Origin: Ophelia neglecta
Taxonomy: Eukaryota
DNA: 64,000 nt
Assembly (NCBI GenBank): GCA_965285935.1
Contig: OZ260661.1
Span: 100,006,001 to 100,070,000 of the forward strand
Direction: 5' to 3'
Below, in pieces: positions 1 to 64,000 of the stretch. How positions within the stretch are numbered: position 1 is the first letter of the stretch; the number at the start of each line of letters is the position of its first letter. The notes beneath the pieces were generated by a model. The model searched no databases. It saw nothing but the letters and a program-made list of their open reading frames with translations, and had not been told where the DNA came from. The position numbers and the translations under genes were made by a program.

Positions 1-3000
1 TCTTGTTTTAAACATTAAGTTTCGTATAATAATATGACCGTTTAACACTTGGCCATACACACAAAACATGACATTCCATGTTTTTATGTTAAATAATTAA
101 GTAAACAATATTTGATATTCTTTTTGCTGCGTTAGAATTTTCATCTTTTATTCTGATTCGCCTTAACTTAGTGCATGGTTCTGTGAAAATAATACCCCAA
201 GGGGTAGTCGAACAATTAGTAACCAGCTATTTAGGTCTTAGCTATTGAAGTACCAGGCATTAAATGTCCCCAAGTGGAACCCAATTTGTAGGGACCTAAT
301 GGCTGGCACCGATAGGCGATGAACTACAAGGATGGTACCTCCCGGAAATAAAAAAAATTCCGATCTGTTAAATAGCTCTAGGACTATAGTCACAAGACTT
401 AGCAAATAGGGCTGCACACACAAAAAATGTACCTTTCCAGAATCTGATATGATGAGAACATTGTCTCGATACTTAATGTGCTTAGCACATGGACACAGCA
501 TTAATTGTTTCAGCTGCGAACATGTACATTGTCTCAGCTGTGAAAAGAATCAAATTGGACATTTCCAGTCCCGAGTATTTGGTGAGGTGCGAGAATGTGA
601 GGTGGAAGGTGGCTACTTCCGGCATGATTTGCAGAATATTCCAAAGAGATGGACAACTTAATCCCTTAAGATAATTTTTGCATCTTAAATGTCGCCCACA
701 TTTTGACGTCAAGAAGTCGACAGTAATGACCAAACGTACCAAAGTCAAACCATTTTCTTTCCCGCATTTAGGTCATAAACATGAGTTGTACGACGATGAG
801 AGAGGATCTCTTCAGAACTAAAATTTGACAGTTGTGATATAATTTGACCAATCTGACCACATCAGTTCAACACTTGATTATAAACCCCCCACAAACAGAA
901 TTGTCAGCCATTTTAATAGATGTCCTTCAAACCACAACTTTATAGCATTGACCTCATTGCGGGGGCAGAGATTCCTTTGAAAAGGCTAATTTATATTGTT
1001 ATTTTCCATCTAGCTTATGAGTATCACGGGATTTACTCAAAACAGGGCTATCCCATTCATCGTCTGCAAGTTCTATGGCATTGAAAAGCATCTTTTCTGA
1101 TCATAGAGGTATTTAACGACCATCTTTAATGATATCGGTAAGCACTTTTACAGTTCATCCTTTGATAGACTCTGTCAGGGCTCAAGTTAACGTTACAACA
1201 CTGCATTGCAAGGATTTGACAAATAAACTTGGTTTACTTGGCAAATATTTCTGTTGTCTTTTCTCGCCGTAAGTTCATAATAAAGAACTCGGCAATATTA
1301 ATATTTGTTTCGGGCTTTCAGTGTTCTGCCAGACAAATATTTGGGTATCATCATAGGGGCAATGACGGCCGAGGATCACTTGACGGTTTTAGTAACTCCA
1401 GCTTTTCCTCTTTTATAAGCAAGCATGCAGACTTCAAACAAAAAATGAGAGATTTTGCCTTCAGACGTCCTGCGACATCATTTAGGTTGCACTCCAGGGG
1501 ATAAAGGGCCACTTAATGTCCAAAACAATAAGGGAACTGCTACAAAGGCATGGTGTGTTATGGTATGAATGAAGCCCTTGACGCAATGCGCTTTGATCCT
1601 GCACCAGATTCACACCTGCAGAAACAAACCTTAAACAGTAATTTGCTTTACTTGCCGTTTTTAACAAACAGCAAGGGCGGGATACACATATAGCTAAGTA
1701 CCGACAAATCGCTGCAAAAACATATCAGTAACATTTTGTCCGGGCTGTTTAGCCGGCAAAGGGCAAGCTGTCTTTAATCGACTGTGCTATATGGTTTCAG
1801 CGGGTGGGCGCCGCGGGTGTTAATTGTCACACCACCCCTTAATACCGACACGAGGGCACCCGGCGAGAGAATACACAACCCCAGCGGGAAATACACATCC
1901 ACAAGACACCAAACGACACTGAACATTGAGATATGACTAGTGATATCACCAGCCTGTTCAGTTGTCGGCATGTATATTACCATCTCTATTGACATTTGCC
2001 TGGCTGGGACTGTAAATCCTGTCCGCCATCTTTGGTCGAGCACTGTTAGTCACTCAAACTAAAATATGCGACATAAGCTACACGCTCCGCCCCAAAATGG
2101 CCGACCATCCTTCATACAAACTTAATAGAGATTAATGGGTAGATATGCCTACTTGATAGCAACCATTTGGTATCTCTTCTACATCAGAATCCTCATGATA
2201 GTCGCTTACCCAAGAGGTACTGCTTGCAAGATCATTTATAAATATATCCTGCTCCGAATAAGAATTATGGCATGCAAGGGAAACGCATGAAAAAATGAGG
2301 TGTCTATTATTACCACTCGTTATAAATGAACTGGTGTGAAATTATAACTGTTCTATAAGCTTCATCAAAAATTCAAAACAACATTTTTTTCGGGGGGGGG
2401 AAGGGGGGGCGAGGGGATAGAACACCGTAGACCATGGAACATCATATTCATTTTGATGTTGACAATTTTTAAACCGTCGGGCTTGTTATAGTATATAATA
2501 TAGTTTCTGGCCACCCATATTTATCTAATCAGAGAAAGTTGCCTGACGAAGATGATTTAGGGGGGCCTACCACGAATACTACCAATTTATGAAGTCCATT
2601 GAATGCGTTTCCAGAATATAAAAGCCATCTCGAGCAAACATGAATGTTTCTTCACTTTGATACAGTAGCTATTTTCTGGAGTAAAGCTTTTACAATATAA
2701 TAAGAGTGCAATTATAATGTACATGATTTTATGGTCCTAGACACGTTTTAGCATCACTTGGAATATTTCATCCAAGTGTTACGCTGTTTTCTATGCGGTG
2801 GGTTCATGAAGGGATTACAATAGACCAAAAAGCTACCAGGTGCAAACGAAGCAACTATTCTATCAGTGGCGTTCAAAAGAAATCAAAATAAGGCGAAGCT
2901 TGTTAAATCGCGCCGAGGAATCCCCCTTTTCAACCAAACTTGAAAGGGCTTTAATATCGCCTTTAATAATTCTGGCCCATTGAAAGAGGTCTCGATGGCT

Positions 3001-3668
3001 GAGTTGGCCTATTCTAAGGTGAAAGCTATTTTGCTGGTTGGAGGTAATAAACTTGAAGTGGTGGTATACCTCTAGTCCGGAAAGCACTAAGCTTCCTCAC
3101 AATAGGTAACTAATACCCGAGATTTTCACTTTAAAAGAGGAAATGTGTTCCGGGCATTTATAAAATGTGCAGTTCTATCAACTTGGTAAAAATAGGATGA
3201 TATGACTGTGTACAATAAGGTTTTCATTACCAGTTATATTATTGTAAAAATAAGTGCTCGTCATCCTGGTACGGACCATTTCTTATGCATTAACCAATCT
3301 CTGCTACACCTAGTTTTCATAGTAGTCACAAATTGATATTTTATGTGAAGTATGCAGTAATCAATGAAAGGCCTGTGTCTTGTATGCATCGTTTATTTTG
3401 TTCAAATTTGGTGATTCTGTTATTGCTTTCTTCCATGTTAAGACTTGTACGTGGTCAAGATTATTCAAGCACCCCACAGTTCACCTTTTCTTTTGTAAAA
3501 TGCTCATAGGGGGCGGTTATAGGTATCTTACTCCAATGTTTGGTTATAGTGGAACGAGGCAAATACATGCTGCCATAATGAGAAAAATATTTACATTATG
3601 TTCAAGGCATCGACCCATTATACTCCAACATGACATGAGTGGCATGTGCTACTTTCCAAATATGGCGT

Positions 3669-3820
3669 ATGCTAATGAGTGGGTGGAGGGGACGCCGCGG
3701 TGTCAGGTGCACAGCCAATCAGCAACTAGTCTCGTGCGCCTATCAGCGACTAGGAGGAGGTGGGACAATCTTGATAAAGAGGCATATATTTACCAAGGGT
3801 CAAGCTATCCTACCAGTATT
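3669..3820 (+). promoter_or_regulatory. Probable FoxA core/proximal promoter, TSS near 3815
   Basis: Octamer-like ATGCTAAT at 3669, CCAAT box (AGCCAATCAG, CCAAT at 3715-3719), GATAA at 3773, TATA-like TATATTTA at 3785, and Inr-like CCAGTATT with its A at 3815, 30 nt after the TATA. Confidence 0.6.
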
Positions 3821-3916
3821 TGTGCTTGAACATTTCGGCGAGAGTGGACATCTTTCTCTCTCGCTTTAATACGGCGAATATATACACCAATATATTGTGA
3901 ACTTTGAATCTCGTGA

Positions 3917-3964
3917 ATGTGTACCCTGTTGGGATCGCACCGAAAGCTGGACTCCTGCCTCTAA
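3917..3964 (+). other. Upstream ORF (15 aa, MCTLLGSHRKLDSCL) in the putative FoxA 5' leader
   Basis: Only ATG between the predicted TSS and 4084; weak context; stops at TAA 3962-3964. Confidence 0.4.
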
Positions 3965-4083
3965 ACGCTGTTTATTGTCCAGGTCTTGCGCAGATCCAGT
4001 GTGAACGTTGTTATTGAGAGGTGGAGAGGACTTGGATATTCACGGAAGTTGAGTCGAGATAGCAGTAAGCCACAGACGACACC

Positions 4084-4756
4084 ATGTTGGCCGCCAAGTC
4101 CCCCTACGACCCCAATGCGAGTGGGGCCTACTCGATGCCCAGCATGACTATGGGGTCCACTTCGATGTCTTCGATGCCCATGAATTCCATGGCATACAGC
4201 AACATGGGGGGCATGGGCTACAATCCTCAGGCAGCCATGTCTCAAATGAGCTCTATGCACGGGACGACAGGCATGAGTCCCGGCATGGGAGGCTCTCCCA
4301 TGGGCGCCATGGGTACGATGATGGGCACCCAGGCCATGAATACGATGGGCGGAATGAATATGGGCATGAACGGCATGGGACAACCGGCGGGCTTGGGCAT
4401 GGGCATGACGGGCGTCAACTGTATGACAGGGATGACCGGCGGGCCCATGTCCCCCGTCTCGCCTGGCATGGGGGCTATGAACAGCATGAACAGCATCAAC
4501 CGCGCTCGGGAGAAGACCTACCGGCGCTCGTACACCCATGCCAAGCCACCCTACTCCTATATCAGCCTGATAACCATGGCTATCCAGAACTCTCCTAGCA
4601 AAATGTGTACCCTTAGTGAGATCTACCAGTTCATTATGGACCTGTTTCCATTCTACAGACAAAATCAACAACGTTGGCAAAACTCCATCAGGCATAGTCT
4701 ATCCTTTAACGACTGCTTTGTCAAAGTGCCTCGTTCTCCGGACAGGCCGGGTAAAG
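4084..4756 (+). CDS. foxA: FoxA (forkhead/HNF-3) transcription factor, coding exon 1: Met/Gly/Ser-rich N-terminus and most of the forkhead domain
   Basis: ACCATG start with an in-frame TAA upstream at 4066. Translation contains [81 protein letters not shown], diagnostic of the FoxA class. Ends at donor AAAG|GTGAGG (phase 1). Confidence 0.97.
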
Positions 4757-5307
4757 GTGAGGACATATTTAATTCTCATTTATTTCCATTACAATGATTA
4801 GTATCAATACGGTCTTAAACCCGTCTGCTCTAATTTTAAGCCCTAGCATGTATTTATTTTTCAATATCAGGTTTGTCCCAACGTTTTTATTGTAAACATT
4901 GTGTCACGTTCTTTCCACAATATTTGAAAGCCTCTCCATGATCACAGTATAGGCCAGTACAGGCGTACTAGTTGATAGGCGTGCCTCAGAATAACATAGG
5001 TGTCAATTGCAATTTAAAATTTTGGCAAGTATGGCATCTTTCTGCGAAGCACATTTTGTGCTTAAGACGAGTTTCACATCGCCGGCTTCATGTGGCACAA
5101 CCACGAGTAGGCCTACGTGTTATCGGCTTCGGACTATACAAATTAAAGGAAATTAAACAAAAAACCGGTGCCAAGAAATAGTAACATCAGCTAATTGATA
5201 CTCAGTAATTTTCCAATGGGAATTGGTGGCAAATTCCATTTTCTACCTTTAAATTATTCTTTGAATTTCTGTAGACTAAAACAACTATTCTATTGGTTAT
5301 TTTGTAG
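4757..5307 (+). other. foxA: FoxA intron, 551 nt, GT-AG, phase 1, interrupting the forkhead domain at PGKG|SYW
   Basis: Donor GTGAGG at 4757 and acceptor TTATTTTGTAG ending at 5307. Splicing restores GGA-TCC-TAC-TGG (G-S-Y-W) in frame. Confidence 0.95.
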
Positions 5308-6086
5308 GATCCTACTGGACCCTTCACCCTGACTCGGGCAATATGTTCGAGAACGGCTGCTACTTGCGACGTCAGAAGCGTTTCAAGTGTCCGAAGAAGG
5401 AGACAATTAGACAGGCGCAGAAGACATCCTCACAGACGGTCACGAGTCCCGGGGGCACTCCCCTCGAGTCTGCCGACTTGAACGGCTCTCATGAAGAAGA
5501 CCCAGACAGTGAGGATGAAGGTGACTATAAGCCACAACACCTGGATCCCCAGGTGAGCCAACAACAGCAGCAGCAGCAACAACAACAGCAACAACAGGGT
5601 GGGCCAGACAGCCATCTGCCTCCCCAGCATCAGGGCCATCCGCAGCACCCTCAGCACCATGGGGGTGTCAACTCCGTCGATACTACCTCGCCCCTCAACC
5701 GCCAGCCTAAGGTGGAACCCGGCGATATGCCAGTCTCTACGGCCCCCGGCATGATGCCCAGCCAGGCCCAGGCGCCCATCTCCAGCGAGGGACATATGCC
5801 TCTCCGGCCCATGACCCACGACGGCAATTTGGCTCACATGCACCATCATCCGGCGATGATGATGAACGGGCAACACTTCAACCACCCATTCTCCATCACG
5901 AACATTATGTCTGCAGAATCGAAACAGCAAATGGACTTGAAAATGTACGAGCAAATGCAGGGGGCCTACCCGACATACGGTCAGATCTCACCAGTGTCAC
6001 ACATTCCGAAGGAGGGAACACCAATGCCAGGGGGTGATGGCAACTACTACAAAACATACACCCCCCACTCGACCGCCGGCTTGTGA
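5308..6086 (+). CDS. foxA: FoxA coding exon 2: end of forkhead domain, polyQ, EH1 motif, C-terminus; spliced protein 483 aa
   Basis: Reads [28 protein letters not shown] (FoxA wing 2), then HPFSITNIM (EH1/HNF-3 region II, 5883-5909), and ends [16 protein letters not shown]. Exons of 673+779 nt give 1452 nt = 484 codons. Confidence 0.97.
5559..5597 (+). repeat. Mixed CAA/CAG tract encoding 13 consecutive glutamines in FoxA
   Basis: caa caa cag cag cag cag caa caa caa cag caa caa cag, in frame. Confidence 0.95.
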
Positions 6087-7265
6087 CTAGAGGAACTCTA
6101 GGCTAAACAAGGCGGAGAGCACTCAACTCTGTCACTAACTCTTTTCATCACAGCTCATGGAGGCACGAACTCTTCACAAATTTGCCAGTTCCAGGGTAGA
6201 ATTGCGGTTCTAACCGGGAACTGGTCACCTCGTTCAGAAAGCAAAGAACAGTCTACCTTAATAATCCCAGAACATACGACAGTTCAGGAACTTTCTCGAT
6301 ATGGTCTTTACAATGTGGAGGCTACATCGTATACTCAAACACTTTGTGCTACAAATCGTTTTATGTACGTTAAAATCATCGTCTAGATGAAGTGTATACC
6401 AAAGATAATCTGTGTCAATGGACTCGGCGACTCACATAATGAATCTAGGGTCTATGTACTGCATTTTCACAGATAACAAAGCTGACTCTAAACAGTTCTA
6501 AAGTGATTAGCAAAGAGATTGATAATTATTGAGTATTGTACAATAAGGAACTTTCTACGCAATATTTTGATGTCAGCGCGATGAATCCGTATCTCAGTTT
6601 ATTTTGTTGAAGCCATGCTGAACAACTTCACTTTTGTGCAAAGGCATGTAAGTTGAGTTTCGATATTTGTATTCAAAGCTGCCTTTATTATTTAGGCCCA
6701 ACAATGAACAAGGAACCAGGCTTTTTACTTTAAATTATTAGCTCAAATTATGGTCTATATTTTAATAACAAATGAATAATTTCCTCAAGTGTTAAATTGT
6801 ACAAATTTCTGCATTGCTGCTTTTTATTTGAATATGGATCTGTGTTTAATTATATTGGAGTTTAAGCTGTATATATTTCGGTAGATTGGGAAACACGATG
6901 TAAATGTTTTAGACTCCTTTTCCCAATTCTAAAATTATTATTATTATATATATATATAGAGTTAGATTGATGTGATTTCTATTTCGAGATAGACATATAG
7001 ATCATGAATTCAAATGTTTTTTGCAAGTAATGGTTGCTTCATATATATGTTGAATATATAGAAAATAAACGCTGTTGCGTTGACAATTTATATGGACTCT
7101 TTGGAGGTTTATTTTTGTTCGGTTTAATGACATCCAAATGTGGGAATAAACATTCATATTTTCTCTAAATATGCATATTTTCATCTCAATGTAAATTCAT
7201 CTGTCCAAGTATTCAGTGTTTATATTGTCGATATGGCCATTAAATGAACAAATATCATCAATGAA
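6087..7265 (+). other. Probable FoxA 3' UTR
   Basis: Increasingly AT-rich after the stop; Pumilio-type TGTATATA at 6868; ends at the poly(A) signal candidates. The end is approximate. Confidence 0.55.
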
Positions 7266-7285
7266 AATATTGTTGTTGCTCGCTT
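7064..7285 (+). terminator. Candidate FoxA polyadenylation signals
   Basis: AATAAA at 7064 and 7145; ATTAAA at 7239 followed about 30 nt later by a GU/U-rich tract (TTGTTGTTGCTCGCTTTT). Confidence 0.5.
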
Positions 7286-10200
7286 TTATATATATATTAT
7301 ATAGATGTATGTATATAATGTGTATATCTATATAGGCCTATATGTACATAATGCTACATATACTCGAACAGATTTAAAGTGCGTGTTGAGCTAGGCCAAG
7401 ATTCAGTTACTTAACTTATTACGAGGGCCGATTTCAAATCGAGACGGCAAAAAAGCCTTATTCTTGTGAAACATGCAGACTCCATTTTGTTTGTAATTGT
7501 TTGGTGCAAAATAGAAACGTTAAAGCCGCAGTGTGTTTAATTCGAGCCTGTAGTTTTATCTTAGGCTAAGGCCACACAGAGATATGAAGTACTATCTTAC
7601 CTAGGTATTGGTTGCTAGGCTCGCGTGAGCCGAATTTTGTGGCGTAGATTTGCATGCTAGATAAGGCCGCCATTTCAGCCATAACGGGAGGGGGGGCACG
7701 ACTTAAAGCATTGTGCCTATATTCACGCGCACAAAAAAATATTGGCCGGCTGGACAGAAACCGGCATGTAGCTTCAATTGTATGCATAAAGATATCGGTT
7801 TTATGTTCGGTTCGAGGAAATTCCTGCTGTTTCATATAATTATCCAATTCCTAATAACTACTCTGAAATTTACATAATTCACCGCGAACAGGTATACACA
7901 TCTGCAATAAGTAAGCCATTGTTGTGTATTCCTGCGTCTGCGCGCCGGAGTGACACCTGCCATATTTGGAGCACTTGTCAGCCGAGCTTATCTGGCGGGA
8001 ATTTCAGCTGACAGCAGGTTGAACTTGACATACCCCCGAAACCCCAAATAACCGTATTGCACCATAGCAACTAACATAATTTGACTTCCCGTTTATAGAG
8101 ATATTTTGGGACTAGTGACACAGTAATGTCAAATCATTATCCTTTACTCGTGAATAAATTAGGTAGATTATAAAATTGGCTTGTGCTAAAATACACCACA
8201 CCAATTACAGTACTGCGGCGACCTTAAGGGGTTGCAGTCACGATATAGTCTACCCTAAAATATCAATTTCGAACTAGGGAGCTAATATAATAGAGAAACC
8301 ATGTATAGTTACCCAATCACTCGCTTCATTCTGAAAAGTCGTTCGAGGTAACCAGGAGACACAGGTTGATGTAATACCTTTAGTTATAACCGGCTTAAAG
8401 ATATCGGGAATATAGAGCCATGTTCTAATATAGGTCTTAGAGTTTTATTATACACTTGACCTTACTTAGATTCACTAATTTAAGAGAAAAAAATCTTATC
8501 ATTAGCAAGAGTTGATACTTTGATATATGAAAATGTTGTTGTTTATTGTAGCAATGATTAATCACAAGATATAATTAGATAAACATTAACTGCATGGGAG
8601 GTTTTCTAAATCACTATTTCGCCCATTTAGTCCTGTAGCCCAAGACATGCAGGCCTTTATACCATTCACAGAACAGGCTAGTAAATCATAGCGGCTTAGG
8701 CCGCCATCATAACATTGGACTCGCTATACGATTGTTGTTGTTCCACTTAAAGTATTATTTCACTGGAGTGAAAAATCGTGTAAGGTGATAAGTACTTTTC
8801 ATTCACTCTCGGTATCGCCACAAGCTTATAAAAATATGGAAACATACTGCTCAATATTTTCAACACAAATTTGAAAATACAATGACACGGAACTGTATGA
8901 AAATGCGAAAAACAAATAAATTTCATTCTTGAATAGCAGGTCGAAGAAGAGAATTGGTGTACACCGGGCAACTGGTTAGTAGAAAGAACATCAGATTAGT
9001 GTGTTGACACCTAGGTTGGCACACAAAATAATACACAGATTTTAGCGCAATTATTTTCTAAAACATTGTTTTTTCAGGGTTTAGGTGATTATACTGAGAA
9101 ATGGCTCGCGACAGGAAACAAACGAATACCTTAGAAAAATAATCTCTGATTTTTTCTTGGGGCCGTTTACTTTAGTGTTCTCAGCTCAATTTTCTTTTCT
9201 TCTGTCTGGGGAGGTTAAACATTGGCGCTTGCGGACACAGTAGATACTTACCATAAGTCGATGGGGTGGTGGGCACGGCATTTACCGCACATTGATCACA
9301 GAACAATGTGTTCTTTAATCAACCACTACCATATTAAGAATTGTTGTCATCTACCATTGTTAAGGTCATCAACAATTAAGGATTATGCTTTATAATCCTT
9401 TCACTCGTTTAACATGTTGTTGTAGCCTTTATCCAGCATATATAAGCTTTGATGCCCCCTTTGTGTTTAAGGTGAGAAAGACTACTTAAGGCTTAGTACA
9501 ATTATAATTGATCGCGATGGTTTCGAAACGGTCGTCTGCCGATATGCCCATCCGTTCAAAGTCCATCAGTTGTTTATGTCGTCTTAATTTCTTATTTCAA
9601 ATGTGTCAACAAGCTTGCTGTGAAGTCTGGTTGTAGAATTGTGATCTTATGTACCAGGCCTATTTATTATTAACAAAATTTATATCGAAATTGTTCTACT
9701 TTTCGTACATTGTTACTTTGAAAATAATATTGGTTCCAACAGTTGCTATACGTGCATGTAGGCCTGCGCAAAAAGGTAACAAAAAAAGACATCTGCTTTG
9801 CACCTGAAATTGGATTTGTTTTATTTATAGGCCTACTTCCGAATCGATTTTTTTACTATTTTGCTTAAAACATCAGATATAAATTTAAAAGGCCTTATTT
9901 GTGTACAACTTGTTTATTGATCCTTGGCTAAGACCATGGTTCAAAATGAAATTCAGCAATTGCTATTTCACATAAGTTCATCTTCAATTTTTATTTTTGT
10001 GCAGAAGTGATTTAATACAGGTACAAGCCAGGCTATAATACACCATCCATATAATTTGAGGCCTATATACAAATCGTGCGTTCGTTAACGCCTGTGGCCC
10101 AATAGCAGACGACTTTGGATTGATCTTTTCCCGCCGAGATGGTCCTACACCCACAATGAAGCCGAGGTCGATGGTAGGGTCGCGCAGTTCACTCGATGTA

Positions 10201-13200
10201 CTTGATACCATCGGATAAATGTAAGTGGGATTTTTTTTGCCTAGAGGTAAGGTTCTTCCCCACATCCTGCTCAACTCATAATTCCAATAGATCTAAAGTA
10301 GGCCTATATTGCGTCATGGGCACGGATTTAGAAAATTCGACCAGTGTACAGTCACCTTATATCTGGCCATTCAGCTGAGGTAAGCATTTGATTCTGTCAC
10401 TGGCACAGATTTAAGTTCGATTGATTTTAAACTACCTAGGAGTCAATTTGACATTTTTATTAAGAATAACCTTTAGGCCTACACAGTGCTTTTTGCGCTC
10501 TTTCCTAGGCCTATACCTTTCACTTATTAGGCCTACCTAACATTCTTTTCGTAAAAAAATGATAAGAACAAAATATCATTTCCCATAATAAAATATCTAG
10601 GCCTGTGTTGATGATATAGCCTAGATACAGACAAAACTGAACTGATTTTAAATCCTTTAAAACTGCCATGATCTTAAGAAGATTTACCGTGACAAGTGAA
10701 AAACCAACTTTTCCACCTGAAATGAATAATGCTGCGCTTCTACCTAAATGCCTGGTATTTTTCTTACGAAGATGCGGATTCATTGATTTGGCCTTTTGTG
10801 AGCAGAATGAACACATCACCTTCAATGTGCGGCTCACTAAAGGCAATTGCCAGAATTATTGTGCAAATATTACTGATTTGCATATCTCCATAAGCAGTGT
10901 TTCCGTAGATAATTTTCACAAAAGGTTTACAAACACGGTGATTTACTCGCCATCACCGCTTTCCACATCTCTTAACCTCGCCTCAGTCAAATGCGGGAAT
11001 TTATTATCCATTGGTAAACACAATAAATCATAATAAACTTGCCATTCTTTGGTGCGAGTCTTGGTTTTCTTTCGGCAATGTCTTTAGATTAGGGAGCTTT
11101 TGTCACCCTCTAGAGCGCTTCTCCTTTTTAACATTACTGCCAGTAACTTGATAAAATGAGCTTAGCACTTCTGATGGGGTTAAAGCAAGCCATATTAACG
11201 ATCGGATAACGTTAGATTGGGGAATGGCGGGATTCGGCACAGTCCAAAGTCAAAAATCCTAATCGAAGAGGACGGATGTCGCCTCTCACAAAGGCTTGGT
11301 TTTTCAGAGAGATTGGGTTAAATCTGCATCTAAAATGTGACATGAAAGGGCACTTGGCACGAATGAATTTAACGGAAATTTTTATTTTGTTTAATATTTG
11401 CATTTTTTAAGGTTTGCACGATAAGCGAGTATTCGAAATTGGAATAATGAATATGCCATAATACCGACGGATACATAATAACTCATCTATTTTCTAAGCT
11501 TAACAGCGGGTGCAAATTTATTTTCAGATCGAATACATGGGTAGAAAATGTACGCCTACCAGTTTAATTAAGTTTTAACTGACATACCTTTAAATATCTT
11601 TAGAAGTAAAACCTAATGCCTATTTAGATTTTTAACTAACACAGTGTAGCAATGAAAATATTTTCGCCCTGGAGGTTAAACTTTTAGTAACCCTTTGCCC
11701 TCCAGATTATTGACCTCTTGATCGAGACGCCATTGGGTCATTATGCTACAAGACACGGCCATATTGTCGTCTGATCTGAACATCGCCTGGGGCTGACCGG
11801 CCAGCGTTTGGCTTTCTTCTGCCAATATGGCGGCCGGCTGCAGACGAGATTTATCAGCCTGGGTGTTCTTTGTACGACGAAGCTTCAACAATCGGCCAGG
11901 TGTGCAATTTGATGGCTTTTTATTGAGTTCTCTTTAATTCTAACTCAAGTCCGATGTTTTGTGTTCTTTGCAGGCCTCTATGTTCCGGGACACGCGCGCT
12001 GAAATTTAAACATTCGTTCCTTTGGGCCAGACATTGTCCAGAGGTTACAACAATGAAGAGAATTTTTCCGACTTCAACAACAGTGGTGCCGTTTGCAACG
12101 CTTTCAGGCAAAAGCCGCGTTAAACATTTAGCTTATGGAACTCCAATATAGGCCTGATGGACGTTATTATACCTATAGGCTCTCTCTAGCTCTGCGTTCA
12201 TTTCTTGGTGATCATCAAGGAGATAAAATACTTTATTAATTGTACTGCATGCGCATATGTATAATTGGTTAGGACCCTACATGGCATATAGGCCTTTATA
12301 GTGTTTTTAACCAATAAAACTAATTTTCAAATTAATATAGGCACTTCGGATCAGAGAAAAGCATGTTCTGTATTCAATCATTGCTTTTATTTGGTCTAGA
12401 AGGGAGCATAGCCTGTAGTAGGCTCATAGCATTGACAGGCATAGGCCTACTCCTATAGGTGTAGAGATATATCTACAACAGGAGGTAAACGCAAAAAGGC
12501 ATTTGCGTACAAACTAACTTTTATTTACGCCTCAAAGTGGCTATACAGAATTTTTTTTTTTCCTAAAATTCTTAAAATGATTTATATAGGCCTCTATAGT
12601 GGGTCGCAGCTTTAATTTTTTTTTCTTCCTGGCTAAGCCCCTGAATGAGTGAACACCACGCTATGTGTTGAAGCAACGGGATAACAAAATATATATAGTC
12701 CTACATTCTGTTTTTACAGGGGTCATAGTACTGAATAGATTTGCCATTATGATTCTCGAGCTCTGCGAATAGCACTGGCTTACGTGTAGATTTTGATATA
12801 ATACCTACAAGCAGACGGAATGCAATTCAAGGAATGCACCCTCTTATCGAAAACAATGAATTGGGCCTAACGATTTAACTGAATAATATAAAGATCTATT
12901 GACCTAGGCCTACTCACTTTTTTGTGTTAGCTAATTAACCCTCTTTTTCATAGTTGAAATGTGTTTCAGGCCAAACGGTTTATGAGTCATTTTATCTGAC
13001 TTCGCTGGGAAAGGCAGGATAGATTGGAGAAACTGGGACATTCTACTGAGATACAAACAAGAGGTTTATCTTGGTTATTATCCACCATTTTCTGGCCAAT
13101 TTCATCTTGTGTGATATATGGAAAATGAGCTGTCGCTGGGGAACGAAGCCGGAAACTAGTGGTGATAAAATTCATCAGTTGCTATCTGTGGTCCGCCATG

Positions 13201-15593
13201 AGCGGGGCAGACGACAGGCTGAGTGGGCCTCAAGTATGATGGATTAGGCCCGGCTAATCGTTAATTTTATCTTTCATCGAGAGGACCTCCTAATTTGTCG
13301 TCCAAATCTCTCGGCGTGACATAATGCTGATATAATTACACCTATTTTAATTTCATCTCAGATTCAACATGAATAAAATTGACAACGGCTGGTCATATTT
13401 CACGTTTCAGGTGATTGACTTTTTTGAGGTTTATATTAGACCTATCACTTTTGCTCCTCCTAAAGCCGCAGGTATACTTGTATCAGGATAGTAGAGTAGC
13501 AATAATGCGAAAAAAATCCCCCCTATACTATATAATGCTTATCTTTACATATTATATACTATATAGGGGTTTTTTTGGCGATATTTTTAACTCAGTTCAT
13601 AATACAAGTACCTGTCAGTATAAGCTGCTAAACCAGACTTCATTCCTTGTTCAGATTTAAACCGGAACATATTAATGACGTTATTTTAACGTCTTATCCC
13701 CTTAATGAACCGGATCTGCACTTTTACCCAAACAAGACGTATACTCGCATTTTTTTCGTATAGCTTACATTTATCACCTATAAAGGCACAGAGGTTTGAA
13801 TATCATTCTGTCATGATCAGTGAAAAATACCAGGTCCGGCATGGCTTACATGTAATGCGTATATAGACCTAGACAATAGTTATTGAACTTGTTATAAATA
13901 ATCCTGCAGATAACGACAGCGGGTGACCTAGAGTCGAGGTAGCATTTTATCGCCCACTCTGATAGAGGCCAAAGCAGTTAGGCATATGTCATATATCTTA
14001 TTACACTAAAGAGCCGATATATGTCCCCTTAGTCTTATTGCCCGTGATATTGACAAACTTCTCAATACTGATACGACAGGGGAACCAATTGGCAAATTTA
14101 CACGTGTTGAAGCCCCGAAACAAAAACATTGCGTGAACTATGTGTATACTTTTGATTATCTAGTGTTTGCATACGACCAGTGTCAACTATGTTTATTGCG
14201 ACTACTCGAAATAATATGTATTTTATCAACAGGTAAACAAAATGGAAATGGTCCAACTATATAGTGATAAATTGTATTGTATACACACAGACCTCACAAT
14301 ACTTACAAGGCCCGCCTCTAAGTGGCCTTCTTATCCTGAGCTCCAATTGGTGCACAAACTTTCTCCCCTTTGAAGCATCTGATTGTTTTCTAAGATTCTT
14401 CATCTAATCTGCTGAATAGCTATCTAAATATTGCCTGCCAGATCAAACATTCCATCATTAAGTCGACAGGGGTGCTGTTGACACCTTACTCCACATTTCT
14501 GTGCTACGGTAGGAATATATATTTATTACCAACTTACTCATTGTATCCGGAAATGCGGTGAAAAAAAACATCTTCAGATTTAATGTTCGTGCTTTCAGTG
14601 GTTAACTGCCAAACCTGTTGCACATTGAAGGGACTAGAAATAAGAAGCAAGGTTAGGAACAAGTAATCATCCCGATGAGTTTACAGGTAAAGCGGTCAAG
14701 TACGTGGACGAAGTATAAACCAGTCGGAAAAATTCTATTGACTTAGATCTATATACTAAATAAAATTGAAGAGCATTTGCCGCAGACTATAAAAGGTTGG
14801 TCGTTACATACAGTTCATTGTTCACAATATACATAGGCCTACACCCAACAGGAGGAATAATATCTAAACTTGAAACGCTTCTATGTTTCAAGTGTATCTA
14901 TTTAAAAGAATGACATATGTGATATTCATGCACTGAAGCCCTCTTGAATATTTTAGAATTTATTTATGACACTATAAGAGCATCAGACCTTATGGTTTCC
15001 TAGCCTGTACTGTGCCACCGTGATTTTAGTAGTTTTATGTTGTACCTGGTATATTTTAGAGGCTTAAGCTGGACGCCTTCTACCATTCAACAACAATACC
15101 CTGGCGGAAATAAACATAAGAATTTGTCATCGGTCTTGTGAAAGAGTCCGAAGTGATCGACGTAGCTCCCGTGTAGGCCTACCTGCGATCATGTCATGTG
15201 CGCAGAGATATTGCAACCACGACCCGGGCTTTATCGATTCGTCTTTTACGGTCCATTTTGCATCGCCAATCCTAAATGTGTCAGAAATGTAGAGGTCCTC
15301 TGCAACAGCTGTCCTTGTATTCAAGCTGAATAAACATCACTGGGAAATAGAAGCAACCCTTGACTCTATGACGCAAGTTATTTTCTTGAGCTGTTGGTTT
15401 GATTAAAATATAGGTGGACACGTCCCATCTTAAGTAGAAAATTTAAATTCAGGTGAGTATTAGACGCGATGCTTCCGGGGAAAAACAATGTTGGAGAGGA
15501 ACTTTAATTTTGAAAGCTTTCACCTTAAAAGATCATCTTTCCGGAAAAGTAGGATGTTGTGTAGAGACCTAATGTTGAAGATTCAGACCACGC

Positions 15594-15616
15594 GGGGGGG
15601 GGGGGGGGGGGGGGGG
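15594..15616 (+). repeat. G23 homopolymer
   Basis: 23 consecutive G. Confidence 0.9.
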
Positions 15617-18600
15617 CTTAAACGGCCACTTAAGGCAACTTCAATTAGTCTGATAACCCAGGAAGGTCAATAGGCCATATATCACGATGATGTAATAAAA
15701 TCAATGGTTTATCGCTATGACGTCATACAGCCTAGGCATATAGGATTTTCCCGATCCCCCAGGGCGCAATTTAGGCTATTATTATTATGCCTAGCTGTGT
15801 AAAATGTAATATCATGTGTAACCTTTATTTAAGTTCTTGCCGGTTGAGTTTATTATTATAGAAGCAAATATTGCTCTTTCCTCTGCGCGGGGGTCATCAA
15901 GAGCTTAAGCTATCTCTGTGTGTTTGATAAACCTATACCGGTTATTAAGGCCAGACAGGTGCACGTATAAAGCACATTCTGTAACAAAACGAAACGAACA
16001 TCCCCGCAAGCATATCTAGTCTCGTGTGAGCTTTCATTGTCAAACACATTCTGTAAAACACAAATCGAAGGAAGTATTGTGCACAAATATAATTATGCAA
16101 ATGGCGCATTTCGGTCGTGCCTTCCGACCCATTTCTGACAGCATTTAAGGCATTTTATGAGCATAACTGTGCTCTCGGAGGGTGAATGACCCCGGCTACC
16201 CAGTGAGGATCATGACCTTTGATTTTCCATTGGTTTCACCTGTGTCGGTCGCGTGGAATCTCCAGCCGAGATAATATTGACCGCCCGCCCAGCTAATTCA
16301 CAACTGTAAATTAATGAACTGGGCCCGACACTAAAGAGATCTCGCTCTGGCCATCAAGTGATAAATTGAACGCCAGGTTTAATTCAATTTAACCACCAAT
16401 CATCTAAATAGCTTTCGATGTTCACCACGAGCCCTCGACAACTGTCTGAACACAAGAAATTAGGCTTCAAGCGTTCATGATATAAATGGTCGATTGTTGG
16501 GGTCCAGACGCACTACTGCTCTTTTTGAAAAGAACACTTATTGCTCAAATATCGTGACCACTTCTAGCAGTTGGGTTTTCATTTGACCACAACCGAATCC
16601 CTTTAATCACAGGTCACAATTGGATCAACCAAGCTTTATTTTAATGAAATATCTGGCTTTCACCCCAGTCATTTACTAATTTGTCCCGATTTGTATGGGC
16701 AAGGAGTAGATGCTGCAATGAGTACTATCAGTCAGCAAACATCGCCATTTACAGGCGGCGAAATCCTATAAGCCGATGTGCAAAGTTTTCGGCTGGTTTT
16801 ATGCCCGGATCAATACACTGAGTGCACGAGTAAATACACATCGTTTGGCGTGTTTTATTTTCCAATGGTCGACAAAGTCAACACTGAGAAATTCAAATAA
16901 AAATCTCATATATTACTGGCCGAGAGCGGGGAACGTTTACTTAAGTTATCAGACTATCGATGCACTCCATTTCCAGACGCTGCTGGTTGGTTTCGCCACC
17001 TTTCCCTGGTCTAAGGTGGTTTATACGTTGCCAAAGTCCTATATTATAGTGAATTTGGGTGTGGAAGTGTGTTAGTCGTCCGACAAGGTGACCAATTTTG
17101 GACCTAATTGCCAGAAAAGATCAAAAATGGCCGAGAAAGTGGTGCGTGCGCAGACAAAGACGAGAAAGACGGGAATCCAAAGCACCAAGGTGTCATGGCG
17201 GCACTCGAGGTACGCTGTTTTCATTTGTTCCTTTCCAATTTCCTTGCTTCTGAAATTTTATTATTCTACTGGGGCTTTAACTAGAATAGGCCGAGATCCC
17301 ATTTAGTGTCATTGCCAAGAGAAAAACTAAATTACCTGCACTTAAGCGCAATTTGCCCTCTTTCACCAAGTAATATATTATAACATTGGCTCCCATAGTG
17401 CGACAAAACAGGCGGGCGCAAGGACATACAGAATAATTGTGTTTCAGGACATTGTCTGGCACCCTTCATCCAATAATGGCAAGGGGAAATTGATGAATTT
17501 TGGGAGATTTTCCTGTCGGGTTCGGCAGTTTTCTTCCAACTTAGCTAAAATGAAATGGGCTTTCAGAACCGAGCCAATCTCGCTGCTATTCTGAGGGGAG
17601 CGAGGGGATTGATGGGAACACTTCATTAATTGATGGAAACTCAATTTATCTGCAATGTAAATACCCTGGCTCATGTCGTGGAGGCCCCTTTCCATTACAA
17701 CTCTAATCAGGCGTATTGGGGAGAGATGCCGAAGCAAAGTACTTCCATTCTCCTTCTCCTCCTCTGATCCCATTTAGGCTGGGAATACTCATTTACTCAC
17801 TTCCCCTGGGAATTCTTCGCCGCAGAAACTGTTCAGCGGAAAAGAGAAACAAAGCCCGCAATATTCTCCCGATCACTGCTCTCGCCAACTACCCCGAAGA
17901 CCAAACAGACGACAGTTGGCTAATAACGGCGGGAAATAGCCGCAGGGATATTACAGTCATCCAAATGGAAGGACGTATTGCTCCGCTACTCGAAAATGTT
18001 GACGACCCGACCGAGTCAACCGTGTATTGCACAGAGGAGAGCAATATTCTTTTATTGAAAACGTCTTACACACTAGAACGAGGGACGATAAGGTGGTATG
18101 GAAAATAATCAGATTAAAGGAGAGTATTTAGGTCGCGCGAAGACGGGGAAGGTTAGCGGCAGACTTTGGACGCTGAGTCGGTGATTTTTTTTACCACCGA
18201 CAATTCCTTGGCCCGATGACATTGCAACAAATTTAAGCGCCTAAACGCCAATGGTATCTTTTATTTTGCGTCAAAACACTCATTTTGATCCCCTATATCA
18301 TTACCCAACAAGTTAAGGATAACCAGAAGGCTGAACTCCGATCATTTATATGCTAGGCCTATTGGGCCTAGGCCTATAAGTTTATATATTGAATGCTTTA
18401 CTTGTTATACGGGCGAAATTTTTCCTTGGATATCAATGGGTCTATATGCACTGTTGCTCAACCCTTTATTTGTTGAAGCTATAGTTAGGCCTATAGTGTA
18501 TAGAGACTATCAGGGCCTGCTATTATACTCATGTTAAAAAAGAAAATCCAAAAACCGTCAGCGCACCTATAATGTATACATATTATGCGTACATGTAGGC

Positions 18601-21600
18601 CTAAATAGACATAGTGACTATATTAATAGGCCTTCTCTATAAATTATGTTGTTTCAACTGGAATGGCATTTAATAAATCATGCTGCACTATTTATAAATG
18701 TTTTAGTATGAACATATTTACTTCCAGATGAGACAAGTAATATCCTTGTACAAGTACTGACCCCTTTTGCTAGAAAAAAAAACTAGACTAAGTTAGGCCC
18801 TATATATATAAGATCTAAGATTTTTCTTATCTTATAGAGTTGGGGTGTTGAAACAAACTATATGATGAAACTTGCTAGGCAAAACCTGGGCATGTTGGCT
18901 TGTTTGAAATTCAAAAAATGTGCCATTATGTATATCTCAAAAATATTCACATCTGCTTAAAAATTCAAGCTTTATCATTGATGTCAACTTTTGCAATGGT
19001 CATACATTAATAGTGACATTAATTGTGCACAGCATTTTTTAGCCTCTTATTGTGATACTTAGAGGATATGTACATTATTATTTCCAAACTTGGACTGAAG
19101 CAACCTTACTACCTTGCTTGGGTTTAAGTCATACTACAGAAAATAATCAGAATAAACTAACTCAAGAATATTTCAGCACAGCTTCAAATCTTAGTCTCAA
19201 ATTCTACCCAAATTCAAGACGAGACTGAGCAAGGGACCATTTTATTCCAAGTAAAACACTCGGCCAAGTTGTATTAAATTTTCTAGCCCCTGGGGCCTGG
19301 TCAACCATGATATCTTAAGTCGCTATAGGCCTATAGGCCTATTAGTGCGCAAATATATAGATATATATATATCTATAGTTATACCTGCTGGATTCCGACG
19401 TTCCTCCAACATAATACACAGGCCTTGACATCATAAATAGTCGTTGTTGTTATCTCGAGTATGTGTCCGCCAATTGTAATTATTTTCAAGATATATCTAT
19501 AGCCCTATACCTATAGCAAAATGCCAGTGGGTTTAGGCATAATCTGCTTTCGAAATTACCGCTAAACCGCCGTATATTCACACAAACTAAAAGTTTGATG
19601 CGCTTTTTTCCCAGGCTCCACTGTCCTGGATGAAGCCTCGAGGTCGGTGCGATCGAAACTCTGGTATTTTATCGCCAATTTGCTGTAATCAAAAGCCATA
19701 TTAAATCTAAAATGTTCTCAATAAATATATAATTTGTTCGATCTGCAGAAGTATATATTTTTGTGCTAATATCGTGGGAATGTCGATCGGGAAAGAATAA
19801 ATATTCACCACAACTATGCATGTGGATATTTTTTTCACAAAAAATTGCTTGTTGGCTTTAGGTATAATAATCAACCACTTCTCGATAATAGAATTCGGTC
19901 AAATTATTCTACGTTCTACGTTACCCTGGAAAACCAAGGCTATTACCCTAATTTTTATGCCTATTGAATTCTTTTAGACTATTTAAGCCTAACCGATATA
20001 GGCCTATAACCCTACTGGCTAGGCCCACGAATGATAATTTCACGCTGATTGTTAGCATCTATAAGTGGAATTATTTTCGGTTTCCTTTATTTCTCAGTTT
20101 AAACGGTTCCATATGATGATATCATCAGACCAGTCCACTCATTCACGGAAGCTATGATATAGAAACATTAGCGCGAACTATAATGTACAATAAGGCCCGT
20201 AGCCGTAGAGTATGCATAAATAGGCCTCCTGATAAAGTCATAGTCAATGAAAATACCTATTCTGTAGGCTATGTTTATAAATAATCCGAACTTTAACTCT
20301 GCCACAGGCGATTAGATGCCTAAATATTCCATAAATAAGCATCGATACCATTACACACAGTCACATTGGACCCCGAATCTAGTGTAATGCTCGACTATAT
20401 AGGCCTAGCCCTGAGAAGATGTCATTTAATTATTCTTTTGGCCATTACGTCAATATATATAAATATATATAGACCAATATTGTTGTATGATTATATGCAT
20501 ATAGGCCTATTCCTATATGGAATAAAGATCTCTCGACTTTATTCTATATTATATTATTTGTTCTCTTCTTGATTGGTCCAGTTGTACTAGACTTCTTCTA
20601 TACACTCCAGCTTCCTCGCTTGCAAGAGCGATATGTTGACCAGAATTTGTTTCTTTTGCCAATTCCACGGAAACCGTTGTTTAAAAAGTGTGGCTCAGGG
20701 AGGGGGAGGCACGGGAGGGGCAGGCAAAAAGGGCCGAACTGTTATTCTTTCTGGCGACACTGAGGTATGGTAAGAAGTTAATCCAGGTTATATTATATTA
20801 AAATGACTCTCTTCATTAAAATGGTGAAAAAAGGTCTATGTTGAATTTATTAAATTCATGGGACAACGGGCAAAAGGGGTGAACGGAATCGATGTTGAAA
20901 CCCACTTGATCAAAGAAATTAAAAATTATTTATCACTTCCAGAATAGGAAGCTTTCTATAAGTGTGCCCTTATGTAATATTAAGCAATGGAGCAAATGGC
21001 AATTTTTGGTTAAAATAAAAAACTCCTTGGGTGAAATGCTAAAAATGATAATTCTTCTTGGATGCTTTTATTCTCCGTTAGCCAACCATCGGGCCGGTTT
21101 AGTATGCACGCTCCCGTTTGGCACAGTTGTTATTCGCCAAAATATACGAATTATTGGTCAATGATCTGGCAAATGCATCTATAGGCCTAAGGTTTATAGG
21201 CATATATTTATATATAATATATATAGGCCTACTGTTTACATAAACTATTATACTGAAAATTCACAAAACAATCACTGGAAACAAAGGACACCCTATTTAC
21301 TGATTCCTATAGGCCAATAGGCCGTGTCATCGCTATTTTTCGACTCTCGTGCAGCTCTGCCAGTCCAAGAACCCTTTAGGAATAGGCCTATTTTTTCATG
21401 TGTGTGTTTTTTTTTATGGTTCGTGGGCCTAACACAACGCCCCGAAATAGGCGTATAACAATGTAGGCGTGCGCTTATGTGAAATTAGCCCCTTTCTGCT
21501 GAATCAAGACATTGTTGTTTGCCTAGAGCTCAGTTTTACCGGAGCCATGTGGGTCTGGGCCTACTATAGGCTGAACTATATAATCTATAGGCTAGCCCAC

Positions 21601-24600
21601 ATATAGGTTAAGTTGTATCAATTGCCAGATGAGCGGACCATTAGATAAATTATAATGTTATATCAGCAATAAAATATTGTCAGCCTCAAAGTAAATAAAA
21701 ATGACCAGCCTCTAGGTGGAAATTGTAGCAATACAAAGAGATTTGTGAAAATTATCCAATTTATAACTATTTATTCAGCGGTCATTGACATGATAATTGG
21801 CTGGCTAGTTCAGTTTGTTATCTCTCTCTTTATTTGCAGTAATGATCGTATTTATTCCAGGTTGGCGTTCAAGGCAGATATTTACCACGATGGCGGAGAA
21901 AATTGCGATTTGACCAGCATAGCCGTGCCGTAAGTCTCCTTTGCACGTATCTCTACAATATGTGATTATAACAGGCATATATTTATGTGAGGTGCATTAA
22001 TTTTTTCCACAAAACATACACAATAATAGGCCCAGGCCTATCCCATTTTTAGACCATGCGGCGTACTCACTTGTAGCCATCTGCGATCTATAGCCACACC
22101 CCACCACCCTTTGTTTTACAGAGTAACTGCATGTTTACGTTTTCACCTTTTCACTGCAATTGCCATGCATAGAGTAATTGGAAAAAGTTTCCCTTTTATA
22201 GATTCGATCCCACTAAACTGTCAAGCCGCGATCAAATTCTGTTGCCGAGAATCTCGATCAACCCGTTGCGCGGGTAACAACCGAAATGCGATCTGCCTGA
22301 GCGCTGTGTCGTCTGCATGCATAATTTATGACGCGTATCATCAAGGAGAATAAACGAGAACAAGAGAATATGGCAATGCATCTAAAAGCCCTGGCATTAC
22401 ATGATTTACAGCGATCGTGGAAATATCTTCTCAAGTTCCATGGTGTGCTAATGTGCTGCTTTCACAACCACTGCGCACTCTATTCCAATGGTAATTATCA
22501 ATATTCGCCCAGGCCAATCCGGCGGCGTTTCGAGATTGTATTATTTCCACTATAAGGAACATGCATGCGTTTTACTGTACAGTTCTTATGTGCACAACAC
22601 TGATGCCATGACAAGTTTTATAGGCCTGTCCCAACATTTCCTTGAATAATTCCTGTGTGTCCCTGCCTATAAATCACACGAAATGTGCTCTTAATTTTAC
22701 CCTAAATGCTTGGAACAATAATGTCTGGTCCCGAGATGTGCTCGCCTTATTCCAAGAATGGAATATTTTAATCGAATCATAGCTGACTGTTGATTGTACA
22801 TTGCCTATATACTTATTAAAGAAATCACACGCCCACTTGAATATGAAAATGGCCGAATTCCTCGCTATCTAGCCCCTATCTGATATTCTGTTTTTACGGC
22901 CAAGATTAAACTAAAATCACTCTGATTCTGAATAATCCGCGTATCCCCCTTCAGAATGGCATTAATCCAGATGGGATTATAAGAATAATTTTGCTCTCCT
23001 AAAACCAGATTTGACACTTAAGCTGCAAAAAGCGATTGATTTGCTCTAATACGTTCCCTCGAATATCGGAATTGTGTCAGCAGAGTTCTGGAGAGATGTA
23101 ATCGTGATGGGATTACCACGGCAATAGTCAATTGTAATTTTATCTGAATAGAAACATCTGCACAATTTCGACAAATCAGTTGATAAATTTCGAAGGTGGC
23201 TTGTCGGCTAGAAGTGGTAGGCCTATTTGAAGTAAGGACTTTGTATCTAATGGTCTGTCCATTGACAATGATCTGAACGCGATGAATATTCTAGTTAATA
23301 AATTAATACAATATTCTAAAAGTAAAAGAGTCAATAACACTGTATAAGGTCTAGTAATCTCACACAATGTTTTTCGTCTGCGTTCAAGATAAAACAGAAA
23401 AACTGCATGGTTATGTTTACTTGTAATGTAGGCTTACTTATTGTTATACAATTACCCTTCTATCTCTGAAAATGGGATAAACAAAACCGGTCAGTTTACA
23501 GTAAGATTTGATCATCGAGTAGGCTAACAGTCAAACCCAGTTGTATTGGCTGTTGACTTGCGTGTGGTCCGTATACCTGGTGGAAGATGATTTCAACCCG
23601 ACATCTGCAAAAAAATCTAAATGAATTTTTCTCCGAGGTAGGCCCAGATGAATTGAAACTAATGGAATATTTTATTCAATGATTTCTAGGGTCAGGGGTT
23701 GACATCTTTTCTTCCTAGTGGAAGACTGTCAATTCATAACACGCCACAATAAAGTATGTCCCATCCTGGCGTTTTTCCTATAGCAGTTTTTCAATAGAAC
23801 CCGGGTCACTTTATGAAAAACTATATTCTAGTCAAGGCTGGCTTTTCAATGTCGGCATTGTAATTGTAAAAGGGTCTTCTCGTTTTCATCCGTCCCAGGT
23901 TATACTCTCCTCAAAGTGAAATTCTCCTTGCCTTTGTGAGTGGAGTTTGTATTGGATATGTCATTAATTCCCTGCGCACACAGCAAAATGAAGTGCCGTA
24001 CACATTTTAATAGGGCCTCGAAGATGGCAAATGCGAGTTTTCCATGCTATGTCACGAACTTGGTATTCCCACCAACGTAGAACTGTGTAGAACATACACG
24101 ATTGGCCTATAAGGCCAGGTGAATGCATGGCCGGAATTAAAGTGACTCGAATCCATGCATGCTTAGCTTCTCAAAAAAGTCGATTGATAAATTTCCTTTT
24201 CCCTCAATGATTGCCTTTAGTACCGAGTTAGGTTTATAAGCAATTTGTCAGGGACCATAGAGTCAAAACAAGCTGAAGTTTTTGAAATCATATATACTAA
24301 CACATTTTAAGACAATATAGTCTTTGTTTAGGAATAAAATATGCCTTTGTGTCTTTAATTTGTTGTTCTTCTCCAGCTATAGTTATGTGTTGAACCAAAA
24401 AAATGCCATCAAACGCCGCCGTCACTTTGAAGTTTATCATTGATAGTCGCTTAACACCCAACTGGATATTGGAAAACAATTTTCTTCATTTAATCACAGA
24501 GGTGTTAATGAAGTCTGGAAGTAGAGATAAACATGGGCCTCATTATCGCCCTTTGTCCATGGATACATACTCCATTTATATCCAAACACGTGTTTACCTT

Positions 24601-27600
24601 GAACGTTGACTCAACACCTTCACGGTTCTCAATATACCGACAGTATAATTAGCAAATCCTGTAATTGGTGTCGTTAATTATATCTTAAAGCATATTCCTG
24701 ATAATTTCTGCTTCCTCATACCAATAAACATTTGAAAATAGACACATTTTAACATATTTAAAATACGATCACCACTAAAACACACACTACCCTCCTGGTA
24801 AAACAGTGCCACCAATATGCCGGCGAGAGCGACTCCCTCCACCGCCAAAGGATTTTCGATGAAGGAGCGTGATATCTTCAGTACTCGGTACACAAAGTTG
24901 TGCTCAGATACACACAGACATAAGAGCTTACACAGACAACAATTAACTGTTATTTCTTGGTAAACGACTGAAGAATATTTGCTCAGACTGCGAGCTCTAT
25001 TGAAACTAGAGATGATAGGTTTTTCTGACAAGATCCTCAGCCGACTACAGAGTTTGGACTGGCAAATATTAGCAGAATCAAGAAATGGCTGGGTCACAGG
25101 CACATAGAACGTTATTAGAACTAGGCTAAAACAACACAACTGATTTACTTTCCGTGAAGGATCAGCTGATTGTCAGGTTGAACACATTTCATTCCCTGGT
25201 AGTATTGTATGTGCATGAAAACAGATCGAGGTGGTTAACACACAAACCTCGGGGTCCAAGTCCAAAAAATGATTGCATGTATTTTCGATGTTACGAATAA
25301 CAGGCCGAAGCAATTCATTTTGAATTGATATTTGTTATAGGTTTATTCATACCTGCAAAAAAGTAAGATGCGGCTGCATATACACTTTATTCTGAGCTAG
25401 ATGTACAAAAAAGTATGCTTCTAGGCCTATATAGGCCTATTGTACATTGTACATAAAATCTCAACCATACCGATTTCGTCATTTATAGGCCTAGTCAGGT
25501 TTCACATAATAAACGTTATAATATTGAAGAGTGAAGCCTAAACTGTTTTATGAATTAACAGAGATTCATTTTGGAAATGCCCGCCCGGCCTTTACAGGCC
25601 CGCGACCGAAATATCCAGGTCAGAAGATATAAAGATGAGATTATAGGCATGCCACAGGGTTGATTTCTGAATAAAATGTGCTGTTCACCCTATAGAAAAT
25701 ATAAGATGAATATTTTGGTCAAGAGTCTTATGACTGACACCAGAGAGTGCGTTGCCCCGCTATAGCCCCCATTTGGCCGGCGGGATATGATATATGGAGA
25801 CTTAAGTGTTTGTACTTCTCTTGGTTAAATATTTGCTTCTTTCAATTAGAGATGCATTTTAATACGGACACAAACTCCATTCAAGACAATTCAGTTGTCC
25901 ATTTGGACGAAATGAAATTTGTAATATTAGGCCCTACACTTGATCCAAAATTCTTCTTCTGTCATCGACACGGTGCCCGTGCTTTTAGGTACAGTTTCTA
26001 AATTTCATTTTCTTGCCATCGTATGATTAGACGAGGAACGAGAGTAGCCGGGATCACGTACAGCTAACATGGCCGACCACCAGATGCCCCGAACTAGAAA
26101 GAAATTGAGTGGCTTCGCTCCGAGGGTAGACCTTTTGCCAATTAAGAGAATCTTAGCAAACAATTCTACCTTCGACCATCCCATCTCAGCAGTTTAATTA
26201 GGTTTTCCTATGCTGCAAAATACCGGACCAAACATGATTTACAATTTTGCCTCTGCTCGATCGAGAGCAGTCGACATTTGCTCCAACTCATATCCGTCTT
26301 GCCGGCAGAATTCAGGAAAACAACGGCCGCACAGCCAGAGCAATTTCCGCCATGATCTCAGCCGCCATATTACGGTTGTCTCAGCAACTGATGTCGTCTG
26401 CATGTCAAAAATAGAGGAAACGCAATATACTTCCCTCCTCATCAGCAAAATTCTTTTCTAATGCAAAAAGATATCCCACCGATCGTGAAATATGCAGCTT
26501 TTCAAGAATTAATTGAGTGAAGTTACTAAGAATTTCATATGCGCCGAAACGCAACTGACAAAACCGTCGAGTAATTTAATGCCCTTTCTTTGGCAATCTG
26601 CAAATTGCGAAGCCACTTGAGGTACAGCACTAATCAATCAAGGCGTCCCAGTCGCTAGAAAAGCTGCTCAAATGATCAGAGGCGATAAACGGTGGCAGTC
26701 TAATTAAAAAAACTTCCCACTCCGAAATGGGTATATTCCTGGCGCTTCAGAATCGATACAACATCGACATAATTCAAGTCTTGACAGTCTTATGAGCAGA
26801 CGACTCCCAAGATAAAACGCCAGCGTTTCGGCTTACAATTTTCTTATTTGTTTTGTTTGGCATGCAAGTGGTATTTCAAGCAGCAAAGAAACAACTCAAA
26901 AAGTGTCTTTATTTATCATAGATATGAGTGCCCAACTAGTTATATGCTTATTACAGTTTTCCTTAAATCGACCCGCGAGGGATGAAGTGTGGTAACAAGT
27001 GTATGCATATTTACCGAAATATCATCTAAGCCCTCGATTTGTTTGCAATTTCTTCAATTAAGTACGTTCTTATCTTCAAATTATCTGTTTGTTTATCCCT
27101 TTTTAGATCAGTTCGATGCAAAACTCTTAAAGAGAATTCCCATGCAGTCCATATAAGTGTAATCTGCAAGGCATATGCCCCTAAGTTGTGCATTTGTTTA
27201 TTTCCGATAAACCATATTAACATTGGGCCAATATCTATTCACCTTTATTTAGCTCTCTTGTTTTCTGCTAACATTCTCAACAACCAATCAATCTGTATGG
27301 TGGCAAAAAAGGACTTGAGGGATTTGTAATATCAGAGAATATGGGGACGATTCTCCATGTTTTTAAGTCTATTATTATGTTTATCGACTCATATTTTATA
27401 TCACAATTTTGCCAACGTTATTTTCTTACTAGCTAGTGATAAAATAGCATTATCTAATTCACAACAATCTGCCCTAGAATATATATTGCGAGTAAAATAA
27501 TGTTTTCACGAAACAAAAACTTCTGGATTTTCCATATCAGAACATATTTAAAAAGTGGAAGCTTTACTAGAAAGTGTATATTAAAATTGAGTTTCCACTC

Positions 27601-30600
27601 ATGAACGACAAGTACTTGGCTTTTATTTATTATTTTTGTTGATGTTCTTTTAACATCAATTCAATTTTAGGTAAACCGACATATCGGTATTTCTGTCATG
27701 CAAGTAAACGACCATTTTGTCTTTTAGAAATTACAATGATGGAACCACTATCCTCGCTGTTTTTATATATGAATCTTTATCTCCCCACTCGTCTTGATTT
27801 CCTTCATTGTTGGAATTTTATGGTGCGAATCTCAATTCGCCTGGTTTATGGGAAATTTATGACCGGCCGGTATGTGCCTGTGCCATCTTTGAAATAATAA
27901 AACTAACACTAGGTAATTTCTAAGTGTTTTATCCGGCTATATCACCGAACTTTGTATTTCAGGAGGCAGGATGCTCGAGAAATGGCGAGTGATTAATGGC
28001 GCACAGCCAGTTTGAAGATGACACACGAAGAGGCGTGGTTGTCAAATTCTCCATGATGGCAGAACATTGGAGAGGCGGCTATGTTATAAATTTGGAAACT
28101 GTCGTCTGCAACGAGCCATTTCGGCGCCAAATCCGGCGATGAGGGGCCAAAATCTGCTGAACAATTACTCTGCAGATGGCAAGAGAAGGTCAAACAGGCC
28201 GTGTTATAAGAGGTAGGCCTAATAGTGTGTGGTTTTTTTATTAGCAGAAGCGTCCTTTCACTTAATAATGAATAAAATAGATGTTGGCTCTGTATAACAT
28301 ATTTTGTTGCCTATGTGATTAACAAGTCCCGAATATGTACAAATAATGTATAAACTATTGAAGATGATAGGACCTCAGAATTGAAAGCAGGCTCCAATCC
28401 TCTTCCTTTCCACGTTCTCCCTTGATCACACACGTAAATCCTGGGGATAAACGTGCACAGTTCACGGCATACGTGATAAAATAATTAAATCGGCGGTTAT
28501 AGTTTCTTAGAAATGGTTGGGAAATTATAAATATATATCGATTTAGGCATATCTTTCATTGACCCAAATAAAACAACAACACCTGTTTATGTTGTAATTA
28601 ATCAATTTCTGAATTACAAGATGTTGGTTTGCTTATCTATTAAATTAGAACCATACTAAGCAGGTGCGTGACCCTGTCAGACTATCAGCGGACATCAAGC
28701 TCTTTGATATATAGGAAATCCGATTACAGTTTTGTCATCCGCAAAGATATTGAACTGATTCAAATGATGCTGATAATTTTTTGCAAAGGTCTCGATCTAA
28801 GGGTGGGGGGGGGGGGTTGTGGTGGTGTGAAAGACGAAGTATTAACAAGAAGTGTTCGCGCGACGAATATATTTTTAATGTGAAGATATGAATTAATGTC
28901 GTCTGAATCCTACCAAATATCTGGAAAAGATTGTATAGAATCAACATTATGTACGTTTCAAGGCAGATGCAATGATATATCATAAGTCTAATGTAACACT
29001 ATGAATATACAACGAGAGTTGTAAGTCCAATTGGAGCTTTCATATAAATATTTTTAAATCAAATTAGAACCCGTTCTACTCTCACAATAAAGACCTAACC
29101 AGGTGGTCTGAATTGTTTCACGGGAAGTTTGGTTTCATGCAGCTGGAAGGCAAATACTTAACAAAATGTAAATATAGGCCCGGTACTGCTGTAAGCTTAC
29201 AAAATCAATTGTCAGGATTTGATTTTGGGCCTTTATTTGAATTGATTTAGACCAGGCACCTAAAGGTCCTTTCCCAACAGGTATAGCTTCTTTGATAGAC
29301 CGTCATGATAAATAATCGTACATTTCCACAAAGATATAAGCCTACACGTTTTCGATAATTTACCACTGAAGTCATATTTGTATTCACTTTTAATCAGGCC
29401 AGTATCATCTGCAGTATACAGTGCTGAATGTAGAAAAAAAATTTTTGAGTAAAAATATGATGCTGAAAGGCGTATCGGTCTAATATAACTGTTGTGTAAA
29501 TCTTGAATTCTCAAATCAGCTTTTGTTTATTCTCAATAGTAACAAGACTCAGATTCGTTCGTTTTAGTGGTAAAATCAAACTGAACCTTCACGGTTCTTA
29601 TTTCGCCAAATATGTATAACGTCCCACCTGTAAGAACTTCGCTAGAAATATACGAAAGTTATAGACTATATATGTGTAAACCAGATTAGTTAATATTCTA
29701 TTTATGAATGCCAGGTCTATTAACCAGTCCACTAGTGTGATCCCTTTGAAAACTTATAAAATATCCATATAGAAGCCGACGGCTACAAATGAGTTGTTCT
29801 GATGTCGTCTTATTAAAACCTTACACACAGGCACGAGTATCGTTGGACGAGGACCACCAGCATTTCGAGAAGATATATGTATTGCAGAATGTTTCTGTCA
29901 GAAGGGTGCATTCGATCGCACGATTATAAACGGTCTCTTATCTCCACCTGTGACTTTGTCTTATTTATGATGTCTAGATCAAAGAAATAGTCATTCTCAA
30001 GTGGCTATTTCAGAATGCAATTTCTTCTCGCGCATTAGTGAATATAAGACCATAATTTGCCCCTCGAGGAGAAAACCGAGCCGTTGATTGCGAGGTAGAC
30101 AAACATCCTCAAGGCCTCTGCTGATAATCCTGGCTTGACGATGATTTTATATCATGCCCATTTATTGTGGGTTAGATTGTGAGAAGTGGTCGCGTAGGCT
30201 CTTAATGGAGGAAGCTAGATGGACAATGGGCTGGGGGCGATATCACAGGAAACCAATATGGCCGTTTGAAGCGGGGCTCTAAGACTGGTAATACTACACG
30301 GCAACCAGACTGAGCTTTCTGGCATCTCTCTACTCTCCTTTGTTCATCAAGACCTACGTCACACACTCACTTCCGGTGAAATGAGGTCAACATGGCGGCA
30401 GGCGTACTTAGGCCTACCATAACGGTGGTAGGGGTCCATTGGCCGTTGTGTTTTAACCTACACTTCTTCAGCTAGCTAAAGTTGGAGGTGTTTCACTCTT
30501 TTTTATTTGACAATGCAACTATATTAATCTCAAAGGTCAAGAAGGTATAACCCGCGAAATTATATTGAACAGGGTCATGGCAGGTCGTTTAGGAATCCTC

Positions 30601-33600
30601 TTCAGAATGAAAAATGAGATCGGTTAATAAGTGCGTCTAGGTTTAAACTTGTCAATGCCCATAGCTTAAAGAGTAAAGAATGATAATGCTTTTAGAAAGA
30701 CTCTCCACAGAAGGAGCAAGCTCGAGGGGCAAGAGTGGAGCTCGCTTATAAAGTAACTCATTGCGAATTTGTTATCTAGAATATATACAGCTACATACGT
30801 CGTGCATTTTGAAGTGTGTATACCTCCTGTGGTACCCATGGCCTTTCCAGGCGTACCGTGACAATAAAGCCAGTTAGCAGGCCTATATTATGATTCAGGA
30901 GTTACCATGATTCAATCTGTTTAAAAGCCTTACCCCGTGTAATATAAGAGACAAACGTATCAAAACGGATTTGTCTGGATCTAAAACCGCACCCCTCTAC
31001 TCTGTGATATGCGGTCCATCCAATCCCAATGCTTTAAAACGAATCAAGAATTTACCAAGACATGTCTATAGGCGTGGCAAATACAGTAGCATTGTTCACT
31101 AAAGCTTTATATTGTCGACGAGGTTACCGCACGGCAAGCCAATGTCCCGGTTTCTTTGCCCGGCTAGAAATGGCATTTTATATTTTTTCTTTATAATCAT
31201 AATAACAGGCCTATAGTGTAGGTTGTTAGGCTCGTCAATTTGTCAAAATGAAACTGTAAGGCCTATATGAAAATGACTCAATTGAGTTTTCTTCTCATCA
31301 ATAATCAGCCACTCTGACATAGTCAGCTCCTGTAAAATAAGCGAAACAGCACACGAGTGACTATAACAAAGCGCGTTAGTCAGGCGAACTGTCGCCCGAT
31401 GATAAGTTGAGAGAGATCAGTCCCCAGTCTGTCGCCTAAATTGATTGTCTAACTCCCTGCATTATTGATGATGTATTACACAGGGTGATGTATTTTTCTA
31501 AAAGCCCACCCGATTGCTTTGGTCCCTGACGCTGGGGTCATAGTAATCCATCATTTATAATCACATAATGTCCAAAACACACACACAAAAAACGCTTCTG
31601 TACCTACTAGCATCTCCGTTCAGGACCTGAACTACCACCGAACATGTCCCTATATGTATATGTCAGATCCACCGAACTAGAATTAAGATGCATATTTGTA
31701 TATCCGATGTTGCAATTTATTCCTTCGGTTTATGTCATAATATCAAAACCTTGTTCAATAATGAACAAATAATATCGAGGGCTATAGACATTTACCTATC
31801 TTATAAGTACAATCGAGATAAACATTGACTTCTCCATATGCCTCCTATATCTACACAGAAGTGAGAGCAAAAGCGTTGTTTGCGAATTGTTCTCCCCTTG
31901 TTTAACTAGACACCCATCCAAGTTTGAGTACACGTGTAAAAGCAATGGGAACACGGTGATTATTGATAATAAATGTTTAATTACACACAGATTAGTTTGC
32001 TGAATACACAAACTATATTTCCTAGTTTTTAGCTACTTAAGACAATCAAGACGGCATTTATTTGTCATCTTCATCATATCAATGTTGCTACATCAATAAG
32101 GTTGCGACATATGTCTACTACTCAACCATGTGAAATCTACTCCCAGCTGTTTACCAAAATTGTTGAAATTGATAATATTTGCCAGGAAACATTGTCGCGA
32201 GTCAGTATACCAAGTTTTTACCTTTGAGCATTCTTCACTGGCTAAGACAAATAAATAAATCTTTACTTCATGCAGTCGTTGTTTGTCTACGCCCTTCAAA
32301 GGACAAAAGGTATAGATTTTAATATGGCATTGCTCATGATAATTCATTATTACTTCTTTAGACCATATCAGTATTAATTTGCATATAAACATTATTATGA
32401 TTTCAAAGAGAGAAAGTGGGAGCGGTAGTAAGAAATGTGGCTTGATGTGTTGTCTGCATGGCAATAGAACTAGAGTCTATGTTTGCTACAATCAATATAT
32501 CAACATATATATTTGATTGCGGGTCTGAACGTACAGGGTGCATTTGTCTGACTTCAAGATGTTGTGCATGATAATACAATTTATTGACATCAATGGAGAT
32601 TCCCTTATCAGGCATAATATTGTAGTACAGCATGGTTTGACTCACATAAGTATAGTATATTCAGTATCTAAGCATGAAGGAATAGTTAACAGTGCTGGTG
32701 GTCGCCTGGCTCTGTTTTTAACTGGCTACTCTTTCGCTTGATATCCCCTGAAATATACAGAATAGCCGCAAAACCAATATTAATTCTATGAAAAGCCATG
32801 TGAAAGAGCCCAAATTAAATATACCATCCATAATCCTGAGCTTACCGCATAAGCATGGCTGTTATAAATAATTTTTTATAAAACCGTGGAGTACCCGGCT
32901 CGGTAAAGTTGGTTGTCCTGATACTATAGACATACAGAATTATAGATATAATATATATATATTTATAATTGAAAATGTCAATTCTAATTTTCTTCATGAA
33001 CCTCTCCCCTAGTCAACCTATTACGCATACCCTGTTTTTTCTACCCTGTTTTTTTATCTACCAATAACATATGTTATAAGCAGAACTATAGTCAAATGCG
33101 TCAGAATGCATCTTGGGATTTCTGCAAAGCTATTTTTCTTGTTTTCAATGGGTCAAGACTTTCTTACAGGTCGAAACTCGGGACATCGGTCAAGACGAGT
33201 TCTGTCGCACCTTCAAAGGCGGACAATCGAAGGCTTTACATCAGAGGAGACTGTACCGAACAATATTTACCTTGTGTGTCAATTACGTGTCTTGAATGTG
33301 GTCAAGAAAGACCCTTTCTTTTTCACCCAGTATGTTGAAATAGCGTGCAAAGACAAGGGTAAATCCGAGAAAGGATATCCGAGAGACAACATCGATTGTC
33401 TTGTAGTACCCAGGCTGTCCCCAACGGAGTCGTCGGATTTCTTTTGTTTGCTCACGTCTCGCGAGAAGACTTTTTTCTCGGCTTTATAGTAACCGTGCTC
33501 TCATAATTGATGATAGTTATAAGCATGACTGATAAGCACTAAGAAGAAACACCCAACGGCGGATAAATGAAACATGAAAGCTTTCCCATAATGCCATTTT

Positions 33601-35720
33601 GAGGATGGTTATAAATTGTACTTGGCAATATTCATCCTAATTCAGTGTCTATATAAACCATGATCATCTATATGGCCTGGGCTATAAATAATTTGTTTAA
33701 AACCAAAAGCAAATTAAATTTAAGATTCCCAAGCATATTAGAAACGGTTAAAGAGTTTGAAAACCGTTCATGATTTCTGCAACCAATACCCCTAACGTCG
33801 CTTACCCGTTTGACGTGTCTCATATATATTTTAGTATGCTAATGTTCCCCTTGCATCGGTGTGCAATATTAAGCCTACGCGAGTTAACCCGTATTATAAA
33901 ATAATATGGGCCTTTTTAGTCGCCTAAATTCAATAGGACTAGCATTCAGACGGACTTGTTATTTCGAATTTACAATCATCAACAAAGCAATAAATATAGA
34001 TGACATTTTATTGGGCTAAAGATGATTCTTTCCTGCACGAATCCAGTAAGCCTCGTGTTTAAGCCAATATTTATAGCGTAGCGCGAAAATAACTAAGCGG
34101 CCTTGGTCTAGTCTATACACGCATTTCAATTTATACCTCAAAAGTAAGCGAATTATTTCAGTGGTCGTTCCATTATGATTAGCACTCAAATCGATTTTCC
34201 CCAGGTTTAGGCGAGAGACTTTGTCGACACGTGGGTGACATTTGATTTAGAACCAATAACCCAAAAGTGATTTCCACCCAAAGGCGTCACTTATGCATTA
34301 TGGCCGTATGAGATTGGTTCCTCAAAAGCTTGAGAATTTCGAAACAAAAATTTGGCTTAGACAAAGCAAGCAATCTTCCGGCAAAATAGCTTATAAAGTC
34401 TTCTACATTCAGCAGGCATTTCAATCTACGGGTAAAAAATGGCTTATAATGGAACGGGTAATGGATTAGATTCATAAAAGGGGGTCGGGTTTCGCCATTA
34501 CAAGCGCTATCGGACCACCAAGAGACTTTCCATTAATTTTCCAATACGAATGGTCGACAGAGCATCGTAAAAATACAAAGAAAAAAGCACTAAAATAATT
34601 GTTTTATTGGAGCACTCCCATTGCAACGTCTGGATACAGATAGCATAGCTGTTTTGATTTGTTTTGCACATTTTTTAGCACTATGGTGTGTGGTAAAAGG
34701 CCTACAACTTCGCTAAATGGCTTTTCATGTAGCCTTCCATTAGCCGAAAAAGTCAATCATTCTTAATCCATACAATTTAACCCCAAATGAAAATGATCCG
34801 TTGGGCTCGTATGAGATAAGAATGTAAGTTAACTGACTGATTCATTTCAGCCGACATTGCTAGGGGGACTCAGAAGTTAGGTCGAGTTCCTTCATGGTTA
34901 AATACATCTCCTCCAGTTTGTAATCCGAATTGAGTTCCCGTTGACCTCTCGTCTCCTAGCGGTTATCCGAACTCGAAATTTGTTCTATTTCAAGAGCATA
35001 AAGACACTTGGTGAAGCGATCAGTAAGCCGGTCACGGCTCAGACATGAGACGGCATATTTGGATTATCCGACAAGCACACATGCTCGTTATACTGCTGAC
35101 ATATACTTGTCATAACGGCACACGATGTGAAATCTAAACTGTCGGGTGTGACGTCCTATTAAAATCGGATGTCCAACTTCTTTAGAAAATATCGCTTAAA
35201 ATACAACTGACAGCTAATCACATGAACATAAATTTGCATTTTGATAAAGCAGTTGTCATTTTTTTCCACTACTGGAGTGTGCTCGAGGTGGGCCCCATAC
35301 CTCGGCATGCCCGTTAGGATGATTAAATGATTTATTAATTACCTACCTGATAATGCTTTCTAACGGGCTTTAGTTGATTACCGTGGGAGGTACCATGTAT
35401 AGGTCTCTTTATGTGGTTTTTAGAATGGGCTATCGGCCTATTTGTAAGTTGTACCTTTAACCCTCGGGCAAAGTAGTGATCGACTTTACGGCTTTTAAAT
35501 AAGCATTGAACAAAATGAACATCGCAAGCAACTGACAAATGAAATAGTGTGAAGATAAAAGGGTTGTAGGCCTATGTCTAAAATTTGTATTTCGCAGTAG
35601 AATCTGTGCGGAAAAAAAATTGATTCTAAAAAATTCTGCAAGATACATTGCTCACATTAGGCTTCGATTAGTTAAACTATCTTCTTCTAACTTTTCGAAA
35701 TGGGGACTTTAGTTTGTCGA

Positions 35721-35748
35721 TACAAGGTTACAAGGTTACAAGGCTACA
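35721..35748 (+). repeat. 8-bp tandem repeat (TACAAGGT) x3.5
   Basis: tacaaggt tacaaggt tacaaggc taca. Confidence 0.85.
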
Positions 35749-38438
35749 GAATTATAGGCCTACTCTTCTCTCAGAAATATCATGTGTATAGGGCTCACAT
35801 ATTGCTGATCATTATTTCTAACCACGCCTTTAAGTTTGCTAATCATAGTTGCAGTTTAATTCGAATTAATACATATTAATATGGCATCAGCCATCAGCCA
35901 TGCATGCTTACGAGTGTTAATTTTGCCTCCGTAATATATGAATCGGGATGTACATGGAGTGGCCACTCCACCTCTGATGCCCAGACCTATAAGGGTTGAT
36001 ATAATGATATCATAATGAAAAACTAATGGCTTCGTTTTCCGATCGTCAATAATCTATGGTCTGTTTGGTACCCCCACCCCCAAACCCCCACCCCACCCCT
36101 AAAAAACAGTCGGCACGATCTGGTAGAAGTGTCTTGATATTTCCTATATATATTTTCGCGAATCGCACTGCTATCAGACATTGTCGGTTTTTATTTTCAA
36201 ATGGACCTATAATAAAGACTAATGCTACAGCAACCTTTCTTCATGGTTTACACATTTCATCCGATAAGTATTTATTTGCAGTTTGTCAATATTTAGGTCT
36301 AGACTAAAGACCTACTATACTCTAGGATAGTATTTGGAAAATAATTCTGTGTACCGATATTTGATTCTTAAAAAAAATTGAAGAAGGTTGTATTTCACTA
36401 GAAGGCCTAGGCTATTATTTGATAGGTAATTATGTGTCGGGCAATGTAAAGTTTGTCGTTTCTTATCGGTTGGTCATGTGTTGCTAGTGGATGGCTAGTG
36501 AATTGTAAGGTTAGCGCCATGATATATGATTCTTTAATAAAACTTTAATCGTAAACATAAATATTATTGTGATAGCAGTGAGATAGGACTTTGACTTTAC
36601 TAGTATGGTATAGCCTATAGAGTTGTAAACGCTTATGATACAAAATGAGAGGCATGTCTGTGTTTGAAACAGTGTTTAGACCTTAACGCTAGATATATTT
36701 AGCGCAGTCTAGTTTTATTTTATGCAGGTTTTTACTGTACATGTTATCTTATCATATATTTCATTGTACATATATATTTTTTATAGTGTGCACGCAGGTA
36801 TCATGTAAAAAGTCTTAGTGGCTGTGCACGGCGGCAGCTGGGTGAAAGCATCAGCGACATTGGCGGAAAAAATACTATCCTTGATATTATTATTATCATT
36901 ATTATTTATAAACGCTCGTCAATAACAATATAGTGGCATATAAATGTTAATTACAGCTATTTCTATATCCCCGCGTGAATTATACAAAAAATAAACAGTT
37001 TATATTTTATTTTCCACTGTTCTTCTTGTTGACGATAGGCGCATCATTTGGATAAGGCCTATAAGAATTGTCTAGTTTTGTTTTTCGTTCAACTCAACTC
37101 ATGGCAAACGCCAAGCAAAGCATAGTCATCACGATTTAAATTCTGACAGCTTAACGCCCTCTTCTAGATTACCAGGAAAATTTAAAAATTGAAATAAATA
37201 ATTAAATTGATAAAAATCGTATCCTAGCAACATTAGTTACAATTGTTTAGATATCTAGATCGATAGATGTAGATATTCATTGCGTTTTATTAGATTTCCG
37301 GTGTTAATTTGCTGCTTGTGTCAGCGGTTTTCAATCCAATAACGTACAGCCCTCGGCAGATCGGTTGCGACCTTACTCGGGATCAGGGTTCCTTTTGGTC
37401 GAACCTGCGGGTCGCGACCATGTTGTGTTCGGGTGATTATATGGTTTACAATGGTCCAAACCGACGGAGAACCCGAAAGCGCCCGTGCCTGCCTTGTGCG
37501 ATCTACATTCAGTGTATTAATTTGTAAACCATGGCTGTTATTGGTCGGCTGGTCTGTACCTTTTATATGTGTCGAGGTCGTCTTTCTTCTATATACTCAT
37601 ATCGTGCCGAGCATTCTTCGGCTCTCCTCGGCAATCTCCGCCCTCGGAGTGGCATCCATAGATGTCAGAGCAGTCACCTCATTGGCAGAAGCAGCTCTGA
37701 CAGGTCTGAATGTGCAAATACCGTCTGCACCATTCTCCGACCATTGATATATGGACCCGGACGATATCTATTAACATATATATAACATATATATGGACTA
37801 TGATTCAGACTGTGCTAGGCCTATATTATGACAGTATTTTCTGTATCTTAGGGAACCATATAGCTTAGCGAAACCATGCAGTATACACCGTATTATATAT
37901 AGGCCTATACATATGTATAAGCCCTTCTTGATAAGCCAATGTTAGCAAGTCGACCGTGCTATTAGATTTGAATATGATCGGTAATTTTTTAACTGTGAAG
38001 CCTCTTAAACTTGTCAATAGTATTTATGCCAGCAAATACTGAAGCCCGATTTGTGGTTCTTGCCGAAACTCCTCGCATAAGGGATATGTTTATTTAAATA
38101 TTATAGTGGATGGTTATAGCAAATTATCTAGTCCTTTTCTTGTGTGTCGATTAATAGGCCCCAAGAGATATAGCGTACAGCAGCTGGGTGGAAGATGTCT
38201 GCCTATATCTATATATCGCTCCACTCTTTTTCACTCAATTTTACAATTTGAAATCTTAAGAAACTGAACAAGAAGCTAATGTAATGGGTATTATCGAACT
38301 AAGCATTGTAATAATTATTGGTTCATTTGCCAACTTGCAATGCATTTTAAAGGAGTGTTGTTGCTTAAAAAGTCCAAACAACCACCATAGGATGATTTCA
38401 TTTCCTTTATAAATATATAGGGGTTATAGATTAGATGT

Positions 38439-38830
38439 TGGCCTGTAGCCGGGGTCACGTCGCGTTAGTCGGACGACCCCCCAGTCCCCCCCCCCCCACA
38501 CAAACACACACATATACCCCAGACCACTTCCCACCCAAAAATGACCCCCCCCCCCCCCCCTTCACCATCCTATGGCCAAAACGTGAAACTGCTGTTTAGG
38601 CTAAATAAAGTACAAAAAAATTTTACTGAAAAAGGATCTCTTCACTTCACTTCATTCAATTATATGAGGACGAGTATGTCACATCCTGACCCCCCCCCCC
38701 TCCTCCCCCTCCCCTTTCTGGGTTTATCTAGGTTTTGTTTAAAAACATCCACAAAAAAATCTTAAAAAAGACCACCACCACCCCCAACCCACACCCCCAC
38801 CCGACCTCAGAAGCCCAGGCTACGTGCTTG
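38439..38830. mobile_element. Probable degenerate non-autonomous DNA transposon (MITE) of about 390 bp with internal poly-C tracts
   Basis: Imperfect terminal inverted repeats GCCTGTAGCCGGG (left) and CCCAGGCTACGTGC (right; reverse complement GCACGTAGCCTGGG), enclosing several C-runs. No ORF and no clear TSD. Confidence 0.5.
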
Positions 38831-41800
38831 GGCTGAAGAAAACTGCAGTTTGAGGAACTGAGACCATTTGATTTGGGCCCAGGAGAATAGCTTCCTCTTT
38901 CAGTGATTCATTCGCACAGCTATATGTTTGACATTAGAGTCGTGTGGCTAGTGGATGTGTCTCTGGAATTTCGGGGATGCTAAGGACATGTTATCACATC
39001 TAGTGTATAATTCTAGATGTTAGAGAAAAACGTCAAAGCAGACCTTTAAAGGGGTAATTTATATCTTGTTACAGGGATCGGATGATTTTACCGAGCGCCG
39101 GCCGGTCCTGTTTTCCAGAGCCCGAGCTGATTGACTATTCGGTCACTTGGCTCCAGACTTAAGGGTTGGCACCCTCGTCTTCATCAGCATCGGAGAAAAG
39201 AACAATAAACCTCGCGGGCAGTGGTTGGCCTAATCATAACGATGTGCTTGGTTTCACTTGGGGCAATAAAGAAATACTCTGTACACCGAAACTGATCTTG
39301 GTGGTCAGACTTAATCCTCCATAGCGATGCATGGGACTCGACCTGGGCTTACCCTCTGGACACTAATAAGACTTTTAATCTTAAAGCAATCAGGTTTACC
39401 CCGCCAAGTGTCACCATTGGACGTGAGGATGTGTCTGCTTACGATGTCAGGGCCTCGTCAGGCACGGACACGTCCCCTCGCTTCCTCTTGTCAGAGAACC
39501 ACTGGCCATACACAGGGCTCGGCTTGCCTCCCAATTATGTCCGAGTCGCCAGGAGAAAGGCTTTATTGTGTATTGTCTGTTGTATAGAGTCGACGCTGAT
39601 TAGATGTGGAGGGCCTTGTAAACACGAGGTGGACATTTTACATGGGTTTTGGCAATGGCTATAGGAACTACAAATCTAATGACCAGCGACGGGACTGAAT
39701 ACCCATGTTTGCGTGGCGGTGGTCTATACACAGACGACAGAATAGGCTTTTACAAGTAAATGTTGACAGTGGGTCCCCGGTTGTAAACCCACCTAATGTC
39801 GGATCAGCAGGGTTCTCCAAACACCATTGCTCCGTGTTTGACAAAGATTTGTCAAATTACTCCGACACAAAATAACTGCTTCATAAAGATGTGTACAGGT
39901 AGTTTAATAATCTGGACGCGGACAAGAAGAGCGCATATTGGCCACCCAAATTTACACTTCTATTTCGATATGGTATATATTCTAATTCTATATACAGGCT
40001 AGCGTATCAATTAATTGACTAGCTCTGCCTACGGAATTACATCTTTTGGCCAGTAAGATTACACGATTAGAAATCGGGGGATATAATGCAGGGTATATTG
40101 AGATGTGTAGTAGAAATGACTGACTTGAAAATACAAGTCGCGTCTTTAATTATATCAAAGGCATTAATTTTCCACACGATATAAAACATGGTGGAGGTTT
40201 TTGATATCATATTACCAGATTAATGTATAGGCCCCTTATGCTTGATTCGATAAGAGCATATGATTAAATTAATTTCCTTTTTCCTACACGACTAAGTGCA
40301 TAGGTGAAGTTAAAAAGATGGCCCTGGACATGCATGGCGTGGTGAGTGTTGTGGGCACACGTGGGAACGCTTGGGTGTTCCATTTGAAAGTGTTCACCTG
40401 GACGAATAATTGTAGTATTATAACAGAAAATTCCGTCGCCGCCTTATGTCAAAAGACCAATTGTATCTTCAATTAACCACGGCAATTTCTGCATTAAAAA
40501 CGATTTCTATCATAGCAATCCAGTCGATCTACCGTGAAACCCAATCAGGAAAAGGGATGAGAAACGGGCAGGTGGCAACTTCAGAGAGACCATTTGCATG
40601 CTCAAGAAAGTTTGATAGCATTGTCCGGGTAAATATCAGGCACTCTTTTTCGGTTTTTCATTCAAACGTTGTCGATTTGGTTATCCACCTCATTAGTTTT
40701 ATTCGGTATTAAATCAAAATCTCTCCCTGAAGCATGTCATTTTAGTTCGCCGCCTAGTTGACGTTTGCTTCATATTGAATTATTTTATTAACGATTAAAT
40801 CTTGTCTGTGAGTTTCTTATGCCTAGAATGATGTGGTAGACATAAAGCCAGAACCCTGATAATCGCTTGCAGACGACATTCCAGTAAGGAACCGTCAACT
40901 AGTCACGACATCTGGCGGTTAAAACTTTGATCAGATCGACTCCAAATGAAAACGATTTTGTTTCAGACTAATCATACAGGAATAAACCAACAGTAAAGCA
41001 TATCCGAGCCATGTCGTAAATGTTTTCTTAAACATTAAAATTTAAAAAGACAAAGAATGTAAGGAACAAAACAGTTCCAGCGTGTAGTTATGAGTTGCGA
41101 GATGAGATTAAAAAGTTCCTTCTTCTCAATTAACACTTACAATGATAGGCCGATAAGCTACTTTTGCCTCCGTCACGTTTTTACAAATCCAGCCTATGTA
41201 ACTGTAACATTAATTTGAGAAACTCATTTGTAATCATATTGTTCCGGCTATAAAGACAGCTCCAGACAGTCTGTTTAGGGACGTGCTGGGACCCCCGGCG
41301 ATGGAACAAACTTTTTATGCTCGCCTCTGTTTGTAGTTCGTCGTCTGCCATGAGTGATGCACATGGAATTAATGACTCCACTGTTTCCCTAGAACTATCG
41401 ATCATCGCTCACTCTTTGTGCCATTGTTTGTTTGTTTTCGTTTTTACTTTCACTCACTATTAAATAATTACTTGATGCTATGGATGATCAATTCCGGGAC
41501 TGACTAAACCGTGGGTTGTAGCTGCTACAGTCCGAGATAAAGTTGACTCTCTACAACAGAATACCACGAAAATATGGAGTTGGACAATTTAAGAACACAA
41601 AGAGCTGCGCTTTGTAGCAAAATGAAATATCTCTTTGATTTAAAATTGTTTATAATGTTTTCCACTGGTGGCGCTAGGAACAACCAGACATGCTCTTTAC
41701 TTAACGCTGGATCACGAAAAGAGATTTCTTAAGTATATATATATATAGTATGGTCGATTCAAACAGACTCAACCAATTAGACCAATAAGACTTAGGAATA

Positions 41801-43285
41801 ATGAATGGTGGATTTGTCACGAGCTTTGTTTCATTAAAATGTAATAGCATCACCGTTAATATCACGTTGGGATAGATTAATACCTTGCATGCTTGCCTTT
41901 TCCCAAAATCGATGCCCATTTGCTCTCTCTGCCTGCTGATAGACCACAGAGAGGCGTTATGAGTTACATAATTGTTTATTTTTCATTAGGCACAATTTGG
42001 CAAATGTGCCACCGTGTCGATTCGTCTTTGATAGAACTGTAGCTGTTGCATAATTTGTCACTTAGGCGAATTCATTGTTGAATTTAGTGGAGGTGTGATC
42101 GAAATTCTACGTGTGAGCATGTCCACCTTTATTAGACATTGATGGGAACAATAAATGCGTTGTGAAATTAAGTCTTATTGACGAAATGGTTTCGCAGGGA
42201 ATGCATGTGAAATGTCTTTCTCTCTATATATTATTCAGATATGTATTTATTGAATATGTGTTTCTTGACCAACCGTGTCAATTACACGTCCTTTTTAATA
42301 AGCAAAGTGCCCCCCTTTCGTGAAGTATATTCTTTAATAGTGAAGTTAAGCATAATTAAACTCTTTCATATAAAAATCGCAAATCATGCGTGTGGTATGA
42401 TTATAAATTTTAGGATCTTTGCGCCTTGCTTCGAAATAAATGCTTGATTTTTTACACTTTTATTGCTTCAAATTTATTGAAGGAAAAAACCTAATTATGC
42501 CTAATAATAATAATTCTTGTACAGTTCTATAATAGAAATAATCCCGAAATTCATGCAAGTATGTTAGTGAACCAAGCAGACAATTGAGGGAAGACCGAAT
42601 ATTTTTCTAATTGTTTCTCGTGAAAGGGAAATTGATAATTGTTAACTTTCCCAACATGATGTGTTTTATTAACATTGCGTAATCTATTGACCAAGTATTT
42701 CAAGTTGACAATTAAACTGACAACTTATATAATGATAAGGCATTAATTTTGCGTTATGTTCAGATATGCCAACAACTGTTAATGCATGATTCATCCAACC
42801 CAAGCACTGCCAAACTTTTGCTTGGCACCCGAGACTCCTTTAGTTGCGTTTTTTCGCCAGCAAACATAGTGAGCTTGGTCAAAGTTGTAGACGTATTCTC
42901 CATTAAACATTATATATGCACAAATGTATATAACTATCTATTAAAGGTCATTTAACCCTAGATAACAGAGAAGCTGTGATAATAATTACTTTATTCATCC
43001 TCTATAGAGATCGAGTCATTTTACAAAATAGGAACCAAACATATACTTATAACAGTGTAGCGTTTTTCTATAACCTGATAAATTGGTACACAAGCCATTA
43101 TACTGCAATTGACGCTATATACAATGATGCGCAGTAATATGCGCCTTAAAAAAGAACCGGACCTCGGGATCGAAAAATAGTCCAATAGTTATCAATAATA
43201 AACTTCATTACTTTAAGGAAAACTCAAACAAAAAATTCATTTACACAAATTTAATGAATTAAAGGCCTGTATTGATAATAAAATG

Positions 43286-43430
43286 TATTGTTTATATTAT
43301 TTCAATATGTCTTTTTATTATTATTATCATTATTTTTATTATTTATGATTATCATTATTATTAGTAATATTATTATTACTATTATAATGTTTTTTCTTAT
43401 ATTACTTTTTTCTTATTTGATATTACATAC
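43286..43430 (+). repeat. Degenerate (TTA)n low-complexity tract
   Basis: ttattattattatcattatttttattatttatgattatcattattattagtaatattattattact... Confidence 0.85.
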
Positions 43431-46400
43431 TTTTCTGACATCATCGGCAGATAGGCATTTTCTTAATCACTGTGTAATGCCATGATTATTAACAAATTTT
43501 CTGTACTAAATACATTGTTGAGAAGTTGAATTTGACAGATGCCGACTGCTTTATCCCCAACCCACACCCACTCATCCCCTCCTTTAAGGCGACCATAAGG
43601 GCCAAATAGAGCTAAATCGATCAGAACTGTGTTTTTTTATATCAAAAATACAAGTATTTAGGCCCTACTGGGTGTTTCTGATAAAACCATATCAACAGTT
43701 CTTTTTAATACCTGGGAAATAGAATCATATCATTTGTTGTTTCTTTAAAGTTCTCCTAATTATGTTTAATTGTTACAAAAAAACCTGATCGGCGTGTACT
43801 GTTATAATAATTGATTGGTACCATGAACTTTTATATAGGACTAGTGCACGTATATCCATGGCCAATGACATTTTTATCCTGCAAAACATAGATCCATATA
43901 CATTTTGCAAGCCTAGTTTGATTTTGTTCACGAACATGTGTATAACTTCTCCAATGCGCTAATATGTCAGAGACAGCTTCGAATATAAGTCCAATGTTGA
44001 TTTTGTCACCTCTGTGATTAAAATATCATAAATTAGAAAGAGGGTGATCGATTTGACATTTTATCTTTAGCTAATTGGTCAAGTATAAGATTACGACTAA
44101 ATATTTATAAATCGTGACAGCGGTATAATGACTTGGCTCCAATTCTAAACCACTTATTACCTATGTAGTGACATGTATAAATTCTAAAATTGTCAGGTTT
44201 CCTAAAGTGACTGGGGATGGATAGGTTGGGTCAACACAATTAGAAGCGTTCAAAAGAAACCTTAAACGGTCAACACGGAAACAAAAGGTCACAAGAGTGT
44301 ATCGGTAAATGTTATTCTCAGAAACGTCAACATCATTGGTGAAACATAACTACTTGGTGAGAGTGAATTGTGTAAAATCTGGAATGGATTTTCTCCCCAC
44401 TATGTGATTCCATTAACAAAGGCTTAGTACGGGTCAGTAATTATTGGTCGTAAGTATTTTATCCAATTCGGGTGTCTTATAATATTGCCCAAGGTCCTTA
44501 TATTAATTTAAATGTGTAAATTATAATAATTACGAGGATTACAGAGCAATAGAATCTTCGGTTTTATTTGGAGATGTAGGAGAATTGGCACTGCAGAATA
44601 GATATATAAATTTTAACCACTTAACTTTAATAAAATGAATTCAATCAAAAACATATTAATGTCCAAGTGGGATCATCGAATTTTCTCATTGAATATAAAA
44701 GGTCTACTGAAAGATTCGCCTTGTAACTTAGTTTTTCTGGTGAAATCAGCGTATTGATTCGTTTTTCTTCGAATAAAACAAATGTTTACGTTTTGCTACA
44801 AGGAAGCTCGATCGTTTCACATTAGTGTCCACAGTTAGAGCACATAAACCGAATGGATGGCCAAAGTATGGAATCGCTGGCTGAGTCAATGGTCTTTTTT
44901 AATGCAGGCCTACTGTAGGCATATCTAACGGTTACTAAAAAATACTATATCGAGGAAGTTCAACGTACCTATTACCCCTGTGAGCTCCCATCAAAAGAAA
45001 TGGCCCTCAACACTAAATTGACAATGTTCGCCAAAGCTTTATCATCGTGCTGTAGCGGAATAGGACTATACGGCTGGAAACTGCCCGACTTTTTTCTGTA
45101 CAAACTTTAATAGGATTGTATACAATTTCCGTGCTCTACCGCCAACCAGATGTAAAGTGTTGTCTCGTCGAAGTAGAAAGTAAATTAACTTAGAAGCACG
45201 CGTACAAGTTTGACTTACTATCATAAACACACTGAGTACGGTGTTCTCAAGATCGGGGCTACCATCATATAGGCCTATAAACCTATGTATTCTCTGCGTT
45301 TTATAACAAATATTTTCAGTGTTCACATTCTTCACTGCTTGGACAAATACATTTTGTCTGTTCAGTAGTTTTGAGACAAACAAATTCTCCTACTTTAACC
45401 TATATACTCAGTCGCAACTATACAATCGACACCGTGTTTAGATAAATTTGAAGGCAGCAGTTTATATATTTGGTCACCCAATCAAGGACGCCGCAGATAA
45501 ATATACAATTCATATTATTGTGTGTATGTAACACAATCTAACGTTATAGGCCTATACCGGGCTAATGTGCGTTCAACCTATAAAGTTGAGCTATTATCAC
45601 AAGGAAGTCGTTTGAACGAGTAAATATTGTGAAAAAAAATGTCAATGGTATACTGTGAGTATGATACCCAGGCATTTTTTGTATATGAAGATCTACATCA
45701 TTGTTAATTGTTGTCAATTATTAAGGAATATCTAGCGAAAAAAATATCCCGGTCATGGGTGTAGCCCAGATGAAACTTATGGGTCTAGCAGGCCCGTTGT
45801 GAATTATTTGTGATTAAAATTGAAATAAAGAAAAATATTTATCTTGAAAGCGTTTGCAATCGTTATTGAAAAGACCTGCATTTTGGTTATGAAAAATAAA
45901 GCCAGAAGCAATTTGTCTTCGATTTCGTCTGATTTTTAGGCCATTGATAATCGAGAGGCCAGATGTTGTTAGCGAAATTCAATTTGCAATCTGTTCTCCT
46001 CGCCACAAGGAGATAAAATTTCGACAGCTTTTATAATGGGGGCGAATACCCCTCACGAGCGAGCAGGTTTGCATCTCATTTCTGTCATAACGAAGCGACA
46101 ACACCGCAAAATAAATATTTGAATATCTTCAGCCATGCTCATCAACTGATCTAATAAATGTAAGGTTGTGCAGCGTTATTAAAATCACCAATTAAAACCT
46201 GCTCGAGGCTATCCCAGCCGCTACCCTCTGGGAAATAATACCTCGTTTGCAGCAGCTTGGAAGAGTTGTAATTTCGTCAGATAAATCTCCCTCGATCATG
46301 ATAAATCATTGCTTAATTGTTTTTTTTTTTACGCTGGTGCCTGTTTTGTCCGTGCTACCCATGGCAAGGAGCGCCCGTAGCCAGCTAAAGTTAATTTAAA

Positions 46401-49400
46401 CAAATTAGCGCAAATGCTTATTTTATCCCTTTAATAGGCCTACATCAAGCTGGGAATCTTATTCAGATATATCTGAAATAAAATACGAACTTTTAAAATT
46501 CCATATGTTTATTTGAGTATGAAATTGGGTAAATTAAGAAAAAATTAAATAGGATTTTAGGGAGTTTTCCCAAAACAATCTAGATGATTTTAAGCTACCT
46601 AGGAAAAAATGCGTCAAATTTTATTTAAAGCTCATTGGTTTATTGCCAATAGTAAGGCATATGCAGATTATTATTCATATCCTTCCTCACTGATTTGAAA
46701 AATGGGTTCCCCTAAATGTTGTCACTGTTACAAAATCGATGGGTAAATGGAAGCATCAATGTTCTTAATTATACTGAAACTACGTGGCAAAGGAAATATG
46801 CAAAGCAATGGCACTAGGCCCGACTGCAACGACTCGAGAGCTTTTTGGCCTGTCGGCATGTTCCAACTCGACCAACTTTAGGTTTGTCAAGAATCAACAA
46901 GAGATGTTGACCAGGATTGGTTTCCAGGCAGAAAAAGTGTAACTTGGGACTCTCCAACTCTAATCCTGGCGGTGAAATCCCCAAATCCCTTGGAGCTGAG
47001 GATTTAAGCATTCCAATGCGGTCGAGATTCGACCCTTAGGTTTGGAGATGGGATAATTCCGACTCGGACGGCGAGTTTCTTAGCACTGGCCTGCTAGTCT
47101 GGTAAACACTCTACGCTCGTGAGCTAACACTCAACAATCGGTCAAGAAAAGTGATCAGGAATGGGTGAAACGTTTGTTCAGCCAAACCCAAGCCCAGTCT
47201 TATCCCTGAGTAATCATTGAGACTAAATATTGATAGTCTTCAGGGTGACAGGCCAACATGGCGAAAGAAGAGAAATCGTCTCAATATTTGACAACATTTG
47301 ACAAAATAAACTTAGATGGTGATTTATTGAGGGCAAATAAAGGTATACGGAGAGAAAACTGTGGTTTTGGTCATGCACGACAGAAGAATTACCCTAGATT
47401 TAATCTCGCAGATTATTTGATGAGCATACAATTGAAGTATATAACATACAAGATGGTGTAGATTAGATCTAGAAATATTCTGCTAGTTAAGATAAGTAGT
47501 AGATTGGTCTCTAGTTCTCCTGAATCGAATAGGCAATATGCTCTTGTATCGTTTAAAGCAATTGCATTGACCAAGCCTCCGGTAGAAAAAAGTGTCCTAG
47601 GCTTTCTGCCTGAACACAGTGGTACATGTAGTGCACTTTTAGTGGAAAAGGGACCTTGATTATATCTATTTGAATTAAATATAATTAATCTTCTCGTTTA
47701 TGTAAAACTCGAAAAGGATATGCCTTCATCTGTCATTATCAGACCCATATTTTAGGCCTGACTTTTCATACTTTCAGTGGCGTTACGATCCATAGCTCGG
47801 TGATAGGCTCTGTAGGACAGCCAATGGAACCACATACAAATATAAACTACATGAACTAACGAAAGCAAGGCCATGGATCATTTTAAATTCCCGTTGGTTA
47901 GGCAATATATGAAATTACAGCCCTCTTCACTAACACCTAACAGGGGCTGTAAAAATGGTTTCAGTATAATTCAGATATTGTCCATTTTGACAATAAACCG
48001 CAGTGACTAAGCACTTTCCCGTTACCGTGTTTTGAACTGGTGGGGTCTAAATTGTACAGGAAGGGTGAGAGAGTATGATCTCGTTGCGGTCTCGCCTGCC
48101 CGGACACGTCTTTCCTCCATGAAACCGGATCCCTTATCCTCAAACCATTATCTCTGTACTCGAGTAGCTTTCCGTTTGCGCAAATAAAACTCAATTAAAC
48201 CCTTTGAGTCCATTTTAAACCACAAATTTGCGCCGGACAATACATAAAAAGCTCCATGACTGCACCCAAAACAAGCAAAGGTGTGAGGAGAGCCTGGCTT
48301 CTTCATTTCATTCGGACATGCAGCTTTTTCCTCTACTTTGTACCACACGCACAATGGTCAAGAGCTAGTTGGTCGGCCCACCTTCACCACAAACAAACGG
48401 TTTAGGTTCTGCTCAATTCATTGTATTGACCACTGTCTCAAACCGGGGTAATATTTTTCTGTGAAATACCAATGCAAATACAATGAAATAAGAGACACTT
48501 TCACTGAATGGCAGACGACACAATTATTGCCTTACCACACACTAGGCTTATATGACAAAAAAAAGCATACGACCCCCCACGTTAATGGTTATTAATGGAT
48601 ATGACGGTGGTGATAGGGAGGCGCTGGGCATTTGGGCTTGACACGAACCACCCTCCTCTCCAGCATGGTATCCAAGAAGGGGGGAGGGGTGGGGGGGGGG
48701 GGCTACTGTCACACTCAAGCCCTGTCTCACTGGAGATATAAAACGGTTAAAAAGAGTACATTCGCTCACCCGGAAGGCCTATAAGGTGGCCACAATAGGT
48801 CAAAAGGTACACACACCACCCTCTTTCTCCAGTTAGTCGGGGCCACGTGGGATGTATACAATATACTCACTCCATTCTCTCTCCCCGGGTTAAAGCGAGT
48901 CATGATGTACGCACATCATCCTCTCTCCTGGGCAGGACTAATACGACTCGGGTGTCACAAGGTATACAGGCTAGGCCTATCTATAGCCGAAATATCATAA
49001 GCTGTCTGTAATTTCTGCTTTTGTCTTAAAATGCCTGCAAGCCGCATACGATGGTATTTAAGTTATTTGACACAATGTGACGGTACCTCACTTTCGGTTT
49101 TATTTCAAACCTCACTTGATCAAGTAAAACGAGAATTTTATGGTTTTCATCATACCATTGTAGCAGTTTTGAGATAACATCATTTTAGATGCGGAGTTCC
49201 CAGCAAACAGTGCTTCATACTTCATTCACAGATCCTATTAATAATATAGGGTAGTGATTATATATAGGCGCATTGCTTGCCAAACTCAGTAACTTTTGCT
49301 GAACAATCAAATCAAAACTGGAAAATAAATTGAAAGTTTGCTATTCAGTGGGCTTGATGGTGGTCTGGGAATTTCGAGACATAATAAGTGAAATTACCCC

Positions 49401-52400
49401 CTTTATCGTTTTGTTTGCATAAAAGTTGTCAATTTATTCGCCTGTCTCTATCGTAGATATAGTTAGATATGAAGCGTAACGATATCTGCATTTATATAGG
49501 CCATAATTGTTGTATAAAGATGAGGCCTGCATATGTTGCAGTTAGGCCCATGTGAAAGGTCAATTATAACTAGTGTATCTGAATTCGTTTAAATTGCTTA
49601 TAATATATGCAATTTTGACGAATTCACAATGTTGTATTATGTGGTGCATTTATTGGCCTATATGGGACATAATTTTGAACCCTGCCGAGAATAAGATATT
49701 AAATAGGACTAAGAGGCACATTGTGCTTATTTTCCTCGATCTCTTAGCTACTCAGTCTTACATTTTCGAAATAAAATTAGCTGTTATTAAAGGCAAGGTA
49801 AAGCGGTATTATGAAAACAACGGGAATACTTTCAAACGGAGAGGAGGTATAACTATTTTCAAACCGATTTTTTTTCGGGCAGTGGAAGGTCTGACTGTAT
49901 TGAAATAAACTTGGAACAATTTTTCTCCCAATCAAAATGGGCCTGAATATATCAAGCACTTTTATTAAATATCAGTGGCCGCCCTGACATGGAGATAATT
50001 TGGCAGACGAGACGGGGAAGAGCTGTGTTCGTCACTTCCGGCATCGAACCAACTTATATCTGCTCGTACAAACAGATCCATACCGGACTTGCTGGACTGT
50101 CACCAGGGGGTCTTATTTGTCCAATCATTAATGCATTATCGGACGAAAGGTTTGTAGACACCAAAGATGTTAACAAACGAGTTACAAACCTGCCATTTCT
50201 ATACAGTGAAACTAATATTAGCAAATTGCTACCCGAATTTGTCCGGTCAACACAGTTTTTACCAAAACAAAATCAAGACAATCTCAAGACTTTACAATAG
50301 TTTATCTTTTTATTATAATGCATTTTTGTTTATACATTATAGGTCTAGATATGCCTATAGCAAATAGTAGCATGTCTACTTAAGAAACATCAATCAAACT
50401 GATATAACTTTAAAATATAAAATATAAAGCGATCCTGCCACAAACATCAAATGAAATAAATGTACACATCAAGATTCTTATACTGTACATGTATATTGTC
50501 AGGTATTAAACATGGAAAAATAAATTGTTGACAATTTCAGACGCAGTTGTAAACAGAAACAGCGCTTCGCCAATTTATCTATTTATTTCACATGTTGATA
50601 TTATAATAGCTAACAGGTTCAAAGCAAATTAAATTTACTGAGAAAATAAATACGAGAGTCAGACGAGACTATAAGTGCGCATGCGGAGGACGGTCTGATA
50701 GCCGATGTGTGGTAATGACTTAGCAGAATATTAAAATTTAAGATCTGAATAAAAGATAATCATTAAATAATAAGTAAGATTCATACATACACATACACTA
50801 AAGCACAAAATTAAAAGTAAACCTGTAAATACAATATCAGAATATTAAAAACCAAATATGATTCAATGAACAAATATATATATAAACATAAATATTTAAA
50901 CACATGCATATATACATTCGTAATTTTCCAGATCTTAACAGGTAGGCTCTATACGCCAAATACTTAATTGTGAATGCAGAAGAAACCGGGAACATGCGGG
51001 GTTACTCTAATCAAATGCAATTTAATCTTAACCTGACATGTAGAATATAGGCTCGATGAAACTCTCGGAATCCACGTTAGAAATCTACTTTAAATTTCTA
51101 AAACAATTTTAAACACCCACAAAAGTAACTCCGGAATACCTTGGACTAAATAAAAGACCGATTTCACTTAATATATAAACCAGATCAGTGCTAAACTTAA
51201 GCGCTTTGGACGGGAGTTATGTCAATAAAATACATGCATGTATAAATCATGTATCTTTTTCATTGTCAATAAATAAGTATGCGCCCAAGTCAGTTTTAAT
51301 ATCCCTATCATGCTAATCGAACATAGTTCAGCTGGTTTAACAAACACATACTTGGCAAGGGTATGATGTTTTAGAGACAAAGAAGGAAACTGAATCATTT
51401 CTCATAGGATGACATCACACCCACTCTTGAAATACATTTCTAAAATGTCGTTTGGCACTCGGGAGAAGTTAGTCTGACGGCAATAAAGCAGGGTTTCAGA
51501 AAACTTGCTCTTGTAATACGAAAAAGCGAGAGCAGGTGTCTAGGTAAAAAAGCACGAACAAAGTCTAGCTGGTAAATAAAAATTCTCCTCCAAATTCTTC
51601 CCACACTTTTGCCGAACCATTTCCCTTTATATGTAAAGGTCGTAGAGGTCGGAGATTTGAAAGCCATTAAATCAATGTTTGCTCGTTTAATATTCGTCGA
51701 ATTCACTGGCTGTATTCACGGCGCCATGTAAGACGATAGTTTTATGTAAAAACCTGGTTAGAATTGAAGGGGGTAAGGTCAAGAGAACCTCGGGGACGAA
51801 TTCACTGGCTGTTCAGTAATGGTACGTCATTGCTTGAGGCGGTTTGCCAAATTCACTACAAGTGCTTCTTATAACTTCATAATAATTCATATATAACAAG
51901 GAGGAAAGACATGTTTGTTTATCCCTGTTGCTGAGCAAGATTGGTGAAAAGCGTGATTTGCATGCGGAGAGTCTCGAGTCCCCCCTGCGTCGTCTCGGAA
52001 TGACCCAACCCAACACCTTAAAACGTACCCTCTGCAAATCTCATATCACTTTCGTCTGTTGAATCAATTTAGATGTTTTTAGAAACTTCCAGTAATTAAG
52101 TCATAGATGTTCCAGTAGAGCAATACACAAGTAACTGGTAAAGGGAATTCTATATGGTAGGCCTTCTGGCCCATTTTGTTTTCACATAGGATAAGTATTG
52201 ATTAAGCCAACACCACACCTTTAACAAAAACCTGGATCAGGACATTTTCCTTTCCACTTAAACCGTTCAAAGACTCGATAACTACTTACTGTAATGGTGT
52301 GCAAACTGGGAACTTCAGAGCCGCACAAAGAATACCTTTACAGGGTTCTCGTTAAAGAATTTGAAGCATCTCCAATTATATCGCAAATAATAACAATCAA

Positions 52401-54040
52401 ACTTGGTTTACTTAATGGTATACATCAACAAGGCGGCAATTAAAGGCCACTTTCAACAGAATTTATAGAAAATAAATATTGTTCATTGCCTAAATGACAC
52501 AATATGGCCAAAAGGGTGAAATAAGCATGCAAGTAATTCATTCTTAAACAATTTGGGAGACGATACAACAAGGTGTGAAACTTTCTCCCACTTGAAACAC
52601 AATGAAGTAAATACTTCATTTTATCGGTAATTGCTACATATGAAATAAAATAAAAATAATCTGGCAAGCTCCAAGGCTGAGCAATTAAGCATGATGACGT
52701 CAAGTGTGGTTAATGGCTGACCACAATTTTTCTAAATTTGTCACCATAAAACTGCATTAAGTGACAATTAAGTATAAGAAACAAAACAAAGTATAATTAT
52801 ATGCACTTTTTGAGCTGAGGCAAATATACATTTTCTTCTATATTTCTATCTCACGTTCAACAGTTTCTCTAGGAACAAATACGCTTTTTGAAAAGTTGTA
52901 CTTGCATTTTTTTTAACGTTTGGCGTGGGATAGTTTGGAAAATTGTTCTTGTGCCTGGGGCCCCTACAGCAGGGTTCAGGGTAAGACGAGGTACTGAGCA
53001 TTTGACTCGTGGATTCGCAAGATGAAGTGTTTAAATAACCACGACTCTACATATCTGTATGAGTACTCAAACAAGCAAGTTTGCAAGAGCCGGTCATGAA
53101 AACACAATCTACAATCGCAACAAATATTAACTCTAATAACACACACAATTTGTGAACTACTTTGTATCTTTCTCGTGATGGGCACAATCAGAATTGTAAA
53201 TCTTTACATGACAAACTAACGCTAGTGTGCAGGAATTTGTCAGGTTGTGATCACCACAAATATGAGCGCCTTTACACAGACGGAGGAATTATTTAAACAT
53301 CTAGACTGAGCATATATTTGAGAGACGCAAATGTCGTCTGCTCAACAGATACAATATTATGGTCAGTGGGCAAAATGAATATTTACATCCAAGTTTATAC
53401 AAATTTGTTTCCTTCACAGAAGAATAGAACAAATTGCCTAATCTTCGAAAATATTTGTAGTTGCCTCTTGTTTAACGTGAGCACGGAACCTTTGGCTGTG
53501 ATATTGTCATTCTTTTCATGGCCGCATCAATCTCGGAGCTGATTATGGGCCTACGGTACATAGCAAAGCCCTGTATCTATATGCTAGACGGGAACATCTG
53601 GCCTTCAGCAGTGGCAATAAAAGTGTTATCAAATTATTAAACACAGACCTTAATGCCATTGTAAATTATTACAGAAGCACTGGCAAGGTTTGGCCAAGGC
53701 TTAGCCTTCGTCAGCTATACAATGACAATAGACAGAGGTAGATTACAATGTCTCTGATAAGACCCCTAATAATGGCCATCTGGTCTGAAGATGGGACAAA
53801 AGCAACTGATATTATATACAAACAGGTAAAACAATGACGGCGCTGCATATCTCAGCAACCTTCAAGGCGTGGCTGAATGGCACATCACTTAAAGTCTTAT
53901 GGGATTTGACAACATCAAACCATTCTCTACAGTGTCACCTAAGTTAGAGGTAATGATGGTCCTTTTGCGAACAAAACAAAATCTCAGACATAAAGATATG
54001 AAAATGATATATTTTCAGCAATAATCACAAGATAAAGTAG

Positions 54041-54290
54041 TTTATTCAGCTCTGTTTGCCAGTGACTGCGAGAATTGTGAGATGCCTGTTAGGTTGTGGC
54101 GGCCAGGTAGACAGGTCTATAGACACAGGGCTTACCTGGGTAAACTCTACTGTCCTGTAATAAAACCACCAGCCAGAGGAGGCAGGGTCCCGGGCATTAA
54201 AGCTCGTCCTAAACAGGGCCACTACCTCTCTACACCAGGGTCTGTCTGGCTGGTGGCCCTCACAGGTTCTCACTTCTCTAACTGCACCAT
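54041..54290 (-). mobile_element. Possible old SINE fragment (Deu/Nin-domain-like)
   Basis: GC-richer block. Minus strand has GGACGAGCTTTAATGCCCGGGACCC, loosely like the recalled Deu/Nin core (GGATGAGACGTTAAACCGAGGTCCC), and ends GAGCTGAATAAA. Recognised from memory only. Confidence 0.3.
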
Positions 54291-54469
54291 AGCTCTACTT
54301 TTAGGGAAAGAGCAAATCTATGCACAGTCCCTAACTCCAATGTGTGTTATTAAAAAAAGGACCAAAATATGACTGCCATTTGGTAATTAAAAAAGAGAAG
54401 ACGAGTTGTTTTTAAAATTGCCTTTCAGAAAGACAGATTATCATTCATGTAGCAGTATCTGGCCTATCT

Positions 54470-54780
54470 TGTCTATTTACATGGCCTTGTGCGGTGTGGA
54501 GGGGTCTTGTGGGGAGGGGATGGGCGGGCAAGGGGGGGGGGGGCTGGTAGTGTTACCTCATCTGACCAAGGCTTCACAACAGCTGCACACCAAGTCTCAG
54601 GTTGCTACAACTGAGCACACCTCAAGGAAAGACATGGGCACACTGATAATCAATAGCTGAACTGATCCCTTTTCCTATGACAAACAGTGATCAAATTCAC
54701 TGTGAACGACCAGGTTGTGATCGGGGAGACACAGAAAGGTGTTTGACACGGGACCCTTGTGGTCTTTACCTGTTATTAGA
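54470..54780 (-). mobile_element. Possible second old SINE-like fragment
   Basis: GC-richer block; minus strand GTAAAGACCACAAGGGTCCCGTGT resembles the same kind of core and is followed by a C-run. Confidence 0.25.
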
Positions 54781-55635
54781 CAGCTTTGGACCATACAAGC
54801 ATGTCAAACTATACTTGTTCTGCCTGACACCAACTATACCTTCAACCTTGTCATAGGAGAAAGAACATAAATGAGCACAGTTATTCTCTACTATATAGAT
54901 ATCTTCTTTAAAAAACCCTTTGGCATCTGATTACAAAAGTCATGTGTCACATATCAGTTAAACAGGATTCAATGGCTGTCATGCTGGCTAAAGTGTCCCT
55001 AAGAAATTCAATTTTAGATTATTTGGCCTTTTTCATAAAAAGATGTCATCTGAATCACCCAATTTTTCATAATACACATATACAATGACATAGACAGTAT
55101 CGTAAGTTGTAAAAGAACCATTGATATCAATTTCATTTATCAAATGATTAATATAATATAAAAATAATATAACCTGTATAATAAGATGTTTTATCAATTA
55201 ACATATGGTTAGTATCAATTATCATGAGACAGTATATAATGTAAAAGTTAAAAGTCTGTTACATATTTAAGTGATATGATACATAGGCAAGAGATCTAAA
55301 TCATTTGAGATAAATTACATTAATCTGTTTGTTATCGATAGCCTTCATATGAATACACCCATGTAAATATGACATTATTTTGTTAAATACACCCGCAGTA
55401 TTCGTCTGCTAGTACATGTAGTACCAATCCTTCAACAAACAACAATTCTCACTCTTGACGCAATGAATATCTTTCTTTCTGAGTTTATCTACCCATTTAA
55501 TCGTATATAACTACTTCAACATCCATCATATTTAAAAGCTTGATGCAGGCTCAGGTGACCTACTGACCTAGATAGACCTATCACACATCTGATTGGACGG
55601 CATCAGGAAACTAGTTCTCTATCTTCTCTTGGTTG

Positions 55636-55702
55636 TTAGTCATCTGACTTGGAGCCCAAGCCATTTATTTTCCGCCGGAGAACATTTACTAGTCTCTCCA
55701 AT
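55636..55702 (-). CDS. mipol1: MIPOL1 terminal coding exon
   Basis: Acceptor attatttttttcag; AA+A completes Lys, then LERLVNVLRRKINGLGSKSDD-TAA; compare recalled human LERLVDVLRKKVG. Confidence 0.9.
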
Positions 55703-58700
55703 CTGAAAAAAATAATTGGTTTCCATAATGAACAGTGCACACACATTTATTTTCTTAGAACATTCCGATATAATACTACTTCTTTTCTGAAAATCATTTT
55801 CAAGCATTTTATTCTAATCTTCATTGATAAATTAGTTTATTCTGCATTACATTTCAAAAGCTAATATTTGTTTCGTTTCTAGTTCCACATTTCCACATGA
55901 ATCTGAAGATACTTCAAGTAAAAATAATCACTATAATTTGTTTGCTTTTTAACTGCTTTCCTTGTATATGTTGATGATACCCACGTTTTATTACATCACA
56001 AATTATGGAATTGACAAAATAAAAGGGATTGTAAACAAATGACATGTACTGACCATGTCTGAAGCTGCTCAGATGTATCTGAGTTTGGCTAGTTTCAAAC
56101 AGCCACACAGCTAATTCTTAAACATATATATGGAGCAAACATTTAGGGCTGTTTGAAATCCCACATGTCAGAACTGTTGATACAGTTCTTGTACACCATG
56201 AGTGCATAATACAGAAGAAGGGGCACATTTAAATACAAGAGAAAGTGGTGGATGGTGAGAAACCCAACAGAATGAGCATGATGGAATCCTTAAAGGGAAA
56301 CTATAATTTAAAGTGTTTGAACAGTCTAAACTGAGTCTTGGGAATTCAGTACTTGGCATGACTTTAGGTTTCATGTCTGAGCAGGGAATCTCGTAATGAT
56401 GGGAAACTAAAACCCATTTATGACTATGACCAAAACCAGCCAATTTTCATCTTCAACATCTTGTGCATAAGGCTGGGGAGGCTGCATGGAAGGACGTTAA
56501 CTGTCTTGTGAAATCCTGCTTAGATTATGGCAATGGGTGGTTTGGAGGAACTGCGGATACCTTTCTGCAGAGGCTTCCGCATGAGCAGACCTGAGCTGCT
56601 AGGGGGATAAACAACACAACCTAATATGACCTGTTTTAAATAACTACATTGGCATCCTGCAGAGGCTAAGATTCAGTACAAGGTTATCCTAACGACTTTC
56701 AAGTGAAAAAATTGACTCTCACCAGCGTATCTGGCAGATCTAATTCATTTATTTCAAAAAGCCTGCTGTTTTGAATGGCATTCTATCTAGACAAACATGA
56801 CTGGTAGCAGTCAGACTTCATTCATTAGCTTCTTAGATCTTTTGCTAGAGATTCAGTGATAAATTTGTTAGAATTATTGAAACTAGATGTATGATTTAAG
56901 TATATCCTGTTTTTTTTTGTACAGGCTACTGTTTTTGAACATTTAAGTATATTGTGGTCTATACAAGTTGTAAAATAATAATAAACTTTAATATCAATGA
57001 AATCCCCTGAATAAGTATTGCTTTCCTCTACCTATACTTTTTAATACCACACTACAAATAGATTTCTCAAGCAGCCTCATACTAATCTGAATTCACAGCA
57101 GTTTACTTTTTGCATATATGATCATGCCTTCGGCATGCATCAAACATCAGCCAACAGTTCCTAGAATACCAATGAGGGTATGACACCAAAAATTATCATA
57201 CAATCTGAACTAGGAGTATAGCTGACACAATAGGGAGAGCAAAACAAATACTTAAAGTCGGTGTAACAAAATCACCTGGCATTTCAGTTTTTATATTATA
57301 TTCCCCTGAGCTTCTATCCCCAACATTGAAGCAATCACTTAGAAAGATGACTTGTCATCTCATTAAGTTAACTAGATTATTGGGATTCAACTGAGAGGAT
57401 CTCCTTAGTGTCAAGAGGATTTGGTCATCTTCAAATGTTAATTTCCACATGTAAGCTGCATTTCAATTTCAGCAAATATTGACACATACAAAATATATGT
57501 AAATGCTCTGATTTGGTAGGGTGACAACCTGGTGTGGACTGTACACACTGGCATTGCCTAGGAAACTACAAGAGGCTACTTCACAGTACTTCTTTTTCTG
57601 AACTCTCCCTTGGGACCAATGCATATTAAATAAGAGGCATAAGGAAAAAGACTTGATCGAAAATAAGAAGTAAATATTTGGTTTAGTTAAATTATCAACA
57701 TCTAGCATTTTTTTACTTTTGTTATTAGAAGAGAGTGACTGATCAGTTTGCGTCGATGTCCTGACACGTTTCCGGCGAGGGACATATTTTATGCAAGGAC
57801 TGAAGTACGATAAGGCAGCATCTGTGTGGAGGCAGTAATAGATACCGACATCTACCCATGGATCTGATACATCCATGTCAGTGACAATACTCAAGTCAAG
57901 AAGGGATGAAGCAATCGATGTGCAGGCGTGGCAACAGCCCTGCCGACAGAGTCGTTTGATCTGAAACAATGCTTGATCACAAGGTCTAAGCCATCGATCG
58001 AAAGGAGACCCTTTTGTGCTTTCCGCCAAAGTCATGCCTTGACCACATGTTGAAGGAGAAGAAGAAAGCATGTTTGAACAAAAGAAACGAGGCCGAATGT
58101 TTGCTCACGGGAGCATCTGTTAGATGAAAGATCACATGTAAAACTGTACAAAACTATAGTCCAAAGCATGGCCAGCCACGATAGAGGGGCCGCTGGTGAA
58201 TTAATTGGTTTGAAATATTTGCAAATTTAGGTGCCGAGCATGTTTGCCATTGACCTGGCTTGTTTGAATAGTTATGAATATATAAACTAACACACAGCCA
58301 CCGCCAACACCATCTCCTAATTGGCAAATACGGTTGTATTCTTTTTGTCTGAGCTTTGAAAAACCATCACACTATAGTGAAACATCCTAATTTAACATCA
58401 ATGCATTTAATGTGCATAAAGATACTGAGTTTGCCCAAAGAACAAAGAATGTTTTTCCTTGCCATCCACTCTTTACACTGGTATTGTTAGTTTGGGTACA
58501 GTCAATAAATTATCAGAATTCACCCATTAATCACCATCGGTCAAAAAATACCACAAGGAAAAAATCACCTTATTGACCACCCTTATTTGTCTTTCATTAA
58601 TTGCAACCATGAGAAGACATATTTACTCTAATTCCAATAGTATTAGATAGAGAAAAAACCAAAGTTAGATATATATCGACTGGTTCACCGCCAAAGTTCA

Positions 58701-58866
58701 ACCCAGCTTCATATCTATGTATGCCAATTTATTTCCATTCACATGTATAAACTTTAGGTTTAGCCATCACAGTATTAATTTACTTGTGGGTATTGGTAAT
58801 AAACTTCTAACATTCCACAACCAGGACCACAGGTAACCTGTTTAGCTACTTATGGATAGTCTGTCA

Positions 58867-58880
58867 GTTGCCATGGTAAC
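58867..58880. promoter_or_regulatory. RFX X-box in the last MIPOL1 intron
   Basis: GTTGCCATGGTAAC, one mismatch from the perfect palindromic X-box GTTGCCATGGCAAC. Confidence 0.6.
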
Positions 58881-58928
58881 TGTACTTGTTATGCTACATA
58901 GTATGTACTTATTATGCTACATAGTATG
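58881..58928 (+). repeat. 23-bp tandem duplication abutting the X-box
   Basis: tgtacttgttatgctacatagta / tgtacttattatgctacatagta (1 mismatch). Confidence 0.85.
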
Positions 58929-59043
58929 ACATCATAAACGCCAAGATAACATATTGTCAACAAAAGTCGACACTGTTTTGGCGGAATTTGCAGTGGAATC
59001 TTAATATAAGTCCAAAAGGACAATATTCATAATAATTTCTTAC

Positions 59044-59274
59044 TTTTCACAATTGGCCTGTGCCTCTTTCTGTCCAAGCTGAGCCTTCTCCAGATCCTGC
59101 TGGACTTGCTCTTTTTCCGCGATAGCATTCTTCAGCTGGGCGACCAGTTGGTTGTTCTGTTTTTGGGCCATGTCCACGACAGTGTCACGCTGTTTTAGCT
59201 GGCCTTCGATGTTTTCTAGAGTGTTGTTGAACTGATCTCGTAGATTAGCCTCTTGTGATAACGATTTATGTAGG
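59044..59274 (-). CDS. mipol1: MIPOL1 penultimate coding exon (231 nt, phase 2 at both ends)
   Basis: Acceptor ttttattttcag and donor AA|gtaag. Reads (S)LHKSLSQEANLRDQFNNTLENIEGQLKQRDTVVDMAQKQNNQLVAQLKNAIAEKEQVQQDLEKAQLGQKEAQANCE(K); compare recalled human LHKSLSQEENLKDQFN. Phase-compatible with both neighbours. Confidence 0.92.
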
Positions 59275-61090
59275 CTGAAAATAAAAAGGCATAAATCATA
59301 TATTTTTATCTTTGTATCTGGATGAAAAGGAGGAGAAAAAATTACAATACAAAGATTTCCTAATAATTTCAATATCTTACTGAAATGCAAGCATGATAGG
59401 AGCAATTTCACACAACGTTTTATATCTAGCATGCCTTAATGTACATAGATAATCAGTGTTAAATATGTAGTATTTTCTTTGCATGTAAGTGCTCGGTAAC
59501 TAGTATAATTCTGATTCATGATTTATATAACAATATTGCTGGATGAATTTGAGGAAATGAGGCCATGATCAGCCAAGATGGATGACAGTTTCATAAGAGA
59601 CTGTCAAGAAGTTGGGTTTATTTTGTGGACTCAGAAATTGTGATGAGGCTATCTATGTAACAGCATTCTGAAGTCCATCAAACAGGAACATCCCCCGCCT
59701 GTTTACCAATCACTACACTAAATGAAGTGTGCAGGCAAGTTTTTAACTCATTCCCTGTATTTGAGCTGGGTAAATATTAATTTTGCTAGAACAAATCAAG
59801 CTGCAAATGGATGAAAATGGAGCGCTAGCCTCACAGAGGAGGCCGGAGGGGTGGATATTGCCGTTATTAGAGGGTTATTTGTCACTCTCAGTGTCTAATC
59901 TCACTGCAGACTCTCTCTCAAGTATCTGTTGTCATGGTTTCCGAAGGCCTGGACATCACTGTCTGCTCCAGCAAATGGTTTGCCAGGACTTCAACAGGAA
60001 GTTAACTAGAAATAAGAGCCCCATTTTACACTTTAGAATCCTGCAGTCATTTGAAGAATGATATTGTTATAGACTGCTGCATGTTGAGATATACATCCTG
60101 TGACAGTTAGCTTCCCTTTCAGGGCGAGGATGTCTGAACCATCATATTCATGAAAAGAAAAGAAAGAAATTTACCTAAGAATTTGATATTTCCTGTACAT
60201 GAAGAAGCTTGTTTACAGGTACAAACTGAAAGATGGTTTTAGAATGCTATTTATCTGAAAAGTTTGATCTTCAATGCAAAAAAACTCAAAGCCATGGTCA
60301 TGGTTTCCTGTATTAGGCAAAGATTCCACCATTGCTACAATCATTTACGCTTTCCAACTAAGGAAGAAACATGTCAGTTATCCCTCAAATATGAACCATA
60401 TACATGATGAGCAAACATACAAGACCGAAAAACCGTTTTTTTTTTCTGTGGAAAATTTGTGCAATCTGGATCATTCTTTTTGTCACAAACAGAAATGTAA
60501 ACTTGAACATGAAAGCGTTCAATGATACACTGTTGCTGTAAGAAGTGATGAACAAAGAACAGACTGCACAGTCAGAAATATGAATCCTGGGCAAATACTT
60601 GCTAATTGTAATTTGTCAGATTGAGGCTGGTCTCAAATGAACAGCTTTGGGTTGAAGAACCTTGAATTCCTATATCACCTCACAGAACTAAAAAACACCA
60701 AATCTTTTTATTCAAATTGGTTTTAAAAATGTGCCACCAAATTTGAACAAGGTGTTTAAAACAGCATGTTCCCCATTCATTATCAGCATAGGCAATATAT
60801 AGCTTGCAGACCACACATGAAGGAGTCAAGGGAAACAGTGACCTTGAAAATGGTCACACAAAAATATAAAGAACGAGTACATGAAATATTAAAAAAAAAA
60901 CAATGCCTAATCCCCTCAAGCCAGTATTCTATTGATTAAACCTAGAAAATTGATGAAAGTCCAACATCACCATCAGATTCACTGTAAATGATAGCTTATA
61001 TGCTCCCAATACTGTTCTAAGCTCTTCCTCAAATACAAAATTAATGAAAGCAAAAAACTGCACACACTCATATTTTCTTCTTTCATTTTG

Positions 61091-61104
61091 GTTGCTATGG
61101 TAAC
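61091..61104. promoter_or_regulatory. RFX X-box in the penultimate MIPOL1 intron
   Basis: GTTGCTATGGTAAC fits the consensus GTTGCYATGGYAAC. Confidence 0.6.
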
Positions 61105-62328
61105 AAAATAAAACAGAAAATCTCAAAAATGAAATTCTTTGATGCTTATGATTATCTAAAATCGTTAGTCCATGTCGATTTTACAACAGCTTTTCTCCTT
61201 CTGCAGGATTGATTTCACTACACCTGGAGTTGGTAATTTTATAACTTAAGTAGTACAGTTAGCTTAGTTTTAATAAAACAAATTTCCCAGATCTGATTGC
61301 TGCACGCATGAAGAAAAACGAGCCTGCCTGGATCAAAGGGTTTCTTAGTGTAGTTATACATTCAATGTAAGCCAGCAAACCACAGCTCTATACATATCCC
61401 CACACTCTTCCTTTGAAAAAGGTGGGAGAATACAATGGTAAATCCAATATCTGAGGTTTTTTGCATATAAAACAGGCCTATTTTTTAATATTTTATTTTG
61501 ATGAAAAATTCCAAGGTGAACAGTGATTAATAACTTAGCATGCTTCGGAGCCATGGCCACCAAGTCCAGGAGCACATGTTGTAAATGGAGGAAGAACAAA
61601 AGGTAGCATTAGCCAAGCTTTCCACCACCTTGGCGGCCTTAGATTTCGCCCATGGTGGCCCCCAGCACCCAGTCACTCGGTTCTGTGCAAACAGTCATTT
61701 CCATCAGAGACTGTCTCAATGTTCACTTTTCAATGGCAGATGGGTTAGTCATGATCAGACTGACGCAGCTTTTCTCCTTCACACAATATGTCAGGCACCG
61801 AATTTCAGGCCTCAATTTGTGACGCATGCAAACTTAGCCGATTGGCTCCCTGACAAGCGGGTGATTCGTTAGGTTTAGGCATGTAAGTCCTGCCGCATGA
61901 CAATTGCTTTTGAAACATGACTGCGCAAAGCTGGCAGGCTCAATTTTTCAAATGATTGTTCAATTACGAGCACAATTTACTTGGGTGGAACGGTGCAGAA
62001 TGGGATTGGGAATCTGATAAATAGTGAGCCCAAATGTAAATAGTACATATGTCAGGGAGTGTGCTACCGAGACTGGCTGAAAAGTTAGAATATCACAACA
62101 CTAAATGGCCAAATAAATTTCCAAACTGGCAATTATCATAATAACAAGATGAGCAGTATGCATATCTCACAGAACAATGAAGTATCCCTCGTGATTTGAA
62201 TAGTTAACACCTGCATCAGCTTACCAACAAGGAAAACATGCAATATCACTGCACTGGCTTTACTCGTCTATTGAAATTTGAAATATGTTCCAATTTAAAT
62301 AGAAATGCCATGTTTAATTGACTGTTAC

Positions 62329-62423
62329 CTGTAATAAACTCGAAGGGTTTGGAGTTCTTCCTCCAGCTTTCTGGTTTTTGTCAGGGCCATGTCTCTCTCT
62401 TGTTGGGTGGCCAGCAGCTTTGC
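62329..62423 (-). CDS. mipol1: MIPOL1 (mirror-image polydactyly 1)-like coiled-coil protein, third-last coding exon (95 nt); upstream exons apparently lie outside the window
   Basis: Acceptor ttttatgtttgcag and donor AG|gtaac. Translates AKLLATQQERDMALTKTRKLEEELQTLRVYY(S), matching my recollection of human MIPOL1 KLEEEIQTLRVYYS. Confidence 0.9.
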
Positions 62424-64000
62424 CTGCAAACATAAAATTGTAATAATTTTTTAAAACAAATATCAATACAATTGCCACTTATACTACTCTTGTTTATGAC
62501 TTATATATCAAGGTAGTCACAGAATTCTTCTAGCTGCATAGTGCTATCTTTTAAGTTAAGATATATTTTAAATCTATTACTTGTCAATTTATCTCTAACA
62601 TGAGCAAGCTATTCAGCAAATGTTTTATTCCTCATAGATAACTGTGTCAAGCATAATTGATCTGCCCATATTTGTAAATATGTATGTACATTGGAATTTA
62701 TTGTGAAAAATCATCACCATTGAATGCACTCCATGGGTAAATCCATAACTCAATATGTAGAAGATAAATCTCTTTATACTCAAACTTTGAACAGGAGTAA
62801 AATAGGTTTGCTTAAGTTGTGAGAGAGTTAACAAGTGAAAATCTTCGGTCAATACAATAATTTACCGATTCAACAAAATTCGACTGTGTTGCAAATACAA
62901 TACAGTGAGCAGTGATTTGCAGAAGCATCATGAAGTGTTTGAGGAAACTGACTAAATCGGCCAACTTTGGGAGACTTGGCTTGCATGCTTAGGAACTTAT
63001 CAATATGGACATAGTATAATTATCTTGGTGAGGCAAACAACTTCTTTTGCAGCAAAAAGCGCTAAACTTTCAGTGAAAAAGTGAGTTTTTTGTTTGTTGA
63101 AGCAGTGGGATCTGTTTAACCTAAAGTAATAGGCCCTAAACTGTCAGTAGTTGTGCAAACGCTTTATGAAAACATGCAAATTGTTGCCGTGTAATTCTCT
63201 TATTTTCCTATGGCATATATCCACTTTCACCTCTAATTCCGTGCTCAAATATTTCAGCAAAATGTTCAGCTTTGGCGTTGGATTTACAAGTTGGATAATA
63301 TTTGCCAATCTATTTATCTGTTCTGTGCAAACTTTGTTCTCATCAGCCCAATCACAATACATGGCAGTCTCTGTTTGACTGCAAGCTTTGATGTCATCTG
63401 TCTGATGGCTTTTCATACCAGAAAGTAGAAAGGATGAAAGACATGCCACAACAACTATGTGTGAAGATTTTAACAAGTTGAAGTGAAATCTTCTTTGATT
63501 AGGGCAATTAAACAATGATTGAAATGAAATATTTACACATTTAAAACAGAATAACACTATGATTGATCAATTGAAACTTCTGAGGTGTTAAAATTAATAC
63601 ATTTTTGTGTGTGTTGACAATGTAATGTGATGATAAGAACGTGGAAATGTGTGACTTGAGTTTTTTTTTTTTTTTAAATTCAGTAACTTACTCTCAGTAG
63701 TTTTGTTTCTTGATTCAACCTGGGCTGTATAAATTAAAAGACAAATCAAAAGTAATTGTCAATTCTTGTCCTAATATAATCAAATAAAAAACCATTAATA
63801 CTTAACTTAATTACCTTGTGACAAATTAATTGATTTTTTCACTATTTCTCTTCAATTTTTACTGAGTGACTCTTTTATAACAGTGGCGACCCTGAACTAC
63901 TTCCTCCGAAATGAACCGGACGGTCGATAATAAATCACTTTAATATTCCTCACGCACATACTAACAATAAGATACCTATGAATCAATCATGTTTTCTCTA

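Follow-up and report, generated by a model that had tools for sequence, protein, structure and literature searches.

FoxA and its surroundings

The DNA around FoxA of Ophelia neglecta raises a simple question: why should one eight-letter palindrome, TAGGCCTA, recur so often in a single regulatory domain? The window, which is the whole stretch analysed, comprises 64,000 nucleotides and carries FoxA on its + strand, with coding exon 1 at 4084..4756 (Forkhead_N plus the greater part of the Forkhead domain, its end taken from a GT donor) and coding exon 2 at 5308..6086. A count over the window sequence gave 37 exact copies of TAGGCCTA at 5108-48979, including every coordinate listed in a first-pass annotation that had reported at least 36. 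The same annotation expected fewer than one by chance, in agreement with dinucleotide shuffles (mean 0.75, maximum 4, with 37 reached in none of 100). Lower-order k-mer bias fails to explain the excess, since an order-3 Markov model predicts 5.2 copies on both strands against 74 observed. In 864 kb of sampled DNA the exact word is 13-fold enriched, against 0.6- to 2.2-fold for its one-mismatch neighbours. Its flanks are unrelated, as had been noted; a single repeat family or TIR element was sought in the window and rejected, with no convincing inverted repeat and no matches to other sampled loci.

The first copy (5108) lies inside the FoxA intron, and the coding sequence has none. The other 36 fall in CpG-retaining (o/e about 0.8), repeat-poor DNA 3' of the gene (6087..52000); between 4 and 54 kb of the window, repeat cover is 0%, compared with 12% in the grid, counting repeats of the sampled sequence. 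Copies are clustered at short range, with 14 of 36 gaps at or below 200 bp against 5.9 in simulations (P 0.0002). Four lie within 10299..10535 (at 10299, 10474, 10506 and 10528), and the densest cluster has 12 copies in 3 kb (18354..21390). No copy was found in 1-5107, which includes the FoxA promoter region, or in 48980-64000, as the annotation had said of 1-5 and 49-64 kb, but at the genome mean an empty 49-64 kb is unremarkable (P 0.25). Positions 54001..64000 are CpG-depleted (o/e 0.3-0.4), suggesting a methylated gene body; this depletion continues past the window to about +120 kb; those 60 kb hold 2 copies, and a CpG island at +67-69 kb has none. The 12.1 kb just upstream of the window contain 8 further copies, so that the TAGGCCTA-rich domain surrounds FoxA.

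"Domain-restricted", as the excess had been called, is an overstatement: the assembly contains 69,501 copies in 762 Mb (0.91 per 10 kb), and the domain, at 8.4 per 10 kb, is about 9-fold denser (Poisson P 3e-23 against the genome mean). The placement of copies in AT-rich linkers between CpG-rich blocks does not differ significantly from random TA sites in GC (0.363 vs 0.375, p 0.08) and in CpG count (8.0 vs 8.8, p 0.24). As for the many one-off variants, seven-letter forms hardly exceed expectation (11 vs 6.1 in the domain, 40 vs 39 in the grid), while one-substitution variants stand about 44 above background in the domain, against 37 exact copies, and the grid shows much the same ratio (39 against 37).

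Other loci were also compared. Twenty homeobox loci have 2.2 copies per 10 kb, compared with 0.95 in CpG-rich grid loci (p 0.011), and vary widely, from 0 to 8, some being close to the density of the FoxA domain. A developmental locus at C2:87.75 Mb has 26 copies in 40 kb, a count biased by the choice of flanks beside rich loci. The 5' regions of 18 Rab/Ras genes, 72 kb in all, gave 11 copies, or 1.5 per 10 kb (P 0.07 relative to the genome mean), so enrichment at housekeeping 5' regions is only mild. Together with the empty FoxA promoter and the empty CpG island, this argues against simple promoter targeting.

TAGGCCTA arises by insertion at TA

In four independent paralog pairs, a TA at the empty site corresponds to TAGGCCTA at the filled site. 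One event is at L060:4922 = L156:2355; the others are at L194:7509, L195:9409 and L198:9626, the last two with flanks otherwise identical or one base apart. In a further pair the empty site is TT. Among 79 six-base indel contexts GGCCTA is the joint commonest (6 rows, including the one with TT and two that are a single event). A genome-wide search of two high-copy repeats (14 matches counting every length) showed that four of five six-base inserts at a TATA are scar-type, three CATGTA and one GGCCTA, which fixes the polarity as TA followed by insertion. Judged by these alignments, TAGGCCTA is shown to arise as a six-base insertion at TA.

The word also nests in itself. The nested form TAGGCCTAGGCCTA has 642 copies genome-wide, where about 9 are expected from base composition and the reversed control has 0. 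In the window, TACATGTA and TAGGCCTA have one TA in common at 18590..18603, two scar types nested, and two TAGGCCTA abut at 19326..19341, as if both TA of a TATA had been hit. Two more copies lie 10 bp apart at 25422..25439, a stretch that is single-copy in the assembly. In a comparison with contigs of one sample, covering 12 of 45 indel rows and 40 of 170 substitution rows, a contig of run X2 is missing 4 + 8 bases here (25424-25437); what is left is a plain TA run, probably an empty allele. At one element locus, contig C3 was considered as a haplotig for allele comparison and rejected, the element alone aligning.

Pogo-type elements with matching ends

If the insertions were footprints, elements with GG...CC ends would be expected in the genome. 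Eight such elements are bounded with TA on both sides (TA-GG...CC-TA), and some of those with TA-GGGG...CCCC-TA boundaries have long open transposase frames. DDE_1 and HTH_psq score above the Pfam cut-off in all three that were scanned (L147, L155 and L160). With terminal inverted repeats of 25-29 bp and a TA duplication, these donors are assigned by sequence to the pogo superfamily. A pyrimidine follows on the 3' side at 8/8 element sites and 32/37 scars against a background of 53% (small n), and the flanks of TAGGCCTA thus match the target preference of the GG elements. Families ending in CA, CC and GA are also present, the last with 6 bounded copies. Filled and empty pairs, nested copies and these donors with TA duplications support the transposon-footprint option of the first-pass annotation.

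One GG end pattern has 355 matches, many in larger repeats or satellites, compared with about 60,000 excess TAGGCCTA. None of the GG-ended elements was found in the 64-kb window, the nearest known being 154 kb past its end. Other candidate donors were discarded: the best-scoring DDE_1 loci with identified ends are all CA-ended; a 410-bp element with GG-type ends has flanks common to its copies, so it is carried in a larger repeat and offers no independent sites; and a 500-bp element ending in GGTTGCAG (1,561 end matches) makes a 4-bp duplication.

Sister words and CpG content

Among the 16 TA-NN-NN-TA palindromes in a 400-kb grid, TAGGCCTA was observed 42 times against 5.1 expected, TACATGTA 59 times against 12.2 (about 5-fold) and TACCGGTA 10 times against 2.5; the remaining clear excess is a microsatellite, TATATATA. 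Words matching GG, CA and CC ends are thus in excess in the grid, but TAGATCTA, the word of the GA-ended families, is not (6 vs 5.3).

The two commonest scar words differ in their surroundings. Only 1 of 37 TAGGCCTA lies in bins with CpG o/e below 0.45 (55 of 200 unbiased 2-kb bins; P 1e-4), compared with 24 of 57 TACATGTA (Fisher 9e-6), and the ratio of TAGGCCTA to TACATGTA is 37:3 in the FoxA domain against 42:59 in the grid (P 1e-8). This shows that the TAGGCCTA scar avoids CpG-depleted DNA whereas TACATGTA does not, a contrast that can be inflated by CpG decay, which can itself create TACATGTA. At the 10-kb scale the CpG correlation of TAGGCCTA in the grid is not significant (rho 0.20, p 0.22); one CC-ended element contains 4 of the 37 grid sites, and repeat cover does not predict the scar count (rho 0.13, p 0.37, n=49). 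The flanks of GG elements have a mean CpG o/e of 0.65 (n=8, two in CpG-poor surroundings), against 0.36 for CC elements (n=13, p 0.01) and 0.46 for CA elements (n=10, short flanks; p 0.15, not significant). Methylation state is read here from CpG o/e alone. Family-specific chromatin targeting by GG elements is likely. The mutational sink in unmethylated chromatin proposed earlier is borne out in the bias of scar positions to CpG-retaining DNA, but the process is insertion, not point mutation.

A candidate histone reader in two GG-ended families

Two GG-ended families encode a putative PHD finger together with a VTD-like domain. The Pfam PHD match is full-length but below cut-off (E 5e-4 to 5e-3), the best of five models reaches pLDDT 78.6 (the other four are below 48), and PHD fingers fill the top Foldseek rows (probability 0.97-1.0, E >0.01), so the C-terminal domain is predicted to adopt a Cys4-His-Cys3 PHD fold. 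An invariant pair of Trp, nine residues from each other, aligns to both Trp that form the H3K4me3 cage of the ARID5 PHD finger (PMC13361950). Both are kept in 43 of the 44 PHD-bearing proteins among 85 homologues. The finger thus appears to keep the aromatic cage of H3K4me3 readers and is a candidate reader. A weak search for longer proteins containing this VTD-PHD frame was negative. A Tudor-like fold, considered for the C-terminal domain of the L160 transposase, is unsupported: the model is poor (pLDDT 46), with no informative fold match (best Z 5.7).

Discussion

We propose, with a probability of roughly three in four, that TAGGCCTA is the excision footprint of pogo elements with GG...CC ends and that it is dense around FoxA because these elements land preferentially in CpG-retaining, likely unmethylated regulatory domains. 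The insertion that turns TA into TAGGCCTA would come from the resident elements bounded by TA-GGGG...CCCC-TA. Very probably TA is duplicated on insertion, two terminal bases from each end stay behind on excision, and end-joining produces TA-GG-CC-TA. The avoidance of CpG-depleted DNA by this scar and not by the CA-type word would reflect a family-specific choice of germline target, the FoxA domain having been cleared of full-length inserts while tiny scars were tolerated, which we consider reasonably probable. It is speculative that targeting is done by the C-terminal PHD finger through recognition of methylated H3K4. Excision footprints are the most likely reading of the word. Against it, GA-ended families are present yet TAGATCTA is not in excess, and donors are few relative to scars; we found no site in all three states (empty, element and scar).

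The scars could also be pogo footprints whose excess in the domain is due to retention or chance, through old repeat-poor DNA that keeps scars, selection against them in expressed gene bodies or one burst of local hopping. The repeat-poor FoxA domain, the short-range clustering, the spread among homeobox loci and the local hopping known for the Tc1/mariner group (PMC2874221) are in its favour. General retention fails, however, since TACATGTA, with only 3 copies in the same 44 kb and its highest density in CpG-poor DNA, is not raised there. The lack of correlation with repeat cover, the one-substitution variants, which fit a long-running input over a recent local burst, and the richness of other developmental loci (with the bias noted for C2) also make this explanation unlikely.

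Two further explanations dispense with transposons. A repair or polymerase process could put GGCCTA into TA steps in open chromatin, for example by templated or enzyme-specific micro-insertion. It would suit the dominance of a single exact form, the rarity of donors and the double loss at 25424-25437 in one contig, awkward as two independent rare events, but three of the four resident pogo end types have a matching word in excess and as indels, and the flank preference of the scars agrees with that of element sites. We know of no transposon-independent process that inserts GGCCTA at TA, and think this quite improbable. The first-pass annotation had also suggested a binding motif that marks the regulatory domain. 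Least probable of all is that selection maintains TAGGCCTA as a site for a ZFX/ZNF711-like protein or some other dimer, marking unmethylated developmental domains. The word is palindromic, denser at homeobox loci, and has AGGCCT in common with AGGCCTAG, the ZFX/ZNF711 motif of CpG-island promoters (PMC5848610), but the 3' G of AGGCCTAG follows only 2 of 37 copies (+ strand), the FoxA promoter region is empty, near-matches are barely enriched in the sampled DNA, and the word is made by insertion in unrelated repeats. Some scars may have been co-opted later as binding sites.

Returning to excision footprints, we suggest tentatively, from the encoded domains, that GG pogo transposases home via the PHD finger to H3K4-methylated, unmethylated-CpG developmental domains of the germline. 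The approximately 60,000 scars would then be a fossil map of germline chromatin, complementing the TACATGTA map of families that lack a reader, and would steadily supply developmental enhancers with small insertions. What is new here is the CpG contrast between TAGGCCTA and TACATGTA, the similar leaning of GG elements and the PHD finger in two of their families. If the footprint reading is right, a top-enriched "motif" by developmental genes of this animal is a by-product of transposition that can mislead motif searches in invertebrate regulatory genomics. Past insertions are kept in footprints with far less selective filtering than in surviving elements, so that counting two scar types with opposite distributions directly tests whether natural DNA transposons choose their targets by chromatin. 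If a transposase has a histone-reader finger of its own, it becomes a candidate for directing integration to particular chromatin. A search of titles and the openings of abstracts, with subscription journals and supplements outside its scope, found no genome-wide TAGGCCTA scar and no PHD-guided pogo targeting.

Comparison with known systems

Tc1 of Caenorhabditis elegans leaves the excision footprint taCATGta (PMC3520976), which resembles the scars described here in the TA duplication around two terminal bases per end, and the TACATGTA form is in excess here too; the core here is instead GG-CC and the donors are pogo-type with HTH_psq. Tc1/mariner elements leave NHEJ footprints (PMC2874221) that are reported to be rare, whereas the assembly here carries tens of thousands of scars, strongly biased by region. 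The 500-bp element resembles KolobokP (PMC9587614) in its GG...CC ends and LTDR-like arrays, but its duplications are 4 bp and variable (TGTA, TTGA, CTTA, TATA) and it therefore cannot give a constant TA-GG-CC-TA. ZFX/ZNF711 sites are similar in their AGGCCT core and association with CpG-rich DNA; TAGGCCTA differs in having no terminal G, TA on both sides, and an insertional origin away from promoters. Linker 6-mers of medaka and zebrafish hypomethylated domains (e.g. GCTAAC, with about 200-bp periodicity; PMC5607494) are likewise short unexplained words without a known binder, but the words are others, and the part of that report available to us proposes no transposon origin. Passer, also a pogo transposon with a TA target, prefers promoter and enhancer chromatin and leaves heterogeneous footprints of 0-4 bp (PMC9976928). 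Here one form dominates, the bias is to broad developmental domains more than to housekeeping 5' ends, and the donors have GGGG ends, HTH_psq, which is listed for Fot/Fot-like elements (PMC7386202), and, in two families, the predicted PHD finger and VTD-like domain.

Abundance of the palindrome

All 37 exact copies of the palindrome TAGGCCTA in the window lie at 5108-48979, and a shuffled window yields 0.75. The gene at 4084-6086 is FoxA: it carries Forkhead and Forkhead_N domains, and among named proteins FoxA of molluscs comes closest to it. The density in the copy-bearing stretch, 8.4 per 10 kb, is nine times the genome mean of 0.91 per 10 kb (69,501 copies in 762 Mb, a count inflated because the units of minisatellites and tandem repeats contain the word). 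The reversed word, an imperfect control that holds a CpG, has 3,592 copies genome-wide. In the grid, an unbiased 400-kb genome sample, we saw 42 copies where an order-2 Markov model expects 5.1; the excess goes beyond lower-order k-mer bias. Upstream of the window, the first 12.1 kb hold 8 further copies and a CpG-retaining 120 kb beyond holds 18; the CpG-depleted 60 kb starting at +54 kb have 2. Across twenty homeobox loci the mean is 2.2 per 10 kb, and one has 26 in 40 kb, with flanks picked for adjoining a rich locus. Therefore TAGGCCTA is genome-wide, unevenly spread and extreme at FoxA; the concentration reported by the first-pass annotation is real, but its restriction to one domain does not hold.

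Minisatellites and a 1.66-kb tandem repeat containing TAGGCCTA occur at G000 C1:0.64-0.66 Mb, 2.73 Mb and 4.605 Mb, in L053 and at L196:6814-7393. Ten same-strand homeodomains at G000 C1:60.52-61.08 Mb are probably the Hox cluster, and eight 10-kb samples of it hold 9 copies in total, far below FoxA. At 14-23 kb before the window start (loci L013-L014), where the scar-rich domain has its upstream limit, lies an 8-kb low-complexity array (62% GC, strongly strand-biased). Another word, GCAGACGA, is in strong excess, and its copies have flanks unrelated to one another; it occurs at 16 sites in the window (1067-55409) and also in L021-L040. The 20 homeobox loci hold 41 copies versus 2.7 expected, and 10 CpG-poor grid loci none; it is a better candidate than TAGGCCTA for a true binding motif.

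Insertion at TA

TAGGCCTA arises by insertion at TA. Four independent sites show TA in one paralogous stretch and TAGGCCTA in another: L060:4922/L156:2355 (a single event, borne by one family of elements), L194:7509, L195:9409 and L198:9626; in a fifth pair the empty site reads TT. Among 79 six-base indel contexts GGCCTA ties for first place with two classes that look like low-complexity repeats. We also scanned two high-copy repeats genome-wide for 3-8 additional bases at a TATA. Fourteen copies matched, five of them with six extra bases (CATGTA three times, GGCCTA once, a tandem duplication once). The polarity is from TA to the inserted form, because in both repeats the form without the insert is the commoner one (9-11/101 loci). 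Exact TAGGCCTA stands at 13x and its one-mismatch neighbours at 0.6-2.2x, and the nested form TAGGCCTAGGCCTA occurs 642 times. In one sample, represented by contigs only, one contig from run X2 is missing 4 and 8 bases at window positions 25424 and 25430, so that a simple run of TA remains (among 12/45 indel rows); this stretch is single-copy in the assembly.

Five-base indels (GCCTA/GGCTA) at TA between paralogs, at L189:124, L133:2332 and L193:9326, are a possible minor footprint form; seven-letter words show no excess in the grid. Contigs often end loosely at 18995-19164 and 20453-20471, indicating short repeat fragments absent from the fetched sample. At 20020-21431, a 12-bp inverted pair starting TAGGCCCAC, 1.4 kb apart, encloses five scars; it is probably due to chance (an estimated ~0.2 expected) and possibly an old MITE.

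Probable donor transposons

In a DDE_1 search, with 150 of 445 candidates scored, bounded pogo-type elements had four end types, CA, CC, GA and GG, all with TA on both sides. The eight GG-ended copies that could be bounded (L147, L155, L160, L197, L243, L246, L253, L256) have TIRs beginning GGGGA; in L147 and L160 the transposase frame is open, with 728 and 671 residues respectively, and includes HTH_psq and DDE_1. The Tc1 footprint taCATGta is described as keeping two terminal bases from either end (PMC3520976). By analogy, excision of GG, CA, CC and GA ends would give TAGGCCTA, TACATGTA, TACCGGTA and TAGATCTA, respectively. In the grid, TAGGCCTA, TACATGTA and TACCGGTA exceed expectation (observed/expected 42/5.1, 59/12.2 and 10/2.5) and TAGATCTA does not (6/5.3); CATGTA and CCGGTA likewise occur as paralog indels. 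The 3' base is a pyrimidine at 8/8 GG-element sites and 32/37 scars, and at 53% of TA sites. Donors are few relative to scars, one end pattern having 355 matches. Within the window we found no GG-ended donor; the closest known copy, which is non-autonomous and 2.7 kb long, lies 154 kb beyond the window end. We conclude from these sequence comparisons, with good confidence, that TAGGCCTA is probably the excision scar of GG-ended elements, which would explain its origin.

We rejected one candidate donor, a KolobokP-like element that also has GG ends, because its target duplication is four variable bases (PMC9587614). It is 500 bp long with 1,561 end matches, and occurs as solo copies with 4-bp duplications and as arrays of 1.4-kb period (L062:1180-1681; L048; G000 C1:74.67-74.75 Mb). 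The GG-ended element of L160 contains an F-box/LRR-like gene fragment (4651-5383, minus strand).

Regional bias and rival explanations

When the grid was divided into 2-kb bins and repeated contexts were removed, CpG-poor bins (CpG o/e <0.45; 55/200) held 1/37 TAGGCCTA versus 24/57 TACATGTA, a contrast that CpG decay, which can create TACATGTA, may inflate; four of the grid TAGGCCTA sites fall within one CC-ended element. Deamination cannot directly erase TAGGCCTA, because the word has no CpG. Flanks of full-length elements have a mean CpG o/e of 0.65 for GG and 0.36 for CC ends (p 0.01); the difference between GG and CA (0.46) is not significant, nor is the correlation with CpG content at the 10-kb scale. 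The simplest reading of the crowding at FoxA is family-specific target choice, with methylation read from CpG content alone. Full-length inserts may have been removed from the domain and six-base scars tolerated, which fits the finding of no repeat from the 2-Mb fetched sample there. One-substitution variants (~44 above background versus 37 exact copies) are compatible with long-running scar input.

Retention of scars in old DNA, or one local burst, is an unlikely source of the FoxA excess: retention predicts that both TAGGCCTA and TACATGTA are raised, but their ratio in the FoxA domain is 37:3, and repeat cover fails to predict scar count. That a micro-insertion process independent of transposons makes the word we regard as quite improbable. 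A selected binding site is a very remote prospect, since the ZFX motif is described as requiring a 3' G, present in just 2/37 copies (PMC5848610).

A candidate targeting module

Two families with GG ends, L246/L253 (with L244) and L155, carry a C-terminal PHD finger, that of L155 with one cysteine replaced, as do the related loci L247 and L248, whose ends were not found. None was seen in the GG-ended L147 and L160 or in the CA-, CC- and GA-ended elements scanned (motif in frames of at least 100 residues, at least 60 in a second scan; Pfam on 9 frames). Against Pfam PHD the finger gives a full-length match that falls below the cut-off, and it is predicted to adopt a PHD fold; the solved structures most closely related to it are ARID5 PHD chains. 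Both tryptophans of the H3K4me3 cage described for ARID5, nine residues apart (PMC13361950), are invariant here and kept in 43/44 homologues that have a PHD finger, out of 85 longer relatives in other animals, taken regardless of element ends. By eye, in genomic sequence, putative splice sites of L246 are in phase to join DDE, linker and PHD exons. We tentatively propose the finger, on sequence grounds, as a candidate targeting module of GG-ended elements. A simple H3K4me3-promoter rule is disfavoured: Rab/Ras 5' regions, with transcription starts unmapped, hold 11 copies in 72 kb (1.5 per 10 kb), and there are none at the FoxA promoter or in the +67-69 kb CpG island. Broad developmental domains hold more than any of these; bivalent-domain preference, or selection at compact promoters, could lie behind the poorer promoters.

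A viral-tegument-like VTD deubiquitinase-like domain precedes the PHD finger, at L155:4790-5530 (G000 C9:38.72 Mb) and L246:5160-5900 (G000 C2:104.26 Mb). It matches PDB 8ADD over the whole domain (E 2e-6), with QC and FDSH motifs kept; an OTU domain is listed in 10/85 longer homologues.

Comparison with known systems

Excision footprints of this class are textbook knowledge, and the TAGGCCTA excess itself is real. In the literature searched, mainly at the level of titles and abstracts, we met no account of TAGGCCTA as a scar spread across a genome, nor of pogo elements targeted by a PHD finger; what deserves further attention is the regional bias and the reader domain. Tc1 follows the same scheme, TA enclosing two terminal bases per end, but its core is CATG and that of TAGGCCTA is GG-CC (PMC3520976). 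ZFX requires its 3' G, which TAGGCCTA sites mostly lack (PMC5848610). For the pogo element Passer, a preference for promoter and enhancer chromatin is reported from experiment (PMC9976928), a precedent for the target choice that is inferred here for GG-ended elements. The tryptophan pair and its nine-residue spacing are common to ARID5 and the pogo fingers (PMC13361950). Finally, 8ADD is a zebrafish Helitron VTD, and the transposon carriers named in the available text of that source are Helitrons, not pogo (PMC9741609), whereas the carrier here is a pogo element.

Follow-up and report, generated by a model that had tools for sequence, protein, structure and literature searches.

A likely lineage-restricted readthrough context, UGA-CUAG, with a short retained tail at the stop codon of a spiralian FoxA gene

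Introduction

The described systems closest to the stop codon considered here in terms of motif are the vertebrate genes OPRK1, OPRL1, AQP4, MAPK10, and MDH1, which share with it the seven bases UGA-CUAG and a short extension, with no distant structure needed (PMC4132726). These vertebrate cases are reporter-tested and conserved vertebrate-wide, whereas the present candidate is lineage-restricted and concerns a forkhead transcription factor. In human, 23 genes carry UGA-CUAG, a conserved coding signature being present in 4 of them with MDH1 borderline, and UGA-CUA alone results in 1.5% readthrough in human cells (PMC4132726). On its own, the motif is weak evidence of readthrough and, since it proves little by itself, it is conservation that decides the case.

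Respective to the gene, the closest system is the insect FoxA ortholog, i.e., Drosophila fork head (fkh, FBgn0000659), which is listed with Anopheles AGAP001671 as an ancient TGA-C readthrough pair (PMC5100048 Data S1) and which a 2026 atlas preprint places in tier 1 with a score of 12, all three Ribo-seq classifiers predicting it (PMC13278127); fkh is absent from two small supplementary files of PMC3840789. The sequence-only reading of the present locus had known of no readthrough in a FoxA gene of this type, a statement that these listings overturn, though the insect tail is unrelated (PMC5100048, PMC13278127). Like the gene described here, fkh and AGAP001671 combine a FoxA ortholog, a TGA followed by C, and a short second frame, of 8 and 7 codons as listed (PMC5100048; PMC13278127 Tables T3, T9). 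They differ in what follows TGA, namely CAG/CAT in the insects versus CTAG in the window (the whole stretch of 64,000 nucleotides that was analysed), and in the tail, ..QYPLA/QHQYPIA versus LE[E/Q]L in the window and in P0121, the predicted protein of a relative, between which there is no visible likeness that would indicate a homologous tail. In addition, fly fkh is listed as a double readthrough of 174 codons, whereas the third frame of the window is unconserved, and fkh belongs to a different superphylum from the spiralian FoxA of the window. Abundant conserved readthrough is considered typical of Pancrustacea (PMC5100048), and in the fly, readthrough is predicted for about 10% of the transcription factors (PMC8417969). 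The organism here is a spiralian and not an insect.

Two further systems can be compared. Drosophila dfr/vvl (PMC8417969; bioRxiv 10.1101/2025.11.07.685291) likewise encodes a transcription factor of development, for which readthrough yields an isoform extended at the C-terminus and a stem-loop is predicted after the stop, but with UAG, a long disordered extension and a stem of ~50 nt from +9/+10. At the present locus, the hairpin comprises 15 nt and begins at +4, and the extension would be of five residues. In a spiralian, as here, readthrough has been proposed with antibody support for the Platynereis FVa/EFLGa precursor (PMC3890597), which, unlike FoxA, encodes neuropeptides and whose second coding region is long. 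Readthrough of a spiralian FoxA was not found in the literature, of which subscription papers and supplements may contain it.

The FoxA gene and its stop codon

The gene was identified as FoxA, which acts in the development of the gut, by a profile search of its translated product, which matched Pfam Forkhead_N, Forkhead, and HNF_C, and it is present in one copy in the genome. All features of the window given hereafter lie on the + strand. FoxA is composed of two exons and encodes 483 aa from the ATG at 4084, namely (i) coding exon 1 (4084..4756), with a Met/Gly-rich N-terminus and most of the forkhead domain, and (ii) coding exon 2 (5308..6083), which comprises the HNF_C domain (about 5880-6002) and the terminal motif and ends on the last sense codon TTG (Leu). 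Between them, a GT-AG intron of phase 1 (4757..5307), placed within the forkhead domain (PGKG/SYW), was inferred from frame and homology, and in P0121 intron-like sequence precedes the same point as the intron end. At 5559-5598, a CAG/CAA run encodes about 13 glutamines in exon 2, and this run is of a different length in P0121. Two AATAAA hexamers at 7064 and 7145 (7064..7150) are candidate polyadenylation signals. Besides FoxA, no clear gene-like long frame was found among the 22 stop-to-stop frames of at least 110 aa in the window, and the gene seems to be located in gene-poor DNA (window 7500-64000; frames of at least 110 aa). In the protein alignment, the C-terminus agrees with spiralian FoxA; a tree built with a quick method groups the window and P0121 at 99, leaves the phylum unfixed and has Capitella as the nearest named row by path.

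Positions 6081-6101 read TTG TGA CTA GAG GAA CTC TAG, with TGA at 6084-6086 and TAG at 6099-6101, and the translation across the end of FoxA is HSTAGL-stop-LEEL-stop. The first stop is thereby in the UGA-CUAG context (6084..6090, read from the sequence) and is followed by an extension L-E-E-L with the second stop TAG (6087..6101), a segment which also forms a 6-bp hairpin with loop GAA. Both the context and the X-L-E-E-L frame announced by the sequence-only reading are therefore borne out by sequence and translation. That the UGA directly in front of CUAG truly terminates the main frame follows from the protein alignment, in which the last FoxA residue is Leu in 22 of the 23 aligned proteins, each of which either stops there or continues as a W-extension. 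On the + strand, 3/1226 TGA triplets of the window have CTAG directly after them, so that the earlier estimate of 1 in 256 for a given 4-mer was about right.

Elsewhere in the same genome, four other Fox genes end on TAA-C, TGA-A, TAG-G, and TAG-G, and MDH1 has no UGA-CUA context, so that it does not serve as a control from the same genome. Vertebrate MDH1 acquires a peroxisomal targeting signal by readthrough. Here, cytosolic MDH1 (L094, G000:C1 about 102385000) ends KACQD-TGA-TGT, the next frame encoding CAAANL before TAA, and we take the -ANL behind this stop to resemble such a signal. A search of the genome for an EFLGa-type precursor pattern returned 47 scattered matches versus 73 in the control, with no tandem cluster.

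Conservation in two relatives

Organism B corresponds to run X4, from another study and conceivably RNA, of which one contig was compared with the window; runs X2 and X3 yielded no contig, which is uninformative, and X1 may derive from the sample of the window itself. The X4 contig aligns over 5915-6101, breaking off exactly where the second stop is completed; beyond 6101, 289 window bases (339 organism B letters) are skipped and are unalignable at 80%. This piece contains 13 differences, of which the 11 listed ones are at third codon positions only, ten being silent and one changing Met to Ile, and 8/20 four-fold sites are changed, i.e., a distance of about 0.57. Differences near the end of a piece are unlisted and the exact CUAG letters of organism B are undisplayed, but as the two unlisted differences are near one piece end or the other, stop and tail (18 bases) contain no more than 2 differences. 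The chance of at most two changes in 15 nt, given the rate at four-fold sites, is 0.027. One conserved block is nevertheless not rare, since 152/799 UTR bases align in organism B in any case. From the contig alignment, three blocks of the 3' UTR are common to organism B, namely 6391..6419, 6532..6569, and 6816..6900, the last one reaching the end of the compared stretch. These blocks include TGTACAATA and TGTATATA, which we presume to resemble Pumilio-type elements.

The other relative is represented by P0121, the only close match among 37 in a search at 50% representatives; short fragments from relatives were sought as well, with no match, and a search of a prokaryote genome collection found no relative. 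With 69% identity over exon 2, P0121 ends HSTAGL-W-LEQL, the tail being four codons then a stop in each case, LEEL in the window and LEQL in P0121. Across the only two relatives compared, the second frame is thus open and conserved in length and sequence. The E to Q change of P0121 is the one known residue change in the tail and maps to the loop codon of the hairpin, and no synonymous change was observed inside the tail. Because P0121 differs from the window at QGG and HIQ, where organism B does not, the two relatives are not the same species. P0121 represents a third species, which is more distant than organism B. Terminal W calls occur elsewhere in the collection, where P0125 ends STTL-W-VSN and its cluster mate P0235 ends STTL, and on this comparison such calls are TGA read as Trp, exposing the sequence behind the stop. 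The W of P0121, known as protein only, could be a real TGG. Its tail (W-L-E) is compatible with UGA-CUAG, the codons being known only via the protein, and out of 288 possible codon spellings of LEQL-stop, 48 begin with CTAG and 4 keep a perfect stem.

Post-forkhead identity between the window and P0121 (164/213 columns) is like that of Dreissena/Mya (136/185) and below that of Lottia/Patella, from which it can be inferred that neutral sites are probably far diverged. In a simulation of neutral evolution allowing no indels, and with the P0121 distance inferred rather than measured, three of the four residues and the stop were retained in 2.7% of cases at a distance of 0.57, 0.24% at 1.0, and 0.03% at 1.5.

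More distant FoxA genes

From 80 metagenome FoxA loci, 37 had a full C-terminus and gave 27 distinct stop contexts. TGA is the stop in 21 of these and TGA-C the context in 16, 11 of the 16 coming from one look-alike cluster; several spiralian loci carry TGA-A, TGA-G, or TAA-C. The conservation that the sequence-only reading had proposed as a check is accordingly limited to the two nearest relatives (organism B and P0121), where the CUAG letters are not directly displayed, with TGA-CTAG in 0/27 of the distinct distant contexts. The terminal motif occurs in 74 proteins, of which 8 (7 distinct) continue as a W-extension, and LE.L is the tail of P0121 alone, the other W-extended calls having it in 0/6. 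Within this sample, TGA-CTAG with its tail is lineage-restricted. Separately, all members of a divergent FoxA-like cluster (L007, L010-L012, L017, L019, L037, L046, L068) exhibit TGA-CGTCA at the stop (palindrome TGACGTCA), with extensions of 4 to 73 codons where measured; as these lengths vary, a DNA motif is more likely than readthrough in that cluster.

The hairpin and the third frame

The sequence-only reading had pointed to the mini-hairpin CTAGAG-GAA-CTCTAG (6087-6101), which indeed folds, with 6 bp, -6.2 kcal/mol, and a z of -2.85 for a stretch picked post hoc, but which lies too near the stop, at +4, to be a classical stimulator. Perfect 6-bp stems begin at 199/64000 window positions (0.3%), and four of the six pairs come for free since CTAG, its own reverse complement, occurs twice; over 6084-6200, folding is no better than in shuffles (z -0.11). 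Beyond the A-site codon, some 11-12 nt are enclosed in the ribosome entry channel, and the spacer of known stimulators is eight or more (PMC13517186), whereas no stable structure beginning at least 8 nt behind the stop, as in the MoMLV, alphavirus, or dfr type, is present here. Starting within the 11-12 nt covered by the ribosome, the hairpin must be melted at the moment of UGA decoding, and it is not of a known stimulator kind. At most, its role would be that of a pre-termination brake, or else it would be a by-product. The hairpin ends where the block common to organism B ends (6101).

Behind the second stop, 94 codons are open in the same frame (about 6102..6386), a segment unaligned in organism B. 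Its GC3 is 0.35 versus 0.68 in exon 2, and a Pfam search of this frame gave no match. Runs of at least 94 open codons come after 28/6706 window stops and in 80/5000 dinucleotide shuffles (0.4-1.6%), and this third frame is probably due to chance. A double readthrough into it was considered and is unsupported, given the lack of a Pfam match, the low GC3, and the absence of alignment in organism B. The frame echoes the double readthrough listed for fly fkh, without conservation or coding bias.

Competing explanations

The explanation that we regard as likely, on the sequence comparisons above, is a selected, lineage-restricted UGA-CUAG readthrough in this FoxA, giving a minor isoform ending X-LE[E/Q]L; the sequence and the frame are observed directly, the retention of the block in the two relatives only in part. 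From established UGA-CUAG work, the release factor would compete poorly at such a stop, and a few percent of the time UGA would be decoded by a near-cognate tRNA. The near-cognate tRNAs that decode UGA are those for Trp, Arg, or Cys. The ribosome would presumably then halt at the UAG five codons on. Since the last FoxA residue is near-fixed, adding the tail would mask a free C-terminus that is conserved with an acidic-hydrophobic pentapeptide, which most likely would alter the half-life or the cofactor binding of the extended fraction. A C-terminal -EL and D/E-x-hydrophobic are degron or PDZ type signals; such readings of the tail were considered and set aside, -EL not being kept in P0121. Nonstop extensions stabilise human FOXA1 (PMC12976096), and the end of this protein is hence sensitive to additions.

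The main rival, which we consider unlikely, is that the 18-nt block corresponds to a conserved untranslated element, e.g., a small stem-loop or a protein-binding site, readthrough being incidental. The perfect 6-bp stem, which on its 3' side likewise finishes at 6101, the location of the sole known change (E to Q) in its loop and the three further conserved UTR blocks are all in line with such an element, but the stem is weak, closes a loop of 3 nt and owes 4/6 of its pairs to the two CTAG copies, and a longer stem using 6102-6113 would involve bases unaligned in organism B. An untranslated element would moreover have to start with the exact leaky motif and finish on an in-frame stop, and over 5900-7400 there is no Rfam match at gathering score (9 weak hits). 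It is still less probable that nothing is selected, i.e., that a chance UGA-CUAG leaks a little and that the relatives resemble the window through residual common ancestry or because the second stop serves as a back-up. Most human UGA-CUAG genes have no coding signature (PMC4132726), and the context is missing from distant FoxA genes and supported by just two relatives; against this stand the small, though non-independent, chances of neutral retention, 0.027 for organism B and, for P0121 at a distance of at least 1, no more than about 0.002, as well as the expectation that selection for clean termination should purge CUAG, not retain it.

Least probable of all, and in our view very improbable, is that the tail is reached via selenocysteine at UGA, via A-to-I editing that converts UGA into UGG, or via a splice that joins 5552/5553 with the AG at 6100-6101. 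No SECIS family is among the 9 Rfam hits (E up to 5, 5900-7400), with the limit that the models can miss a divergent SECIS. Splicing can invoke a donor-like CAG|GTGAGC at 5552/5553 in frame with the AG, and would open the 94-codon frame, whose length is rare by the counts given above; yet the AG has no pyrimidine tract ahead, P0121 shows Q-T and not Q-V near the donor position, where the alignment is gapped, and conservation is on the side of the would-be intron and absent from the would-be exon.

Insect fork head and an ancient origin

Returning to fkh, the insect-type loci of the collection (L049, L054-L056, L073, L074-L076) keep TTG-TGA-CA, with the tails QHQYPIA, QYPLA, and HHATHPYALA, like HHQYPLA of D. 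grimshawi; the QYPLA tail occurs in two spellings, with synonymous changes and second stops TAA/TAG. As judged from these sequences, this suggests that fkh readthrough may extend well past flies and mosquitoes. The window has C-TTG-TGA-C in common with 3/3 aligned insect-type loci, which is a hint only, because TTG-TGA is also found in two spiralian-type loci without the following C. We regard it as doubtful, if conceivable, that a leaky TTG-UGA-C stop has been present in FoxA since the insect-spiralian ancestor (or was regained independently), its tail having turned over and the readthrough having been lost in many lineages. If true, a pioneer transcription factor would be controlled by a switch to a second C-terminus that recurs in evolution, outside the Pancrustacea to which abundant readthrough is considered confined.

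Biological significance

Few spiralian examples of readthrough are known. A conserved example in a gene whose fly ortholog is a known readthrough gene would offer a clean test of whether the readthrough of a single gene has an ancient origin or arose by convergence, as well as of the effect of a five-residue change at the conserved C-terminus of FoxA.

Follow-up and report, generated by a model that had tools for sequence, protein, structure and literature searches.

A FoxA gene that ends in UGA-CUAG: a probable short readthrough, and a 94-codon open run beyond it that is most likely 3' UTR

Does translation of FoxA end at the first stop codon, or do some ribosomes continue into the in-frame sequence that follows? 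In the window (the whole 64,000-nucleotide stretch of DNA analyzed here), the last FoxA codon is followed by TGA-CTAG, by the codons for L-E-E-L, by TAG-GCT, by 94 open codons, and by TAG 6384. The bases directly after TGA 6084-6086 are CTAGAG, and those after TAG 6099-6101 are GCTAAA. An earlier note had taken this arrangement for a candidate double readthrough, in which a stem-loop after the second stop accompanies a tiered set of FoxA isoforms. The TAG at 6099-6101, the 94 codons open from 6102 to 6383 with the peptide quoted in that note, and the TAG at 6384-6386 have all been verified. The features of the locus are:

4084..4756, + strand: FoxA coding exon 1, with Forkhead_N and most of the forkhead domain (PF00250, E 9.4e-32; PF08430, E 1.4e-08); the start codon at 4084 is assumed
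4757..5307, + strand: GT-AG intron within the forkhead domain, the sole in-frame GT/AG join among the joins tried near both ends
5308..6086, + strand: FoxA coding exon 2, with the HNF_C motif (PF09354, E 8.2e-10) and the C-terminus conserved in the family, closed by TGA 6084-6086
6084..6090, + strand: UGA-CUAG leaky-stop motif, recognized from the sequence and as defined in the excerpted text of PMC4132726
6087..6101, + strand: putative first extension L-E-E-L and the second stop TAG, at the place where the related protein P0121 ends W-L-E-Q-L; the same bases form a perfect inverted repeat, 6 bp around a 3-nt loop at 6093-6095 (pair probabilities 0.90-0.94)
6102..6110, + strand: 9-nt spacer ahead of the stem, A-rich, with purines at 6 of 9 positions
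6111..6133, + strand: weak predicted 7-bp hairpin with two G-U pairs and a 9-nt loop, -6.7 kcal/mol alone, without a pseudoknot partner
6102..6386, + strand: in-frame run of 94 open codons, most likely a stretch of 3' UTR that lacks stops by chance, judged from chance controls, codon use and homologue searches
7064..7150, + strand: two AATAAA hexamers (7064 and 7145), candidate poly(A) signals by sequence that would place the whole region in the 3' UTR

The gene consists of two exons on the + strand, and splicing 4084-4756 to 5308-6086 yields a protein of 483 aa. Given this model, with its start assumed at 4084, the isoform sizes of 483, 488 and 583 aa proposed earlier follow arithmetically. 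Forkhead_N, Forkhead and HNF_C all score above the Pfam cut-offs and the best named matches are FoxA proteins, which identifies the gene as FoxA; the best named matches of exon 2 are FoxA proteins from molluscs, brachiopods and annelids, and a quick tree, too coarse to settle the phylum, groups the protein loosely with Capitella. The animal is probably a lophotrochozoan, perhaps an annelid. The conserved terminal motif lies within 7 residues of the protein end in 44 of the 48 relatives retrieved (molluscs, annelids and kin). Within the 762-Mb genome, which holds 54 forkhead matches, the FoxA 3' region occurs once. Forkhead genes also stand in tandem clusters in this genome (G000), at C12 45.19-45.28 Mb (8 matches), C9 28.62-28.63 Mb (3) and C5 24.02-24.10 Mb (3). 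One contig, found in one of three sequencing runs (one sample, one study), spans 5930-6840 and differs from the window at one base, A>T at 6764, leaving 6087-6386 unchanged; it probably derives from the source individual and hence carries no weight as population evidence.

At the first stop, UGA is followed directly by CUAG (6084-6090), the arrangement that characterizes type II readthrough. Excerpts of PMC4132726 give readthrough of 7-31% at UGA-CUAG in four mammalian genes and of 1.5% with UGA-CUA alone. The nearest relative found, P0121, is 69% identical to the window protein across exon 2, with 94% identity in the last 72 residues and about 60% in the linker; the tree distance between the two is 0.19, compared with about 0.12 for Lottia-Patella and about 0.26 for Dreissena-Mya. 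The predicted protein P0121 ends TAGL-W-L-E-Q-L at the place where the window reads stop-L-E-E-L-stop, so that three of the four residues and the position of the stop match. The W is most likely a TGA translated as tryptophan by the gene caller, TGG being the alternative, because records from the same source show W where their cluster mates end (P0123/P0234 and P0239/P0140). The P0121 gene thus seems to carry TGA, four codons for L-E-Q-L, and then TAA or TAG. In three control pairs with 84-98% C-terminal identity, 0 of 5 post-stop codons were common, and the 9 codons at the end of the intron, just ahead of exon 2, read by eye, have no residue common to P0121 and the window. This comparison comprises one relative at the protein level, and P0121 extends as far as the second stop. 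From that predicted protein, a conserved, meaningful and lineage-restricted readthrough of five residues at UGA-CUAG is judged marginally probable.

A wider comparison was made with FoxA-like loci in metagenomes. The scan gave 43 loci, none of them close (best segment identity at most 66%, for matches covering most of the query), and removal of 13 duplicate or truncated loci left 30. TGA-CTA occurs in 0 of these 30 other, more distant loci; thus, the motif is not ancient. In one group of related loci, whose C-termini are 60-79% identical, 8 to 14 of 15 post-stop bases are kept although the loci have no second stop in common; conservation beside a FoxA stop therefore need not mean readthrough. 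A TGA-CG(T/C)CA sequence is kept after the stop of the matched ORF in L011, L014, L015, L018, L027, L028, L030, L037, L038 and L042; most of this group carries the palindrome TGACGTCA, which is often repeated further on, and the next ORF runs for 5 to 73 codons. The palindrome, which we take to resemble a CRE site, may be a UTR or DNA element. Among prokaryote genomes, the pattern of the FoxA C-terminus plus TGA-CTAG was found 0 times, and a second scan gave 1 distant FoxA locus, with TAG-CCG; a scan of viral contigs gave none. A contig of a metagenome-assembled bacterial genome (L127) carries an animal FoxA 3' end whose UTR opens with a short tandem repeat, and this is probably host contamination.

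The behavior of the metagenome group bears on a second reading of the first 15 nt after UGA, namely that no meaningful readthrough occurs at either stop, that these bases are kept as an RNA hairpin or UTR element, and that CUAG and L-E-[E/Q]-L are by-products. Positions 6087-6101 do form a perfect 6-bp inverted repeat, and the sole residue that differs in P0121 maps to the loop codon at 6093-6095. Furthermore, excerpts of PMC4132726 report downstream coding signatures in only 4 of 23 human UGA-CUAG genes. However, CUAG is itself palindromic, so two copies of it account for four pairs out of six; judging from portions of PMC13517186, the hairpin would sit in the mRNA channel during decoding of the UGA; and UGA-CUAG promotes readthrough whatever preserves the motif (PMC4132726, in excerpt). 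An RNA or UTR element in place of readthrough is regarded as fairly unlikely.

A functional product of 583 aa would also require passage of the second stop. Programmed double readthrough, by way of UGA-CUAG and then of a UAG aided by the hairpin at +13, would create a functional FoxA with a new C-terminal tail of 100 residues. The stem itself is as the earlier note described it: beyond a spacer of 9 nt, 6111-6117 pairs with 6127-6133 over 7 bp that include two G-U pairs, and this is the minimum-energy fold of 6102-6200. Its position falls within the range of viral stimulators (excerpts of PMC13517186), and its pair probability is at least 0.9 in 3 of 5 windows beginning at 6102. As a whole, the 99 nt from 6102 to 6200 fold no better than shuffled sequence (z -0.17; 83 of 200 shuffles as stable); a 49-nt piece gives z -1.57, with 15 of 200 shuffles as stable. 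The window has 1,425 stop triplets with a comparable local GC, and 373 of them are followed within 45 nt by an equally stable fold. When the fold must also begin 7-11 nt after the stop, the number drops to 54 (3.8%), which is the best point in favor of double readthrough. A longer hairpin at 6184-6225, inside the run, is the most stable local fold (-23.4 kcal/mol in the 70-nt window at 6167); it is too distant from either stop for viral spacing.

The likeness to gammaretroviral UAG-G readthrough that the earlier note saw breaks down in context, spacer and structure. The type III contexts named in the excerpted text of PMC13517186 are UAG-GGV, UAG-GUA and UAG-GAU, and the stop here is UAG-GCU; the 8-nt purine-rich spacer of that class, with G at 1 and 5, is replaced by 9 nt with G at 1 and A at 5. 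The compact two-stem H-type pseudoknot by which the class is defined (PMC4178896 and PMC13517186, in excerpt) has no equivalent, since the longest pairing available to the hairpin loop within 6134-6260 is 4 bp, ending at 6197, about 60 nt downstream. In MuLV, disruption of either stem lowers readthrough 27- to 65-fold, as given in portions of the same two papers. UAG 6099 is not a member of the gammaretroviral class. Its +4 base is G; according to excerpts of PMC13278127, all validated readthrough elements had C at +4, and baseline readthrough in Drosophila and mammalian cells is about 0.5-2% even with the favorable C.

The length of the open run was compared with several chance expectations. 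The earlier note had set the probability of such a run at roughly 0.3%, which proves too low: base composition gives 0.49% for 94 open codons, and when the stretch itself is shuffled by dinucleotide, 320 of 20,000 versions (1.6%) stay open as long. In 264 kb of genome (the window with 200 kb of flanking sequence), a background that includes real exons and repeats, 94 open codons follow 193 of 29,789 stop triplets (0.65%), or 53 of 7,456 (0.71%) at a matched GC of 0.40-0.46. Control genes were taken from the same genome and comprised the 29 best other forkhead loci and the 30 best rhodopsin-type receptor loci. In 3 of these 59 genes the ORF after the second in-frame stop runs for 99-109 codons. 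The three are L105 (G000:C1:72968966-72972811), L101 and L078, and their codon scores lie near or below zero; the layout of L105 (TGA-C, 4 codons, a stop, 99 codons) is nearly the same as that of FoxA, and in L101, TGA-C precedes open runs of 90 and then 105 codons. A receptor gene, L118 (G000:C1:53300614-53304405), ends in TGA-CTAC with a second ORF of 21 codons and is the sole TGA-CTA among the 59 controls.

Eleven controls were dropped (2 ending in an intron, 9 near-duplicates), leaving 48 genes, of which 3 have a long third ORF. In these genes, runs of at least 94 codons fill 4 of 288 slots (second and third ORFs, three frames). Frame 0 holds three of the four, an excess put at about 0.11 by hand that is not callable as significant, and all four have codon scores at or below zero. 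Among FoxA-like loci of other animals, 29 of the 30 were measurable for the run after the second stop, and it reaches at least 94 codons in one (L005, 99 codons), L006 being next with 82. Because chance reaches the length of the run in 1-5% of controls, the second tier of readthrough is doubtful, and the 94 codons beyond UAG are most likely ordinary 3' UTR that lacks stops by chance.

The composition of the run points the same way. GC at third codon positions falls from 0.73 and 0.68 in the two FoxA exons to 0.35 in the run, close to the 0.37 of the 94 triplets that come next. Codon models were trained on the 48 control genes; by these, the run in frame 0 has a per-codon score of -0.05 to -0.09, compared with +0.18 to +0.34 for the last 94 codons of FoxA. 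No more than 1-5 of 48 coding ends have a score that low, and 27-52 of 144 UTR windows have one that high. Frames +1 and +2 of the run score about equal to or better than frame 0, so a coding-like composition specific to the frame is lacking by a test that is weak on 94 codons. For the first half of the run alone, the score is close to zero (+0.06 to -0.04), and in tests on a single genome true readthrough regions have scores intermediate between those of coding sequence and of UTR (PMC5100048, in excerpt).

Searches for relatives of the extension peptide gave no match at E<=10 among proteins of near length and, in line with the earlier note, which recognized no domain in it, no Pfam family. 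A full HMMER scan returned 30 matches, 29 of them on the FoxA part; the remaining one, a repeat-rich unrelated protein (E 4e-4, residues 77-123), was rejected as a homologue. A search of the genome itself for a paralogue found only the extension and one match at E 0.11. An orphan extension would give the same blank searches. The last 7 residues of the run have a mean hydropathy of +2.0, and hydrophobic tails are a trait of noncoding-derived peptides that get degraded (excerpts of bioRxiv 10.1101/2022.07.20.500724). Two other forms of expression were considered: an independent downstream ORF was rejected since the only in-frame ATG is at 6363, and Rfam over 5900-7400 gave 4 matches, all far below gathering scores and none of them a SECIS, which speaks against selenocysteine recoding.

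The run might instead belong to an alternative last exon, with TAG 6099-6101 serving as acceptor for the in-frame, donor-like CAG/GTGAGC at 5552/5553, so that the FoxA C-terminal motifs would be replaced. The two sites are in the same phase. However, the pyrimidine fraction upstream of the TAG is 0.41 vs 0.71 at the real acceptor, two further AG dinucleotides lie at 6089-6092, the residues at the donor are not kept in P0121, and codon use is UTR-like; this splice is considered extremely improbable.

When these observations are brought together, programmed double readthrough has in its favor that a long run follows a probably leaky stop, that run and hairpin are jointly rare (about 1% and 3.8%, respectively), and that excerpts of PMC5100048 list double readthrough in 35 of 353 Anopheles readthrough candidates. 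Against it stand a UAG-GCU outside the listed type III contexts with a 4-bp loop partner as the nearest thing to a pseudoknot, the UTR-like GC3 and codon use, the lack of a homologue, the equally long runs in 3 of 59 controls, and the statement in the excerpted part of PMC5100048 that abundant readthrough was not found outside Pancrustacea. The case for double readthrough of FoxA is weak, and its programmed form is quite unlikely. Its boldest version, a two-step lophotrochozoan cassette comprising a conserved UGA-CUAG, a four-codon hairpin linker that holds the second stop, a structure-assisted UAG and a 94-codon tail, with three FoxA isoforms that differ in their C-terminal activation regions, would likewise be surprising.

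The reading preferred here, and considered reasonably probable, is that the UGA-CUAG of FoxA leaks as far as UAG 6099, adding five residues, and that the 94 codons beyond are 3' UTR open by chance. Most ribosomes would stop at UGA and release the 483-aa protein. At UGA-CUAG a near-cognate tRNA would outcompete release factor, presumably as in mammalian cells, and a few percent of ribosomes would then read on, add X-L-E-E-L and stop at UAG 6099 to give 488 aa. This UAG, followed by G rather than C and without a pseudoknot, would be expected to terminate efficiently. Consequently, any 583-aa product would be a by-product formed in traces, at a rate of a few percent multiplied by well under about 1%, and its hydrophobic tail would favor its removal. 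Thus, of the tiered isoforms proposed earlier, the 488-aa form made by readthrough of UGA-CUAG is backed by one relative, and the 583-aa form made by readthrough of UAG falters on a run of chance length, UTR-like codons and the lack of a homologue; a functional 583-aa isoform is highly doubtful, as the tests applied to it came out either neutral or negative. These gradings are judgements and were not computed.

If the preferred reading is correct, a leaky stop that adds five residues to a fraction of FoxA would be a simple tuning of a pioneer transcription factor. As a lead, a short readthrough at the UGA-CUAG of FoxA is modest but testable; the 94-codon run alone deserves little attention unless comparative data show that it is kept open. 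The literature searched (mostly open papers, with excerpts of PMC5100048 and PMC13278127, whose supplementary candidate lists could include fork head) yielded no report of FoxA readthrough. PMC8365472, judged by its excerpt, is not on natural readthrough and was set aside.

Several known systems resemble parts of this locus. Like FoxA, the vertebrate genes OPRL1, OPRK1, AQP4 and MAPK10 (excerpts of PMC4132726) have UGA-CUAG at the end of a cellular gene and a short extension to a nearby in-frame stop. Their motif, however, is conserved across vertebrates with measured readthrough of 7-31%, whereas the FoxA candidate has one relative and four codons and is known from sequence alone. The double and triple readthrough of Anopheles and Drosophila (PMC5100048, in excerpt) shares with FoxA a succession of in-frame stops with an open region after each. 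Those calls use coding signatures from multiple genomes, whereas the FoxA case comes from a single genome of an animal that is probably outside the readthrough-rich clade; the same excerpts indicate that, beyond insects and crustaceans, functional readthrough is probably scarce. MuLV gag-pol (portions of PMC4178896 and PMC13517186) is similar in having UAG followed by G and a stem about 9 nt downstream. However, the MuLV stop is UAG-GGR, its 8-nt spacer is rich in G, and the structure after it is an H-type pseudoknot of two stems; in FoxA the stop is UAG-GCU, the 9-nt spacer is A-rich, and what follows is a single weak hairpin in which two pairs are G-U. FoxA also resembles vvl and traffic jam in being a transcription factor of development that may have an isoform extended at the C-terminus, here a candidate. 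In Drosophila, both of these genes reportedly produce readthrough isoforms with functional extensions.
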